A stretch of DNA of 64,000 nt, from the NCBI GenBank assembly GCA_017499595.2, contig CM039005.1, forward strand, positions 1 to 64,000. Reading direction: 5' to 3'. Made by a program: the position numbers and the translations under genes. Numbering within the stretch: the stretch's first letter is position 1; every line of letters starts with the position of its first letter. This DNA is from Psilocybe cubensis (lineage: Eukaryota). The notes beneath the pieces were generated by a model. The model was not told where the DNA came from. It made no database searches and was given only the letters and a program-made list of their open reading frames with translations. This document shows positions 1 to 64,000 of this stretch, in pieces.

Positions 1-631
1 TCGCACCTCGCTTCGCTCGGTGCTCGCTCCCCCCCTAAACCTAAACCCTAAACCCTAAACCCTAAACCCTAACCTAACCCCAACCCTAAGCTAACTAAGT
101 CTAACCTTAGTAGGAAGTAAGGTAGGCGTGTGAACTTCCGAACGGCATGTGATTGTGAAGGGCCGGATCTAATTTAGTACATGGGAAAAGTTACTTAGTA
201 CTTCGGGAAAAGTTCCTTAGTACCGTGGAAACATTTTTGATGGACCGGATCATGAACTGTCCAATTAAGATTCACAACAATCAATCATTCTATTGTTTGA
301 TTGTTAGGTAAGGACCCAGGTAAGTTATTTATACTCTAGACATGTGAATATTCCCATGTCGCGGTTACTCGGAGCCACGTAACCAGAGTAATCTATATCC
401 ATGTGATTCACATCACAGTCAATAACCCACGATGTCAAAGAACAAAAGTGTTGGATCCACTTTTGACAGGTTACCATGTGCCACATCGACCCGTGACACT
501 CTGTTCATCAGAGACCTGTCTAACTTGACAATAAACATTGACAGATTTGTGATAGTCGGTAAGATACATGACAGCTGCGCAGCATCACTTCACGCGCTGT
601 CATCGGATGTCTAGAACATTCCTTCTAAGAA

Positions 632-698
632 TAGCCACTGAAGAGTCTATAAAGACGAAAGGGCTGGTTGTTGGGATCCCCCAACAGCCCTCTGGCTA
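632..698 (+). ncRNA. Type I hammerhead ribozyme, copy 1
   Basis: Stem I TAGCCA/TGGCTA, core CTGAAGA, stem II GTC-TATAAA-GAC, GAAA, stem III GGGCT..AGCCC, cleavage triplet CUC (cut after 692). Confidence 0.88.
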
Positions 699-766
699 CT
701 TTCCATTTAACTCCCAGTTTAAACTAGTCGCTCGCACCTCGCTTCGCTCGGTGCTCGCTCCCCCCC

Positions 767-1491
767 TAAACCCTAAACCCTAAACCCTAACCTAACCCCA
801 ACCCTAAGCTAACTAAGTCTAACCTTAGTAGGAAGTAAGGTAGGCGTGTGAACTTCCGAACGGCATGTGATTGTGAAGGGCCGGATCTAATTTAGTACAT
901 GGGAAAAGTTACTTAGTACTTCGGGAAAAGTTCCTTAGTACCGTGGAAACATTTTTGATGGACCGGATCATGAACTGTCCAATTAAGATTCACAACAATC
1001 AATCATTCTATTGTTTGATTGTTAGGTAAGGACCCAGGTAAGTTATTTATACTCTAGACATGTGAATATTCCCATGTCGCGGTTACTCGGAGCCACGTAA
1101 CCAGAGTAATCTATATCCATGTGATTCACATCACAGTCAATAACCCACGATGTCAAAGAACAAAAGTGTTGGATCCACTTTTGACAGGTTACCATGTGCC
1201 ACATCGACCCGTGACACTCTGTTCATCAGAGACCTGTCTAACTTGACAATAAACATTGACAGATTTGTGATAGTCGGTAAGATACATGACAGCTGCGCAG
1301 CATCACTTCACGCGCTGTCATCGGATGTCTAGAACATTCCTTCTAAGAATAGCCACTGAAGAGTCTATAAAGACGAAAGGGCTGGTTGTTGGGATCCCCC
1401 AACAGCCCTCTGGCTACTTTCCATTTAACTCCCAGTTTAAACTAGTCGCTCGCACCTCGCTTCGCTCGGTGCTCGCTCCCCCCCTAAACCC
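767..1491 (+). repeat. ~720-bp non-coding terminal unit (pseudo-LTR/3'UTR) of the PLE, 9 copies
   Basis: Other copies at approximately 35-773, 5165-5908, 9546-10287, 11140-11883, 12699-13436, 14221-14957, 15032-15776 and 19450-20150; begins with a degenerate telomeric tract and ends in C7-TAAACCC. Confidence 0.93.
1350..1416 (+). ncRNA. Type I hammerhead ribozyme, copy 2 (~105 nt upstream of the ORF ATG)
   Basis: Same sequence as 632-698. Confidence 0.88.
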
Positions 1492-1520
1492 AACGACTTT
1501 GCTATTATCCATCAGCCACT

Positions 1521-2676
1521 ATGTCATCTCAATACTCTGCTGCTTTCTCTCGTGCCATGTCCCCCACCCTGGACGCACTCACCCAGGCCGTCGTCAACAA
1601 CACCGTTTTCGGCGTCAACGATGAAGCAGGCCGCCATAACGCTCTGATCGACGAGCTGGCCACTGTGGTCATCAAAAAAATAGCTGAGTGCCGCTCCGTT
1701 GACCAAGTCATAGACTGCGTCTTTTTTGACTATCGTGCTGCCCTTAGGGAGTTTCTCCTCAACCTCGCATCGTGGTGCGATAAGAGGGAAACAGTCAAGG
1801 CTAGCCTCGAGCGCCTTGAATCTGCCGTTAGCGCAGGCAACACGCCCAATCGCCTTAAGGTGAAGGCACCCGAGTTCCAACTTACGAAGGAATTCGCGAA
1901 TGCCGGGTCAGCGGAGGCTCTTCGAGTCTCCACTACGTTCTCTACCGCTCGTGACGCCTTCCAAAAGGCAATTAACGACGGCGCCATTCAGGCGAAAAAG
2001 GACGAGCTGACTTTTTGGGATGATAAATGCGCACTCAACTCTTGCTACGAAGCTGCTGCCCTCATCGTTAAGGCAACTTACGATGATCGCAAATCCAGCT
2101 ACAAGCTCCCTGTTTTCTCTACAGATAACAAGGGAGTTCGACGTATAGCAGAGTGGGTAGTGTCTCCGCAAAAGAAAGCCGAATGCAGTGCGCTGCAAAC
2201 CATACTGCCGGCGATCTTTTCTCACATCAAACAAATTGTCAACATGCGCCACCGCGCTTTGGCAATTAAGATTGAGAAAAAGCGGACGACTGCGGCAACA
2301 GCCGATGTCGAGATGGCCGACGCGACCAAACCAGGTCCGTCGATTCAATCCCTTATTGATAAGGGCTTGAATGCACGTCTCAAGAAGCTCAACCTTGGAT
2401 CTGTGGGCAAGAAGGCAAGTTTTCGTAACCCTTCACCCATAATTCTGGATACTAATTACTACTCTAATTACCCAGACTTTGTCTGGCCAGAATTCATCCA
2501 AGGCTCCTCAACCTCAGGCCAAGAAAGCTGGCCCTTCGAAACCCAAGTCGTCGTCGACGCCTTCGCAACGCAAGCCTCAAACCAAGGCTTCCAACAAGGT
2601 CGACAACAAGAAGAAAGGGAAGGGGAGAGCTCCCGTCAAGAACGATCCAAAGGGAAAGGGAAAGGCAAGAGCCTAG
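1521..2676 (+). CDS. Predicted spliced ORF1 protein (~364 aa; exons 1521-2414 and 2476-2676) with Lys-rich basic tail
   Basis: AAG|GCAAGT donor at 2415, CTAAT branch-like motifs, CAG acceptor at 2475; splicing joins in frame to the ORF at 2479-2676; several differences between copies are synonymous in that frame. Confidence 0.7.
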
Positions 2677-5051
2677 ATGCGCGGTCTAATGTAGTACCTT
2701 TTACGTCGGTGAGACCCGCCTTCCCCAACTCTATTCCTGACGATATACTCACCATGACTAAAACAGACGCAGTTTCTTTCGTACACTTACATACTCCAAT
2801 ATCATTCTTGTTGGCTGGCCAGTATCGTAGTAGTGTACATTGTAGTCCTGGTGTTTCTGTCCCTGTTGATGTAGCAAACGATCTCTCTCTCGGACTTAAT
2901 TATATGTTTTTCACTCTGCCTTCTAAAAGTCTGATCATGCAAGCATGGAATGATTTCCAACGAAGAATAAGATGGCGTATCTATTTTTTGTTTAAGGAAG
3001 GCATGAATAAACCTTTTGATCCAGATTATGGAGTAAGCTCAAAAAAGAAAGAGAAACCTCCTGTATTACCGCAATATATGGAACTTGGCCTTTCGATGGG
3101 ACGTCGGTACGTGCAACGCACGATCGCAAGTATCCCGGAAGAAGCCCTTACGGAGATGCGAAAGCACGCGTTCTCTCCTAAAAGGGACAAGATCCGTAAG
3201 TTTCTTATCGATAACAACTATGTTATTACGATGACAGATAAGAATCTTGGCCTCGCGGTGTCTGAACGCGACTGGATATTAAGGAATGAGCTCAATCTTC
3301 TTGAAGATGAACGTAATTACGAAGAGTTAGAATTCGAAGTTGCGCAAGAAGTTATGAAGAGCAAAATGATTCAGATGCAAACGCTCGCACGTACTGTCGA
3401 AGATGAACATCTGTTTCTATTTGAACTTGGGTTGTCTCGATTCTTTCTATCGAATGTACCGGAAGACGGATCATCGTTCAAGTATCCTCAATTTCATGGT
3501 ATACCTAAAATCCACAAGAAACCTACTGGATTTAGGCCCATAATTCCGTGTCACTCTGTAGTATTTAATCCTGCAGCCAAGTTTGTATCAAAAGAGCTTA
3601 AGCCGATTATTAAATCGACTCCTTCAATCATACACGGAACGAAGGATCTCTTTACGAGATTAAGCCAATTGCGTATAGACTCCAAAAGACAATGGTATTT
3701 TGTCACTGGAGATGTAGTTGCTTTCTATCCCAATATTCCGTTGGACTTGTGCATCGAAATCGTTTGTAGTATGTACGAGGAATGGTTACTCAACGCTTCG
3801 GAAGAAAACACTGCATTAGCCCATATTAATCCAAATTCGTTAGAGAATAACTTGGTTAAATTGGGCATCTTTAAACGTGCTATCGAGATTGGCAATACGC
3901 AATTGATAACACAACATGGGTCTAGATATTTTAGACAAAAAAATGGCCTCGCAATGGGCGTCGCGGATTCTCCGGACCTTGCTAACCTCTTTGGAGCCCA
4001 TTTTGAAATAAAGTCAAAAATCTTAGACCACCCAAACGTGGCCTTCTATGGAAGGTACATCGACGATTGTTTCGCAATTGTTTACGCCGAGTCCGAAGCA
4101 CTTGCACTTAATCTTATTAAAGAAACAATAAAGTTCGATGGTTGTGTTATCGAATGGGCTGTTTCCTCGTCGGGATGTCAATTTCTCGATGCTTTCATAT
4201 TCAAGGAGTCTGGAAAACTTCATTGGAAGCCTTTTGTCAAGACAGGAAACAACCGAGAACGAGTTCCATGGGTATCACATCATCCTTTGGACGTCAAACG
4301 TGGCGTCTACATTGGAGAGTTATCCAGGTTAGCCGTGCTATGTAGTACCAAGGAAATCTACATCGGAGCAATTAGAGACCTTAACGCTCTCTATTTGATG
4401 CGCGGTTATCCCGAAAACCTAGTCATATCTTGGTGTAAGAAGAATATACAAGAACGTTGGGAAAAGCGATTCGCTTTACGAGTCGCAGAGCACGACGAAT
4501 CCATTCTTGTACTTAAAACCAGATTTGATCAGGTATGGAATTGGTTTTCAGCTGCTGAACTTGGAAAAACTGTTACCGAGTACTGGTCGGCATGGTATGA
4601 ACATGCCGAGAAAGGTTTGTATAGTGCAGACTCGTCCAGACCCCTTATCAAACCAGATCCAAATTACGTTCACGACCTCGATGATGTTCGCCCGGAGCTG
4701 TTCACACAGATCCTCGTGGACGGAGAAACTGAGTTCGTACCGGATTTGAGGAAGATAGGACTACTCGGAAGTCGTTGGATAGTATCGCGAAAACGCAATA
4801 CTAATCTTTTCGACCTTGCAAATGTGTGGAAGAAAACAGTCTTTCGTAAACTGGATGAAGACATCGCTGAAAAAGGTGGTGTTGTTCCCGAAACTCAAAA
4901 CGTTAATGAAACTTATCATTCTGCTTTAGTTGAAGCTGCTGAGCAGATAAGTATCGAAAGTGATAACGAGATAATACTTCATAGACGTTCAATCTCACAA
5001 GAGAGGGAACATCCAGAATTTGGCAGAATATCCAAATCTTACAACCGATGA
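1521..5051 (+). CDS. PLE ORF1-reverse transcriptase fusion, 1176 aa (copy 1, full length)
   Basis: RT motifs FHGIPKIHK..FRPII, GDVVAFYPNIP, QKNGLAMGVADSPDLANLF, RYIDD; helical N-terminal ~300 aa; no endonuclease motif at the C-terminus. Confidence 0.92.
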   Translation: MSSQYSAAFSRAMSPTLDALTQAVVNNTVFGVNDEAGRHNALIDELATVVIKKIAECRSVDQVIDCVFFDYRAALREFLLNLASWCDKRETVKASLERLESAVSAGNTPNRLKVKAPEFQLTKEFANAGSAEALRVSTTFSTARDAFQKAINDGAIQAKKDELTFWDDKCALNSCYEAAALIVKATYDDRKSSYKLPVFSTDNKGVRRIAEWVVSPQKKAECSALQTILPAIFSHIKQIVNMRHRALAIKIEKKRTTAATADVEMADATKPGPSIQSLIDKGLNARLKKLNLGSVGKKASFRNPSPIILDTNYYSNYPDFVWPEFIQGSSTSGQESWPFETQVVVDAFATQASNQGFQQGRQQEEREGESSRQERSKGKGKGKSLDARSNVVPFTSVRPAFPNSIPDDILTMTKTDAVSFVHLHTPISFLLAGQYRSSVHCSPGVSVPVDVANDLSLGLNYMFFTLPSKSLIMQAWNDFQRRIRWRIYFLFKEGMNKPFDPDYGVSSKKKEKPPVLPQYMELGLSMGRRYVQRTIASIPEEALTEMRKHAFSPKRDKIRKFLIDNNYVITMTDKNLGLAVSERDWILRNELNLLEDERNYEELEFEVAQEVMKSKMIQMQTLARTVEDEHLFLFELGLSRFFLSNVPEDGSSFKYPQFHGIPKIHKKPTGFRPIIPCHSVVFNPAAKFVSKELKPIIKSTPSIIHGTKDLFTRLSQLRIDSKRQWYFVTGDVVAFYPNIPLDLCIEIVCSMYEEWLLNASEENTALAHINPNSLENNLVKLGIFKRAIEIGNTQLITQHGSRYFRQKNGLAMGVADSPDLANLFGAHFEIKSKILDHPNVAFYGRYIDDCFAIVYAESEALALNLIKETIKFDGCVIEWAVSSSGCQFLDAFIFKESGKLHWKPFVKTGNNRERVPWVSHHPLDVKRGVYIGELSRLAVLCSTKEIYIGAIRDLNALYLMRGYPENLVISWCKKNIQERWEKRFALRVAEHDESILVLKTRFDQVWNWFSAAELGKTVTEYWSAWYEHAEKGLYSADSSRPLIKPDPNYVHDLDDVRPELFTQILVDGETEFVPDLRKIGLLGSRWIVSRKRNTNLFDLANVWKKTVFRKLDEDIAEKGGVVPETQNVNETYHSALVEAAEQISIESDNEIILHRRSISQEREHPEFGRISKSYNR

Positions 5052-5766
5052 AAAGAATACTAGCGCTTAAGGCGTAAAGCATTAGAAAAAAACCCTAACC
5101 GTAAGTATTCCTTGCTATAAAGTAACAAACATCTACTTACAAGCAACACATTGGATTGAATAGCTAAACCTAAACCTAAACCCTAAACCCTAAACCCTAA
5201 ACCCTAACCTAACCCCAACCCTAAGCTAACTAAGTCTAACCTTAGTAGGAAGTAAGGTAGGCGTGTGAACTTCCGAACGGCATGTGATTGTGAAGGGCCG
5301 GATCTAATTTAGTACATGGGAAAAGTTACTTAGTACTTCGGGAAAAGTTCCTTAGTACCGTGGAAACATTTTTGATGGACCGGATCATGAACTGTCCAAT
5401 TAAGATTCACAACAATCAATCATTCTATTGTTTGATTGTTAGGTAAGGACCCAGGTAAGTTATTTATACTCTAGACATGTGAATATTCCCATGTCGCGGT
5501 TACTCGGAGCCACGTAACCAGAGTAATCTATATCCATGTGATTCACATCACAGTCAATAACCCACGATGTCAAAGAACAAAAGTGTTGGATCCACTTTTG
5601 ACAGGTTACCATGTGCCACATCGACCCGTGACACTCTGTTCATCAGAGACCTGTCTAACTTGACAATAAACATTGACAGATTTGTGATAGTCGGTAAGAT
5701 ACATGACAGCTGCGCAGCATCACTTCACGCGCTGTCATCGGATGTCTAGAACATTCCTTCTAAGAA

Positions 5767-5833
5767 TAGCCACTGAAGAGTCTATAAAGACGAAAGGGCT
5801 GGTTGTTGGGATCCCCCAACAGCCCTCTGGCTA
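5767..5833 (+). ncRNA. Type I hammerhead ribozyme, copy 3
   Basis: Same sequence as 632-698. Confidence 0.88.
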
Positions 5834-5898
5834 CTTTCCATTTAACTCCCAGTTTAAACTAGTCGCTCGCACCTCGCTTCGCTCGGTGCTCGCTCCCC

Positions 5899-5970
5899 CC
5901 CTAAACCCTAAACCCTAAACCCTAAACCCTAAACCCTAAACCCTAAAACCCTAACCCTAAACCCTAAACC
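5899..5970 (+). repeat. Interstitial telomeric tract (TAAACCC)n, i.e. TTTAGGG type
   Basis: About 10 units including TAAAACCC and TAACCC variants, at an element junction. Confidence 0.95.
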
Positions 5971-8900
5971 GTCAACAACACTGTCTTCGGCGTCAACGAT
6001 GAAGCAGGCCGCCACAACGCTCTTATCGACGAGCTGGCCACTGTAGTCATCAAAAAAATAGCTGAGTGCCGCTCCGTTGACCAAGTCATAGACTGCGTCT
6101 TTTTTGACTATCGTGCTGCCCTCAGGGAGTTTCTCCTCAACCTCGCATCGTGGTGCGACAAGAGGGAAACAGTCAAGGCTAGCCTCGAGCGCCTTGAATC
6201 TGCCGTTAGCGCAGGCAACACGCCCAATCGCCTTAAGGTGAAGGCACCCGAGTTCCAACTTACGAAGGAATTCGCGGATGCCGGGTCAGCGGAGGCTCTT
6301 CGAGTCTCCACTACGTTCTCTTCCGCTCGTGATGCCTTCCAAAAGGCAATTAACGACGGCGCCGTTCAGGCGAAAAAGGACGAGCTGGCTTTTTGGGATG
6401 ATAAATGCGCGCTCAACTCTTGCTACGAAGCTGCTGCCCTCATCGTTAAGGCAACTTACGATGATCGCAAATCCAGCTACAAGCTCCCTGTTTTCTCTAC
6501 AGACAACAAGGGAGTTCGACGTATAGCAGAGTGGGTAGTGTCTCCGCAAAAGAAAGCCGAATGCAGTGCGCTGCAAACTATACTGCCGGCGATCTTTTCT
6601 CATATCAAACAGATTGTCAACATGCGCCACCGCGCCTTGGCAATTAAGATTGAGAAAAAGCGGACGACTGCGGCAACAGCCGATGTCGAGATGGCCGATG
6701 CGACCAAACCAGGTCCATCGATTCAATCCCTTATTGATAAGGGCTTGAATGCACGTCTCAAAAAGCTCAACCTTGGATCTGTGGGCAAGAAGGCAAGTTT
6801 TCGTAACCCTTCACCCATAATTCTGGACACTAATTATTACTCTAATTACCCAGACTTTGTCTGGCCAGAATTCGTCCAAGGCTCCTCAACCTCAGGCCAG
6901 GAAAGCTGGCCCTTCGAAACCCAAGTCGTCGTCGACGCCTTCGCAGAGGAAGCCTCAAACCAAGGCTTCCAACAAGGTCGACAACAAGAAGAAAGGGAAG
7001 GGGAGAGCTCCCGTCAAGAACAACGATCCAAAGGGAAAGGGAAAGGCAAGAGCCTAGACGCGCGGTCTACTGTAGCATCATTTACGTCGGTGAGACCCGC
7101 CTTCCCCAACTCTATTCCTGACGATATACTCACCATGACTAAAACAGACGCAGTTTCTTTTGTACACCTCAATACCCCGATTTCATTCTTATTGGCTGGC
7201 CAGTATAGATCTAGTGTACACTGTAGTCCTGGTGTTTCGGTCCCTGTTGATGTAGCAAATGATTTATCTCTTGGACTCAATTATATGTTTTTTACACTGC
7301 CTTCTAAAAGTCTGATCATGCAAGCATGGAATGATTTTCAACGAAGAATAAGATGGCGTATCTATTTTTTGTTTAAAGAAGGCATGAATAAACCTTTCGA
7401 TCCAGACTATGGAGTAAGCTCTAAAAAGAAAGAGAAACCTCCAATGTTACCGCAATTTATGGAACTTGGCCTTTCAATGGGACGTCGGTACGTTATTAAA
7501 ACGATCGCAAGTATCCCGGAAGAAGCCCTTAAAGAGATGCGAAAGCACGCGTTCTCTCCTAAAAGGGACAAGATCCAAAAGTTTCTTTTCGATAACAACT
7601 ATGTTATTACGATGACAGATAAGAATCTTGGCCTCGCGGTGTCTGAACGCGACTGGATATTAAGGAATGAGCTCAATCTTCTTGAAGATGAACGCAACTA
7701 CGAAGAGTTAGAATTCGAAGTTGCGCAAGAAGTTATGAAGAGCAAAATGATTCAGATGCAAACTCTCGCACGTACCGTCGAAGATGAACATCTGTTTCTA
7801 TTTGAACTTGGGTTGTCTCGATTCTTTCTATCGAATGTACCGGAAGACGGATCATCGTTCAAGTATCCTCAATTTCATGGTATACCTAAAATCCACAAGA
7901 AACCTACTGGATTTAGGCCCATAATTCCGTGTCACTCTGTAGTATTTAATCCTGCAGCCAAGTTTGTATCAAAAGAGCTTAAGCCGATTATTAAATCGAC
8001 TCCTTCAATCATTCACGGAACGAAGGATCTCTTTACGAGATTAAGCCAATTGCGTATAGACCCCAAACGACAATGGTATTTTGTCACCGGGGATGTAGTT
8101 GCTTTCTATCCCAATATTCCGTTGGACTTGTGCATCGAAATCGTTTGTAATATGTACGAGGAATGGTTACTCAACGCTTCGGAAGAAAACACTGCATTAG
8201 CCCATATTAATCCAAATTCGTTAGAGAATAACTTGGTTAAATTGGGCATCTTTAAACGTGCTATCGAGATTGGCAATACGCAATTGATAACACAACATGG
8301 GTCTAGATATTTTAGACAAAAAAATGGCCTCGCAATGGGCGTCGCGGATTCTCCGGACCTTGCTAACCTCTTTGGAGCCCATTTTGAAATAAAGTCAAAA
8401 ATCTTAGACCACCCAAACGTGGCCTTCTATGGAAGGTACATCGACGATTGTTTCGCAATTGTTTACGCCGAGTCCGAAGCACTTGCACTTAATCTTATTA
8501 AAGAAACAATAAAGTTCGATGGTTGTGTTATCGAATGGGCTGTTTCCTCGTCGGGATGTCAATTTCTCGATGCTTTCATATTCAAGGAGTCTGGAAAACT
8601 TCATTGGAAGCCATTTGTCAAGACAGGAAACAACCGAGAACGAGTTCCATGGGTATCACATCATCCTTTGGACGTCAAACGTGGCGTCTACATTGGAGAG
8701 TTATCCAGGTTAGCCGTGCTATGTAGTACCAAGGAAATCTACATCGGAGCAATTAGAGACCTTAACGCTCTCTATTTGATGCGCGGTTATCCCGAAAACC
8801 TAGTCATGTCTTGGTGTAAGAAGAATATACAAGAACGTTGGGAAAAGCGATTCGCTTTACGAGTCGCAGAGCACGACGAATCCATTCTTGTACTTAAAAC

Positions 8901-9432
8901 CAGATTTGATCAGGTATGGAATTGGTTTTCAGCTGCTGAACTTGGAAAGACTGTTACCGAGTACTGGTCGGCATGGTATGAACATGCCGAGAAAGGTCTG
9001 TATAGTGCAGACTCGTCCAGACCCCTTATCAAACCAGATCCAAATTACGTTCACGACCTCGATGATGTTCGCCCGGAGCTGTTCACACAGATCCTCGTGG
9101 ACGGAGAAACTGAGTTCGTACCGGATTTGAGGAAGATAGGACTACTCGGAAGTCGTTGGATAGTATCGCGAAAGCGCAATACTAATCTTTTCGACCTTGC
9201 AAATGTGTGGAAGAAAACAGTCTTTCGTAAACTGGATGAAAACATCGCTGAAAAAGGTGGTGTTGTTCCCGAAACTCAAAACGTTAATGAAACTTATCAT
9301 TCTGCTCTAGTTGAAGCTGCTGAACAGATAAGTATCGAAAGTGATAACGAGATAATACTTCATAGACGTTCAATCTCACAAGAGAGGGAACATCCAGAAT
9401 TCGGCAGAATATCCAAATCTTACAACCGATGA
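5971..9432 (+). CDS. PLE ORF1-RT, copy 2, missing the first ~24 codons
   Basis: Homologous to copy 1 from VNNTVFG onward; preceded directly by the telomeric tract 5899-5970; no native ATG. Confidence 0.88.
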   Translation, partial: VNNTVFGVNDEAGRHNALIDELATVVIKKIAECRSVDQVIDCVFFDYRAALREFLLNLASWCDKRETVKASLERLESAVSAGNTPNRLKVKAPEFQLTKEFADAGSAEALRVSTTFSSARDAFQKAINDGAVQAKKDELAFWDDKCALNSCYEAAALIVKATYDDRKSSYKLPVFSTDNKGVRRIAEWVVSPQKKAECSALQTILPAIFSHIKQIVNMRHRALAIKIEKKRTTAATADVEMADATKPGPSIQSLIDKGLNARLKKLNLGSVGKKASFRNPSPIILDTNYYSNYPDFVWPEFVQGSSTSGQESWPFETQVVVDAFAEEASNQGFQQGRQQEEREGESSRQEQRSKGKGKGKSLDARSTVASFTSVRPAFPNSIPDDILTMTKTDAVSFVHLNTPISFLLAGQYRSSVHCSPGVSVPVDVANDLSLGLNYMFFTLPSKSLIMQAWNDFQRRIRWRIYFLFKEGMNKPFDPDYGVSSKKKEKPPMLPQFMELGLSMGRRYVIKTIASIPEEALKEMRKHAFSPKRDKIQKFLFDNNYVITMTDKNLGLAVSERDWILRNELNLLEDERNYEELEFEVAQEVMKSKMIQMQTLARTVEDEHLFLFELGLSRFFLSNVPEDGSSFKYPQFHGIPKIHKKPTGFRPIIPCHSVVFNPAAKFVSKELKPIIKSTPSIIHGTKDLFTRLSQLRIDPKRQWYFVTGDVVAFYPNIPLDLCIEIVCNMYEEWLLNASEENTALAHINPNSLENNLVKLGIFKRAIEIGNTQLITQHGSRYFRQKNGLAMGVADSPDLANLFGAHFEIKSKILDHPNVAFYGRYIDDCFAIVYAESEALALNLIKETIKFDGCVIEWAVSSSGCQFLDAFIFKESGKLHWKPFVKTGNNRERVPWVSHHPLDVKRGVYIGELSRLAVLCSTKEIYIGAIRDLNALYLMRGYPENLVMSWCKKNIQERWEKRFALRVAEHDESILVLKTRFDQVWNWFSAAELGKTVTEYWSAWYEHAEKGLYSADSSRPLIKPDPNYVHDLDDVRPELFTQILVDGETEFVPDLRKIGLLGSRWIVSRKRNTNLFDLANVWKKTVFRKLDENIAEKGGVVPETQNVNETYHSALVEAAEQISIESDNEIILHRRSISQEREHPEFGRISKSYNR

Positions 9433-10142
9433 AAAGAATACTAGCGCGTAAGGCGTAAAGCATTAGAAAAAAACCCTAACCGTAAGTATTCCTTGCTATA
9501 AAGAAACAAACATCTACTTACAAGCAACACTTTGGATTAAATAGCTAAACCTAAACCCTAAACCCTAAACCCTAAACCCTAACCTAACCCCAACCCTAAG
9601 CTAACTAAGTCTAACCTTAGTAGGAAGTAAGGTAGGCGTGTGAACTTCCGAACGGCATGTGATTGTGAAGGGCCGGATCTAATTTAGTACATGGGAAAAG
9701 TTACTTAGTACTTCGGGAAAAGTTCCTTAGTACCGTGGAAACATTTTTGATGGACCGGATCATGAACTGTCCAATTAAGATTCACAACAATCAATCATTC
9801 TATTATTTGATTGTTAGGTAAGGACCCAGGTAAGCTATTTATACTCTAGACATGTGAATATTCCCATGTCGCGGTTACTCGGAGCCACGTAACCAGAGTA
9901 ATCTATATCCATGTGATTCACATCACAGTCAATAACCCACGATGTCAAAGAACAAAAGTGTTGGATCCACTTTTGACAGGTTACCATGTGCCACATCGAC
10001 CCGTGACACTCTGTTCATCAGAGACCTGTCTAACTTGACAATAAACATTGACAGATTTGTGATAGTCGGTAAGATACATGACAGCTGCGCAGCATCACTT
10101 CACGCGCTGTCATCGGATGTCTAGAACATTCCTTCTAAAGAA

Positions 10143-10209
10143 TAGCCACTGAAGAGTCTATAAAGACGAAAGGGCTGGTTGTTGGGATCCCCCAACAGCC
10201 CTCTGGCCT
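10143..10209 (+). ncRNA. Type I hammerhead ribozyme, copy 4
   Basis: Core intact; distal stem I variant TGGCCT. Confidence 0.85.
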
Positions 10210-10277
10210 TCTTTCTATTTCAAACTCACAGTTTAAACTAGTCGCTCGCACCTCGCTTCGCTCGGTGCTCGCTCCCC

Positions 10278-10361
10278 CCCTAAACCCTAAACCCTAACCC
10301 TAAACCCTAAACCCTAAACCCTAAACCCTAAACCCTAAACCCTAAACCCTAAACCCTAACC
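10278..10361 (+). repeat. Interstitial telomeric tract (TAAACCC)n
   Basis: About 12 units with TAACCC variants, at a junction. Confidence 0.95.
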
Positions 10362-11026
10362 CTCTCTATTTGATGCGCGGTTATCCCGAAAACCTAGTCA
10401 TATCTTGGTGTAAGAAGAATATACAAGAACGTTGGGAAAAGCGATTCGCTTTACGAGTCGCAGAGCACGACGAATCCATTCTTGTACTTAAAACCAGATT
10501 TGATCAGGTATGGAATTGGTTTTCAGCTGCTGAACTTGGAAAAACTGTTACCGAGTACTGGTCGGCATGGTATGAACATGCCGAGAAAGGTTTGTATAGT
10601 GCAGACTCGTCCAGACCCCTTATCAAACCAGATCCAAATTACGTTCACGACCTCGATGATGTTCGCCCGGAGCTGTTCACACAGATCCTCGTGGACGGAG
10701 AAACTGAGTTCGTACCGGATTTGAGGAAGATAGGACTACTCGGAAGTCGTTGGATAGTATCGCGAAAACGCAATACTAATCTTTTCGACCTTGCAAATGT
10801 GTGGAAGAAAACAGTCTTTCGTAAACTGGATGAAGACATCGCTGAAAAAGGTGGTGTTGTTCCCGAAACTCAAAACGTTAATGAAACTTATCATTCTGCT
10901 TTAGTTGAAGCTGCTGAGCAGATAAGTATCGAAAGTGATAACGAGATAATACTTCATAGACGTTCAATCTCACAAGAGAGGGAACATCCAGAATTTGGCA
11001 GAATATCCAAATCTTACAACCGATGA
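10362..11026 (+). pseudogene. 5'-truncated PLE ORF (C-terminal ~220 aa)
   Basis: Matches 4387-5051; capped by the telomeric tract 10278-10361. Confidence 0.9.
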
Positions 11027-11741
11027 AAAGAATACTAGCGCTTAAGGCGTAAAGCATTAGAAAAAAACCCTAACCGTAAGTATTCCTTGCTATAAAGTAA
11101 CAAACATCTACTTACAAGCAACACATTGGATTTAATAGCTAAACCTAAACCTAAACCCTAAACCCTAAACCCTAAACCCTAACCTAACCCCAACCCTAAG
11201 CTAACTAAGTCTAACCTTAGTAGGAAGTAAGGTAGGCGTGTGAACTTCCGAACGGCATGTGATTGTGAAGGGCCGGATCTAATTTAGTACATGGGAAAAG
11301 TTACTTAGTACTTCGGGAAAAGTTCCTTAGTACCGTGGAAACATTTTTGATGGACCGGATCATGAACTGTCCAATTAAGATTCACAACAATCAATCATTC
11401 TATTGTTTGATTGTTAGGTAAGGACCCAGGTAAGTTATTTATACTCTAGACATGTGAATATTCCCATGTCGCGGTTACTCGGAGCCACGTAACCAGAGTA
11501 ATCTATATCCATGTGATTCACATCACAGTCAATAACCCACGATGTCAAAGAACAAAAGTGTTGGATCCACTTTTGACAGGTTACCATGTGCCACATCGAC
11601 CCGTGACACTCTGTTCATCAGAGACCTGTCTAACTTGACAATAAACATTGACAGATTTGTGATAGTCGGTAAGATACATGACAGCTGCGCAGCATCACTT
11701 CACGCGCTGTCATCGGATGTCTAGAACATTCCTTCTAAGAA

Positions 11742-11808
11742 TAGCCACTGAAGAGTCTATAAAGACGAAAGGGCTGGTTGTTGGGATCCCCCAACAGCCC
11801 TCTGGCTA
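11742..11808 (+). ncRNA. Type I hammerhead ribozyme, copy 5
   Basis: Same sequence as 632-698. Confidence 0.88.
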
Positions 11809-11911
11809 CTTTCCATTTAACTCCCAGTTTAAACTAGTCGCTCGCACCTCGCTTCGCTCGGTGCTCGCTCCCCCCCTAAACCCTAAACCCTAAACCCTAA
11901 ACCCCCCCTAA

Positions 11912-12585
11912 ACCTTAACGCTCTCTATTTGATGCGCGGTTATCCCGAAAACCTAGTCATGTCTTGGTGTAAGAAGAATATACAAGAACGTTGGGAAAAG
12001 CGATTCGCTTTACGAGTCGCAGAGCACGACGAATCCATTCTTGTACTTAAAACCAGATTTGATCAGGTATGGAATTGGTTTTCAGCTGCTGAACTTGGAA
12101 AGACTGTTACCGAGTACTGGTCGGCATGGTATGAACATGCCGAGAAAGGTCTGTATAGTGCAGACTCGTCCAGACCCCTTATCAAACCAGATCCAAATTA
12201 CGTTCACGACCTCGATGATGTTCGCCCGGAGCTGTTCACACAGATCCTCGTGGACGGAGAAACTGAGTTCGTACCGGATTTGAGGAAGATAGGACTACTC
12301 GGAAGTCGTTGGATAGTATCGCGAAAGCGCAATACTAATCTTTTCGACCTTGCAAATGTGTGGAAGAAAACAGTCTTTCGTAAACTGGATGAAAACATCG
12401 CTGAAAAAGGTGGTGTTGTTCCCGAAACTCAAAACGTTAATGAAACTTATCATTCTGCTCTAGTTGAAGCTGCTGAACAGATAAGTATCGAAAGTGATAA
12501 CGAGATAATACTTCATAGACGTTCAACCTCACAAGAGAGGGAACATCCAGAATTCGGCAGAATATCCAAATCTTACAACCGATGA
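11912..12585 (+). pseudogene. 5'-truncated PLE ORF (C-terminal ~220 aa)
   Basis: Matches the 3' end of copy 2 (VMSW and DENI variants). Confidence 0.9.
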
Positions 12586-13294
12586 AAAGAATACTAGCGC
12601 GTAAGGCGTAAAGCATTAGAAAAAAACCCTAACCGTAAGTATTCCTTGCTATAAAGTAACAAACATCTACTTACAAGCAACACTTTGGATTAAATAGCTA
12701 AACCTAAACCCTAAACCCTAAACCCTAAACCCTAACCTAACCCCAACCCTAAGCTAACTAAGTCTAACCTTAGTAGGAAGTAAGGTAGGCGTGTGAACTT
12801 CCGAACGGCATGTGATTGTGAAGGGCCGGATCTAATTTAGTACATGGGAAAAGTTACTTAGTACTTCGGGAAAAGTTCCTTAGTACCGTGGAAACATTTT
12901 TGATGGACCGGATCATGAACTGTCCAATTAAGATTCACAACAATCAATCATTCTATTGTTTGATTGTTAGGTAAGGACCCAGGTAAGCTATTTATACTCT
13001 AGACATGTGAATATTCCCATGTCGCGGTTACTCGGAGCCACGTAACCAGAGTAATCTATATCCATGTGATTCACATCACAGTCAATAACCCACGATGTCA
13101 AAGAACAAAAGTGTTGGATCCACTTTTGACAGGTTACCATGTGCCACATCGACCCGTGGCACTCTGTTCATCAGAGACCTGTCTAACTTGACAATAAACA
13201 TTGACAGATTTGTGATAGTCGGTAAGATACATGACAGCTGCGCAGCATCACTTCACGCGCTGTCATCGGATGTCTAGAACATTCCTTCTAAGAA

Positions 13295-13361
13295 TAGCCA
13301 CTGAAGAGTCTATAAAGACGAAAGGGCTGGTTGTTGGGATCCCCCAACAGCCCTCTGGCTT
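13295..13361 (+). ncRNA. Type I hammerhead ribozyme, copy 6
   Basis: Core intact; stem I 3' variant TGGCTT. Confidence 0.85.
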
Positions 13362-13433
13362 CTTTCCATTTTAACTCCCAGTTTAAACTAGTCGCTCGCA
13401 CCTCGCTTCGCTCGGTGCTCGCTCCCCCCCTAA

Positions 13434-14107
13434 ACCTTAACGCTCTCTATTTGATGCGCGGTTATCCCGAAAACCTAGTCATGTCTTGGTGTAAGAAGAA
13501 TATACAAGAACGTTGGGAAAAGCGATTTGCTTTACGAGTCGCAGAGCACGACGAATCCATTCTTGTACTTAAAACCAGGTTTGATCAGGTATGGAATTGG
13601 TTTTCAGCTGCTGAACTTGGAAAGACTATTACCGAGTACTGGTCGGCATGGTATGAACATGCCGAGAAAGATCTGTATAGTGCAGACTCGTCCAGACCCC
13701 TTATCAAACCAGATCCAAATTACGTTCACGACCTCGATGATGTTCGCCCGGAGCTGTTCACACAGATCCTCGTGGACGGAGAAACTGAGTTCGTACCGGA
13801 TTTGAGGAAGATAGGACTACTCGGAAGTCGTTGGATAGTATCGCGAAAGCGCAATACTAATCTTTTCGACCTTGCAAATGTGTGGAAGAAAACAGTCTTT
13901 CGTAAACTGGATGAAGACATCGCTGAAAAAGGTGGTGTTGTTCCCGAAACTCAAAACGTTAATGAAACTTATCATTCTGCTTTAGTTGAAGCTGCTGAAC
14001 AGATAAGTATCGAAAGTGATAACGAGATAATACTTCATAGACGTTCAATCTCACAAGAGAGGGAACATCCAGAATTCGGCAGAATATCCAAATCTTACAA
14101 CCGATGA
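13434..14107 (+). pseudogene. 5'-truncated PLE ORF (C-terminal ~220 aa)
   Basis: Joined directly to the upstream unit at TAAACC|TTAAC with no extra telomeric repeats. Confidence 0.9.
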
Positions 14108-14815
14108 AAAGAATACTAGCGCGTAAGGCGTAAAGCATTAGAAAAAAACCCTAACCGTAAGTATTCCTTGCTACAAAGTAACAAACATCTACTTACAAGC
14201 AACACATTGGATTAAATAGCTAAACCTAAACCTAAACCCTAAACCCTAAACCCTAAGCCCTAACCTAACCCCAACCCTAAGCTAACTAAGTCTAACCTTA
14301 GTAGGAAGTAAGGTAGGCGTGTGAACTTCCGAAAGGCATGTGATTGTGAAGGGCCGGATCTAATTTAGTACATGGGAAAAGTTACTTAGTACCTCGGGAA
14401 AAGTTCCTTAGTACCGTGGAAACATTTTTGATGGACCGGATCATGAACTGTCCAATTAAGATTCACAACAATCAATCAATTGATTGTTAGGTAAGGACCC
14501 AGGTAAGCTATTTATACTCTTGACATGAGAATATTCCCATGTCACGGTTACTCGGAGCCACGTAACCAGAGTATTTTATATCCATGTGATTCACATCACA
14601 GTCAATAACCCACGATGTCAAAGAACAAAAGTGTTGGATCCACTTTTGACAGGTTACCATGTGCCACATCGACCCGTGACACTCTGTTCATCAGAGATCT
14701 ATCTAACTTGACAATAAACATTGACAGATTTGTGATAGTCGGTAAGATACATGACAGCTGCGCAGCATCACTTCACGCGCTGTCATCGGATGTTCCAGAA
14801 CATTCCTTCTAAGAA

Positions 14816-14882
14816 TAGCCACTGAAGAGTCTATAAAGACGAAAGGGCTGGCTGCTGATAACAATCAACAGCTCTCTGGCTA
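14816..14882 (+). ncRNA. Type I hammerhead ribozyme, copy 7 (variant stem III)
   Basis: Core intact; the stem III tip TGGG-ATCC-CCCA is replaced by TGAT-AACA-ATCA, which keeps pairing. Confidence 0.88.
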
Positions 14883-14947
14883 CTTTCCATTTAACTCACA
14901 GTTTAAATTAGTCGCTCGCACCTCGCTTCGCTCGGTGCTCGCTCCCC

Positions 14948-14997
14948 CCCTAAACCCTAAACCCTAAACCCTAAACCCTAAACCCTAAACCCTAAAC
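14948..14997 (+). repeat. Interstitial telomeric tract (TAAACCC)n
   Basis: About 7 units at a junction. Confidence 0.95.
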
Positions 14998-15633
14998 ATC
15001 TACTTACAAGCAACACATTGGATTGAATAGCTAAACCTAAACCTAAACCCTAAACCCTAAACCCTAAGCCCTAACCTAACCCCAACCCTAAGCTAACTAA
15101 GTCTAACCTTAGTAGGAAGTAAGGTAGGCGTGTGAACTTCCGAACGGCATGTGATTGTGAAGGGCCGGATCTAATTTAGTACATGGGAAAAGTTACTTAG
15201 TACTTCGGGAAAAGTTCCTTAGTACCGTGGAAACATTTTTGATGGACCGGATCATGAACTGTCCAATTAAGATTCACAACAATCAATCATTCTATTGTTT
15301 GATTGTTAGGTAAGGACCCAGGTAAGCTATTTATACTCTAGACATGTGAATATTCCCATGTCGCGGTTACTCGGAGCCACGTAACCAGAGTAATCTATAT
15401 CCATGTGATTCACATCACAGTCAATAACCCACGATGTCAAAGAACAAAAGTGTTGGATCCACTTTTGACAGGTTACCATGTGCCACATCGACCCGTGACA
15501 CTCTGTTCATCAGAGACCTGTCTAACTTGACAATAAACATTGACAGATTTGTGATAGTCGGTAAGATACATGACAGCTGCGCAGCATCACTTCACGCGCT
15601 GTCATCGGATGTCTAGAACATTCCTTCTAAGAA

Positions 15634-15700
15634 TAGCCACTGAAGAGTCTATAAAGACGAAAGGGCTGGTTGTTGGGATCCCCCAACAGCCCTCTGGCCT
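15634..15700 (+). ncRNA. Type I hammerhead ribozyme, copy 8
   Basis: Core intact; TGGCCT variant. Confidence 0.85.
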
Positions 15701-15805
15701 TCTTTCCATTTAACTCACAGTTTAAACAAGTCGCTCGCACCTCGCTTCGCTCGGTGCTCGCTCCCCCCCTAAACCCAACGACTTTGCTATTACCCAACAG
15801 CTACC

Positions 15806-18800
15806 ATGTCTTCCACTTACTCTGCTGCCTTCTCTCGTGCCATGTCCCCCACCCTGGACGCACTCACCCAGGCTGTCGTCAACAACACAGTTTTTGGCGT
15901 CAACGACGAAGCTGGCCGCCACAACGCCCTCATCGACGAGTTGGCCACTGTCGTCATCAAGAAAATAGCTGAGTGCCGCTCCATTGACCAGATTGTAGAC
16001 TGCGTCTTTTTTGACTATCGTGCTGCCCTTAGGGAGTTTCTCCTCAACCTCGCATCGTGGTGCGATAAGAGGGAAACAGTCAAGGCTAGCCTCGAGCGCC
16101 TTGAACTTGCCGTTAGCGCAGGCAACACCCCCAATCGCCTTCGGGTGAAGGCTCCCGAGTTCCAACTTACGAAGGAATTCGCGGATGCCGGGTCAGCGGA
16201 AGCTCTTCGAGTTTCCTCTACGTTCTCCACCGCTCGTGATGTCTTCCAAAAGGCAATCAACGACGGCGCCATTCAGGCGAAAAAGGACGAACTGGCCTTT
16301 TGGGATGATAAATGCGCACTCAATAACTGTTATGAAGCTGCTGCCCTCATCGTTAAGACAACTTACGATGATCGCAAATCCAGCTATAAGCTCCCCGTTT
16401 TCTCTACAGACAACAAGGGAGTTCGTCGAATAACAGATTGGGTAGTGTCACCGCAGAAGAAGGCTGAATGCAGCGCATTGCAAACCATTTTGCCAGCCAT
16501 CTTCTCTCATATCAAACAGATTGTCAACTTGCGCCACCGCGCTTTGGCAATCAAGATTGAGAAAAAGCGGTCGACTGCGGCAACAGCCGATGTCGAGATG
16601 GCCGATGCGACCAAACCAGGTCCATCGATTCAATCCCTTATTGATAAGGGCTTGAATGCACGTCTCAAGAAGCTCAACCTTGGATCTGTGGGCAAGAAGG
16701 CAAGTTCTCGTAACCCTTCACCCATAATTCTGGATACTAATTACTATTCTAATTACCCAGACTTTGTCTGGCCAGAATTCGTCCAAGGCTCCTCAACCTC
16801 AGGCCAAGAAAGCTGGCCCTTCGAAATTCAAACCCTCGTCGACGCCTTCGCAGAAGAAGCCCCAAACCAAGGCTTCCAACAAGGTCGACAACAAGAAGAA
16901 AGGGAAGGGGAGAGCCCCCGTCAAGAACGATCCAAAGGGAAAGGGAAAGGCAAGAGCCTAGACGCGCGGTCTAATGTAGTACCTTTTACGTCGGTAAGAC
17001 CCGCCTTCCCCAACTCTATTCCTGACGATATACTCACCATGACTAAAACAGACGCAGTTTCTTTTGTACACTTACATACGCCGATCTCATTCTTGTTGGC
17101 TGGCCAGTATCGTAGTAGTGTACACTGTAGTCCTGGTGTGGTGGTCCCTGTAGATATAGCAAATGATTTGTCGCTCGGACTCAATTATATGTTTTTTACT
17201 CTGCCTTCTCAAAGTCTGATCATGCAAGCATGGAATGATTTTCAACGAAGAATAAGATGGCGTATCTATTTTTTGTTTAAGGAAGGCATGAACAAACCTT
17301 TTGATCCAGATTACGGAGTAAGCTCAAAAAAGAAAGAGAAACCTCCAGTATTACCGCAATACATGGAACTTGGCCTTTCGATGGGACGTCGGTACGTGCA
17401 ACGCACGATCGCAAGTATCCCGGAAGAAGCCCTTACGGAGATGCGAAAGCACGCGTTCTCTCCTAAAAGGGACAAGATCCGTAAGTTTCTTATCGATAAC
17501 AACTATGTTATTACGATGACAGATAAGAATCTTGGCCTCGCGGTGTCTGAACGCGACTGGATATTAAGGAATGAGCTCAATCTTCTTGAAGATGAACGCA
17601 ATTACGAAGAGTTAGAATTCGAAGTTGCACAAGAAGTTATGAAGAGCAAAATGATTCAGATGCAAACGCTCGCACGTACTGTCGAAGATGAACATCTGTT
17701 TCTATTTGAACTTGGGTTGTCTCGATTCTTTCTATCGAATGTACCGGAAGACGGATCATTGTTCAAGTATCCTCAATTTCATGGTATACCTAAAATCCAT
17801 AAAAAACCTACTGGATTTAGGCCCATAATTCCGTGTCACTCTGTAGTATTTAATCCTGCAGCCAAGTTTGTATCAAAAGAGCTTAAGCCGATTATTAAAT
17901 CGACTCCTTCAATCATTCACGGAACGAAGGATCTCTTTACGAGATTAAGCCAATTGCGTATAGACCCCAAACGACAATGGTACTTTGTCACCGGGGATGT
18001 AGTCGCTTTCTATCCCAATATTCCGTTGGACTTGTGCATCGAAATCGTTTGTAGTATGTACGAGGAATGGTTACTCAACGCTTCGGAAGAAAACACTGCA
18101 TTAGCCCATGTTAATCCAAATTCGTTAGAGAATAACTTGGTTAAATTGGGCATCTTTAAACGTGCTATCGAGATTGGCAATACGCAATTGATAACACAAC
18201 ATGGGTCTAGATATTTTAGACAAAAAAATGGCCTCGCAATGGGCGTCGCGGATTCTCCGGACCTTGCTAACCTCTTTGGAGCCCATTTTGAAATAAAGTC
18301 AAAAATCTTAGACCACCCAAACGTGGCCTTCTATGGAAGGTACATCGACGATTGTTTCGCAATTGTTTACGCCGAGTCCGAAGCACTTGCACTTAATCTT
18401 ATTAAAGAAACAATAAAGTTCGATGGTTGTGTTATCGAATGGGCTGTTTCCTCGTCGGGATGTCAATTTCTCGATGCTTTCATATTCAAGGAGTCTGGAA
18501 AACTTCATTGGAAGCCATTTGTCAAGACAGGAAACAACCGAGAACGAGTTCCATGGGTATCACATCATCCTTTGGACGTCAAACGTGGCGTCTACATTGG
18601 AGAGTTATCCAGGTTAGCCGTGCTATGTAGTACCAAGGAAATCTACATCGGAGCAATTAGAGACCTTAACGCTCTCTATTTGATGCGCGGTTATCCCGAA
18701 AACCTAGTCATGTCTTGGTGTAAGAAGAATATACAAGAACGTTGGGAAAAGCGATTCGCTTTACGAGTCGCAGAGCACGACGAATCCATTCTTGTACTTA

Positions 18801-19336
18801 AAACCAGGTTTGATCAGGTATGGAATTGGTTTTCAGCTGCTGAACTTGGAAAAACTGTTACCGAGTACTGGTCGGCATGGTATGAACATGCCGAGAAAGG
18901 TCTGTATAGTGCAGACTCGTCCAGACCCCTTATCAAACCAGATCCAAATTACATTCACGACCTCGATGATGTTCGCCCGGAGCTGTTCACACAGATCCTC
19001 GTGGACGGAGAAACTGAGTTTGTACCGGATTTGAGGAAGATAGGACTACTCGGAAGTCGTTGGATAGTATCGCGAAAACGCAATACTAATCTTTTCGACC
19101 TTGCAAATGTGTGGAAGAAAACAGTTTTTCGTAAACTGGATGAAGACATCGCTGAAAAAGGTGGTGTTGTTCCCGAAACTCAAAACGTTAATGAAACTTA
19201 TCATTCTGCTCTAGTTGAAGCTGCTGAACAGATAAGTATCGAAAGTGATAACGAGATAATACTTCATAGACGTTCAATCTCACAAGAGAGGGAACATCCA
19301 GAATTCGGCAGAATATCCAAATCTTACAACCGATGA
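15806..19336 (+). CDS. PLE ORF1-RT fusion, 1176 aa (proximal full-length copy)
   Basis: Intact ORF with the same RT motifs; GC-AG intron conserved at 16700-16760. Confidence 0.92.
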   Translation: MSSTYSAAFSRAMSPTLDALTQAVVNNTVFGVNDEAGRHNALIDELATVVIKKIAECRSIDQIVDCVFFDYRAALREFLLNLASWCDKRETVKASLERLELAVSAGNTPNRLRVKAPEFQLTKEFADAGSAEALRVSSTFSTARDVFQKAINDGAIQAKKDELAFWDDKCALNNCYEAAALIVKTTYDDRKSSYKLPVFSTDNKGVRRITDWVVSPQKKAECSALQTILPAIFSHIKQIVNLRHRALAIKIEKKRSTAATADVEMADATKPGPSIQSLIDKGLNARLKKLNLGSVGKKASSRNPSPIILDTNYYSNYPDFVWPEFVQGSSTSGQESWPFEIQTLVDAFAEEAPNQGFQQGRQQEEREGESPRQERSKGKGKGKSLDARSNVVPFTSVRPAFPNSIPDDILTMTKTDAVSFVHLHTPISFLLAGQYRSSVHCSPGVVVPVDIANDLSLGLNYMFFTLPSQSLIMQAWNDFQRRIRWRIYFLFKEGMNKPFDPDYGVSSKKKEKPPVLPQYMELGLSMGRRYVQRTIASIPEEALTEMRKHAFSPKRDKIRKFLIDNNYVITMTDKNLGLAVSERDWILRNELNLLEDERNYEELEFEVAQEVMKSKMIQMQTLARTVEDEHLFLFELGLSRFFLSNVPEDGSLFKYPQFHGIPKIHKKPTGFRPIIPCHSVVFNPAAKFVSKELKPIIKSTPSIIHGTKDLFTRLSQLRIDPKRQWYFVTGDVVAFYPNIPLDLCIEIVCSMYEEWLLNASEENTALAHVNPNSLENNLVKLGIFKRAIEIGNTQLITQHGSRYFRQKNGLAMGVADSPDLANLFGAHFEIKSKILDHPNVAFYGRYIDDCFAIVYAESEALALNLIKETIKFDGCVIEWAVSSSGCQFLDAFIFKESGKLHWKPFVKTGNNRERVPWVSHHPLDVKRGVYIGELSRLAVLCSTKEIYIGAIRDLNALYLMRGYPENLVMSWCKKNIQERWEKRFALRVAEHDESILVLKTRFDQVWNWFSAAELGKTVTEYWSAWYEHAEKGLYSADSSRPLIKPDPNYIHDLDDVRPELFTQILVDGETEFVPDLRKIGLLGSRWIVSRKRNTNLFDLANVWKKTVFRKLDEDIAEKGGVVPETQNVNETYHSALVEAAEQISIESDNEIILHRRSISQEREHPEFGRISKSYNR

Positions 19337-19999
19337 AAAGAATACTAGCGCGTAAGGCGTAAAGCATTAGAAAAAAACCCTAACCGTAAGTATTCCTTGC
19401 TACAAAGTAACAAACATCTACTTACAAGCAACACATTGGATTAAATAGCTAAACCTAAACCTAAACCCTAAACCCTAAACCCTAAGCCCTAACCTAACCC
19501 CAACCCTAAGCTAACTAAGTCTAACCTTAGTAGGAAGTAAGGTAGGCGTGTGAACTTCCGAACGGCATGTGATTGTGAAGGGCCGGATCTAATTTAGTAC
19601 ATGGGAAAAGTTACTTAGTACTTCGGGAAAAGTTCCTTAGTACCGTGGAAACATTTTTGATGGACCGGATCATGAACTGTCCAATTAAGATTCACAACAA
19701 TCAATCAGTCTATTGTTTGATTGTTAGGTAAGGACCCAGGTAAGCTATTTATACTCTAGACATGTGAATATTCCCATGTCGCGGTTACTCGGAGCCACGT
19801 AACCAGAGTACTCTATATCCATGTGATTCACATCACAGTCAATAACCCACGATGTCAAAGAACAAAAGTGTTGGATCCATTTTTGACAGGTTACCATGTG
19901 CCACATTGACAGATTTGTGATAGTCGGTAAGATACATGACAGCTGCGCAGCATCACTTCACGCGCTGTCATCGGATGTCTAGAACATTCCTTCTAAGAA

Positions 20000-20066
20000 T
20001 AGCCACTGAAGAGTCTATAAAGACGAAAGGGCTGGTTGTTGGGATCCCCCAACAGCCCTCTGGCCT
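20000..20066 (+). ncRNA. Type I hammerhead ribozyme, copy 9
   Basis: Core intact; TGGCCT variant. Confidence 0.85.
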
Positions 20067-20148
20067 TCTTTCCATTTAACTCACAGTTTAAACAAGTCGC
20101 TCGCACCTCGCTTCGCTCGGTGCTCGCTCCCCCCCTAAACCCTAAACC

Positions 20149-23100
20149 CTAAAACGCCGTGATCAGAGAGCGCCAGCGAAGAGGCTTGAACGGCTGCAGG
20201 AGATAGCGCATTGTCATGTCGCCACATCGAGCACTGAATGCCTCAGACGTCATCGTCGATTTGATGCCCGGCCAAAGCTGAACGCGATAGCGATGAAGCG
20301 CTTCGGGGTTGAGGAATTTCGCCACCAGAACTTCTTCAAACGGGCGAAATACAGCAAGGTTTCGGATGAGGGACTCTGCCCACTCGCGGGTAATGACGTG
20401 AGGAATGTGGCGATCCTTGAGATGTAGATGCGATGTCTTGTCCTGCAACGCAACGTGCGCCAGCAAGTGCATCTCAAACCGCAGGTTTCGTAGGGCTGCG
20501 GGTGTGTTCCTGAGTAACGCGCGTGCAAATTCCGATCCCCGAACCTGCAGAAGAGTCGAGTAGGAAACCCCCGGCGCTAGGACCTCGCGTACGCGTTCCA
20601 TGCGCCGCAATAGGTCAAGGGCGGCAGAAGGCTTCCAAACGAGCTCGCCTTCATGCATATAAACGAAACGCTGGGCTCGCACAGGGTCGGAGAGCAACCA
20701 ACGTCCGTAAGAGTCCCGATAAGCAGAAAAATTGTTACGAGGGTCGTCCAGGAAGCAATAGCCAGCAGATGTATTGTTGGCGCTGTCGACTATGCTCTCG
20801 AGGTCGAGTTCAGGGAAGAGATCGCTGGGTATGTCTTCGCCAAAAAAGAGACGATCCTGCACCATGTTCTCATACCGAACATGCTCCTCGTCGTGCATTT
20901 TCTTGATCATCGATAGAGATATGAGGTGGCCGTTGCAGCTAACCTCTCTTCCGTTCTTGTCCGTGAAACGAAACTGGGAGGCGGTGACTTCGTCTGAGCG
21001 CACAGATGCGAGAACACGGTGGACGTTGTAAATAAACGCCATTGGCGTCTCCTGCCCCGTTGAGATGTACCTTTCCACCTTTTTGAGAGCGCTAGGAACC
21101 ATATATTAACAAATGAACATGAAAAAAGTAAGGAACTTACTCGAATGACGATACGTTGGATTCTTCGGAAATCCTTTCAATTTCAAAGAGCATTGTCGCC
21201 CGAATGCAGTATTCAACGGCGGCGCATATGCCCGTAATCTCTGACGCCAAGCGAAAGCTCCCGTTCGCGCGCAGAGAGTAGAAAACTACGAACAAGATGA
21301 CGGGCGAGAAGAATTTTCGCAGCTTAGAGCTGATCGGGTACTGGCGTCGCTCGTGTGCAAATAATGAGTAGCACGCCTTCTGATATGCCTCGTCGATGAG
21401 CTTCTTGTCTCCGCCGTCCAGTTTGGCTCGTAGCTCTAGCAAAATTACTTTCTGAGATTCGTCGAGAGCGGGGTAGCGCACGGGAGATGTCCACGCGGAG
21501 TCCATGGTGCGCAAAACGTTGAAAATAAGCCGCACAATAATGTTTCCGTATCGCTGCTGCGTCTCGGGTTGAATGTGGTTGAAATTGTTTGACGACATGT
21601 TGCTTCTACCGTGTGCAGTGAATATCAGCTTTGATTTAATGCAATTAAACTTACGATTGATTGAACTGAGCAATATTGTGCGTCATGCCGAACGTATGGT
21701 GTTCGTTCACCAGTAGCTGGACGCTGGCCAGTGCGCGATGGGCTGCGAGCTGGAGTTGTTTGCCCCATGGCTCGGTCTTGGCGTCTGGTAGCCTGGTAAC
21801 CTCCTGGATGTCGACAGGGGTCAACCCTTTCACTGCGTCAAGCCATCCTTCGCGGAAGAGAAACGAGGACAGATTTTGCGGGTCCTCAATGTCTTGGACG
21901 GGCAACTGTGTGTAATCGGGTGGAGGCGGCATTGTTGTTCCAAAAACAGTCGAGTATGCAAAGGGAATGTCCTGGCGAAGCGAGAGGCACGAAGTATCGA
22001 CTGGAAAATAACGCTTGCTTGGGCCTTTTGTAAGTATCTGCCCGTACATCGTGTAGCAAGCGCGCTGCGTGATAGGCACTTGGCAACGCTGCCCGTTAGA
22101 CTGGTGACCCCGCAGGCTCAACAACGAGTTGTAGCCGCGGTGGCATTTGGAACAAAAATGGAGCTGATCAGCCTCTATAGGAATCCCAAAAATCGGACGG
22201 ATTGGTCCAGCGCTGTAGGCTATCTCAGCCAGCGACACGATCCCGTATTTCCGCCGAAGATCTTCGAGCAATGTGGGGCCTGGTGTATAGTGTGCATTGT
22301 GCTGCTTGACGTGTGCGCACACCGACGCCGGCTCAATCGCTTCCCCACATTCTATGCAGATAACAATCTTGAGAAAAGTGTTGATAACAATTCCAAGGGC
22401 CGGAAGATTGTGCGCGTCGTCGTAGATCACTGTGTGGTCATCGGGTACGATGTCGTAGAGCGAAATGTCTACTTCCATCGCAGTGGTGGGCGTGGCTCGA
22501 ATAGCAGGTGGCTGATGCATGCCCGGAGGTGTCGGTGTCATCCTCTGCGCAGATATGTTGCGCAGTGGCGCAGGAGAAACGGGCCCAGGTATCATCGTTG
22601 GGGGCGATCCTGGGCTCGAGACCAACGGACGCGGCGACCCCTGGCTGCTGATAGCGCGCGCGCCAAGAAACGTGCGCGTAGATGGCCGACTCGCCGCAGG
22701 GGTTACCGGCGCAGGAATCATTGTTGGGGGAGATCCTGCCCTCGAGCCCAAGGGACGCGGCGACGCTTGCCTGCGGGGAGCGTGCGGGATAAGAAACAAG
22801 CGCGTAGACGGCGGATGAAGCTGTGAAGCGGGAGGTGGGGCTCTTGTAGGAGGTGCGGCTCCCCAAGATGGGCGAGGGAGCTGCGATGGAAACATGGGCT
22901 CCGGCGACGGTGGAGATAACGATCGCTCGTTGTCTGAGGTCTGCTGGGGAACCTCCAACGACGGTTCTGCGTGCGAATCAGCAAAGTGACGCTGTAGTAT
23001 GGATTTAGCGTGAAAAATCAAAACACATTGGAAACTGGCTCACCTGTAAACTGTAGGGCGTACTGTACTCCTTGCGGCAGTGTGTGCACGGAAATTTCAT

Positions 23101-23288
23101 GTCGGCGTTGCGTGGCACGACTGTATCGCCTACTGTGACCGATCGCTGGTTATCTTTTCGCCTCGCACGCCCTTCACGTCCACCATCGTCTTCTGTTTCC
23201 CTCCTGCGTCGCTTCGCTGGTTCAGAAGGGTCTAAAATCAAACATTTAGTACCTGTAACCGCTATAAAACGCCCTACTTACCTTCCAT
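20149..23288 (-). pseudogene. 3'-truncated multi-exon gene resembling the N-terminal part of fungal telomere-linked RecQ helicases (zinc fingers, DUF3505-like)
   Basis: Consecutive ORFs 23005-23241, 21651-23021, 21137-21673 and 20149-21102 separated by GT-AG introns; motifs CTHC, CIECGEAIEPASVCAHVKQH, CSKC..H and VRGSEF; the stop codon is supplied by the telomeric junction. Family assignment is from recall. Confidence 0.55.
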
Positions 23289-23644
23289 CCCCGTTTTTTG
23301 TTTGAAAAATGTTTGGAAGTTGGGTGTCTGGGTGAGGGTTGGGAACAGGATAGGTCCACGAACGATGCTGGGGGTGGAAGGGGTCTATATCTGAGAACGA
23401 CGCCCTACGCTCTGCGATGGAAGGCCCAACCAATTGCCCTTCAGAAGACGTATAGGGGGTTAAAGAAGAGATCGATAGTTGATTGACTGTCGTTCCGATA
23501 AGAGGACAGGGCTGAATTAATCAGACACCTGAGTGCCCGATAGTCCGGAGGCGTCCCAATCGAACATCGCGCCCGACACAATCGACGGCGGCAAGGCGTT
23601 GTGCGCAAGCATATCGGGAGGCCAGGTCGTGTGTAACGCGCACA

Positions 23645-24137
23645 AACCAGAGAGCTCTGGTTGCACAATAACGCGACAGCCCACGACCAGAGATCTCTGG
23701 AGGCAGGTATATCGATACGCGATCACAGAATCAGGGTAGGAGGTCGAGTGGAACACTTATACCAGGCCGACGGAATCCTTGGACGAAGTGGAGTCAAACC
23801 AAAGAGCTTTGGTTTGTAGCGTTGGGGGGAACCACGACCAGAGAGCTCTGGAGGCGGATGGATACGTGGGGGTGCATTGACAGGAGCGAGCTCTTGAAGA
23901 TCGAAGCACCGTGAGGGGGGGTGCGACACGGAGAAGGATGGACAAGGCAGTACCAAAGAGCTTTGGTACTGACGGCCCACGATCCACGACCAAAGAGCTT
24001 TGGAGGTGGACAGAACCCGCTATCTCTTGAAGATCGAAGTGCCGTGAGGGGGGGTGCGACACGGAGAAGGATGGACTAACCAGTACCAAAGAGCTTTGGT
24101 ACTGACGGCCCACGATCCACGACCAAAGAGCTTTGGA
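23645..24137. repeat. Cluster of 8 palindromes CCA(A/G)AG-AG-CT(T/C)TGG
   Basis: Copies near 23645, 23687, 23795, 23838, 23948, 23990, 24082 and 24124; partly within a ~134-bp direct repeat. Confidence 0.85.
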
Positions 24138-24277
24138 GGTGGATGGAGAACAGGAACACTCTGGGGTTGCGATCAACAGGGCCCGCGAGCGGTCACGTGA
24201 TTAATTGAAACTCCGCTCTGGGCGTTTTTTCAACCTTCCAACGCTAAGTCCACTTCCTTCTTTAGCACGCACGCACA

Positions 24278-24795
24278 CTACAGAAGCTCTTCTGTAGCAC
24301 GCCGCGTCTGCCATCCCAGAAAGGTTACAGAAGCTCTTCTGTAGCCATTCTGGCTCTTCCCTGCCCCGACGTTTGACACTTCACGTCAGCCGTCCGAGAT
24401 TCGTTACAGAAGCTCTTCTGTAGCCAGCCTCGTTCTTCCCTCCACCCCCATTTTCGACTTCGCGTGTACCATCCGAGATAGGCTACAGAAGCTCTTCTGT
24501 AGCCACCCTCGCTCTTTCCTCCGCCCTTGTTTCCAAACGCGTCCACCGACACCCACGGCCCCGACCTCTGAGAACTACAGAAGATCTTCTGTAGCGATCT
24601 GAGGGCACTGCAGAAGCTCTTCTGCAGGCATCTAAGGCCATCGACACCATCCCAACCGTTCTGCTTGTAGCCACCCTCGCTCTCTCCTCCGCCCTTGTTG
24701 CCAGACGCGTCCACCGACACCAACACCCCCGACCTCTGAAAACTACAGAAGATCTTCTGTAGCGATCTGAGGCGACTGCAGAAGCTCTTCTGCAG
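24278..24795. repeat. Cluster of 8 palindromes CT(A/G)CAGAAG-CT-CTTCTG(T/C)AG
   Basis: Copies near 24278, 24323, 24403, 24481, 24575, 24608, 24744 and 24776. Confidence 0.85.
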
Positions 24796-24924
24796 CCATC
24801 TAAGGCCATCGCCATCGTCCCGACCCTTCTTCTCTGCGCCCACAACACATACCTGAAGCGCCGTTCCTCACCGTAAGTGTTCGCGTTCATTGCCCACATA
24901 TGCTTGTTACTTACTCTGCTGCAG

Positions 24925-27900
24925 ATGTCCCAGCAAACCCACATCGATTGGGCCCAAGGGTCCGCGTTTGTCCAGAAGGGCACCATATACGTGTCCCCCA
25001 ACTGCAAGCGTGTCGTCATCATCCCACCCGCTGAGGTCGACGTCACCAACCCCTTCGAACAAAAGGCGACACGAGCAGAACCTCGGCGACGAGACCTGGA
25101 TTTAGAGGGCGTCAAACAGCCAGTGCGCTGGCACGATCAGTACGGATGGATCGCCTTCATACCCTTGGCGCCATCCTTCGTGTCCTTGCCGTTTAATTTT
25201 TTGTGCTGGTCTCCAAAGATTTTGCGCAATAAACCGCACAAGTCTCCGGCCACGTATGAAATGGAGTGGCACAGTGTAAAAGAATGGCGCCAATTGGATG
25301 AAAACATCACCCTTCTGTGCGAAAAGATCCGCTTATGGTGTCGCGTTCCTGGAACCCCACCTCCTAGCCCCAAAAGCTTCGGTTATGATCTCAGGTATAG
25401 CTCTGAAGCAGACGCGCAAAGGAGCTTTGAGGCCACCCGAAACGCGTTTATCCTGTGGATGGGCTACCTGTCGTATCTCGTCGCCCAAAGTCGTCGCGAG
25501 ATCTATTCAAAGCACATCAAGCACGATCCCAAAAGCCCCGTCCCTGCATGGCATGAACGCCTCCGCGCTGAGCATCCTGACATCTCAGAAGTATGGCTGG
25601 ATGGCTTGTATCATTCCAACGTATTTTCGTTTAACGCCAGAACCCCTCGTGTCGGCATGGTCTACGAGTTGAGCAGCACCCACGCGACACGCCCTCCCAT
25701 CGAATGGCTTCTGGAACACCATGTTCCAGTGTATTATCCGTGGCGGATGCGGGAAGAGGAGATCTTTCTCACCCATAAAATTATCAATCTTGAACTTCGC
25801 CCCCCGCGCGACTTGTTGGCGGCAACACTTACAGACCTATTCAAGTCGATGGACGTGTCTCTCGCAGCCGCCTTTGCGCGCAAATTTTTTAATAAATCTC
25901 ATTCGACGGAGGGCCTCACGATGAAGTCGCTGGGAGATGAGTACTCCACTACTTTGGTGTATTCTATCCTCAGTAACGATTTCGCCCACAACTCAGAGGC
26001 ATTGGATCAGCACATGTCCCAGCCGTATGAAGAATTGGAACGGAAGCTCCAAAAGAGAGACGAGGAACAGCGTCAGCTCGCCATTGACAGCGCCAACCTG
26101 CCTACGCTGCGCATGATCGAACTGGCGAATGAAAACCACAAGTTGCTGACCTCTGTGCACGATGACTGGGATGCTTACTGGGCTGCAAGGGTGGAAGAAC
26201 GGCGACAGATTCTGGCCAAAGAGACGCCAGAAGCTAGACAGGCTCGGCTGAACCGAGAGAACAACCCATCGGTGGTACGTAGCAAAGTATTTGTCTGGAA
26301 AACGCTGGTGTCCACAGAGGGAGCCAGCGTTTACATGCGCGAACACATCGCAACGTCACGGAACAGCACCGAGGAGGCCAAACTTCGCCCACACCGCAAG
26401 GTCTACAACGGTGTGACCGACGAATGGGATCTCTGTCGAGATTTGGAACCACCAGCCGAGTTGGCAGGCGCATCCGCGATGTTGGACCAGCGCAATCAGG
26501 CACAGACAAGGCCTGCTAGAGGCCAGCATCGCCGCGGTAGAGGTGTACGTCCCGCAAAACAACCCAGGCAGCACCCGAAACCAGCACCTGCCGAGGAAGA
26601 GTGGGAAGGCGTACCCTGGTACGACACCATTGAACCTGACCCCGATGCGCCGGTGGCCTCAACGTCGGCCCTTCCCCCCGCTCGTAATCCTTCCCCGCCC
26701 CCTTTGCCTCCAAACAACCCGCCTGTCATTGAGGTTCCAACACCCTCGTCATCGCGAGATAGACCCCGCCGCGCACCCACGACACCCCCACGGCCCACGC
26801 TAGGACGGCGCCTGCGCAGTCGCTCGCCAACACCCCCAGAGGTTGCAACGCGCTCTCGCCCACGAGCACGTCGTTCCCCAGAGAGCGAGTCGCGGGTCCA
26901 ACAGAGCCCCCCTGCCGTCGTCGAAGATTTCGAGATGGAGGAACCAGGCCCATCTGTTGAGGATGAAAATGCGGATGTTGAGATGACCACGGACGCGCCC
27001 GCCACGGATGTTGTGCAACCCCAGCCCATTACACCCGACAACGATATGGTCAGATGCCTGCGCCAATCTTACGGCTACCTCCCTGGCACAACGACGACGC
27101 CCTGTGCCGCTGCAGACTGGGATGAACTGGTCGAAACCTTTGGGTTTACAGAGTTACTTACCCCAGAAGTAGCCCTGGACGCTCAACAACACATCAAACA
27201 GTTTTATCTGGCTTGCATTGAACCCACAAGCACAGAAATGCCGGCCGCCCTGTCTGATCTCAACACGCACAGTCTGACTTCGCTTTCTCGTCTGCTGGAC
27301 CTTTCGCAAATTCACCGCCCTCATGAAAATCTGTTTGTTTTTTCAGAACCTCGTTCAGAGGAACACGAGTGGATGTTGGGTGTCGAAACGGCAGAGATCG
27401 CCCTTTACGTGTGTCGGCTCAGGTTAGAGCACTCCTGGGCTCGCATCGACTCCCTCACAAAAATGCTGCTGGAGAGAGGTGTGCCCTGTCGCACTCTCAT
27501 GGGCATTGAAATGTCGGGTCGCTGCTCCACTGTTCAGGAGCCGTACACCCCTCGATCTGTCCGCCCGTCAGCTTACAAATTCGGCGTTGATGACTTCGAA
27601 GCATACCGATTGCAATGCGAGAACATCATCAAACACCAACAACACGGTCGGGCTGCCTTGCTGAGGGGTGGATTGGTGGGTAGGATAGCCAGTGAGTATC
27701 TGAGCGTCGACGATGGGCTGGCTGGCCCCTCTAAGGAAATCATTCAGAACCGGCAGGGGTTCATCGTGCCAGCTGGCGACACGACTTGGTGTTATTGCGA
27801 CGACCAGCTCACCGAGAACGAGCTGTCCATTATATGCGGCACCTACACGCTGTACACAGGTATGTTTTCCTTGTTTATTCTCAATTTTATGCACTAACAA

Positions 27901-28218
27901 CATTTTTCTCAGCTACTAAAGGTCAAATAACTGTAAAATCGTGGTTCCCTCCCCCGAACCTGTGGCAGGTGCCCCCCAGCATGAACGGATCACAATGGGT
28001 GGAATGGACGCCTGCCAACGAGGCATGGTACCGTGAACGCGTAGAAGACATTCGCACTCGCCAGGCCCAGCCATTGACAAGAGTGCAATGGAAATCAATA
28101 TTGCGCGGCACTCCTCCCAGTAGGAAGCTTCTGGCGGCAGCGTCTCATCGAGCTCAGGCCTTTGTCAACGGGCACGTACCGGTGGTGCCAACTTATCGTG
28201 TTCGCCCAGGCCTGTAGT
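24925..28218 (+). CDS. Large hypothetical protein (~1080 aa) with a Pro/Arg-rich linker; intron 27860-27912; start uncertain
   Basis: 3-kb open frame; GTATGT..CTAAC..CAG intron links it to the ORF ending at ~28217; no domain recognised. Confidence 0.7.
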
Positions 28219-28479
28219 TACATTGTCAATGTAAGTGTTTTTTCATTTAAGAATAGCCCATTCTAACAAAAATATGTAGATATATGCGTGTTTTTTTGGT
28301 CAATATGTCTTATAAATTTGTTTTTTGGTGTCTACAAAACAGAGCTCGCGTGAGATATATACAAGTTGATATCAGGGTAAGATGACTAGTTATAAAAAAT
28401 TTAACAAAATTACAGTACAGCAAGGCCGAGATGTATCAAAGACAAGACAGCAAAATGGCAGCGACAGGAGGCGAGTAGA

Positions 28480-29475
28480 GGCAGCGCGGCGGCAGCGACA
28501 GGCGGCGACGGCGGGACGACAGGCGGCGACGGCGGAATGACAGGCGGGGAGGGGAGGCGGCAGCGGCAGCGGCGGCCCGGTGTGGCGGCGCAACAACACG
28601 CAGCAGAGTGCGTGTCGTGGTGGGCGGCGAGTGGACGCGACGGCGGGACGACGCGCGGTGACGTCGTGACGACAGGCGGCGACGGCGTGACGACAGGCGG
28701 CGACGGCGGGACGACAGGCGGCGACGGCGGGACGACAGGCGGCGACGGCGGGACGACAGGCGGCGACGGCGGGACGACAGGCGTTGACAGCGGAATGACA
28801 GGCGGCGAGGCAGGCGGCAGCGGCAGCGGCGGTCCGGTGTGACGGCGCAACAACACGCAGCAGAGTGCGTGTTGTGGTGGGCGGCGACTAGACGCGACGG
28901 CGGGACGACGCGCGGTGACGTCGTGACGACAGGCGGCGACGGCGGGATAACACGCGGTGACGGCTGAACGACAGGCGGCGACGGCGGGACGACAGGCGGC
29001 GACGGCGGGACGACAGGCGGCGACGGCGGAATGACAGGCGGCGAGGGAAGGCGGCAGCGGCATGACAGGGGACGAGGAGAGGGGGCAGCAGCAGCAGCGG
29101 CCCGGGTGTGGCGGCGCAACAACACGCAACAGAGTGCGTGTTGTGGTGGGCGGCGACTAGACGCGACGGCGGGACGACGCGCGGTGACGTCGTGACGACA
29201 GGCGGCGACGGCGGGATGACACGCGGTGACGGCTGAACGACAGGCGGCGACGGCGGGATGACACGCGGTGACGGCTGAACGACAGGCGTCGAGTGGAGGT
29301 GGCGGCAGCAGCAGCGGCCCGGAGGTGGCAGCGCAACAACATGCAGCGGCAAGCGCAGGCGTCGGGCAGACGGCGAGCGCAAGCGTTGGGACGGCGAGCG
29401 CTGGCGTTGGGACGGCGAGCGCAAGCTTTGGGACGGCGAGCGCAAGCTTTGGGACGGCGAGCGCTGGCATCGGGA
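28480..29475. repeat. GC-rich 21-bp minisatellites (GACAGGCGGCGACGGCGGGAC; GGGACGGCGAGCGCAAGCTTT) with higher-order ~250-bp blocks
   Basis: Visible tandem units; the block CGCAACAACACGC..AGAGTGCGTG recurs three times. Confidence 0.9.
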
Positions 29476-29483
29476 GACAGGCG

Positions 29484-29612
29484 GGAGGCCGGCCTCCAGT
29501 GCCTGTCAAAAATTTATTTTTAGACGGAGGCCGGCCTCCAGTGCCTGTCAAAAGTTATTTTTAGACGGAGGCCGGCCTCCAGTGGCCTCCATCAATTTGG
29601 AGGCCGGCCTCC
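29484..29612. repeat. Four copies of the perfect palindrome GGAGGCCGGCCTCC in ~41-bp tandem units
   Basis: Copies at 29484, 29526, 29567 and 29599. Confidence 0.9.
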
Positions 29613-29786
29613 GTAAATTACACATTTAATTACGTAGCACCTCCGTATGTACAAAATAAAATATTTTGAAAGTGTATTTGGGGGTTTTTGGGGTCCAGGA
29701 ATCCGAATCTGCCATCAGATTTCAGGATTTCTGAACAGGAGGCCCAATGCAACGAAGGCCCCCCCTTCGGGGGGGAATAAGCCTAG

Positions 29787-30575
29787 GATGCAGGCAGCAA
29801 GAGCCTCGCCGTCGACGTCCTCTGCAATGATGATCAGTGGGCGGCTGGCCTGCGCCGCGGCCTCGAGGGCAGGGAGGATATCCTGTAGGGCGGAAATCTT
29901 CTTCTCAGAAAGCAGGATAAAGGGCTTCTCGAACTCGACGCGTTGGGACTTGGTGTTGGTGATGAAGTAGGGTGAAATGTAACCACAGTCGAAGCGCATA
30001 CCCTCCGTGATCTCAATCTCGTCCTCAATCATCTTTCCCTCCTTCACAGTGATGACACCCTCCTTTCCGACCTTTTCCATCGCCTGAGCAATCAATCCTC
30101 CAACGTGGGCATCACCGTTTGCAGAGATAGTGGCAACTTGTGCGATTTCGGCGGTTGTTGTGATAGTTTTGGCGTGTGCGGAGAGAAAAGAAACGACGCG
30201 GTCGACGGCAGCCTGGGATCCACGGCGCAGGTCCATGGGGTTGCATCCAGCTGCGACGTTCTTGACACCTTCTGAGTAGATGGCACGCGCAAGAACAGTG
30301 GCGGTTGTCGTGCCGTCTCCAGCAATTTCATTTGTTTTCGAGGCAACATCTTGAATCAGGCTGAGCAAATCTACTTAGCGCTCTGCTCGAAAACAGTGAA
30401 AGTGGGAAGACGTACCGAGCGCCCAGGTTCTCAAACTTGTCTTCACACCGTCTGTCGAAAACCAAACCCTCGTCAGCAAACACTCTCCCAGAACCACGAA
30501 ACAACGCACCCTTGGTGATTTTTGGTCCACCGTACGCCTGCTCAATGATCACATTGTGACCCTTTGGTCCAAGTG
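29787..30575 (-). pseudogene. HSP60: Mitochondrial chaperonin HSP60 (GroEL family) gene fragment with introns
   Basis: [47 protein letters not shown] and [12 protein letters not shown] motifs; both ends missing; substitutions at conserved residues. Confidence 0.88.
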
Positions 30576-30920
30576 TCGCACATTGATGCAACTATCCGAG
30601 CTATGTGAAATAGGTGCCAGCGGTTTTGACGTGGACTCAGAGATGTTTGTCAAACAAGATCAGCAGATGTCGGAGCTTCAAAATCAAATCAAGCGGAGCC
30701 TGAACTCACTTGAAGTCCCGTTGCAAGCAAAATCATGTCCACTTTGTTTGCTTTTTTCTAACCACCACCATTCTCTGCCCACGGATATACATGGGGGCAA
30801 GGTACGTGTAGTCATCTTTGTAAATTGATGTCTCCTCCTCGCACTAACATCATACACATCTTCCTTTAACCAAAACAAGTTAGTAGATTATACTTTTTTG
30901 GTGAGTAATAGATGATTCTC

Positions 30921-32212
30921 ACTCGGTGCTCATCAGTACTCACCACATCCTAGGACCAACTATCTTGAACACTTGGATGAAGGGTCAGTATTTTAGTCTC
31001 TATTTAGTGTGCTTTACACTACTAACATTACTTGTGAAAGGTCCCGGACAACCAGACATTTGGATACAGACTTGAAAGCATGTACATGTAAGTATATGCG
31101 CTTTTTATTGGTTTTTGATTCATTTTTTGATGCATATATTTTGGTTCTCCATTGCCCGTACCACTTCAGCTGTTCCGAATGCTTGAAGCTGCCTTTTCCC
31201 GTGCGTCTTCACCATTCACACCTTCTTTGTGTCATTGAGTGTAGGAATTGTCAGCTTTAGGTTCTGTTTTGGTGTTGAGGGTCCGGAGCCGTGCACGCTA
31301 GCATGCGGGTTCAATGTGTCTTATATAGTTGCACTATTTTTGTGAATAAATAATCTATTTTTCATTATGATTTTTGTGTGCTCCAAAAGGCATTACAATT
31401 GCAATACCCAGAAATATTGTAAACCTCAAATTAATTTATTCATGCTGCAATATTTCCGTTTTCTTACAACATTTCAAGAGCGTTGTAACGCAGTGCGAGA
31501 ATTTCGAAGAAAAAAATATTTTATTGGGTTTACAATGCTTTGTAATCTACCTGCACTTTTTATGATGACTCGGTGCTCATCAGTACTCACCACATACTAG
31601 GACCAACTATTTTGAACACTTGGATGAAGGGTCAGTATTTCAGTCTCTATTTAGTGTGCTTTACACTGCTAACACTACTTGTGAAAGGTCCCGGACACCC
31701 AAACACTTGGATACAGACTTGAAAGCATGTACATGTAAGTATATGCACTTTTTATTGGTTTTTGATTCATCTTTTGATGCATATATCTTGTCCTCCATTG
31801 CCTGTACTACTTCAGCTGTTCCAAATGCTTGAAGCTGCCTTTTCCCGTGCGTCTTCACCATTCACACCTTCTTTGTGTTATTGAGTGTAGGAATTGTCAG
31901 CTTCAGGTTCTGTTTTGGTGTTGAGGGTCCAGAGCCGTGCACGCTAGCATGCAGGTTCAATGTGTCTTATATTGTTGTACTATTTTTATGAATAAATAAT
32001 CTATTTTTCAATATGATTTTTGTGTGCTCCAAAAGGCATTACAATTGCAATACCCAGAAATATTGTAAACCTCAAATTAATTTATTCACACTGCAATATT
32101 TCCGATTTCTTACAACATTTCAAGAGCATTGTAACACAGTGCGAGAATTTCGAGGAAAAAAATATTTTATTGGGTTTGTAATGGTTTGTAATCTACCCGC
32201 ACTTTTTATGAT
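30921..32212. repeat. Tandem duplication of a ~647-bp AT-rich unit (30921-31567 and 31568-32212)
   Basis: Both units begin ACTCGGTGCTCATCAGTACTCACCACAT and end TTTTTATGATG; differences are mostly transitions. Confidence 0.9.
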
Positions 32213-32214
32213 GT

Positions 32215-33950
32215 GAGTATGCTGCTCAACTATCTTCTAGCAACTTCAGCTAATTGAAAACTTTGTGATGCAAGTAAAGATTGAGTTTCTTCAAGGGCAA
32301 GTTGAAGAAGCTGATTCTGGATCCGCTGGAGATCAACCCTACTTCCTGCATTCGCTTTCAACACAGAAAAATCGCTTGGAAACTGGTGCTTCATCCAATT
32401 CTGGACGTCTTGTTGAGCAAAGGCTGGAAGCCGGAATAGTGCTGAGTCTGGTACTTCTTGAAAGATGGCAGAACCACACTAAAGCAAAATATTTAATACA
32501 ATGCTGCATAGTTAATGAAACTCTTACCTGGAATAGATAGGGACGTAGCTCCATAACCATTGACCAGTAGTTAGCTGCTCCAGACAAATTTTGCCGTCCA
32601 ACAACATCCGAATATATTGTCTCAGCCATTGGACATACAAGACGGAGAAAAATCTCAGGGACATGGACATGACGCCAAATGGGGTCATACACCTCATGAG
32701 CTTTATATCCATGTGCACCGAGTACAGCCTATTATGTACACATCCAGTTAGTAAGTCTTTGAATAATAAAGAGAAAAGTTCACCTCTTTTGGAAGTGCTG
32801 GTGCATAGGTGTCATAATATGTCTCTCCTCATACCCATCCCATTCGGGACGTTACAGAGGGATCAACACTAACTCAAGATAAGTTATTAAGCATTGAACT
32901 AAATATATTTGAGCTTACCCTATACGCTCTTGATTATATCCAAGAATATGGCGTGGTAGATGTGCTTTTAAATGTGATATGAATTCAGCAGAAGAAAATG
33001 CCTTGACGTAGAGATTGTACAGGCTTTGCTCATGGTATGGCGTTTCATATGACTTCTTGCCATGTAGAACACGTACTTGTCGCCAGGTTTTATTGATTGA
33101 CCAGTTGATATCCAATGCTGATGTGATATCAATAACATCATGAAGGAAATGGTGATAAAAAGTGAATGCTCCCAGTGGGCATTTAACTGGATCAAGGTGG
33201 GCAATGAATACACTATACACCGGATTAACTTTCTGAATAGTGTAGATAATATATCAGATAGGGACAAGTAAATTGAGAGCTTAAATTTACCATTCTCATC
33301 CCTCTGCTAGCACCTGCCTTCTCCTCTCCTTGACATCCCAGAACACACGGAATGGCAGTCTCTTTATTTGGATGAAGAAAGACATATGGCTGCAGCTCAG
33401 CCAGTCAAAGTGCTCGGAAATCATCCCCACGGTTTCCTGACGCATTTTGTGCAGTCCAGCTCAAATGGCCATTGATAACCGAACGTACTATGAAAACATT
33501 GTCAAATTATTACCAAAGGATTCAAAAAGTTACTCACACTCTCGATGCATAAGAAAGCCTTTTCCAACACTGTTCATTTGCGCTTCTGTGATTCCGGAGA
33601 GAAATGTATTGGCAACAATGTCCGGCGCATCCTCTTTGGGTATGAGGCCTCTGATGATATGGAATTAGTAACTTATAATTAGTGTAGCAGATTAAAAAGA
33701 AACAGACTCTCGAGCCCATCGAAGAGCTTCATTCATACGACCTTTAAGTGCATCCCAAACGTGGACATTGGTTGCTGGGCACCGCTGAGAAAGACTGGGG
33801 TCTCTGGCTTCTTGCTCTTTACGGATACGGAGAGCACCAAAATATAGTTTCTTAATGTGTGACTAAGAATCAATGTAAGTTTTATACATCGCCCAATACA
33901 CTGATATACGGACTTACCGCGCCAATAAATATACCAAGTATGTCAATTCC
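32215..33950 (-). pseudogene. Degenerate Crypton/NDC10-like tyrosine recombinase
   Basis: RGDDFR (near 33430, followed by a stop), HLDPVKCPLGAF and AHLPRH (HxxR) motifs across intron-separated fragments. Confidence 0.55.
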
Positions 33951-34961
33951 GCACCCTCCCCTCTCATTTTCTGACCTAAATCACCGTGTTTCCGTCTCTT
34001 TTACTTGTTCTGAGTCAGCCAGTCGCGTTGCCCATCGTGCTGGGCCTGTCAATGCTCGCGTGGGCATGGACCATGCCTTGATCGATTCGATGGGTTCAGA
34101 TCTATGGGGGTCTTGATGTTCTTGTTTAGTCTCATGTCGATTAGCAGGGTTGGTGGAGACATGGGTAGGGTGTATTATATATTAGCATTATGATCAACAT
34201 GTGGAATTGGGATGTGTAGTAAAAGAGTTATCGGTTTGGTTCCTCTACATATTTCTCTGAATCCTCTATTTACCACCTCCGTCTCTTCCTACATTGACCT
34301 CTTCTAGATCCCTTTCATTTATATTTCCATCGACTACCCCATTATCGGCTTTGTCGCACTCGCACTCTGTCTTAATGTCATTTATGGTTCAATTGGCTTG
34401 GCTTGACTACATCATCAGTCTGCTCCACCACTCACACTCTGCCTTTCTGTCAAGGTTAAATTCAAGGGCTTACATACTTCCAGCCAAGCTCCCACCAACA
34501 TGCACAGCACGCATCTTGTATTCTCGTCGCATCGTGTGTACCCACAAAATCTTCATAGCCTTGTACCTCACTTGTGTATCATCTTCCCATGGCCTGCTTT
34601 TCTGCCCTCCTTTATGGCTGTCCATTTGCACATTTAATACCAATCTATAAACTTTTTGTTCATGTCTGTGGCAAGCATGCGCGTCAATGCACAGAATGTC
34701 AAAAAATGGACTGCCCTCATGGGCGCTTCAGCATTTGGTTACAGCTCCATTGTGGATATCATCCTTCATTTCCCAGATGTGGATATAAATATCCAGAATG
34801 AAGATGGGGACACAGCACTTTCATGGGCACTATATATGGGACATATTGATGTGGCTGCCCGTCTTTTGACTGTCCCGGGAATCCATGTCAATACACAGGG
34901 TATCATTGGATGGACTGCCCTCATGTGTGCTTCATATAATGGTTACTGCTCTACTGTGGAT
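33951..34961 (+). repeat. Inverted duplicate of 60165-61179: upstream region plus 5' part of the ankyrin gene (fragment 34656-34961)
   Basis: Near-identical reverse complement; matching ORF translations at both loci. Confidence 0.92.
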
Positions 34962-37200
34962 GGGGCACCAGGAAATCAGCGTGGTTACCCCGCGTGCGAC
35001 CTATTTTTGCGTGCCACGCATAAATGCGAATCGGTAAATTTGCGTGTCTTTCACATAACCTTGCGTGCAAAATGCTATATGTTGCGTGTGTATGACATTT
35101 AAACGCGTGCAGCATTGTTGAGGTAGCGTGCTATTTGCGTGCAACATTCTATATAAAATTCACTTAAAGAGCAGTGAATCTATTTTTTGCAAGCAATGTA
35201 GTATGCTACGCATTCAGTTGTACTAAATAATTAACTGATACCCCACTGCCTTTTCTTTGGAATAGGTCCAGGTTTAGGACGAGGGCTCTGGGGTTGAGCT
35301 TCTACCTTCTTTTTGGGTTGATCGATGTACTTTGGACCCGGCCTCATACAACAATATTAAAATATGACTATACTATTAAAATTTGTAACAAATACCAGCA
35401 TCTTCTCTGCCAGGATCTGAACCATTGGATGGGGCCTGCTCTTCCACTTCTTTACCATCCAGCAAAATCGGTGGATATTCCCCTCTAGTACGATGGTTAT
35501 CTACTATAGGCGTGTCCGGTCGCTCCAGCTCTCCAGTGTTGGAGTTGGAGTCATTGATCTTCATGTAATCTTCATCGGATATACCAGCTTCCATGGTGAT
35601 GTACTCAATGGCATTGTCAAGTCTTTGTGTCCATGCCTGGCGTTTGAAGCGATAAAATAACGTGAAGCCCTCATAACGCAGTCTTGGAGAAACTTTTGGT
35701 ATGTCTGAGTTTGTGGTAGGGTCAACTACCAAACCAAATCGTTGTGAAAAGGTATAACACGAATGATATGGAACCTCCTGTAGTAGTTTTGGTTTTTGCC
35801 AGCGATGTAACACACAAATTTAGCCTTTGGTTCGCTAATGGACCGTCCCCCATGTGCCATGCCGTCATATGTGTATATTTTTTTGCAATTGGGTGAATAG
35901 TAGCGCGATATCGAATGTTGGATAGAATGATTGAAAAGGACGAGGCAAAGTAAATCATACACAAATCCATCGCTCTTTCCAAGCACTTGCGTATCCGGAT
36001 ATAATGTAGCTGGGAAGTTCCAAGATTGAAGTTCCAAACCTTGGGAATTGGAGTCATCATCAGTTTCTATTGTATATTGACCTCGCAAAATTAATACCCT
36101 TAATATAGGTTGAATGTCTGCAACAGTATGTCATTTTATGCCCGCTTCTGGAGCCTAGAGGTAGTGAAAATTGAGGATCAATGCACATAGATACCAAGTG
36201 GGAACACAACTACATACCACAATATACTCATTTAATACATTTAACGAGTTTATTGCCGTTGAGTTTTACTTTTTAATTTATTTGAGATCTTTGAAACATT
36301 CAACATCAGTGCCTAGGTAAAAATTCAATATATCTAATGGTACATCCAGACATATTTTGCAGTGGAATAATCCAAAACGCATTATTTCTTACTAACGTGC
36401 AAACTTAGATTGCTTGCGGGGCCATCGCGTGCAGATAACAACTGTTTGCGTGTTGATTGCCCGCAATTAATTGGGTCGCGTGCTATCGCGTGCCGTCGCG
36501 TGCCATCGTGTTAACGTGGGAAAGTGGGTTGTGTGCTGCTTGCGTGGCAAATGCGTGTGATTGAGTGTACCTAGCGTGTTGTGGTGTCACGCTGGTGGTC
36601 GTTCAACAACATAAATTGCATGTCGAAAAGACAAAATTGTCATTTTTCTTAAAGTTCACCATTTGATCGGATATTACCAATCATAAACCGTTGCCGATTT
36701 TATTGCCGACTCATGGTTGCGGAGACAGAGATTGTGGCGACTCACATGCCGAAGGACTCGGCATACCAAACCATCCCTCGAGTTCATTGTTTGTATGGCC
36801 CCTCTAACAACAAATTATTTCATTGAAGTTCTACAGGTTCCGAGCCTCAAACACCTACACTTACCATGTATTATAGACTTTAAAGGTATATATATTGATT
36901 AATCCAAGTACATGATAAACCGTGTAATAATCTACATCCTAACTGCTTGATACCCGTGATGATGGCTGCACATGGAATTGGAGTACAAGGACATATTAAC
37001 AATACATTATTACACACCAAATAATGATCAATGAACGCTAATGACCACTGTTACATTACAATCCTACGTGTGACACAGCTGTGACATTGCGTGCAGAACA
37101 CATCAATATGCGTGCAGAAACACAGTTGTTGCGCAAAAATGCGTGTCACGCAGGCACACGCAAAAACGCACGCACGCGAGCAGCCACGCTATCATACCCC
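34962..37200. mobile_element. Putative degenerate TIR element with GGGG/CCCC termini and GCGTG-rich subtermini
   Basis: Left GGGG..AGCGTGGTTACCCCGCGTGCG..TTTTTGCGTG resembles the reverse complement of the right end; the left end coincides with the ankyrin truncation; no TSD seen. Confidence 0.35.
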
Positions 37201-40200
37201 AATCCTGATTGGAGATGAGATGTTCATTTTGGATCTACACACGACGCCCTCAACCCAAGCAGTCATTCTTTCCATAAGTCATCCACACATCTTATCTTAT
37301 CAACACTTGTCACATGGGAGCCACGTTATTCCGGATCATGTCACTTCGTCAGATCATCAAGGCTATGCGACGGATCAGTCAACCATCAAACTGCATAGCT
37401 TTCTACACTGCCTTGCACAGCCGGACTGTCAACTCTATTTTTATCAATTCAATGGTCTTACTCAGCGTCAGGCTGCGGATTACTCATTCCAACTTATTTT
37501 TGGTTTGTCTTACTCATCCTTTTGTGTTTATTTATATCTTTTCTATTGTCTGTTGCGCTTTTATTGTCTTTGTCTTACCAATCTTCTATGCTTTCTGACT
37601 CATCCTTGCTTCTTTTATCTAATCTGTATTACCATTCACCTTCGTCATACACTTCTTTCTTACTCATCCTATTCATTTCTTATCTGTCGTCGTGTCGATA
37701 TTGACATGTCTTATTGTTCTTGCTTATTGTTACACTTGCGTAGCCTCATTCTTGACACTTTGTACAGTATATGACTCGGTTTTCAGTAGCTTAGATTGGT
37801 ATTTCGTTCACGTAGCTTTTAGTATAAAAGCTGTAGTAGAATTACACGAAATGACAGGAAAGTTACACCCAGTCCCCACTTTCTTCAAAGCAAGTCAATT
37901 TTCATCCAAGTCAAGTCAATTTCAAGTCAATCCACATCGATTCATTTCAATTCCAAGCTCAAGTTCAAGCCAAGCCCAAACCCAAGTCCAATTCAGTCAT
38001 CAATTCCACCCTCCGTCGAGACCAAGTTTACTTCCATTCATCCGAAGTCATCTCGCTTTCCATTAAGAGAGGATTTCATCCGAGACCAGTCATCCTCCTC
38101 ATCCAACGCCTCTTCTTCTCAGCGTTGAATATCCAACTTCCATCCAGACCTCCAGTACTTCCCTACTTCCTCTCCTCCATTCAATCTGTCACCGCTCCTA
38201 CTCTTTCTACACCTTCCAACCATTGCCGTTAGGAGTGTATTCAAGACATCCTTTCCCTCCGTCAACTCATCTGGAGCGATTTCATTCGAGACAGACTTAG
38301 TCTTTCATCCTCGATTCAGTCAATACTCCTGCGACGTATAGCTTCATTCCAAGCTTCAGAAAGATTGTCAATTTAAAGACACTTTCACCATTCTTCAAGA
38401 TTCAGCCCGTTAACGACATTCCGACTCCTAGTCATCTTCTTATCTCCCCTCGGAACGTTCCCCACTCACTTCAGACAACCCCTCTAAGATTCACATTTAT
38501 TGATTTCTCATACGCAATCTACGCATCTTCTTCACGCTTTCCATATACACCCGCCATCCAATTCCACGGTTCCATCCCATTTTCGGAAGGCTTATTTACT
38601 ATCGTACCCAGACGACCCGGTTATCCTCTTCTTACTATTTCGCTTTTGTTACCCTTCACAATCCACACCATCCTAATCTACTTAAATCCTAGGCAGCGTC
38701 CTCCCTTAAGAAACTTAGGAGAAGGTTTCGTCCTATCCAGTCTGGACCACTCTTTCCCTGGGGTTTGTGTTTGTTGGATTACATATAGTTTATAACCAAT
38801 CACAAACTTCGATCTTCAACGCTGATTTCTGTATGCCCAAATACCCTTACAAGGGTAGACACGGAAGATGAAGAACGAACACAAAAGTTGATTTCAACGC
38901 ATTCAAGCGTTGAGCAACCAGTTTCATATTTTCACCCAGGAAGCGATTCTAGCACCCAGGCGAACTTTAACAACAGGTTCCACTCCCATATCGGAGAAAC
39001 GGAATCAACATATATATCTGAATCCATGCAGATCACGTCAAACCGCGAAGGGAGCTCCGGGGGCAACCCCGTCAAGCCTTTTGCCCAGCTAAGACGCAGA
39101 GATGGAGGGTATGATATGCTGTCCCCTTTTCTCCTCCAGAGTATGAACTGTGATGCTGGTACTAACAATTGTCATTTAGGATGACAAACTATCACTCCAC
39201 TCCACAAAACGGCGACATGTACGAGTTGGCTATTCATCTAGTCAAAAATGACGATTCGACCACTGACTTTACCTTTAAAAATTAGACAAGTTGCCAGCGC
39301 ATCCAGAAATTCTAGGAAGCGAAGGCTGTTGATGGAGGACAAAGACGGGTATGCACAACACACCTTTTATTACTCTTCTCAACATCTAAATCCTATCTCT
39401 TCCTTTTGCACTCTGTTCTAGCAGCACATCTGCGCCCGCCGCAAAACGTCCACGAAAGAGGTCACCAGGGGACCCTCTTCGGGACCAAAAGGCTGGTAAA
39501 GGCAGGGTTGTGAGGGCCCTGACGGCCGCACCAACTCGGAGGCCGCATCGCAAGCCGGCTACACCACGATGCATGGCTGGTCCGGTCTCGGAGGGGCATG
39601 TGGTGGTTCATGACTGTGAGCGCCACTCAAAAAAGGGGACAGAATTCACCTTCCAGGTGATGTCGGCCGCACAAAGGCCATAGGAGGTCAGGGTGTTGCC
39701 TCACACTCAACACATAGGCAGTCAAAAATGTGTAGTTAGTATCTAATAAAAATGAAAAAAGTAGAAATGCCTTGGTTGACACTGAGCCTTGCTCAAGTTT
39801 GAGCATTGTTTGTCTTGAAATGGGTAGATGGGAGAGCATCAGCGCTGTACAAAGGGAACAATGTTGCAGTGTGAGATAAAAGATCAGATAACACTTTGCG
39901 TTGACTTAATAATTCCGAGATAATCGAGAAGTGCAGTGACCATGCGACATCTCGCTATGAGCGGTGTTCGGCATTTGGTAGTTAAAGTTTGTTGATCAAT
40001 ATCGACAGATGGACCTCAAGGGCTCACCTGCATGATGTACATAATACAAAGAAATTTCATTGGTACATAATACATTCAAAAAACAAAATATGTGGTCGGG
40101 TAAAATAGTTTTCCTCCCCTTGTGACATTTCTTGTTAAGTCATCTGTCCCTTCTCCTTTCCAGCTATACAACAGGGCTGTTATTCTAACAGAAGCGACTG

Positions 40201-43200
40201 GATGTCGAGAGAGACCTGGGAGGTGGTGTCAATTGAATACTTATAAATGTAGATAGCCCTACTTCGCTACAAGTCGCACCAAGGATGATGTAGTACACAC
40301 GCACACAATGATAGGTAGAGAGGGGGTGCTTGGTCCGCTACATGACATGCCCGCTTGGTTGAAGCCTGAGTATGTGTCACAATGAAAGCACTGTAATCAG
40401 TTGCCGGGGTAACTCTAGAGCAGGCATGATTCCAGAGTGGGAATGAGCAGGGAGGTGAGCTACAATAGGGAGGTGAATGAATAGAAAGTATGAATCAAAA
40501 CCAGAGTGTGGTTAATTTAAGTGTCTATATGCATTATATTAACGATGCTCGTGTACGAAAGATATGCACCTGAAAGACTACTGACATGATTTGAGCGTAC
40601 AAAAGGTGGCACAATGGTGGATGAAGACAGCAAGTACCAAAATTGGAATCATTAGCTGGGTCTTGGATCCACATAAAGGATTACGCACTTGGTATTCCGC
40701 AATGTGATCCTAGCCTCCCATCGGTTTTCATCATGCTCTATAGGTTGCGGGTGCGAGTACAATACATTGGCTAGACGATAGTGCGCATAAACGTCAAGGA
40801 AGAGTAGAGGGCGTAAGAAGTGATTGGAACAAGAGGAAAGGGAGAGATAATTGGATGTCTGAAAGGCTCACCATTACCTCCAATCGTCCATAACCCATCC
40901 TTCACTGGATTGAAATCCCAACCCCCGAGACACACATTCCTTCAGGAGCGGCATGCATTCTATCTTGTTTGAGATGGGGTCGCGTCCAATAGCTTCTTTG
41001 GGGTATTCTCCAATTCTCAGAGCCAACGCTAATGGTGCCATAGATTCGACCTTGCGCCCAGGATTTTGAATAGTAACTCTGTACCCATGATAACATGAAG
41101 GTAATCAAAAGGTCCGGAGGCCTGGAGGCGGGGCTTGATATATTGCAGTGAAGGCAGCATTGATGACGCAACAATAAGAAAGTTGAGAATGGATCGATGG
41201 GAAATGTGGTCAGTGACAACGAGGGTAGTGCGGTGTGAAGAGACATACCGTTTCTGTACGTGTTCCACCTTGGATGTTAACAGCACGGGGGAACGGATAG
41301 TAAACCACTTACCAAGAGGGTGTTCTCCGTGCACCATCTAACTCTTGGCAGTTTTCCGCCGCCGTGTCAACGTGGGCGAAGGCCTGCTAGCTATTTGTAA
41401 GCGCAACATATTTGAGTTTTTGTACATCGATCAGGAAGAGGCAGATATGGTGGTCAAATTGGACAGTAAATTGAGTCATCGTGTGGGGCCGAAAATAAGA
41501 TATTGATTTACATACCTCTAGCCATGCCATGACGTGTCATCGGACTCCCCTTTTATTTCTGCAAAGATCTTCCTTGAACAAATAGGTGTCTAAGGTAAGG
41601 TACTCAGCCAAGAGTACCTATGGAATCTGGATTGGATGATTGAATACGAAGGGACGAGAGCGTGAGAATAGGAGGAACTCGGGATTCAAGAGGAGATTGA
41701 AATCAAAAGTTCTTTATTCACAGATTCACCCAATTTAACAATGCCTGCAAGACACAAGACAGAGGTAGCACATGAATTGCTTAACAAACACAGGTAACAT
41801 ATGTTTACAAGTCAACTTTATTGTTGGGTAGCGTCTGAAAGGGCGATTGAAGCTGTCTGTGTATGAATACATTAGTTTGTTTGTCAATCAAAGAGACCAA
41901 GGACAACTATGATCAAAGCAAATATTACCACACAATAATGAGATCCGACGCAAGTGGCTCTTGTAATAATCAATGGAATATCATACTGTCTTAAGGAGAA
42001 GTATACTTCAGTAGTATCATTGTGAGAGAATATCATTGTGAGAGAATAAAGGGATTTTTGTGGACAAGAATCTCACTCCGTCCATAGCAAACAAACAAGC
42101 TTTGCTTTCGCATTATTTATACATACTGAAACGTCGTGCAAAGCCCATCACACCCAATGCTTTACACATCTCTCGAACCTTTACCCATGTTACTGCGGCA
42201 GATAACAGTGCGATCCACGGTGACCACTATGCTTCGATTCACGCACACTCACAAACTGCGTCTTATCTGTCTATTGCTACATCTCCCTTTGATCATAGCG
42301 TCCTAGAAGCCCAAGTACGTTCTTTTTCGTCCCGAGCATCAATCTCAGTAGTCAGGGCTAAACTGGTTTATGATGTAAGCAGCAGTGACAGTTAGCTCAA
42401 GCAGCGATATATCAGCAGTCGCCAATGGTGAGTGTCCCGTTCATGTAGGTGTGGGATGTGCACAGCTCACAAATTTTGTATCACATAACCAGGTAGTCGT
42501 GGCATGAACAAAAGGGGATTCAGCACAGTGGTGTGACTACAGGGGAGTCAACGTGTAGCATTCACTATCAAATCCAATTTTAAGAGGGGCAAATCGCCCA
42601 GACACACCATTACATCGCCGTCGACATGCCACAAGAGTGATAGTTCAACTGTAGCGCCTCCGTCCTTGGGTTTATGATCTGTTGTTCTATGAACTGTTGG
42701 CTGGTGGGTACTCCTCCCTATTATATTCAAGTTGGATTGCTTATAGATACTTTATGCGTTGGAAGAGAATACATAACCATTACCTGAAGACCATACCATT
42801 GACAGATGTTACTCCTGACAGCATCACTTGGTCTCATGTCTCATGTCATCGTTTTCAAGAAATTTGGACACCACTGGACTGTGGAAGTGAAGCGAGCATC
42901 TCGCCACAGACTGTGTTCTTTGGGATCAAGAGTCTAAGGAAGGTGAAAGAAGAGTTGCAGAGACTCTAGCAACCACATCATGGCCCTGGCGGGTTTGCAC
43001 AGAGGCATTTGGTAATGCATAAACATGTGTGGCACCGAATAAGGTACTAGGACATCACCGTTAACTTTTGACCGCTCAAGAGCCATTGCAGGCTTCAGGG
43101 CGGTACCGAAAAAGTAGTTAGTATCCAATGAAAATAACGAGTTTAAGAACACATGTATCATGGATGTCACTGAATATCTTGATGGGTATAAGCACTAATC

Positions 43201-46024
43201 ACCTGTCGTTTGACGTAGATGGAACAATGTCGCTTTGCGACGACTTTAGTAAAGTCGTCGCAAAGTGAAATAAGGGATCACCAAGCGGTTTGGCAGTTTC
43301 TGCGGCATGCACATCAACTTGCAGGGATGGGGAGACACCCCATGCGCATATATGGGTCACCATTTATTGAATATATGCGCAATTCAATGGAAATTTTTAA
43401 AGCGGTGCAAAATATTCATGATATTAAATCATACATACATACATTTGACAGATACGCTGCGATAGAAATTAACACTGACCTACTTGAAGTCGTTCGTGTA
43501 CTGTGGAGTGCGAGCTAGGTGGATAGATGTCTACACGTGCGATACCATTGCCGTTGCAGTCACCTTCAGCGAGAGCGAGCACTGTGTCAGCATGGGTAAA
43601 GGGGGCGTGGGTAAGAAGGAACAGGATGGGAATGGCGGGACACTCGTGGAGGAGAAGGGAACACGTCGAAGAAAATTTAATGGGCGGGTTTCTGGGAAGT
43701 AGGGGGTTGATCGACATACATATAGTTGATAATAACTTGAATAAAAAGCATGAGGGGATACTTGTGTTCGACCGTGTCCGGTAGTCCTCCATTCTACCTG
43801 CTCACACACAGAATATAATACAGTCCTGAACTTGAAGGTTTTCTTAAACATATTTGGCTTCTAGTAGTGAAGTAAGTGATATCGATATTATTTGTTTGTG
43901 CGCTCTGGAGCCTGATCTAGACAGATAGATGTCAGCACACTCGTTGCCGTCATCATTGCCATTACACAAACACAAGCGCTGTCACGGTGGTTTTGCTTCG
44001 TCAGCAGTCAGCATAGGTGAAGACGTGGGTAGGAAGGATCAGAAGGGGTGAAATAGAGATGTGCGGGGGTGTTTGCGAGTGCGGAGGTCGATGAAGCGGT
44101 TGGCGGACAATGGTTACACAAATGGCACACGATAATTGATGGAAAGAGGCAAAGGTAGCTCCTTGAACAAAAGCAGAAACGATGAGACATGGCTTACATG
44201 TGTCCTCCAAAAGAGGCCAGTGGATCTTTGGCTAGCATTGGAAACCGTCCGTTCTGTGTTGCATCGCAGTGGGATTTGTATTGGTCAACTATATGCGTCA
44301 TTTGATGCGTACTTTTGTATCATTCAATGACATCCATAGTTATCTGAATCATACGTACATTTAACTGTCAGAATTGAACGTCCGTGCGCTACAGATTCAC
44401 CATTCCCAGCTTGCTTCGCCAAGCATCGAGCGTTGTAGTCTAGAAGGGGGAGGCACAAAATGACACCAGAAACCACATGACAGGTTGGGCAGATCTTGTA
44501 CGCATCAACAACAGAGTTGCCCTGCATGCGCTGAAAGAGAAGTGACAGACAGAGAACTGCAGAGCAAGGTCGTGCAGGCGCGACGGGTGTTTCTGCAACC
44601 AATGGGGGACTGTGTCAGAAAAGCATCCTGTGGTCGTTGTGATATGTGTAAGCGACTCTATGGCGAAATTTGCTGTTTTAGACACTGGGCGAGTGCATTT
44701 TGGGGGTTTTTGACGGCGACAGGAGCATGTCAATGGGAAGAGGGGAGCGAGAGCAACGAATTGGCGTATGAAGGTACTGCACATATGCGCCATAGTACGC
44801 ACACACGGTGTGGTGGATGACGTGTTATCAACAGAGGGACATGCGCGGAGCATTCAGAGGATAAAGGAGATGTAGTGTAGACACTGATATTCCAGTTCCA
44901 CTGCACTGACACCTAAGCCTAACAAAAAGCACAGAGGAGCTGTACACAGTATACCAAGAGCCGGTTATTGACTGGGTGTAGCTGTTGTGGCGTCGATGGT
45001 TTCGCGTGCGCTTGCCTCCAGTGCTGTGGGAAAGTGATGGTTCTGCTGCTGCGGTGTCGATGGTATTGCGTGCGCCTGTGAAGAACGTGATGGTGCTATG
45101 TTGCTGCATGAGAGAACGGTGGAGAGGAAATTTGAGCACTCACTGGACATCTGAATCCATCAACCCCTCCCCAAAGTCACACTACTGCTTTGTCCAACAA
45201 GTCCCCCACACTCCTTAAGCCTTTCAAGCTTCCATTCCTCTCAGTTTTAATCCCCGTATTCAAGTGGCTGGAGCAGAGCTTTGGAGACGGCGGGCAGAAA
45301 AAGGTTGAAGAACAGAGCAGCGCAGCCGGTTGTTTGGCTTTGCTGTTGTCAAGCGCATTCAGACTCCGCCTTCACGCGTCTGAATCCACCACACCGCACG
45401 GCCGCGGTTACGGCGACGGTATCGTTCGCCTTGATTACCCTTCTCCACTTCTTCTCTTAAGATAATGCAGTGTTATCTTTTTTTGTGTGTTAAGATTTAT
45501 ATTTCAAGTTGTGCACCATGACTAGGTTCTCTGTTGTAAAGTCGATGACTGTTCAAGTTCAACTTGAAGTTCTTATGCTCATCACTCAAAGCAAAGGAGA
45601 TAAAATAAAAACAATATATATAATCTAATCAGCCTCCATCAATCCAGTTGATGGAATGATAAGATACTAATTTTAATTCTACAATCCTCTGCAACTCCAA
45701 TCACCGCTTTTGCCTCTTCCTTTTCCCTACACCAGCCTTGCCCTGAGAGCAAATCTCCTCCCGGCTCCTAAAGCAAGTGTCATAGTCGCTTCTATGACCT
45801 TGCATTTTTCGCGGCTGCTATTCAGCCTCCCCACTATCACCATCTCCAGTTGACCCCCTCATCTCCGACTCTCTGCATAAAAAAACTGTCAGTGCCATAA
45901 TATCGAGAGATAGAGATCCACAAACTACCTTCCATCTTCGTTTGGGCTCGGTGCCGGTCAAGGCATCTGCTCAACGGGAATATCATACCCGGAGCCGTCC
46001 CCGTGGTGTTGTTCTCGGTGCTGA

Positions 46025-46567
46025 CACGGCGGGCAAAAGTGCTGACTAGTCAGCCTGGGAGTTGGTCTGACCAGTCACCTGACCAGTGTGCTGACTAGTT
46101 ACCTGACTAGTCATGTAGCTGTCACGCATTTATTGTCACGCTGCTAAGTTTCTGTAATTCTGCTCATTGATTGTAGAACAGAGAATTTCTTTTCTATGCC
46201 CCAGACTTACACAGGGCGGGCATCGTGTACTTTCTAAACAACGTCGGGTGACCGTGCACAAGTACTCTGAAAGCATGATTAGTTATCCATTTGTTTGAAT
46301 AATGACCGAATTTCAACCAAACACAAGAAATATCCAATTCCAAGTCATTCATTACTTTTTCTCAGTGACAGTGCTTTGGAAGACAATGGTTTATTCCCAT
46401 TTAATCTTATGTTACTGAACTCATTTACCAATACTAACCAGCGTGACAACATTTGTGTGACCTCTCCTGACTGGTCAGTTGATTCGTCACGGAACGCGTC
46501 AGGATATGGTCACGTGACTGGTCAGACCAACTCCCAGGCTGACTAGTCAGCACTTTTGCCCGCCGTG
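46025..46567. mobile_element. 543-bp MITE with 54-bp perfect TIRs starting CACGG and 3-bp TSD TGA (CMC/CACTA-like)
   Basis: TIRs at 46025-46078 and 46514-46567; TGA at 46022-46024 and 46568-46570. Confidence 0.88.
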
Positions 46568-47253
46568 TGAGAAGTATTTATTTGTGTGTTTTCTGTCTCT
46601 CTGGATGGACGACAGAAATTATTTGCATGTTCGTTATGACTGTTGCTCGGTACAGGTACCCTGCACGGCCTATTTGCCACTTTGTACGGATGATGTCTGT
46701 CTGACGCCGCCTGGCTCCGCATCACGCCCTGTGAACGCTTCTCTCGGGAGCGGCATGATGTGCAAATGAGAACGGTTGGGTCTACTGTTCTACTGGCCAG
46801 GCTATCCATGACAAGACGGTCCAAAATTATTGTCTCGGACTCATTGGTAATATTGCGGTCATCTTGGGACTCATCTCTGACTCGTGGAAGTCCGCTTATC
46901 ACTGGAACATCCGCTGACGAACGGATGAGTCTTGGAGAACCCACGTTTGGTGTTGTGTTTCCAATGTCAATGGTATAACTTGAGGACATTGCATAGTAAA
47001 CCCCCAAGATGTCTCGTGGGGTAGGTCCCACCAACGACAAAATGTCAGTCCAAGGTCCAGATGTATAGTTCAACGATGATGTCGCGTGTGGCGCCACTAC
47101 ATATGCTGGGGAACCAGCACTAGAAGAGTTTACAGCGTGTTGAGGCGATTTGGGCGTGCTAACAGGAACACTTTGGGAGGTGTGAACATGAATGATGTTA
47201 ACGTTGAATGTCGACATTGCTGAGTGCTTGTAAATTGAAAGGACAAAGTTCAA
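46568..47253 (-). CDS. Hypothetical Ser/Thr-rich ORF interrupted by the MITE
   Basis: 236-aa ORF runs into the MITE TIR; no homology recognised. Confidence 0.35.
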
Positions 47254-50200
47254 GAAAGAGGTAAGGATATGGGTGTCTGGAAATCAGATACAATTGCTCA
47301 TTCCGTATTATAGGTCTAGAAGCTACCTCTTAGCATGTTCCTTCCATGAAGGGGCAGTGGCGGGTGTGAATTACAACCTGCCTGAGGTCGCATGTCCTCA
47401 GTATCAAAAAACTAACCTCAAGGCGCGGAATTCCAGTTCCGTGGAAAAAATATACGTCGTTTTAGTCGCCACATGTTATCCGGTCATCAGTTGGCACCCT
47501 AATACTTCTGATTGGATGCTGCGCTCGATGGAGGAATGACTGAGCATGTTAAAGCTATGATGTGTAGAGTGAAATGAAAGGTATGAGGTCCATGTCACCG
47601 GTACCATGAGTAGAGGCTACTATTTGAAAGCGATCCTCAGTACAAATTCACTGCTCATAGCACGTGTTGAGGGTGGCAACAAGAGAAGCAAAAGGCGGGC
47701 AAAGACATACACATGCAATCGCGATATGCGCCTCAGCCATGTGTACAAAAACGACCTGTGTTTGTCAATTAATCCCGCTCTACATCTTATCACCAGTCGT
47801 CATGAGTGCATGCACCCGTCGACTTTGATACCTTATCTTTAACACATGGCGGAAGCAAATCAGCACTGAGAAACCCATATTCGTGTTTTTCAAGCACTGA
47901 ATGAATGAGTTGATAGTCTTCGACGGCAGCGGAGGCATGGGATAGGAGGATGAAGCGGTGTAAATGTGACAAGGTCCAAGAAATGAGGGTACTTTGTATA
48001 TGCACCACGCGACGCTGGTGGGTGATGTGTTGGACAGAAATAAATTACAGACGAGCACATAGGGAAAGGTAGCATACACCTGACATTTCACTACACTGGC
48101 GCGTCACAAATAAAAAGAAATCGTAACACTACATACAGTATACCAGAGTCGTTATTACTAACCTGGTCTAGCTACCGCGGTGTTGATTTTTTGCGTGCGC
48201 CGGCGCAGTGGGAAGTCGATAGTGCGAGCCACAAAGAGGAAGGGAAGAGGTTGGTGGTGGTTTCTGTGGTTCCGGTCGAGAAACAAAACTATGATGGGAT
48301 GCTCCCCGACCTCTAGACGGCGCATATATGCACCTATACATCCAAGGGCAGTGCACAAATGCTTACGTTCACAGGTCTGAGGACGGTGTCTTGGTGTAGG
48401 TGGTGTCGTGGTTGTTCCATTCAAGAAGTTCGATGTGCGTGTAGGCGTGTAGGAGGGTTGTACAGTGGTTTTGCAGGTGTGTGTTTTGACTCTAATTCGC
48501 GTGCATACAAGATGCCATCTCCTGCAGTGTGGTGTGATGGTTATCTGAATTGAGCAGCTAAGCGCTACGGTAGGGAGAAGAGATGTCCTTCAATTCTACG
48601 CTTTTCTGCTCAGTTCTGAACCGCTTGCCTCTCGACGTTCCAAACTGGTGACTAAATACTCAATGCCGGATTACCCGCATCGCTTTCCAGACTGACTTCA
48701 TGGAGTGAATGAACACACTGGATGCGTTCTTTGTACAGTTCCAACTTTTGAATTAATGTTGGATTCTCTCTGTCGTCCCTATCTTGCTGTCTGGCAAGTT
48801 CTTTTTAGTGTTCTGTTTCCATCAGCACTCGGGACTGGACGTGGACCCTGTATACATAGTGGACGCCGTGGTCGTCTCTATGGCTATATTTGAGTCTGAG
48901 TCTCTGGCTGGCTGGAAAATGAGTCTCTCGTGCCTCTGAGTTTGTATCTGGGTGTTGATTCACAACACAGAGCGTGTGATTGGCTGTGTGTCTGTGTTTT
49001 TTTATTGACTGGTTTACCACGACCCCTCTTGTGGCCTATGCCAGTGCCATACAAGCTCCGTGGGTCGTTTAAATTCTAACAATTGACATGTATTGTATTG
49101 CTGCCGCTCTTCATCTGTGCTGCGCCCGGAAGTGTACCATCCTCACATTGCATTGTAATGCACTTGCTTCACACAAGGCAACAATTGCTCTGGAATCTGA
49201 CTCTCGACGGCTGCCTGTATGCTCAGCTCTGTGCCTCAAGCACTGTTCACCGACACATTCCCGTCATCCGTGTAGTACACAAATGCGAATGCCGCCTCTG
49301 GTACATATGAATTGTTGCGTGGGTTTCTGCCACACCCGCCACGTCTTAGACAGCCCAATTCGATCCAAACCCACACGCGTCAACATCGAGGGCAACATCT
49401 GCGCACGCATAGAGCATGTTGGCGTCAAGTTTATGGACATACCTGTCCTCGTGCTCGTGCTCGTGCCCGTGTTTGTGTTAACATTGTACTAGGGGATTTG
49501 GTCGTTAGTCACGTGACCATGTAGATAGACTCCCGCACATTGTGTAGCGCAGACTCAACAAGCTTCCACCACCATCCCTCCTGTAAAAACCAATATTGAA
49601 ATTAAATGAAAGAGGAGATGGAAAATAGGACACACCCGCGACAACAATGGAGGGGAGGCGACTCCAGATCAGATAGGGGCTTGGATAGAGCAGGAATCCG
49701 CCTGGGGAGCATTTCAGCATTCAAGTGTGGGGAGATGACAATTACAATGAGGTAGAGTGGGAGTGGGAAGTGTTGGAAGAGGCAGTGTGGAAAAGGAACA
49801 GGAGAGACAGGATGGGGTCTTACCCTCCAACATAGACATATCCTCTCCTGGACTGCATAGCGTGCCGATGTTCATGCGCAAGCCCATGGAAAGTATACGA
49901 ATGATAATTTAAAGGGAGGGGAGCATGGTGGTACATGTCAAGAATGGAAGGAATGGCAGATTGCAAGTGTGTAGGGGAGCGGGGTTTATAAATGAGCCTC
50001 GGACTCGGATTCAGTATACAATAGAATCTATTGTAGTATAGCACATGAGCAACAAAAGCGTGTTTGGCTGTTAGATGGCAAGGAATTTTCATTGGTTTCT
50101 GTTAAGAAGCCAGAAGAGAATGTGGTTGGAGGTGCTTCAATTACTACCCTACAGCACAAAAGTACATATAGGCCTGATTTAATCTAATTACCCAAGGTAT

Positions 50201-51375
50201 ACCCTTTTGACTCTATGGTCTAGAAAACAGTGGTGAAGTGATAGCAATATCCTGCCGAGCGTGTCAGGCAAAGCGGAGTTTGAATGTCCTTGACAACAGC
50301 AAGGACAAACAATGCGACTGTTGTCGTCTTCCACCACCATCCACGACCGTGACCCGTCTCTTCCCCCAGCCACTCACGACAATATGAACATTGCAATACG
50401 CGACTACGGGATGGGTCAAAGGATAACAGGGTCTAAGCACAGAGGAGGGAGGAGGAGCATCTAGGTGAGTGGTAATGTTTGTTTGTTTGTTTGTTTTTTT
50501 ATTTTTTTTATTTTTATTTTTTTTCTTTTTTTGCTTTGGCGCCTTGAACCGACACTGCGGAAATACTGGAAGCCTCCACCTCCACCTCTAACACCCTCGT
50601 ATCCCCACTGCACTGGAATATACTCTGCATCGACGCCAGTGCAGCAACACCGTGTCCATATGACAGTTGGTGTGCTTCCTGCGTCGTAACGGATGATGAA
50701 GTTTGTGCCCTCCAGTGCAGTGGAAATGATTGGTTTTTGTATCTTGTATTCTCTATGGTATTCCCTGTCCGAATATTCACGTGTTGTACGCTGCGCCATT
50801 TGTACGATGTCACGTTCAACATAGACGCTACGCACCTCTCATCCGGTTTTGTCCGTTTGCTGCAATCTATGGATATCGCAGTGTTGGTGAGTCAGGTTGT
50901 CTATAAACTTCACACCTGTAGGGTCTCTTTTTTCTTCCACTCACCCACATAATCCCGACCTCCCACCCTGCAGGCCACCCTTGCTTTCTTGACTACCATA
51001 CCGTTGACGCCAAATTGGATGCACTACGACCCCACACCTCTCCCATTTGTAACCCAACCAACCCCTTGGTCCTCTCTAGCATGACGTATCCCGCGCAGGG
51101 CGTGGTCCTCCATGGGTTCTATGGCACCGGCAAGGGGGTAGAACACTGGAACGAGGTGGCTCCCCGGCCTCATGACAAGCGCATATGTGCACCTTGACGT
51201 CCAAGGGCAGTGCACAAATACTTACGTTTACAGGTCTGTGCGCGGTATTTTGGGGTAGATGGGGACTGTGCGCGGTATTTTGGGGTAGATGGGGATGTGG
51301 TTGTGCCTTTGGAGAAGCTCGGTGTGCGTGCAGGAGGTTTCACAGTGGTTTTGCAAATGAGTTTTCGACTCTTAT

Positions 51376-54300
51376 TAAGGCTCCAACCGTTTGAACCGTT
51401 TATAGTTTGTAAACGGTATATACCGTTTACCGTTTTGTTTAGTTTGTAGACTCCGTTAAACAGTTTGCAAATGTTTACAAACGGTTCAAACGGTTAGTTT
51501 CAGTGCTGATAAAAATTGCCTTTTTGGGGACATATAATTATCCAATGAGCAACCGACTTACTACATACCATCCAATTGCCAATAGATGAGTACAACGGTA
51601 TCTATGTGCCAGGGCCTGTGATATGCAAAGATGCTGGGCATTGAAATCATCCGATTTTGAGTGGTCTTTTCTTGCGCCAACACTATCTCAATGGCTCTCT
51701 CAATGACAAGCGGAGAAGTACAGAAACTCATTAAATCTCTAACACTCCTATCTGAATCACTTCCCAATTCTGTACCACTTGCCACCACACAAGACAAAAT
51801 TTATACAACAATCACCAACATTGCTACCAAAGAGGGCGACATTTTTGAGACTTTTAATCGCATCACAGACATCTTGTTCAAGAAAGATGCTGACTGTCGA
51901 GATGCAAATGGTCGCTTACATTACATTCGCCGTGGAAAGTTTGGGATGCTGAAGTTTTGTGTGTACCTTCAACAAATAAAGTGGGAAGCACCAAACATCC
52001 CACTGGATCTCGTCAAAATCAAGCTCGACAGGATTTTTGTGGAGCTCCAAACCATTATGTACATGGTCATAATTAACACAAAAGGTTGAATACACTTCTT
52101 ACTATATGACCCACTATATAGAAAACATGATCTTCAATCTAAAACAACTCAGAAACCACCGGAAAGTCAGTTAACAACCCAGGAGCAGCCTGTTACATCC
52201 AATCAAAGCAGACGTGAAAATACAGCAGCTACACGTGGTAAATCAACAAAGTTGGTCACAAAAAAGACTCCCGCAAGAAGAAGAAAGGTGGACACCACCA
52301 CTCGGGCTCTGCTTCAAGGAGTACTGAAAGACCTGGCTGGACAAGGCAATTATTTCTTTTGCTTTGGTGTGATTTTAAATAGTGGACTAATTCATGGGCA
52401 GATGAACAAAGCTCTAATAGCGAATCAGAAAATGACCGAACATACAAACCACACAACACTTATGATCGCAGCCCATCAGAAGACTCCGTTACACCCTATT
52501 CTTTGGACAAGGATGGCCTTGAAATTGATGAACCAGCAGCTCCTCAAAAACGGCAAAGGGTTGTCTCCGATACTGAAGTAGAAAAGACTAATAATGATAC
52601 GGTAAGAAATGTCATAATGTAAAAAAAGAAGTTTGTTTAACGTTGTAGCCATTTCTAGCATCCGCCGGTCAAAAAAGCAAGAACAACCAATCCATCTGTA
52701 TTCGAATCAGCCGAGATACATGTAATCGAAGTTGACAATACTCCTGTGTCCAAGAAAGAGCCCATTAGAGTCAACAAAAAAGGGCCCGCTAACCAGAGTC
52801 GCACCCATTACAAAACCCCAATACCTGTTGTCATTAAAGGAATCCAACGGTGGGAATTTTCATGCAAACACTGCAGAAAGTAAGTCCTAGCTTGGTTTCA
52901 CAAGGCCTTTCCCACTGTTAACTTGGAATCCAGATCTGTAACAGTCCCTCGAACAGTCAATAAGGAAAAGAGCTTCGAAGATGAATACCCCCAACCACCA
53001 CTCAGTAATCTTGCGACTCACCTAAAGAAGCATCCTGATCTCGACTCAGCTGTACAGGCCCCTACAGCTACTGATTTTGCTTCCGATTTACGAGGGGTTT
53101 CAGCAGCATCAGCCAAACTTATGGAAGATTACCTCAAAGATGGCGAGCTCAATCCTGCATTTGCAAGAACTCAAAAAGGATTTTACAGTGTTTTTGCTGC
53201 ATGGATTCTAGAAGATGACTTACCATTCACCACTGGCGAGACATCAGGCATCAAGCGCCTTTTCAAGTACATGGAAACAAGATATCTTCTTCCATCTGAC
53301 ACGACGGTTCGTAATTACTTGGCCAAAATTTTTTCTGGAATGCATGACATAGTAAAAAGCGAGTTAGAGGTGAGTATTTTTCAGCTTCTTGTGTAAAGAC
53401 AGTCACTTACAAGAGTTAAAGAGCGTGAAATCAAAAATTTCTGTGTCGACCGACACATGGACAACAAAATCCATGATATTTACCTTTGCCGGAACAATTG
53501 CCAGTTGGATTTCGGAAGATTAGGAGTTTATTGAGTGGGTCATTGACTTTCATGCAATTTTGGACAAAGAGCATGAGGGAGAATATGCTGCTAAGGGAAT
53601 GGCAAAGGTTCTCTCTGACATGGGGGTTTTGGAAAAGATGAGTCGTTGTTTGTTATTTGGACACATTGCTTACTTACCTAATCTTCATCTTACCTCTTAG
53701 CAGTGTCCTGCGATAACGCCGCCACCAACGATGTTCTTCTCCAAACCCTATCTCGCCTTCTTGTGAATAAGTATGACATTCAGTTTGTGCCCGAAAATGC
53801 ACAAATTCGATGTTTAGCACATGTGGTCAATCTTGTGGTGCAGAAACTTCTAGCAACACTAGGCGAGGCCGAAGATCCCGAATCAAATGATTACTACGAA
53901 TTCATGAAGAACCTTCCAGTGCATTACAGCCCAGAAGATGACGAGGTAGTCAAAGAAATGGAGGAGGAGGTTATAGATGTTGATGATGGCATTAACAATG
54001 GATCTGAGGATGAGGATGATGGCCTTGATAACGATGAGAATGACTGTGACCTGCTGAAGGATTCCAAAAGTCCTATTAGTGCTCTGGAAAAGGTCTGTCA
54101 TGTCTTCGCTCTTTGAATGATTAATAGTTACTTAGGGATTTACCGTGACATTTTAGCTTCGAGCGGTCGTAACTAAGATTGTGGCCTCTCCACAGCGATG
54201 TGCACAATTTTGGCAAATCTGCACTAAAATCTACAAGAATCAACCTACACCAACATCGGAAACCTCATTAATTGCCAATCTGATGCCTGTTAGAGATGTC

Positions 54301-55550
54301 CGGACTCGTTGGAATTATACGCACGCAATGCTAGAGCGTGGCATTTTGCTTCAAAAGGTAAGTGTTTGATTTCAATTTTTCAATTTTGGGTATTTTACAC
54401 TTACACATGCATAGGGTATCAACTGATGGGCAAAGCAACACGGATTCAGTCACCTAAAGCCCAGCCCAGAAGAATGGGAATTTATACAAACACTGGCTTC
54501 GATTCTTGCACCGTTTACTCGTGTTACACTTCAGATGTCATACACTAATGTTCCAACGTTACCCTGGGTTCTCCCGCTATACGATTTTATGGAACGACAC
54601 CTTACCGCGCTCTCAATGAGCAAGAATCTGCCTTTGTCGGTTCAAAATGCCGTGGTTTCTGGGTTGGAAAAGTTGAGGAAGTATCATGTCAAGGCTAGTA
54701 ACTGTCACTACAATGTGATTGCAACAAATACATGAAGCCAACTCTGAGTCTTCACCATCGGGGCCTAACATACATGCCTTTTTGCAGTGTTGGATCCGTA
54801 TTTCGGAATCTCATGGTTCCAGAAAGCTGATGAATCGGGCAATCATGCTTTATCGGCAACCTTTATCCTCCAGCATGCATTTGATGGGTACAAAAAGATG
54901 TACAACACCACTCCAAAGCCAGCGCCGCTCAAATGCACGGGATCTTCGTCTTCAAACTTTCTGGACGAGATTAGCCTTTTTCAAGACGGCGATGATGTGG
55001 CAATTCCTGTCACAGCTCCTATTGACGAGATGCAGCAATTTCTCAAGGCTCGGCAGACTTTTGGGCGTGGAGAAGCACATCAGAGTCTGTTATGGTGGAA
55101 AGTAAGTAATATACTGTCATTTCTACTTTCAATTTCATTGCACGTCATTTTCTAAGCTACAACCGTTCAATCCAGACCTTTGGAAACAACTTTCCTATCC
55201 TTAGCAAACTAGCAAAGGACTTTCTTGCCATTCCTGGAACAAGTGTCTCCGTCGAACGCCTGTTTTCGAAGTCACGGCACCTCTACAGCGAGTTACGTTC
55301 CTCAATGAAAGCTTGCACAATTACCGAATGTTTGTTGTCAAAAGTTTGGATAATTGATGGCATTTTTGACCGTGTGTTGCGCACGCTGGAGTAAGTTTGG
55401 TAGTATTTAGTATTAATGTCAATAATACATCTTTTTTCTGGTCTACTCAATACCGTTTACAAACGTTTGTAAACGTTTGTAAACTGTTTATAACCGTTTC
55501 CGTTTAGTTTATGAAAAAAATTAAACGGAAACTAAACGGTTGGAGCCTTA
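51376..55550 (+). mobile_element. hAT DNA transposon, 4175 bp
   Basis: TIR TAAGGCTCCAACCGTTT, 8-bp TSD ACTCTTAT (51368-51375 and 55551-55558), subterminal (A)CCGTTT/AAACG repeats. Confidence 0.93.
51690..55394 (+). pseudogene. hAT transposase, multi-exon, with an in-frame stop near 53521
   Basis: STDTWT, CDNA, RCLAHVVNL, DVRTRWN, LDPYF, WWK and FPILSKLAKDFLAIPGTSVSVERLFS motifs. Confidence 0.85.
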
Positions 55551-56687
55551 ACTCTTATGCACGTGCATAGGCTGAGTTAACATCCCTCATTCATAATATC
55601 TTTCACTTTCTTCATCTCCTACAGTGCTGTGCAATGGTAATTTGAATTAAGCAGCCAAGCGCTGTGGGAGGGAGGAAAAACTCCTTTAATTCTGTGCTTT
55701 TCTGCTCCGTTCTGTACTGGTACGTATATTGTATCTCATTGTCTGTCTCTCGACGGCCCCTGCTATCTCCCGCTCCATCTCCCTTTACCTCACCCTCACA
55801 CTAGATAGTTTGACTATTTCAATATTCAGGATTGTGTGATGTTCAACAACTAACCAATGGATTGGTGGGTATTTCTGACCGACGAGACCCGCAAATACCC
55901 CTTCTTTGTTCTTTCAAGTGTTTGACACTCATACTATATCTCTGTTTAGCGCTCAGCGACAACAATAGTGCCATGTACTGTCAGTTTGCTACACTCTATT
56001 CTATGCCCATTGCACTGCTTTTGCAATGTGTGTATATTTCCACACTCCCCCTCTCCATCGCGTACTCATATCCACATCCCACTTCACATTCCAACCACTT
56101 TGTCGCATGGCATCGCATCTTTGAGAAGATAGATTTGCACTCAGTTGGAGTGGCCCTCATTTAGATCTAAGGTCCAACGTATAATTAGCTTCATTTCTAG
56201 TGTTACCCCACCACCGTGTCGAGTCGCATTGTGGGTGTTCCTTCGCATCGCATCACGTTAGTGCATATCGTATTCCATGGCTCTTCCTTCTTCCCATTCC
56301 GTCCCTTGAACAACATCATAGCAACCTTGTCATACCGTCGCACGTCATCCCCTTGAGTGTGCGAGTCAGTCTTAAAGTGGGGCCTTGCGTCTCATTTTTG
56401 CAAACCAAATCTTGCATGTGATGTCTCACGGTTTAAGTCTGGAAAACGACACAACACAGTAAATTCAACTTGGAAATGAGTAAGGCCCTGTTCGGTAGCA
56501 ACTCACGGCATGAGTTAGTAACTCACGATTTCCATATATAGTATGCATGTACATTTTTGGAAACTGTGACTGATGTGTGACCACGCGCGACCAAATTGAG
56601 AGCTTATTGTGAAATTTTGTGTCTTGTTTGTTACCACTCACTACTGTGAACTATTCTACACCATACTGCTTTGCTCTATAACCTCAT

Positions 56688-57746
56688 ATGCCTCCAAAGT
56701 CTACTGGAGAGCGTGCCTACTGGACTCAGGATGATGAATCCAAGCTTTTGGCATATCTCAATGACCATAAAGCAGAGGCTGGTGATGCCTTTAACTTCAA
56801 AGCGGCTACCTGGACTGCTGCTGCTGCTCATGTGAATGCTGTGGTCACTCGGGGAGCACCAAAGAATGGGAATTCTTGCAAAATCAAGTATAGGACGGTG
56901 CGTAAAGTATTATTTTTATTTATTTAATCATACATTTATTGTTTTTGATAGTTAAAGCTCACATACAAGATTGTTGATGCTATTTGCAACAACTCTGGAT
57001 GGTCCTGGGATGATGAAAAGGGGGCAGATATCACTCCTGAGAAGCGGGGAATGTGCGATGATTATGTCCTCTGCCATCCAGGTGCTGGTCCGTTTTGCAA
57101 TAGTGGCTGGGCACATCTGGCAATTTTTGATGTGTTTCTCGGAAAGAGGGCTGTGAAAGGCGCTCATGTCTATCACACCTCCCAAGGTATCTCTGCATCT
57201 GACTCCTTGGATAGGGAGAACAGTCCTCCTTGGCCGAAAACTCTCAGAGATTCGGATGATAACACTCAGATTGATCCTGCCTTGCTGTCGGATAATGAAG
57301 ACAATATTGGTGAAGTTGCAGTATGTGATATACTTTCTATTTTGTGTATATCTTTATTTATCTAAATCTAGGAACCTCCTTCAACTCCTGTTCCTACCCA
57401 GCGTAAGCGTCCAGCTACTACGCCTACTATGTCAAGTGCTAGTATCAAGAAAGCTCGGACGTCTACTGGAGCAAAGGCAATCAGTGATCTCAATGCAACA
57501 TTTGAACGCATGACTGCAGTTCTTGAAAATGCTTTTCCGAAATCCACTTTGCAACCATCTCCAGTTCATAAATCCGATGCAATCAAGTTAGCACAAACAC
57601 AAGAGAAGGATTGGTTGGACAAACGTCAAATGGCAAAGCTTTTATCTATCTTGGCAAGTGAACATTTTGCTGCAGAGAATTACCAGCTTTTAGAGGATGA
57701 AGAACTTTGTTGGGAGTGGATTTCACTTAAATTAGGTTTAGAATAA
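56688..57746 (+). CDS. Harbinger Myb/SANT-like DNA-binding protein (introns ~56898-56951 and ~57321-57371)
   Basis: WTQDDESKLL..FK..TW..AA and SGWSWDDEKG motifs; lies inside the TIRs. Confidence 0.8.
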
Positions 57747-57769
57747 AGATTTATAGTAGCAGTCAAAAT

Positions 57770-59116
57770 TTATTCTAATGCATATCCTTCACCACGTTGC
57801 CTAATAATTTCTTGATAGCTATTCCACATATTTTCCGCCATCCTATCCCTTTTTGCTTTTGCTCGTGCTCTTTGTGATGCGTCAGGAGGTGCATAGGCAA
57901 GAGTTCCAAAATTGTGCTCCTCTGGAATCATTCCCGGTGTGGAATCTCCTTGTTGGTTAACCATATCATCACGTTCTTGAGAGTCGTGTTTGAGAATAAA
58001 GTTGTGAGTAGCACACAATGCAGGAGGAATGCGTGCTTGAATATCCATACTAAATTTGGGTGGTAACTTGAGGATAGAAAAATGTTCTTTGACAGAACCA
58101 AATACTCGTTCAACCACATTCCGAGCTTGCGCATGCCGTAAATTGAAAAGTTCTTGGAAATTAGCAGGTCTATAAACTAATCAGAATATAATTTTAAAAA
58201 AACAAGAAAATAACACACCGAACAGATGCTCTACCCCACTCTGCCAAATGGTATCGTGTGCCGCGATATGGGACAAGAAGATGGTCACACATACCAAATC
58301 CAGCATCTGCCAAATAATATTTGCCTTCAGGAATTGTTAAGTCGGTTGCACGTGCATTGTGGTAGAGTGTAGCGTCGGCAGCAGACCCCTCCCATCCACT
58401 GAGAACATACTGAAATTGAAAGTCAAATGAAACGCACGCCAAAGTGTTTTGAGATAAAAATCCTTTGCGGTTACGAGATGCTTCATGCCCAGCACTAGAC
58501 GGGCAGCATGCAATATGTGTGCCATCCATAGCACCAAGAGCATCCTGAAAGAATGGATAAAACTTGGGATTGCTGGAAATATGAGGTGGTGTTGGATCAT
58601 TGACCGAGGGCAACTTGACATAGTCGGTATAAAATGGTGGAGAAGATAATGCAACCAGCACTTCTTTGAAGTATCTGAAGATTAATTAATATTTACAAAA
58701 GAAAATAGATTATATCATTTTACTCACTTGGAAATAGTTTCATTTGAGCGCTGAAATCTCTCACCAACATGACAAATTGAAAGGCCAGTAACCGATGTAT
58801 AGAGAAAGATTGCCGTTTTTTCCCGGAGAGAAACATGTCGCTCATCTTTCAAGCCAGCAAGACGGAGCTCATCAACCAGGGCCAAAAACACATGCACATG
58901 CATCCCTAGGCAGTTGCGAATCCGGTCAGAATGCCCATATACAAGTTCTTCTACCCATGCAGCACCCGATAATGCCGACGTATGATATTCTTGTTTCCAG
59001 TACCATTGACTAGCATAAAGTGAGACTGCAAGTGCTGCACTCTGCAGCATAGACACCACAGTGGTTAAAACCAGCTTCTGCTGTGGTGTAATGCCTTTAC
59101 GAGGCTGAAAAGGCAT
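57770..59116 (-). CDS. Harbinger DDE transposase (3 exons)
   Basis: ERFQRSNETISK, GAMDGTHI, SGWEGSAAD, YYLADAGF, FNLRHA and VERVFG motifs. Confidence 0.87.
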
Positions 59117-59387
59117 GGAGATAGCGAGGAGATGTGGCAGTCAGATAAGATACTGTCAGATCAGATAATGGACTCGAAGTCACGGAATTGTCACTCTGCT
59201 CATGTAATCAAGTCGCGCGATACTATATATGGAAATCGTGAGTTACTAACTCACGCCGTGAGTTGCTACCAAACAGAGCCTAAGTAAATGGGGGGCTACA
59301 TGAAACCGGAATAAATACAATTGATAATCTTGTATAATGAAGAAAAAGCGCTGTCTACAGTATGGTGTGGTAGATAAACTACATATT

Positions 59388-60471
59388 TCAGTGAGAACGA
59401 CAGACAAGTGAGCCAGAGTTTATACCTAAAGAGTGGAGTGTGTGTTTAAGATATACATAGTGGGAAATGGACTTTATTTGCGGTTTGAAAATTGGTTGGT
59501 ATAGAACCAATGCAGTGCGCTCGTCGGTGATACCAGGATGGGAGAGGAGGATATCAGCAATGGATTGTTGGTCTTTTATTCGTGCCCATTGGAGTGCTGT
59601 ATAACCATTTATATCTCGCAAATTGACACAGATTGCCGGGAGAGATAATAGACGGGAAACCACATCAATATGGCCACGATATGCTGCCAATGTAAGTGCT
59701 GTGTCGCCGTATTTATCTTGGATATTTACATCCACAGCTGAGAAATGAAGGATGGCATCCATAATAGAGCTGTAAGCTAATTCTGAAGCTTCTATGAGGG
59801 CGGTCCTTCCCTTGATATCCTGTGTGTTGACATGGATTTCCGGGACAGACAACAGACGTGCAACCACATCAATATGGCCCTTATATGCTGCCAATATAAG
59901 TGCTGTGTCACCGTCTTCATCTTGGATATTTACGTCTACATCCGGGAAACAAAGAATGGCATCCACAATAGAGCAGTAGCCACAATGTGAAGCATTTATG
60001 AGGGCAGTCCTTTCCATGCTATCCTGTGTGCTGATATGTAATCCCGGGACATACAATAGACGGGCAGCCACATCAATATGGCCATTACATACTGCCAATA
60101 AAAGTGCTGTGTCGCCGTTTTCATTCTGGATATAAGCATCCACATCCGGGAAACGAAGGATAATATCCACAATAGAGCAGTAACCATTATATGAAGCACA
60201 CATGAGGGCAGTCCATCCAATGATACCCTGTGGTGTAAACATGGATTCCCAGGACAGTCAAAAGACGGGCAGCCACATCAATATGTCCCATATATAGTGC
60301 CCATGAAAGTGCTGTGTCCCCATCTTCATTCTGGATATTTATATCCACATCTGGGAAATGAAGGATGATATCCACAATGGAGCTGTAACCAAATGCTGAA
60401 GCGCCCATGAGGGCAGTCCATTTTTTGACATTCTGTGCATTGACGCGCATGCTTGCCACAGACATGAACAA
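59388..60471 (-). pseudogene. Ankyrin-repeat protein with an apparent +1 frameshift near 60235
   Basis: Repeated GDTAL..A...GHIDV and GRTAL motifs, split over ORFs 60187-60471 and 59388-60242. Confidence 0.8.
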
Positions 60472-63400
60472 AAAGTTTATAGATTGGTATTAAATGTGCA
60501 AATGGACAGCCATAAAGGAGGGCAGAAAAGCAGGCCATGGGAAGATGATACACAAGTGAGGTACAAGGCTATGAAGATTTTGTGGGTACACGCGATGCGA
60601 CGAGAATGATACAAGATGCGTGCTGTGCATGTTGGTGGGAGCTTGGCTGGAAGTATGTAAGCCCTTGAATTTAACCTTGACAGAAAGGCAGAGTGTGAGT
60701 GGTGGAGCAGACTGATGATGTAGTCAAGCCAAGCCAATTGAACCATAAATGACATTAAGACAGAGTGCGAGTGCGACAAAGCCGATAATGGGGTAGTCGA
60801 TGGAAATATAAATGAAAGGGATCTAGAAGAGGTCAATGTAGGAAGAGACGGAGGTGGTAAATAGAGGATTCAGAGAAATATGTAGAGGAACCAAACCGAT
60901 AACTCTTTTACTACACATCCCAATTCCACATGTTGATCATAATGCTAATATATAATACACCCTACCCATGTCTCCACCAACCCTGCTAATCAACATGAGA
61001 CTAAACAAGAACATCAAGACCCCCATAGATCTGAACCCATCGAATCGATCAAGGCATGGTCCATGCCCACGCAAGCATTGACAGGCCCAGCACGATGGGC
61101 AACGCGACTGGCTGACTCAGAACAAGTAAAAGAGACGGAAACAGGGTGATTTAGGTCAGAAAATGAGAGGGGAGGGTGCTGTGTTGGAGCGGGGAACCGC
61201 CCCTCAAACATCAAACGCGTACAGACTAAGGTATGTGCACTTTACATGGAATATATGCGGTCAGCTTGTGGCTGGGGGGTCATTTCAACATGACCCTCGT
61301 CTCTGAATCCCCGCCAGTGCTCGTGCTGGTGAAAATGGCCTTGCGTGTGTGTGTGCGCATTGAATTTTCAGTTTTTGTCGTGGTCTATTCAAGGGCAGAC
61401 GATGCATGTGCGATGCTTAAGATGGTGTGGAGGGTGAGAAGGTGCATACAAAGACGAAGATAGCAAGGGGGACAAGAAAGGGGACGAGGAGATGATGAAC
61501 GCAGAGCGCAGTGTCAATCGGATGACTGGTGTCAACTCTTTCTAGAGCCACACCATGTGCAATGCTGCTTCAGGCCTAGGTAAGGATGTCGGGTAGTTTG
61601 GTGCAAGAATGGGAAGAGAGGGAGGGTAGCGAGTTGGGGAGTGAACATGAGGTTGACGGATTAATAATGTGTTCAAATGGAAGAGAGAAGTTGGTTAAAC
61701 AGCAATGATCACTCACCAGCGCGGAGATAACCACAGAATCCAGCGAACGGGTGAAACAGGGTGAGAGAAAGACAGGAATGCTGGTAGGTTTGTGGAAAAG
61801 GTGAAAATTGTGTATTTGGATGCGTGCGGACAGGTGGAGTCGTCATCGTTGTGCGGGGATGGGAGACCGTTGTTGTATATGAAGTCCATGTCGAGTTACA
61901 TGTCCTACTCGTTCATTTGTACTCTTTTTCCTCACAATCGTGGAGATGTCTACTAATCTCGTTCCAACAGTGAGGTGACCTCGTCACAATCTCCTCCTTC
62001 GTAATAGCTTCGTTCCCAGTTGAATTGGCAGCGGAGGCACTTGTAGAGGGACAGGGATGGTAGAGGGGTGTATACATTTAAGCTGGGAGAGATAAGATGC
62101 AGAGGACATGGAGGCCGAGAAGGGAGTAATGGAGGTCAGCGCACATTGTTGTAATCCACCGCCGGAAAAGAAGTTGAGAAAAAAACCTTCACTCAGCGTA
62201 AGAGCAGGTATATTTCCCACTCTACACCAATCCATCAATGCGTTGTTGAAGATCGTACAAGCCTGAGTATTGAAGTATGTGCCAGAATAATGGGAAATTG
62301 AGGGTGATGGCGGTGGAGTGGTGTGGGTTGTTGCGAAAAAATCAAGCACAAACCACTCACCTAACTTCCCACCTACTCATGCCTCTAACCCACTATCCCG
62401 CGTAAACTCATGCCAGTTGTGCATTCTTGGAGTCCCGCAATGTTCGTGTTGCCATTCGAGTGGTTGGGGAAGAGAAGGTGGTGTAAAACAACAAATTTTG
62501 CGTTGTTTGTCCCTGCTGTTGTCAGTGACATTCAACATCCGCACATAGCGGTGATAACACAGTAAGCCGTGTTGATCACTACTCCTTGCTATTCTCTTAA
62601 AAACTCGTCGAAACTGAGATTCGTGTTGTTTTTACTCTAAATCTTTTGGTGGGTGCATCACTGTGTGCCCAAGCGCGAGTACTAATCAGTTCTTCTCACA
62701 CAGATATTGTGAGCGCAAATGCGAGACTTTGAGGGTGAGGCAAGATTGGGGGTTCGAGTACAATGGTTGCAGTAATATACCCCAACCACTTAAGGTCATT
62801 GGATGTCGGCGAATACCAATACAAATCAGTGGGTGTTGAGTACAATGTACGTTGTATACCAGTGGCTACCACTGGCAGGTCACAGCAATTGCTACTGGCT
62901 GCCATTGACCACCATCTTGTACCATCGTGTAATGGTGAACATATCGCCACCGGAACGTGGTCGGACCCGCATCAGTCAAAAGATGGGCGTCTGAAACTCA
63001 CGACTCTCAATATGAGCCCATATATGCGCCAAGTTCAGCTGTACGATGGTGTGGTCTCGGATGCGTATGGGTTTCAAGTGAAATTTGTGGCGTGTCCTGT
63101 TGAGAGCAGAGTGAGAGTCTGGATGGACGAAGGTGATATTTGGGTGTGCGTGCATGTCGCAGTCGGCGATGTCGAGCGTCGCACGGAGGAGTCCTCAACG
63201 CTTTTCGTATATTCTCAGAAAGGGAGGTAATTGAGTGAGTACAAGTGAAATTTTTAAAAAGGAAAGGTACCGAGTATGATTGCACATCAGTAAGCATGTT
63301 CTTCGCCGCATGGAGCGCGATAGACGCGGGAGTCTCTCGGACAGAACCTCGTCTCCAAATGCCCAGTTGTGCTCGTTCTGGTGATCTACCTATTGCCTGT

Positions 63401-64000
63401 TTAAGACCACGCAACCTCATGAGTGAGTAGACACAGACAAAGATGCCGAAGCGGACGTTTAGGTGCATAAATAGGAGGAAAAGGGGGAGTGGTTTGTGGG
63501 TTGAGCGCAAGGTTAAGGGTAGTGGGTTAAACAGTGATTATAACGCACCAGCACTGAGGTGATCAGTAAATCCAGGTGAACGGGTGAAAAGAAGTAAAAT
63601 AGGGTTGCGAACTTTGGAAGGTTTATGAAGATGAGTCGATATCGTGTGGGCTTGAGAGCGTTGGGATGCCGACGCTGTGCTTGGAGTCACTCTATGTCAA
63701 ATTCAACGTTGTATTTGTTAATTCGCGCTCTTTCCCTTTGCAGTCGTGGATGTCTTTATTCAGCCCCTCCCTTCATTGTGGTGACCTCGTCACGATATCC
63801 TCCTCTGTTGTCGCTTTGTTCCCTTGTGTCTCAAGTCGAATCCACGGCTGCGGAACTCGTAGAGGGGCGGGTAGGTAGTGGGGTTGCATTTGATTAAGCT
63901 GAGAAGGATAAGATGCAGAGGACAGGGAGATCAGCGCACTTGTTGCAGTCCACCGCCGGACAAGAAATTAGAAAAAAAAAAACCTGACTCAACATCGGAG

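Follow-up and report, generated by a model that had tools for sequence, protein, structure and literature searches.

A probable left chromosome-end array of an endonuclease-free, Coprina-type Penelope-like retroelement with candidate introns in a Psilocybe cubensis-like genome

The window, by which we mean the whole analysed stretch of 64,000 nucleotides, opens at positions 1–20155 with an array in which a single 4,417-bp retroelement is present 10 times, complete or in part and always in the same orientation (Table 1). When the unit 1484–5900 was used as BLAST query against the whole window, only + strand copies were found, with none on the − strand and none beyond 20134. The first-pass annotation, which had reported at least 20 kb of co-oriented copies with the C-rich strand as coding strand, was thus right in both respects. 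Since the window opens within copy A, the real chromosome tip lies outside the view. Copy B shows the order of parts in a terminal unit, namely a telomere-like tract, a hammerhead (632–698), a 74-nt tail and C7. The full-length copies D and J each have a partial terminal unit in front, and C plus D as well as I plus J are each one insertion consisting of a pseudo-LTR and a body. The 10 copies and fragments thus go back to about eight events, not 10.

Table 1. Positions in the window of the copies, telomere repeats and element parts
Feature	Positions	Strand	Remarks
Copy A	1–35	+	only the final 35 nt of a terminal unit lie within the window; ends in C7
Copy B	36–766	+	solo terminal unit (pseudo-LTR)
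Copy C	767–1484	+	pseudo-LTR upstream of D; hammerhead 1350–1416
Copy D	1485–5901	+	full-length 4,417-bp unit; opens with a single TAAACCC at 1485–1491
Telomere repeats D/E	5902–5969	+	variant units TAAAACCC and TAACCC among them
Copy E	5970–10280	+	5′-truncated at unit position 109
Telomere repeats E/F	10281–10352	+	
Copy F	10353–11876	+	5′ truncation near unit position 2903; no difference from D in the compared parts
Spacer F/G	11877–11911	+	four telomere repeats, then CCCC-TAAACC remnant of an upstream unit end
Copy G	11912–13430	+	truncated at unit position 2895
Copy H	13431–14950	+	starts at unit position 2895, as G; most divergent pseudo-LTR
Telomere repeats H/I	14951–14993	+	
Copy I	14994–15769	+	pseudo-LTR upstream of J; starts inside intron 2, unit position 3644
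Copy J	15770–20135	+	full length; 45-bp deletion in pseudo-LTR
Array edge	20136–20155	+	two TAAACCC units and TAAAAC, then unique subtelomeric DNA
Long frame of D	1521–5051	+	1,176 aa
Intron 1 candidate	2415–2475	+	61 nt; aag/GCAAGT ... CTAAT ... CCCAG/
ORF1 exon 2, +1 frame	2476–2676	+	basic tail ending KGKGKARA; stop TAG 2674–2676; overlaps long frame
Intron 2 candidate	5101–5163	+	3′ UTR; CCCTAACC/GTAAGT ... GAATAG/CTAAACC
Internal telomere-like tract	5164–5245	+	TAAACC(C) units, then degenerate TAACC-type units
Type I hammerhead of D	5767–5833	+	predicted cleavage 5827/5828, 74 nt before the C7 end
Further hammerheads	10145–10207, 11742–11808, 13296–13360, 14816–14882, 15636–15698, 20002–20064	+	

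The sequence GCTCGCTCCCCCCC with TAAACC behind it was located 10 times; the last C of the former stands at 35, 766, 1484, 5901, 10280, 11876, 13430, 14950, 15769 and 20135, and the site C7-TAAACC(C) is common to 10 of 10 copy ends. At the ends 35 and 13430, TAAACC-T stands in place of TAAACCC as first unit, so that the claim of a C7-TAAACCC site at every 3′ end holds for C7-TAAACC and fails for the last letter at these two. Perfect tracts of at least two TAAACCC units number 15 on the + strand, all within 42–20149, and a scan of the window found none on the − strand and none beyond 20149. The 5′ ends are variable (at least five distinct points) and (TAAACCC)n tracts stand at five junctions, in keeping with the variable, mostly telomere-capped 5′ truncation described at first. 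Copies E, F, G and I are capped by tracts of 4–10 units, and such tracts also lead B and C; H abuts the C7-TAAACC of G with no tract in between, and D and J are preceded by C7 and a single TAAACCC. Copy C joins D via C7-TAAACCC-AACGAC, the junction C7-TAAACCC-AACGACTTTGC being the same between C and D and between I and J, and CCCC-TAAACC is still present ahead of the truncated 5′ end of G. Four of the eight 5′ ends lie within 55 nt of the internal telomere-like tract, which is interrupted by the second conserved intron candidate. Of 80 loci of relatives, 25 contain telomere-like tracts, 29 on the + strand and 0 on the − strand, and head-to-tail junctions of the same kind recur in soil-metagenome relatives. 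The type of the built-in terminal unit equals that of the flanking repeat (TAAACCC or TAACC(C)) in 5 of 5 cases, i.e., four sibling sets of relatives and the window. The terminal unit thus appears to be matched to the host telomere repeat and to vary with it among relatives, which speaks for the telomere-priming site proposed beforehand.

Two frames of 1,176 aa are intact, as had been noted, that of D and that of J (15806–19336); the frame of E is open across all 1,153 codons left but 5′-truncated. The 3′ 850 nt of the unit contain no frame longer than 75 aa. The protein has a helical ORF1 domain (aa 1–265), an unstructured linker (aa 286–394) and a reverse transcriptase (RT; aa ~440–1090) and shares 99% identity with proteins named Psilocybe cubensis, whose cluster members lie on contigs of at least 11 different lengths in consecutive locus-tag runs, including JR316_0000001. 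In the protein of D the RT motifs DKN and YIDD are located at 573–575 and 846–849; invariant across 81 sequences are T572-D573-K574-N575-L576-G577, Y843-G844-R845 and I847-D848-D849. A Pfam scan of the 1,176-aa protein gave no match of any kind and hence no GIY-YIG domain, and RVT_1 matched three of five scanned relatives (34.7, 29.6 and 27.2 bits; cut-off 29.6). The AlphaFold model (mean pLDDT 76.2) found only telomerase RTs (TERTs) among its best five Foldseek matches and among the best 11 rows of VIA-align (Z 15.2 to 17.1 over 300 to 415 aligned residues), followed by a DGR RT (Z 14.8), while R2 and LINE-1 RTs reached Z 12 or below; the lead of TERT over other RTs in fold Z is only about 2 units. 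By sequence, TERT was not found in the PDB, either with the protein or with the family profile, and the named Atlas clusters closest to the protein consist of rotifer sequences carrying DUF8422, HTH_animal and RVT_1. These findings agree with the endonuclease-deficient Penelope-like RT suggested initially and point to an endonuclease-free, telomerase-like enzyme whose predicted fold is closest to telomerase RT among solved structures.

All 9 complete terminal units contain a hammerhead. The hammerhead descriptor matched the + strand in 37 of 80 relatives, the − strand in 1 of 80 and shuffles in 0 of 80. In 36 distinct sequences, base pairs not forced by the search were kept to 72 to 81%, versus 41 to 59% after shuffling. 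The minimum-energy fold is a three-way junction (z = −3.56), 0 of 200 shuffles being equally stable, and in Rfam the hammerhead remained below the gathering score (best match 29.1 bits, E = 0.086). The ribozyme that the first reading had recognized is a monomeric type I hammerhead whose helix III is long and whose conservation among relatives includes covariation. According to the available part of PMC4209133, fungal Penelope-like element (PLE) hammerheads with a large helix III have been published, and for the Serpula lacrymans ribozyme in vitro cleavage in monomeric form is reported.

Loss of the 61-nt intron 1 would, by frame arithmetic, shift the frame by +1. The donor is ambiguous, either GCAAGT at 2415 or GTGGGC at 2403, and one GenBank model takes the latter. 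By inspection, the basic tail in the +1 frame is present in 30 of 39 long-frame elements; the intron was not found in 10 of 39 relatives, a loose definition included. GenBank model P0130 (361 aa) is the spliced form, and in P. cyanescens, P. cf. subviscida, Trametes, Plicaturopsis and Piloderma there are models of 330 to 400 aa that have this tail; models P0003 and P0004 remove 288 nt in frame instead. As we propose, splicing of intron 1 would yield a 364-aa ORF1 protein with a lysine-rich basic tail, and the unspliced RNA would give the 1,176-aa ORF1-RT fusion and serve as copy template, the latter because both introns are kept in all DNA copies. The ratio of ORF1 to RT would then probably be set by the efficiency of intron 1 splicing. 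Alternatively, the tail could be made by programmed ribosomal frameshifting, or not be made at all, its frame being a purine-rich by-product: the AAG/GGA-rich stretch is open in all three frames, and in animal PLEs frameshifts with pseudoknots are drawn between ORF1 and RT (figure 1 legend of PMC8557442, the part of that paper used here). This we consider quite unlikely, because in most relatives the tail is closely preceded by a canonical donor, branch and acceptor and a frame-blind intron scan at the junction gave 25, 3 and 6 candidates of length 1, 2 and 0 mod 3 (16, 7 and 11 in the rest of the frame), so that 25 of 34 have length 1 mod 3. Moreover, tail substitutions in 12 pairs fall 100, 97 and 177 times on the first, second and third +1-frame codon positions, a clustering which argues for selection on the tail at the protein level; stop and KGKGK motif persist even at about 35% identity. 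Read in the long frame, the overlap is modelled with a pLDDT below 50. The splice switch postulated in the first-pass annotation thus has strong comparative support in substitution pattern, intron-phase bias and the gene models of other species.

Region 1–20155 is probably the left chromosome-end array of an endonuclease-free Coprina-type PLE in a Psilocybe cubensis-like genome with the telomere repeat TTTAGGG, where Coprina-type is assigned by shared features and named PLE references were compared by description rather than by sequence. That the element is instead a telomere-targeted retrotransposon of another class, e.g., a non-LTR element like MoTeR, SART/TRAS or HeT-A/TART, is hardly credible: telomere-specific head-to-tail arrays of 5′-truncated copies are typical of such elements too and the RT is unrecognized by Pfam, but endonuclease, poly(A) and gag zinc knuckles are lacking, DKN is invariant upstream of the RT, a hammerhead lies within the pseudo-LTR, introns are retained and TERTs head the fold matches, above R2 and LINE-1 RTs. 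An assembly artefact, i.e., a mis-joined or over-expanded repeat at the contig end, is very improbable. The window does open inside a copy, no terminal telomere is seen and three units are 100% identical; but collapse or expansion would not create distinct truncation points, tracts of varying length, a deletion of 45 bp or divergences of 0 to 3.6%, the element's words occur in sequencing runs from 8 studies (11 runs with at least half of them), and the soil-metagenome relatives have the same junctions. More weight, albeit still little, is due to growth mainly by subtelomeric recombination (unequal crossing-over, break-induced replication or gene conversion between ends), with retrotransposition supplying a few founder copies. 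No difference separates the pseudo-LTRs of B, C, D and F, and over 740 nt of RT the deep-lying copy F matches D exactly despite E between them, which differs by 2.4%; F, G and H are truncated at nearly one point, and G and H carry the same upstream junction remnant. Against this stand the inter-copy telomere tracts, which vary in length and contain variant units, the number of 5′ end points and 28 pseudo-LTR substitutions between G and H, which can therefore not be recent tandem duplicates. Divergence among D, E and J amounts to 2.4 to 3.6% and falls chiefly on third codon positions (D versus J: 10, 4 and 31 substitutions at positions 1, 2 and 3 in exon 1 and 3, 1 and 9 in the RT), as expected of several active source lineages kept under selection. 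Since divergence does not follow copy order, several source lineages or some recombination must also be involved.

The array and the element parts other than the introns are of a described kind; the family-conserved 61-nt frame-shifting intron may be new, neither it nor the intron in the telomere-like tract being mentioned in the available parts of accounts of Coprina elements. In those of PMC13159263 and PMC8557442, the Coprina clade (Cc1, Pc1/Pc2, Coprina-1_LeEd, Coprina-1_Alen) comprises endonuclease-free PLEs which, like the present element, have one long frame with a coiled N-terminal part, DKN, RT motifs 1–7 and thumb, no GIY-YIG, direct terminal repeats and an extreme chromosome-end position between telomere repeats; that the flanking repeat carries a hammerhead is likewise described (PMC4209133, in part). 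Different here are the host repeat TTTAGGG, to which the terminal unit is adapted, and the arraying of about eight events at one end; Coprina-1_Alen, compared by description only, is described with two separate ORFs. The Athena elements/Terminons of bdelloid rotifers share the endonuclease-free PLE RT, the telomeric location and, in the excerpts of PMC8557442, short reverse-complement telomere repeats beside hammerhead motifs; rotifer proteins are also the named Atlas clusters nearest to the present protein. Athena, as partly described, has two ORFs, and in animal PLEs, including Athena, ORF1 can be split from RT by a pseudoknot frameshift (PMC8557442, in part), whereas the present element has one continuous frame with an intron as proposed switch; animal hammerheads are minimal and dimeric, the present one monomeric with a long helix III. 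Non-LTR retrozymes, which have been tied to PLEs, are hammerhead-bearing tandem repeats (bioRxiv 10.64898/2026.07.22.740005, available part). Retrozymes give circular RNAs. The solo units A-B-C resemble them in being tandem repeats of 720 to 732 nt with one type I hammerhead apiece, but are telomeric, have a telomere-complementary end and are identical to the autonomous element's own pseudo-LTR. As with Gag and Gag-Pol of retroviruses and LTR-retrotransposons, a structural protein would be made alone or polymerase-fused from one RNA region with overlapping frames; the proposed switch, however, would be removal or retention of an intron, with the fusion as the unspliced default and no frameshift or read-through.

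How such an end would grow can be outlined as follows. The G-rich telomeric 3′ overhang would pair with the ...CCCCCCC-UAAACCC site on the element RNA and the chromosome would be extended outward by the element's RT. In this the enzyme would resemble TERT, the best structural match to the RT model, which extends the G-strand overhang from a C-rich RNA template; the TERT template is short, internal and copied repeatedly, whereas the proposed template, the 4.4-kb RNA of the element itself, would be copied a single time, and at the sequence level the protein and TERT gave no match in the PDB. Three of the eight events (C+D, I+J and G) exceed one unit, crossing the same C7-TAAACC(C) junction, so that their template should be either a tandem read-through RNA or a hammerhead-cut, circularized unit RNA. 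Of the two, the circularized unit-length RNA is slightly the more probable, ahead of a linear tandem read-through RNA. No array copy starts at the hammerhead cleavage site, and we can therefore only infer the ribozyme's part in template formation. Telomerase would then add repeats to the cDNA end, most readily where this end resembles a telomere repeat, the internal telomere-like tract being one such favourable place; the junction structure fits the alternation of element and telomere-repeat addition envisaged from the start. Head-to-tail, 5′-truncated end arrays with the 3′ end towards the centromere are also formed by HeT-A/TART/TAHRE in Drosophila and MoTeR in Magnaporthe, which are non-LTR elements, unlike the present one. 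The Drosophila elements replace telomerase, whereas in the present array telomerase-type repeats alternate with elements.

The window carries 15 tracts of at least two perfect TAAACCC units, all of them on the plus strand between 1 and 20149; there are none on the minus strand and none in the remaining 44 kb. The same 20 kb hold ten co-oriented copies or fragments (A–J) of one 4,417-bp retroelement, listed in the table. When the unit 1484–5900 was compared with the window by BLAST, copies were found only on the plus strand, all ending before 20135, and the ten copy ends share the motif ...GCTCGCTCCCCCCC, a run of seven C (C7) being followed by TAAACC(C). Copies E, F, G, and I are capped by telomere tracts of 4 to 10 units, with variant units in some, and copy H directly abuts the preceding C7-TAAACC without a telomere tract. 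A 1,176-amino acid frame is intact in D and in J, and in E the frame is open across all 1,153 remaining codons. A co-oriented array with a common 3′ site, variable, capped 5′ ends and two intact reading frames is what the first-pass annotation had described, and BLAST, end motif and frames show that description to be correct. Its picture of the copies stands as to the layout but has to be changed in that C+D and I+J are each a single insertion, leaving about eight insertion events. The stretch had also been taken for a chromosome end; the array is telomeric, but the window starts inside a copy, so the tip lies outside.

Positions of the retroelement copies and of their candidate RNA features in the window
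Feature	Position	Strand	Basis or remarks
Copy A	..1-35	+	unit BLAST and end motif
Copy B	36-766	+	unit BLAST and end motif
Copy C	767-1484	+	unit BLAST and end motif
Copy D, full length	1485-5901	+	unit BLAST and end motif
Copy E	5970-10280	+	unit BLAST and end motif
Copy F	10353-11876	+	unit BLAST and end motif
Copy G	11912-13430	+	unit BLAST and end motif
Copy H	13431-14950	+	unit BLAST and end motif
Copy I	14994-15769	+	unit BLAST and end motif
Copy J, full length	15770-20135	+	unit BLAST and end motif
Hammerhead of copy B	632-698	+	sequence motif; Rfam sub-threshold match
Intron 1 candidate, 61 nt	2415-2475	+	aag/GCAAGT, CTAAT branch site, CCCAG/
Intron 2 candidate	5101-5163	+	49 nt after stop; CCCTAACC/GTAAGT ... 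GAATAG/CTAAACC

On the 3′ side of copy J there are two more TAAACCC units and then unique DNA whose genes are ordinary ones, namely a TCP-1 fragment and a gene with ankyrin repeats. Between J, the oldest copy, and the unique DNA there are thus no more than about 2.5 telomere units (20136–20160), a junction more suggestive of a terminal break that was healed than of a long, old telomere. Several repeats are found farther inward. Small tandem arrays (79 nt x 3 and 168 nt x 2) at 24298–24833 lie upstream of a 1,006-codon open frame (24877–27897) that has no Pfam match. At 28445–29310, within a stretch of 61% G+C, there is a G+C-rich minisatellite with a 21-nt period (unit about GACGACAGGCGGCGACGGCGG, three blocks), which is overlapped by long open frames on the minus strand. 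A tandem duplication of about 647 nt with 95 to 96% identity (30921–32089) lies just inside the TCP-1/cpn60 chaperonin fragment (29715–30374, minus strand). An inverted repeat of about 950 nt (33944–34888 and 60239–61186; 99% complementary) has arms 25 kb apart, the distal one adjoining a 204-nt tandem repeat (59628–60437) that encodes ankyrin repeats (frame 59388–60257).

The element protein shares 99% identity with proteins named Psilocybe cubensis. Among 7,999 scored candidates 273 proteins match at E up to 0.001, and most of the 120 matches listed are soil metagenome proteins. The cluster members named P. cubensis, which include consecutive locus-tag runs (among them JR316_0000001), are spread over contigs with 11 or more different lengths. 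This suggests that the family is present at numerous sites of that genome, including starts of contigs. In an alignment of 81 sequences the RT motif YGR-IDD is invariant (the active site YIDD is at residues 846–849), the blocks PKIHK..RPIIPC, GDVVAFYPNIP, and GLAMGV..SP show little or no variation, and T572-D573-K574-N575-L576-G577, the DKN form of the DKG motif, is invariant. The DKG/DKN motif is reported as typical of Penelope-like elements (PLEs) (PMC8557442; PMC13159263). A Pfam search with the 1,176-residue protein itself gave no family at E up to 1 and hence no GIY-YIG match; RVT_1 is at or near the cut-off in 3 of 5 relatives scanned. Between 5052 and 5905 there is no frame of more than 75 amino acids on either strand, and residues 1119–1176 are unstructured in the AlphaFold model. 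The element is therefore without an endonuclease domain or a further reading frame, and the endonuclease-deficient Penelope-like RT proposed in the first-pass annotation is supported by the presence of DKN and YIDD and the absence of GIY-YIG.

Telomerase has its closest relatives in the Penelope-like elements, and the predicted RT fold (AlphaFold model, mean pLDDT 76.2) is closest to telomerase RTs (TERTs). With Foldseek the best five matches are TERTs, and with VIA-align the best 11 rows all are (Z 15.2 to 17.1; 300 to 415 residues aligned), the margin being small, as a diversity-generating retroelement (DGR) RT follows with Z 14.8 and group II intron RTs with Z 13.9 or lower. The alignments with TERT folds begin at about residue 440 of the model, opposite about residue 452 of human TERT. 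Searches of the PDB by sequence, either with the single protein or with a profile of 19 sequences, yielded only chance-level matches and no TERT. That the gene lies in a mobile, multi-copy 4.4-kb unit argues against its being that of the host telomerase. In the Atlas, the closest clusters with a name are of rotifer proteins that carry DUF8422, HTH_animal, and RVT_1.

For endonuclease-free PLEs, telomere location, reverse-complement telomere repeats, hammerheads, pseudo-LTRs, and intron retention have been reported (PMC8557442; PMC13159263; PMC4209133), and in Agaricus bisporus and Tuber almost all chromosome ends are described as carrying Coprina elements (PMC13159263; PMC7473861). The copies in the window have a telomeric position (the tip itself being outside), the 3′ end towards the centromere and reverse-complement telomere repeats at that end. 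They also have pseudo-LTRs formed by partial tandems, C+D and I+J both being joined by C7-TAAACCC-5′UTR. Head-to-tail junctions of the same kind are found in relatives, with overlapping ends in 13 of the first 60 contigs listed. The array is thus very probably a Coprina-type telomeric PLE array, a member of a published kind as judged by comparison with the descriptions of named PLEs.

The 3′ ends of the 80 relatives compared are informative. Telomere-like C-strand tracts occur 29 times in the sense orientation, in 25 of the 80 loci, and not once on the other strand. Relatives share one layout, in which the hammerhead is followed by a 41- to 83-nt tail, a C-run, and one TAACC(C) or TAAACC(C) unit, after which comes either the element's own 5′ UTR or telomere repeats. 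Both states are seen in four sibling sets (loci L007/L008, L010/L011, L013/L014, and L050–L052) and in the window, and in all five the built-in unit is of the same type as the flanking repeat. Telomeres of the TTTAGGG type are known from Stropharia rugosoannulata (PMC8874372) and of the TTAGGG type from Agrocybe chaxingu (PMC11433599). Judged by these sequences, the terminal unit of the element tracks the change of the host telomere repeat between the two types, which is a prediction of base-pairing with the G-rich overhang. The 3′ end of the element would accordingly pair with the G-rich telomeric overhang as primer site; the tail is predicted to fold with its final 15 nt (CCCCCCCUAAACCC and the preceding U) unpaired. 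The telomere-priming site claimed at first reading thus gains support from the fact that the terminal unit changes as the host repeat does, the priming step itself being what we infer. Between hammerhead and C-run a motif CTCGCTTCGCTCG recurs in distant relatives (window 693–766; L007, L015, L019, L020, L041, L050, L063, and L064), and in L001, L010, L036, and L055 a CUUCGG-type hairpin is found in its place. A conserved hairpin between hammerhead and terminal unit gained no support when tested: the longest stem is on average 4.64 bp versus 4.21 bp after shuffling, which is not significant (crude test; 22 of 30 loci with the terminal motif).

Each of the nine complete terminal units contains a type I hammerhead motif. 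In copy B it consists of helix I AGCCA/UGGCU, the core CUGAAGA, helix II GUCU/AGAC, GAAA, and a long helix III, with predicted cleavage after ...CCCUC, 74 nt before the C7 end. At the gathering score Rfam gave no hits in the 64 kb, the best match to a hammerhead being below threshold (29.1 bits, E = 0.086). With a simple hammerhead descriptor the motif was found in 37 of the 80 relatives in sense, in 1 of 80 on the opposite strand and in 0 of 80 shuffles. In a register-anchored count over 36 distinct hammerhead sequences, the helix positions not forced by the search are paired in 72 to 81% versus 41 to 59% with shuffled partners, and they show several pair types. From 32 hammerheads, MAFFT plus RNAalifold brought out helix II alone, the 3′ halves being misaligned. 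The minimum-energy fold is a three-way junction (z = −3.56), which the divergent copy H keeps via compensating changes in helix III. The ribozyme of the first-pass annotation can therefore be retained as a predicted hammerhead in the terminal repeat, conserved with covariation in relatives. Published fungal PLE hammerheads are described as having a large helix III and acting as monomers, and the one from Serpula lacrymans cleaves in vitro (PMC4209133); that in the window, predicted from sequence and fold, resembles them. A distant relative has two diverged hammerheads, 609 nt apart, ahead of its reading frame (L064:280–962); this pair is a tandem of solo terminal units, as in A-B-C of the window.

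How the copies were made can be read in part from their 5′ ends. A partial terminal unit precedes D and J, joined to them by exactly C7-TAAACCC-AACGAC, and copy G has kept CCCC-TAAACC ahead of its truncated start. These junctions indicate that 3 of 8 events ran past one unit length, the 3′ end of the template being joined to a 5′ end. The template would be either a tandem read-through transcript or a circle from a hammerhead-cut unit, the latter of which would explain why the ribozyme is located 74 nt inside the unit instead of at its end. Since none of the copies has its 5′ start at the cleavage site, the role of ribozyme and circle is something that we infer. An internal telomere-like tract (5164–5245) has four of the eight 5′ ends at a distance of at most 55 nt, namely those of B, C, and I and, counted once more for the C+D event, that of C. 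A cDNA ending there would read as telomere G-strand, and capping could thus start from the tract as a built-in seed. Copies B, C, D, and F share one and the same pseudo-LTR sequence, from which the pseudo-LTRs of E, I, G, J, and H differ by 5, 4, 7, 7, and 23 substitutions, respectively. D, E, and J diverge by 2.4 to 3.6%, mainly at third codon positions, and the order of copies in the array does not follow divergence. Several active lineages have fed this chromosome end, perhaps with some recombination. Alternating addition of element copies and of telomere repeats is a supported interpretation of the array, in which priming and template are the conjectural steps.

The internal tract is preceded by the candidate intron 2. 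An equivalent intron with telomere-like sequence on both sides is found in L002, L003/4/43, L006, L007/8, L009, L010/11, L012, and L049, so that a second conserved intron candidate appears to sit inside the built-in telomere seed. Copy I begins inside intron 2, which indicates that templates retain it. The tract 5164–5245 begins with TAAACC(C) units and continues with TAACC/TAACCCC/AACCC units, the latter being the only type in relatives from TTAGGG-type hosts, for example (TAACC)3 in L003, L004, and L043. A relic of an older host repeat may survive in this tract.

The candidate intron 1 is at the ORF1/RT boundary. When 2415–2475 is kept, the 1,176-residue ORF1-RT fusion results; its removal shifts the frame by +1 and yields a 364-residue protein ending ...KKKGKGRAPVKNDPKGKGKARA (TAG at 2674–2676). 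A basic tail in the +1 frame, with the stop 1.0 to 1.35 kb into the frame, is present on our reading in 30 of 39 long-frame elements, and a further clade of relatives has RG-rich tails. Canonical short intron candidates lie just upstream of the tail in relatives. When introns were scanned for without regard to frame, 25 of the 34 candidates found at the junction had a length of 1 mod 3 (other classes 3 and 6), versus 16, 7, and 11 for the same length classes elsewhere in the frame, a region six-fold longer. In the last 150 nt of the tail, substitutions in 12 pairs of relatives are distributed 100/97/177 over the codon positions of the +1 frame, the wobble position of the long frame being the 97 class. 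This pattern suggests that the tail is selected as protein and that the long frame need only stay open there, with which the low pLDDT (below 50) of long-frame residues 286–394 is consistent. The GenBank model P0130 (361 amino acids, two loci) is the spliced form with the donor at 2403, the donor being ambiguous (2415 versus 2403), and models of 330 to 400 amino acids with the same tail exist for P. cyanescens, P. cf. subviscida, Trametes, Plicaturopsis, and Piloderma. Gene calls from ENA and Logan contigs, which were made without intron modelling, read straight through. Against the switch count the ambiguous donor, the GenBank models that differ from P0130, and 10 of the 39 relatives, in which even a loosely defined intron is absent.

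Two other intron candidates have to be weighed. The GenBank models P0003 and P0004 differ from P0130 in that 288 nt are removed in frame (2709–2996); this intron is probably a prediction error because it would remove conserved residues. A 64-nt intron-like segment (2709–2772), which is 1 mod 3 and also present in L001 and L007–L011, is probably a chance look-alike, since it is conserved coding sequence including the invariant P406. For the frame-shifting intron 1, the following scheme is proposed. The spliced RNA would encode only the Gag-like ORF1 protein, with its basic tail from a frame overlapping the long frame, and the intron-retaining RNA would encode the ORF1-RT fusion and be the only RNA that is copied. 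Both candidate introns are kept in every copy that covers them (intron 1 in D, E, and J; intron 2 in D to J). The splice switch of the first-pass annotation is thus strongly supported by comparison, namely by frame arithmetic, length bias, substitutions, and gene models. That a family-wide 1 mod 3 intron is an expression switch both real and undescribed we consider slightly less than an even chance.

Our literature search yielded no description of such a switch, of an intron-split telomere seed or of a co-variation of terminal unit and host repeat, the founding reports on these elements being outside its reach. It also yielded no paper describing a Coprina-type array for Psilocybe, and in the P. 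cubensis draft-genome paper the words telomere, Penelope, and retrotransposon are absent.

Endonuclease-free PLEs are the best living model for the way in which a retroelement could have turned into a system for chromosome-end maintenance, and the window appears to present one such element beside telomerase with all its parts readable at one place. The 80 relatives turn several of these parts into comparative tests. Given copies longer than the unit and the conserved hammerhead, a circular or tandem template can be tested; the two also point to circular templates, and intact copies in a cultivable mushroom make such tests practical. A frame-shifting intron would explain how two proteins come from one frame and why introns are kept. 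If this is true, intron retention in PLEs, which has long been a puzzle, would have a function, namely that of tying the RT to the RNA that encodes it.

Follow-up and report, generated by a model that had tools for sequence, protein, structure and literature searches.

The array at the start of Psilocybe cubensis contig CM039005.1 (GCA_017499595.2) raises the question of what RNA templated its retroelement copies, as the copied DNA runs past the predicted cut site of the ribozyme that it carries. The window, that is, the whole stretch analyzed, comprised 64,000 nucleotides (positions 1-64,000, + strand). In its first part, 1-20153, an endonuclease-lacking Penelope-like (Coprina-type) retroelement forms a chromosome-end array, with the features collected in Table 1. 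An earlier note on this DNA had proposed a circular or multimeric RNA template.

Table 1. Features of the chromosome-end array, in window coordinates
Feature	Position	Strand	Remarks
Further unit's end, clipped by the window edge	1-41	+	100% identity to 732-772 and 1450-1490
Solo 728-bp unit	46-773	+	100% identity to 764-1491 and 5181-5908
5′ unit (pseudo-LTR), full-length element 1	764-1491	+	
Type I hammerhead	1350-1416	+	predicted cut between C1410 and U1411
Post-cut tail, 81 nt	1411-1491	+	motif CCCTAAACCC at 1482-1491
ORF leader AACGACTTTGC, directly after the motif	1492-1520	+	same junction at 15776/15777
Single ORF, element 1	1521-5051	+	1176 aa
Internal degenerate telomere-like tract	5164-5224	+	at the start of the element 1 3′ unit
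3′ unit, element 1	5181-5908	+	ribozyme cut after 5827; then telomere repeats 5899-5970
5′-truncated copy	5970-10287	+	starts at q1592, unit at its end; lineage other than element 1
Three short copies, ~1.53 kb each	10364-14957	+	10364-11883, 11901-13437, 13438-14957
Full-length element 2	14994-20142	+	from self-comparison
3′UTR piece of element 2, 54 nt	14994-15047	+	then 5′ unit 15048-15776, then leader
Intact ORF, element 2	15806-19336	+	1176 aa
3′ unit, element 2	19466-20142	+	52-bp deletion

Self-comparison of the window recovered nine copies of the 728-bp unit (46-773, 764-1491, 5181-5908, 9556-10287, 11156-11883, 12709-13437, 14237-14957, 15048-15776, and 19466-20142) besides the 41-nt unit end at 1-41. 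Four of them (46-773, 764-1491, 5181-5908, and 11156-11883) are 100% identical, which points to very recent activity. Telomere repeats come after the units ending at 5908, 10287, 11883, 14957, and 20142; the motif at 773 is followed by another unit, and that at 13437 by position q4381 of the next short copy. The unit 46-773 joins its neighbors via telomere-like repeats, the number of which is unequal at its two junctions. The short copies all begin at q4381-4389 and are each closed by a unit, and copies 2 and 3 abut with no telomere repeats between them. The internal tract at 5164-5224 has an equivalent in relatives, and 3′ ends were located at such a tract in 0 of the 7 places where it comes after 3′UTR sequence. 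Element 2 is followed by 2.5 telomere repeats, the host telomere repeat being of the TTTAGGG type, and unique DNA begins from ~20154; a Pfam search with the flanking ORFs at 20149-29551 returned no match.

The ORF product is 99% identical to a P. cubensis protein, for which PF00078 is precomputed. The whole 1176-aa protein had no match in Pfam; RVT_1 scored 28.9 bits (E = 1.1e-6), slightly below the 29.6 cut-off. The reverse transcriptase motif YIDD occupies residues 847-850, and the DKN/DKG motif that marks Penelope-type reverse transcriptases, ahead of the RT core (here TDKNLG, residues 572-577), was invariant across 18 aligned relatives. Pfam searches with the entire protein and with its C-terminal 176 residues gave no GIY-YIG endonuclease match. 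Further, copies at a chromosome end, a reverse-complement telomere motif at the 3′ end, and 5′ truncations capped by telomere repeats were all observed, as expected of a Coprina-type telomeric element. These domain features and the layout suggest the Coprina assignment. The closest named relatives were agaric proteins, one from Lentinula edodes, the species from which the Coprina-1_LeEd element was named (PMC13159263). The ORFs of elements 1 and 2 show 86 synonymous vs. 33 non-synonymous codon differences (3.8% divergence); both are intact and under purifying selection.

A type I hammerhead, predicted to be self-cleaving, is present in 9/9 units; eight are identical, and the unit at 14237-14957 has an altered helix III that still folds. 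As read from the sequence, stem I pairs UAGCCA (1350-1355) with UGGCUA (1411-1416), and between them lie the core CUGAAGA (1356-1362), stem II (1363-1374), GAAA (1375-1378), helix III (1379-1408), and U1409 and C1410 before the cut. The type I core (CUGANGA...GAAA, with a cleavage triplet ending U-H) is intact in all nine units and is surrounded by three helices of 6, 4, and at least 6 bp, helix I being open. Among 29 related motifs, 2-5 pair types were counted per helix position, except for an invariant G-C closing stem II, a count to be read with strand bias as the control as the search pattern already required at least 3-4 bp per helix. In the Rfam covariance-model search no family reached its gathering score, the best sub-threshold ones being the RAGATH-1 hammerhead (29.1 vs. 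56.3 bits, E = 0.012) and type III (19.5 vs. 48.5). RNAalifold predicted no pairs on a MAFFT alignment of the 29 ribozymes because that alignment is not structure-aware, and pairs were instead counted from anchored positions. The minimum-energy fold of 1340-1500, in which GAAAG pairs with CUUUC of the tail, contains no hammerhead junction and was weighed neither way.

All nine units run 81 nt past the cut to CCCTAAACCC (71 nt from the cut to the motif start), confirming the earlier observation that the copies extend beyond the ribozyme cut and end at the motif, while correcting its distance of ~75 nt. In the tail, the first 35 nt are variable; a hairpin (GCACC/GGUGC, 1452-1472) and a C-run come next, followed by CCCTAAACCC. 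With at most one mismatch, this motif occurred 72 times vs. 2.58 expected, always on the + strand and in 71 cases within 1-20149. No letters were added or lost at the cut site in the nine units, variation starting 3-4 nt after it. As had been noted, the motif runs natively into the ORF leader at 1491 and 15776, and the junction is identical in both full-length elements; a variant of it was the loose end in an independent DNA run. Also as noted, 3′UTR sequence precedes element 2 back to 14994, which corresponds to q5127, and the succession of 3′UTR piece, unit, leader, body, and unit in this element amounts to a template of ~1.18 genome units. Since all units pass the cut, the motif runs into the leader, and element 2 has 54 nt ahead of its unit, the template spanned the cut site without a break and exceeded one genome unit. 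Furthermore, as the priming motif is located on the 3′ side of the cut, RNA cut at both ribozymes cannot alone have templated the observed copies, so that the objection raised against a linear cleaved monomer is upheld. To this extent the proposed circular or multimeric template stands, while a circle and an uncut linear or multimeric RNA are not separated by these data.

The layout recurs across relatives. In 34 of 80 related loci, 38 hammerhead-like motifs were found, all on the ORF strand and none antisense. The distance from the cut to the first telomere-like motif was 42-75 nt in 24/30 cases, and for 22/40 ribozymes the homologous start codon followed 81-143 nt downstream. A motif-to-leader junction containing one telomere unit was kept in 22 ribozyme-to-ORF contexts, down to ~35% protein identity. 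Across the window and the 80 related loci, 0/54 post-cut tails lacked their ribozyme or started exactly at the cut, and no copy with two bodies was found; two very short copies with a partial tail (L015 and L022) stop before the cut, not at it. Both units were present in five related contigs, in four of which they were 95.8-99.8% alike. Thirteen of 80 metagenome contigs start and finish on the same exact 80-139 nt, and permuted contigs also exist (e.g., L001, L014, and L032); both were rejected as evidence of circles, being assembler output for a unit-body-unit structure with like units (cf. PMC3846280). The first 30 nt of the tail in relatives are complementary to the stem II 3′ strand plus CGAAA, the tail-core duplex averaging -7.25 kcal/mol vs. 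-5.40 for shuffled tails (17 clusters, p = 0.0005), and such pairing could suppress cleavage. Covariation between tail and core was marginal (matched -7.25 vs. mismatched -6.35, p = 0.066, 10/17 clusters), and in the window's own element the complementary stretch was just 5 bp, its -5.0 kcal/mol not surpassing the background; in the relatives L008 and L018 it spans 8 bp.

The flanking units of element 1 are identical at 728/728 positions, and those of element 2 are mutual nearest neighbors (3 substitutions and 1 indel vs. at least 5+1 to any other unit). Hence, in the likeness test suggested in the earlier note, the 5′ and 3′ units of one element were closer to each other than to those of other elements in 2/2 full-length elements. 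The element 2 units share two exclusive variants, an additional C following the position that matches 5830 and, at 5860, an A; the variants originally named are indeed shared, but CTAAGCCCT also occurs in the unit at 14237 and is not exclusive. The deletion reported between the two units was found as well, being the 52-bp one alongside the three substitutions. Between elements 1 and 2 the units differ by 0.7-1.2%, far less than the ORF, which diverges by 3.8% and has 48 synonymous differences within codons 1-300. A single site separates short copy 1 from element 1, 12 sites separate short copy 2 from the truncated copy, and short copy 3 is 35-37 sites away from every other copy. That the three form one non-autonomous lineage was rejected, each being nearest to a different long copy. 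The truncated copy combines an element-1-like 5′ ORF with an element-2-like tail, so the tail variant and the 5′ ORF block are not linked, contrary to what a breakpoint at the cut would lead one to expect.

RNA evidence came from assembled contigs of 4 of 7 runs, with 2-3 RNA contigs, and contigs cannot show ends or circles. No back-joints were present among the contigs of the four runs, and no weight was given to parts lacking coverage. One RNA-library contig (1289-1465) crosses the cut site, DNA carry-over being possible. Two runs labelled with this species and presumed to be RNA contained almost none of the element's words, and one of these two, X6, yielded a single contig. This 351-nt contig starts within ~3 nt of the cut and continues through the tail to CCCTAAA and unrelated sequence; its start was not accepted as a cut 5′ end, as contigs show no ends.

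Our preferred reading, held tentatively and at short of an even chance, is that a linear transcript exceeding one genome unit served as the template; it would begin upstream of the 5′ unit, extend to the motif of the 3′ unit, and have its ribozymes uncut or held off. The retroelement would lengthen the chromosome end through pairing of the chromosome's G-rich 3′ overhang with the one CCCUAAACCC motif, 81 nt beyond the hammerhead cut, and the reverse transcriptase would then copy the RNA toward its 5′ end; every DNA copy would end at the motif because it is primed there. The selected role of the ribozyme would lie in the 5′ copy, 81-143 nt upstream of the start codon, where it would trim read-through into translatable mRNA and so split the RNA pool, cut RNA being translated and intact RNA copied. 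The uniform end point of the nine units, the identical motif-to-leader junctions together with the start of element 2 upstream of its unit, the sense-only hammerheads, and the conserved cut-to-motif and ribozyme-to-start-codon spacings in relatives all agree with such a transcript, which needs no strand displacement; the cut-crossing RNA contig also agrees, and tail-core pairing in relatives could hold off cleavage. The description of cleavage as 'auxiliary' in telomeric Penelope-like elements (PMC6431247) and the hammerheads used for translation in fungal RNA viruses (PMC13725137) lend further support. However, that contig fits a resealed circle equally or may be DNA carry-over, no transcript start or end is visible in contig data, and the pairing is at background in this element and its covariation marginal. 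Moreover, a template cleaved at its 3′ copy would be lost, and those fungal Penelope-like hammerheads that have a long helix III are reported to be stable active monomers (PMC4209133), so perhaps only a minority of transcripts would be intact. Plain inheritance of both units also fails to explain the flanking-unit likeness here and in four of the five contigs, and an extra step is assumed in which frequent renewal of the upstream unit keeps it matched to the downstream one; this may be realignment of nascent DNA between repeated telomere-like motifs.

That likeness is what a ribozyme-sealed circle, the first option of the earlier note, would predict, a reading we consider possible though by no means probable. 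A transcript with two hammerheads would release a 4417-nt monomer (1411 to 5827), whose 5′-OH and 2′,3′-cyclic phosphate ends would be joined by the reverse reaction of the ribozyme or a host tRNA ligase, with an expected junction of ...CAGCCCUC/UGGCUA...; the telomere overhang would prime at the by then internal motif, more than one round would be copied, and solo units would derive from 0.72-kb circles or truncated copies. Flanking units would be identical at birth, as in element 1 and, nearly, in the mutually nearest element 2 units with their two exclusive tail variants; starts could fall anywhere, even beyond one round (cf. element 2), and none at the cut, as for the 54 tails. On a circular map the divergence of elements 1 and 2 forms one low and one high block, whereas on a linear map the low 5′ unit is separated from the low 3′ part. 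The circle makes promoter and terminator logic unneeded, gives the conserved catalytic core a use, and has been proposed for Penelope-like elements (PMC4209133), related retrozymes being reported as circular RNAs (PMC4209133, PMC7761336). On the other hand, the RNA data, contigs only, contain no circular RNA; round two must displace first-round DNA from the RNA; the element 2 margin is small (3+1 vs. 5+1 differences) in a sample of two elements; two-body copies are absent from the window and the 80 loci; the tail variant of the truncated copy is not linked to its 5′ ORF block; and the unequal repeat numbers at the two unit-unit junctions mean that these do not come from simple rounds of a single 0.72-kb circle. 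It is possible, though less likely than not, that the reverse transcriptase, a telomerase relative, uses either a sealed 4.4-kb circular RNA or telomerase-like realignment between the motifs bounding the 728-nt unit, one priming giving unit-unit-unit-body-unit (1-5908, units 100% identical). Two extra routes may exist, template switching between repeated telomere motifs or ends, and DNA-level exchange. For the former, the enzyme would prime near the 5′ end of linear monomers cut at both ribozymes, run off at the cut, and jump to a 3′ end, be it that of the monomer being copied or of a different one, rebuilding the ribozyme without ligation. Like the circle, this accounts for the anatomy; jumps between templates have been invoked in the case of Penelope elements (PMC3846280), and L015 and L022, with just a portion of the tail, mean that early stops are common. 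It is nevertheless very improbable, since each round would stop at the RNA 5′ end and starts at the cut should be common, yet none was seen among the 54 tails, the short copies end before the cut, and no letters were gained or lost there. Subtelomeres recombine frequently, and unequal crossing-over, gene conversion, or break-induced replication after insertion could have produced the unit likeness and solo arrays from an ordinary transcript ending near the motif. The four identical units and the much lower divergence of the units than of the ORF fit this origin, which we regard as improbable: the motif-to-leader junction kept in 22 contexts means that the upstream unit belongs to the copied structure, and adjacent copies of different lineages speak for additions in trans, not local duplication.

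Telomeric Penelope-like elements with telomere-complement repeats immediately downstream of the hammerhead fold have been described, cleavage being termed 'auxiliary' (PMC6431247), and more-than-unit copying of circular RNA was proposed in 2014 (PMC4209133). Neither the layout nor the circular-RNA idea is therefore new, and the finding as it stands rediscovers a known layout and a known hypothesis. Reviews call the hammerhead's job in Penelope-like elements unknown or a mystery (PMC7761336, PMC8557442). With two intact ORFs and four identical units in a culturable fungus, the array is a clean natural test bed, and the 81 nt between priming site and cut mean that cut, uncut, and resealed RNAs give distinct, readable junctions. 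The outcome would bear on template choice and reuse by telomerase-like enzymes; if the circle or realignment reading were true, the element would be an autonomous retroelement replicating via a protein-coding circular RNA, and a living intermediate between retrotransposon and telomerase with a giant template.

The Psilocybe element resembles Coprina and Athena (PMC8557442, PMC13159263) and Terminons (PMC6431247), as described there, in its single reverse transcriptase ORF with DKN and no GIY-YIG, its head-to-tail chromosome-end arrays with 5′-truncated copies parted by short telomere repeats, and its flanking direct repeats with a type I hammerhead and a short reverse-complement telomere motif downstream, at the 3′ end. 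In Terminons the motif is placed 'immediately downstream' of the fold (PMC6431247), whereas in the Psilocybe element it follows a hairpin, at 71-81 nt from the cut (42-75 nt in relatives). The fungal Penelope-like hammerheads of PMC4209133 are likewise of type I and located in flanking repeats of telomeric elements; their helix III is large, helices I and II are short, and loop-loop contacts are not evident. The Serpula lacrymans ribozyme was assayed there, while the Psilocybe one is predicted from sequence, below Rfam gathering scores. Unlike in Coprina, Athena, and Terminons, the host repeat is TTTAGGG-type, and a non-exhaustive literature search found no account of this family in Psilocybe.

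HeT-A and TART of Drosophila (cf. PMC5537684) are also telomeric, 'promoting in tandem'; they belong to the non-LTR class, have poly(A) ends, and carry no ribozyme, and their host lacks telomerase repeats. As here, they form head-to-tail arrays with 3′ ends toward the centromere, an upstream neighbor's sequence serving the downstream element. In contrast, the Psilocybe element is Penelope-like with a hammerhead, not non-LTR with poly(A). HDV-like ribozymes of R2 and other LINEs process 5′ ends, allowing translation. In fungal RNA viruses, a type I hammerhead in the 5′-UTR is reported to be needed for cap-independent translation, cut and uncut RNAs coexisting in vivo (PMC13725137). The Psilocybe ribozyme similarly lies ~100 nt upstream of a start codon, as do these 5′-end ribozymes with their mixed cut and uncut RNA, but it also occurs just upstream of the 3′ priming site, where cutting would harm.

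Retrozymes are described as non-autonomous hammerhead elements spreading via circular RNA (PMC4918200, PMC7761336, bioRxiv 10.64898/2026.07.22.740005), with tandem hammerhead units derived from a Penelope-like terminal repeat, which the solo 728-bp units at 46-1491 resemble. Unlike retrozymes, the units here gave no circular RNA among the contigs, are joined via telomere repeats of varying number, and occur at the chromosome end only; these solo units may simply be 5′-truncated copies.

A type I hammerhead was readable at 1350–1416, in the second of the nine 728-bp units, and cleavage was predicted from this sequence reading between C1410 and U1411. No Rfam family reached its gathering score for 1350–1416; the top sub-threshold alignment, the RAGATH-1 hammerhead, gave the same helices. 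The motif was present in 9/9 units and identical in eight, and the ninth carried nine changes in helix III, which folds nonetheless (a comparable variant helix III in an independent DNA run is a loose end). Every unit extended past the cut up to the priming motif CCCTAAACCC (1482–1491 in the second unit), as the earlier note had claimed, the distance being 81 nt rather than ~75 nt. What came after the motif depended on the unit: telomere repeats, another unit, the next short copy at q4381 (q, position in the self-comparison), or the leader AACGACTTTGC, which stood directly after it in both full-length elements. Element 2, the proximal one, was indeed longer than one unit, starting in 3′UTR sequence 54 nt upstream of its own 5′ unit. 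In every copy the RNA template ran unbroken over the cut site to the priming motif, and for element 2 it measured ~1.18 genome units (782 + 4417 nt). RNA cut at both ribozymes is insufficient alone to produce them, in agreement with the earlier argument that a linear cleaved monomer could not have been their template. The template probably had an intact or resealed ribozyme site and exceeded one unit.

CCCTAAACCC matched the window 72 times (2.58 expected), always on the + strand, and 71 of these matches fell within 1–20149. C-strand telomere repeats, (CCCTAAA)n, lay on the + strand of 1–20153, and by the usual telomere polarity the chromosome end is to the left. The array, mapped by self-comparison of the window and by junction sequences, ended at unique, G+C-richer DNA from ~20154. 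In the first 10 kb of this DNA (20154–30000) G+C was 52–61%, and Pfam gave no match on its long ORFs; a 284-aa ORF at 59388–60242 on the − strand was composed of ankyrin repeats.

Features of the telomeric array, distal to proximal (unit end, solo units and element 1, truncated copy, three short copies, element 2)
Feature	Position	Strand
Unit end	1–41	+
Solo 728-bp unit	46–773	+
Second 728-bp unit, directly continuous with leader; 5′ unit of full-length element 1	764–1491	+
ORF of element 1, 1176 aa	1521–5051	+
Third unit, after ORF and 3′UTR; 3′ unit of full-length element 1	5181–5908	+
Telomere repeats between element 1 and truncated copy		+
Copy truncated at q1592	5970–10287	+
Short copy 1, start ~q4381–4389	10364–11883	+
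Short copy 2, start ~q4381–4389	11901–13437	+
Short copy 3, start ~q4381–4389	13438–14957	+
Telomere repeats between short copy 3 and element 2		+
Full-length element 2	14994–20142	+

Eighteen relatives were aligned, and one scan of metagenome contigs with this alignment yielded 80 loci (L001–L080). The strict type I hammerhead pattern matched 38 motifs in 34/80 loci, all on the ORF strand, and none on the opposite strand; helix sequences differed among related hammerheads with pairing preserved, although the search pattern itself demanded minimum pairing. The first telomere-like motif followed the cut by 42–75 nt in 24 of 30 dereplicated cases, the exceptions being one with an earlier chance match and five without a motif within 140 nt. 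A homologous start codon lay 81–143 nt past the cut for 22 of 40 ribozymes, the others preceding telomere repeats, another unit or other DNA. Because it recurs across related loci, the layout of ribozyme, tail, one telomere unit, and leader or telomere is old and general in the family, and the motif-to-leader junction is native, as previously claimed, and no product of two chance insertions. The priming motif matched the host repeat type across the window element and relatives; the repeat was the 7-letter CCCTAAA in the window and some relatives and the 6-letter CCCTAA in others (loci named for repeat type: L005, L009, L010, L038, L041, L047, L053, L054, L057, and L061). Also conserved among relatives was a telomere-like tract right behind the ORF, at the unit start. 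In the window this degenerate tract occupied 5164–5224 (equivalents in L002, L006, L030, L031, L034, L041, L057, L061, L079, and L080) and contained more repeats than the true priming motif, while none of the seven window places where it follows 3′UTR sequence had it as a copy end. Since solo units begin inside such tracts, they may seed a new telomere where synthesis or erosion stops.

Comparison of the flanking units showed that those of element 1 were 728/728 identical, as were two other units, while those of element 2 were 3 substitutions and 1 indel apart vs. at least 5 and 1 to any other unit. Two tail variants occurred in the units of element 2 and nowhere else, and these units differed by the deletion reported earlier (52 bp); one variant previously named as common to them also occurred in another unit, at 14237. 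Paired units in related contigs, which as metagenome assemblies can be chimeric, were 99.8% (L074), 98.6% (L024), 98.1% (L047), 95.8% (L038), and 89.6% (L009) identical. Judged from these sequences, variants track the element rather than the 5′ or 3′ position, so both units must be renewed from a single source fairly often; this fits a circle, a switch between repeated motifs, or DNA-level exchange.

Elements 1 and 2 differed at 2/647 sites upstream of the cut, by 3 substitutions and 1 indel in the 81-nt tail, at 4/29 leader sites, by 7–11% in the first third of the ORF, and by 0–2% from ~3160 to the end, with 48 synonymous differences in codons 1–300 vs. 8 in codons 751–1176. On a circular map this is a single diverged block with its left edge at the cut site; however, the truncated copy joined an element-1-like 5′ ORF with an element-2-like tail, and the tail may simply be hypervariable. 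Divergence was mosaic, the grouping of the three long copies shifting along the ORF, and this points to recombination between lineages. Among the long copies (764–5908, 15048–20142, and 5970–10287), divergence was 5–11% in parts of 1660–3160 and 0–2% from 3160 to the unit end.

As to the copied RNA, the alternatives of the earlier note, a circle or an uncleaved multimer, are supported insofar as a continuous, more-than-unit template is needed, while the evidence gathered fits both circle and uncut linear RNA. All 54 post-cut tails of the window and loci had a ribozyme upstream, and none started at the cut site. This absence is neutral between circle and uncut RNA, but speaks against cut monomers copied by run-off and template jumps, which are very improbable; purely DNA-level processes, with which unit renewal is compatible, are unlikely, and both are less likely than uncut transcript or circle. 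An uncut linear transcript is slightly preferred to a sealed circle, because no ligation or strand displacement is needed and a translation role accounts for ribozyme conservation. Tentatively, the RNA pool would be split, with the uncut transcript as the template. In all 5′ contexts the start codon follows the ribozyme by ~100 nt, and there a role in translation could conserve the catalytic core without need of a circle; for fungal RNA viruses, a 5′-UTR type I hammerhead is reported as required for cap-independent translation, with cut and uncut RNAs coexisting (PMC13725137). Renewal of the 5′ unit would be an additional assumption for the uncut transcript and is the strongest point of a sealed circular template, which does require ligation and strand displacement and is possible though rather doubtful. 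A metatranscriptome-library contig crossed the cut (1289–1465) and another, from a run guessed to be RNA, began ~3 nt from it; as assembled contigs, neither reveals ends, circles or transcription.

Thirteen of the 80 loci carried the same exact 80–139 nt at both contig ends, with a period of 4.07–5.03 kb (L002, L008, L016, L019, L027, L028, L031, L033, L035, L037, L041, L067, and L080). Such a cyclic assembly path is what unit-body-unit with like units would give, and is no evidence for circular molecules.

The ORF matched a 'reverse transcriptase domain-containing protein' of Psilocybe cubensis at 99% identity and had 238 relatives at E ≤ 0.001, chiefly, among the best 120 listed, from 3–6-kb contigs. 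It carried the DKN motif and YIDD, a borderline RVT_1 match (28.9 bits vs. a cut-off of 29.6) and, by Pfam, no endonuclease domain. The two full-length ORFs were both intact and differed synonymously at 86 codons and non-synonymously at 33. Such features are described for Coprina/Athena, endonuclease-deficient, telomere-attached Penelope-like elements (PMC8557442, PMC13159263), and the element is probably of this type. In Terminons/Athena, reverse-complement telomere repeats are placed 'immediately downstream' of a 3′-terminal hammerhead fold, and cleavage is regarded as auxiliary (PMC6431247); elsewhere, cut RNAs were proposed to be ligated to circles that template more-than-unit copies, accounting for tandem repeats (PMC4209133), and the ribozyme's role is still called unknown in PMC7761336 and PMC8557442. 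A non-exhaustive literature search turned up nothing published about the element in Psilocybe. Because layout and circular-template idea were already published, the finding correctly rediscovers them in a new host, the observation being confirmed and the earlier interpretation partly supported; the idea is not new, and the array is a good system for settling an open question.

The three short copies started within 9 nt of each other (10364, 11914–11916, and 13438). Despite this common start they belong to different lineages: over 1517 nt, 1 site separated short copy 1 from element 1, 12 sites separated short copy 2 from the truncated copy, and 35–37 sites separated short copy 3 from all others. 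The shared start suggests that the RNA has a site-specific 5′ end, that the enzyme meets a strong stop, or that healing is favoured at a telomere-like CCTTAAC in this place. Very short copies between telomere repeats (11901–11913; L015:2730–2780; L022:4524–4552) retained only the last 13, ~48, and ~29 nt of tail plus motif, respectively, and resemble additions that were primed at the motif and then aborted. In an independent DNA run, X3, mapped on 830–5160, summed word depth was 2930–4307 for the unit vs. 328–1692 for the body (~2–13 times), in keeping with a large number of truncated copies and solo units.

Within the first 30 nt of the tail, relatives carried a complement of up to 8 bp (L008, L018) to the stem II 3′ strand plus CGAAA. 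The complementary stretch lay 6–15 nt past the cut in L004, L008, L018, L031, L047, L071, and others, and at 1417–1421 in the window, whose own complement was just 5 bp. Mean tail-core duplex energy was −7.25 kcal/mol vs. −5.40 for shuffled tails (p = 0.0005, 17 sequence clusters) and ~−5.5 for neighbouring real sequence, and covariation was only suggestive (p = 0.066). Such pairing could serve to switch off cleavage or to clamp the cut ends. A hairpin at 1452–1472 had equivalents in L001, L004, L008, L018, L034, L042, L056, and L071. It lies 5–12 nt upstream of the telomere motif, with a conserved centre (CGCUUCGCUCG-like or a CUUCGG loop) and an outer stem of lineage-specific sequence and kept pairing, and could be an enzyme binding site, positioned like the template-flanking helix of telomerase RNA. 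Of 25 tails, 8 folded better than shuffles at z < −2.
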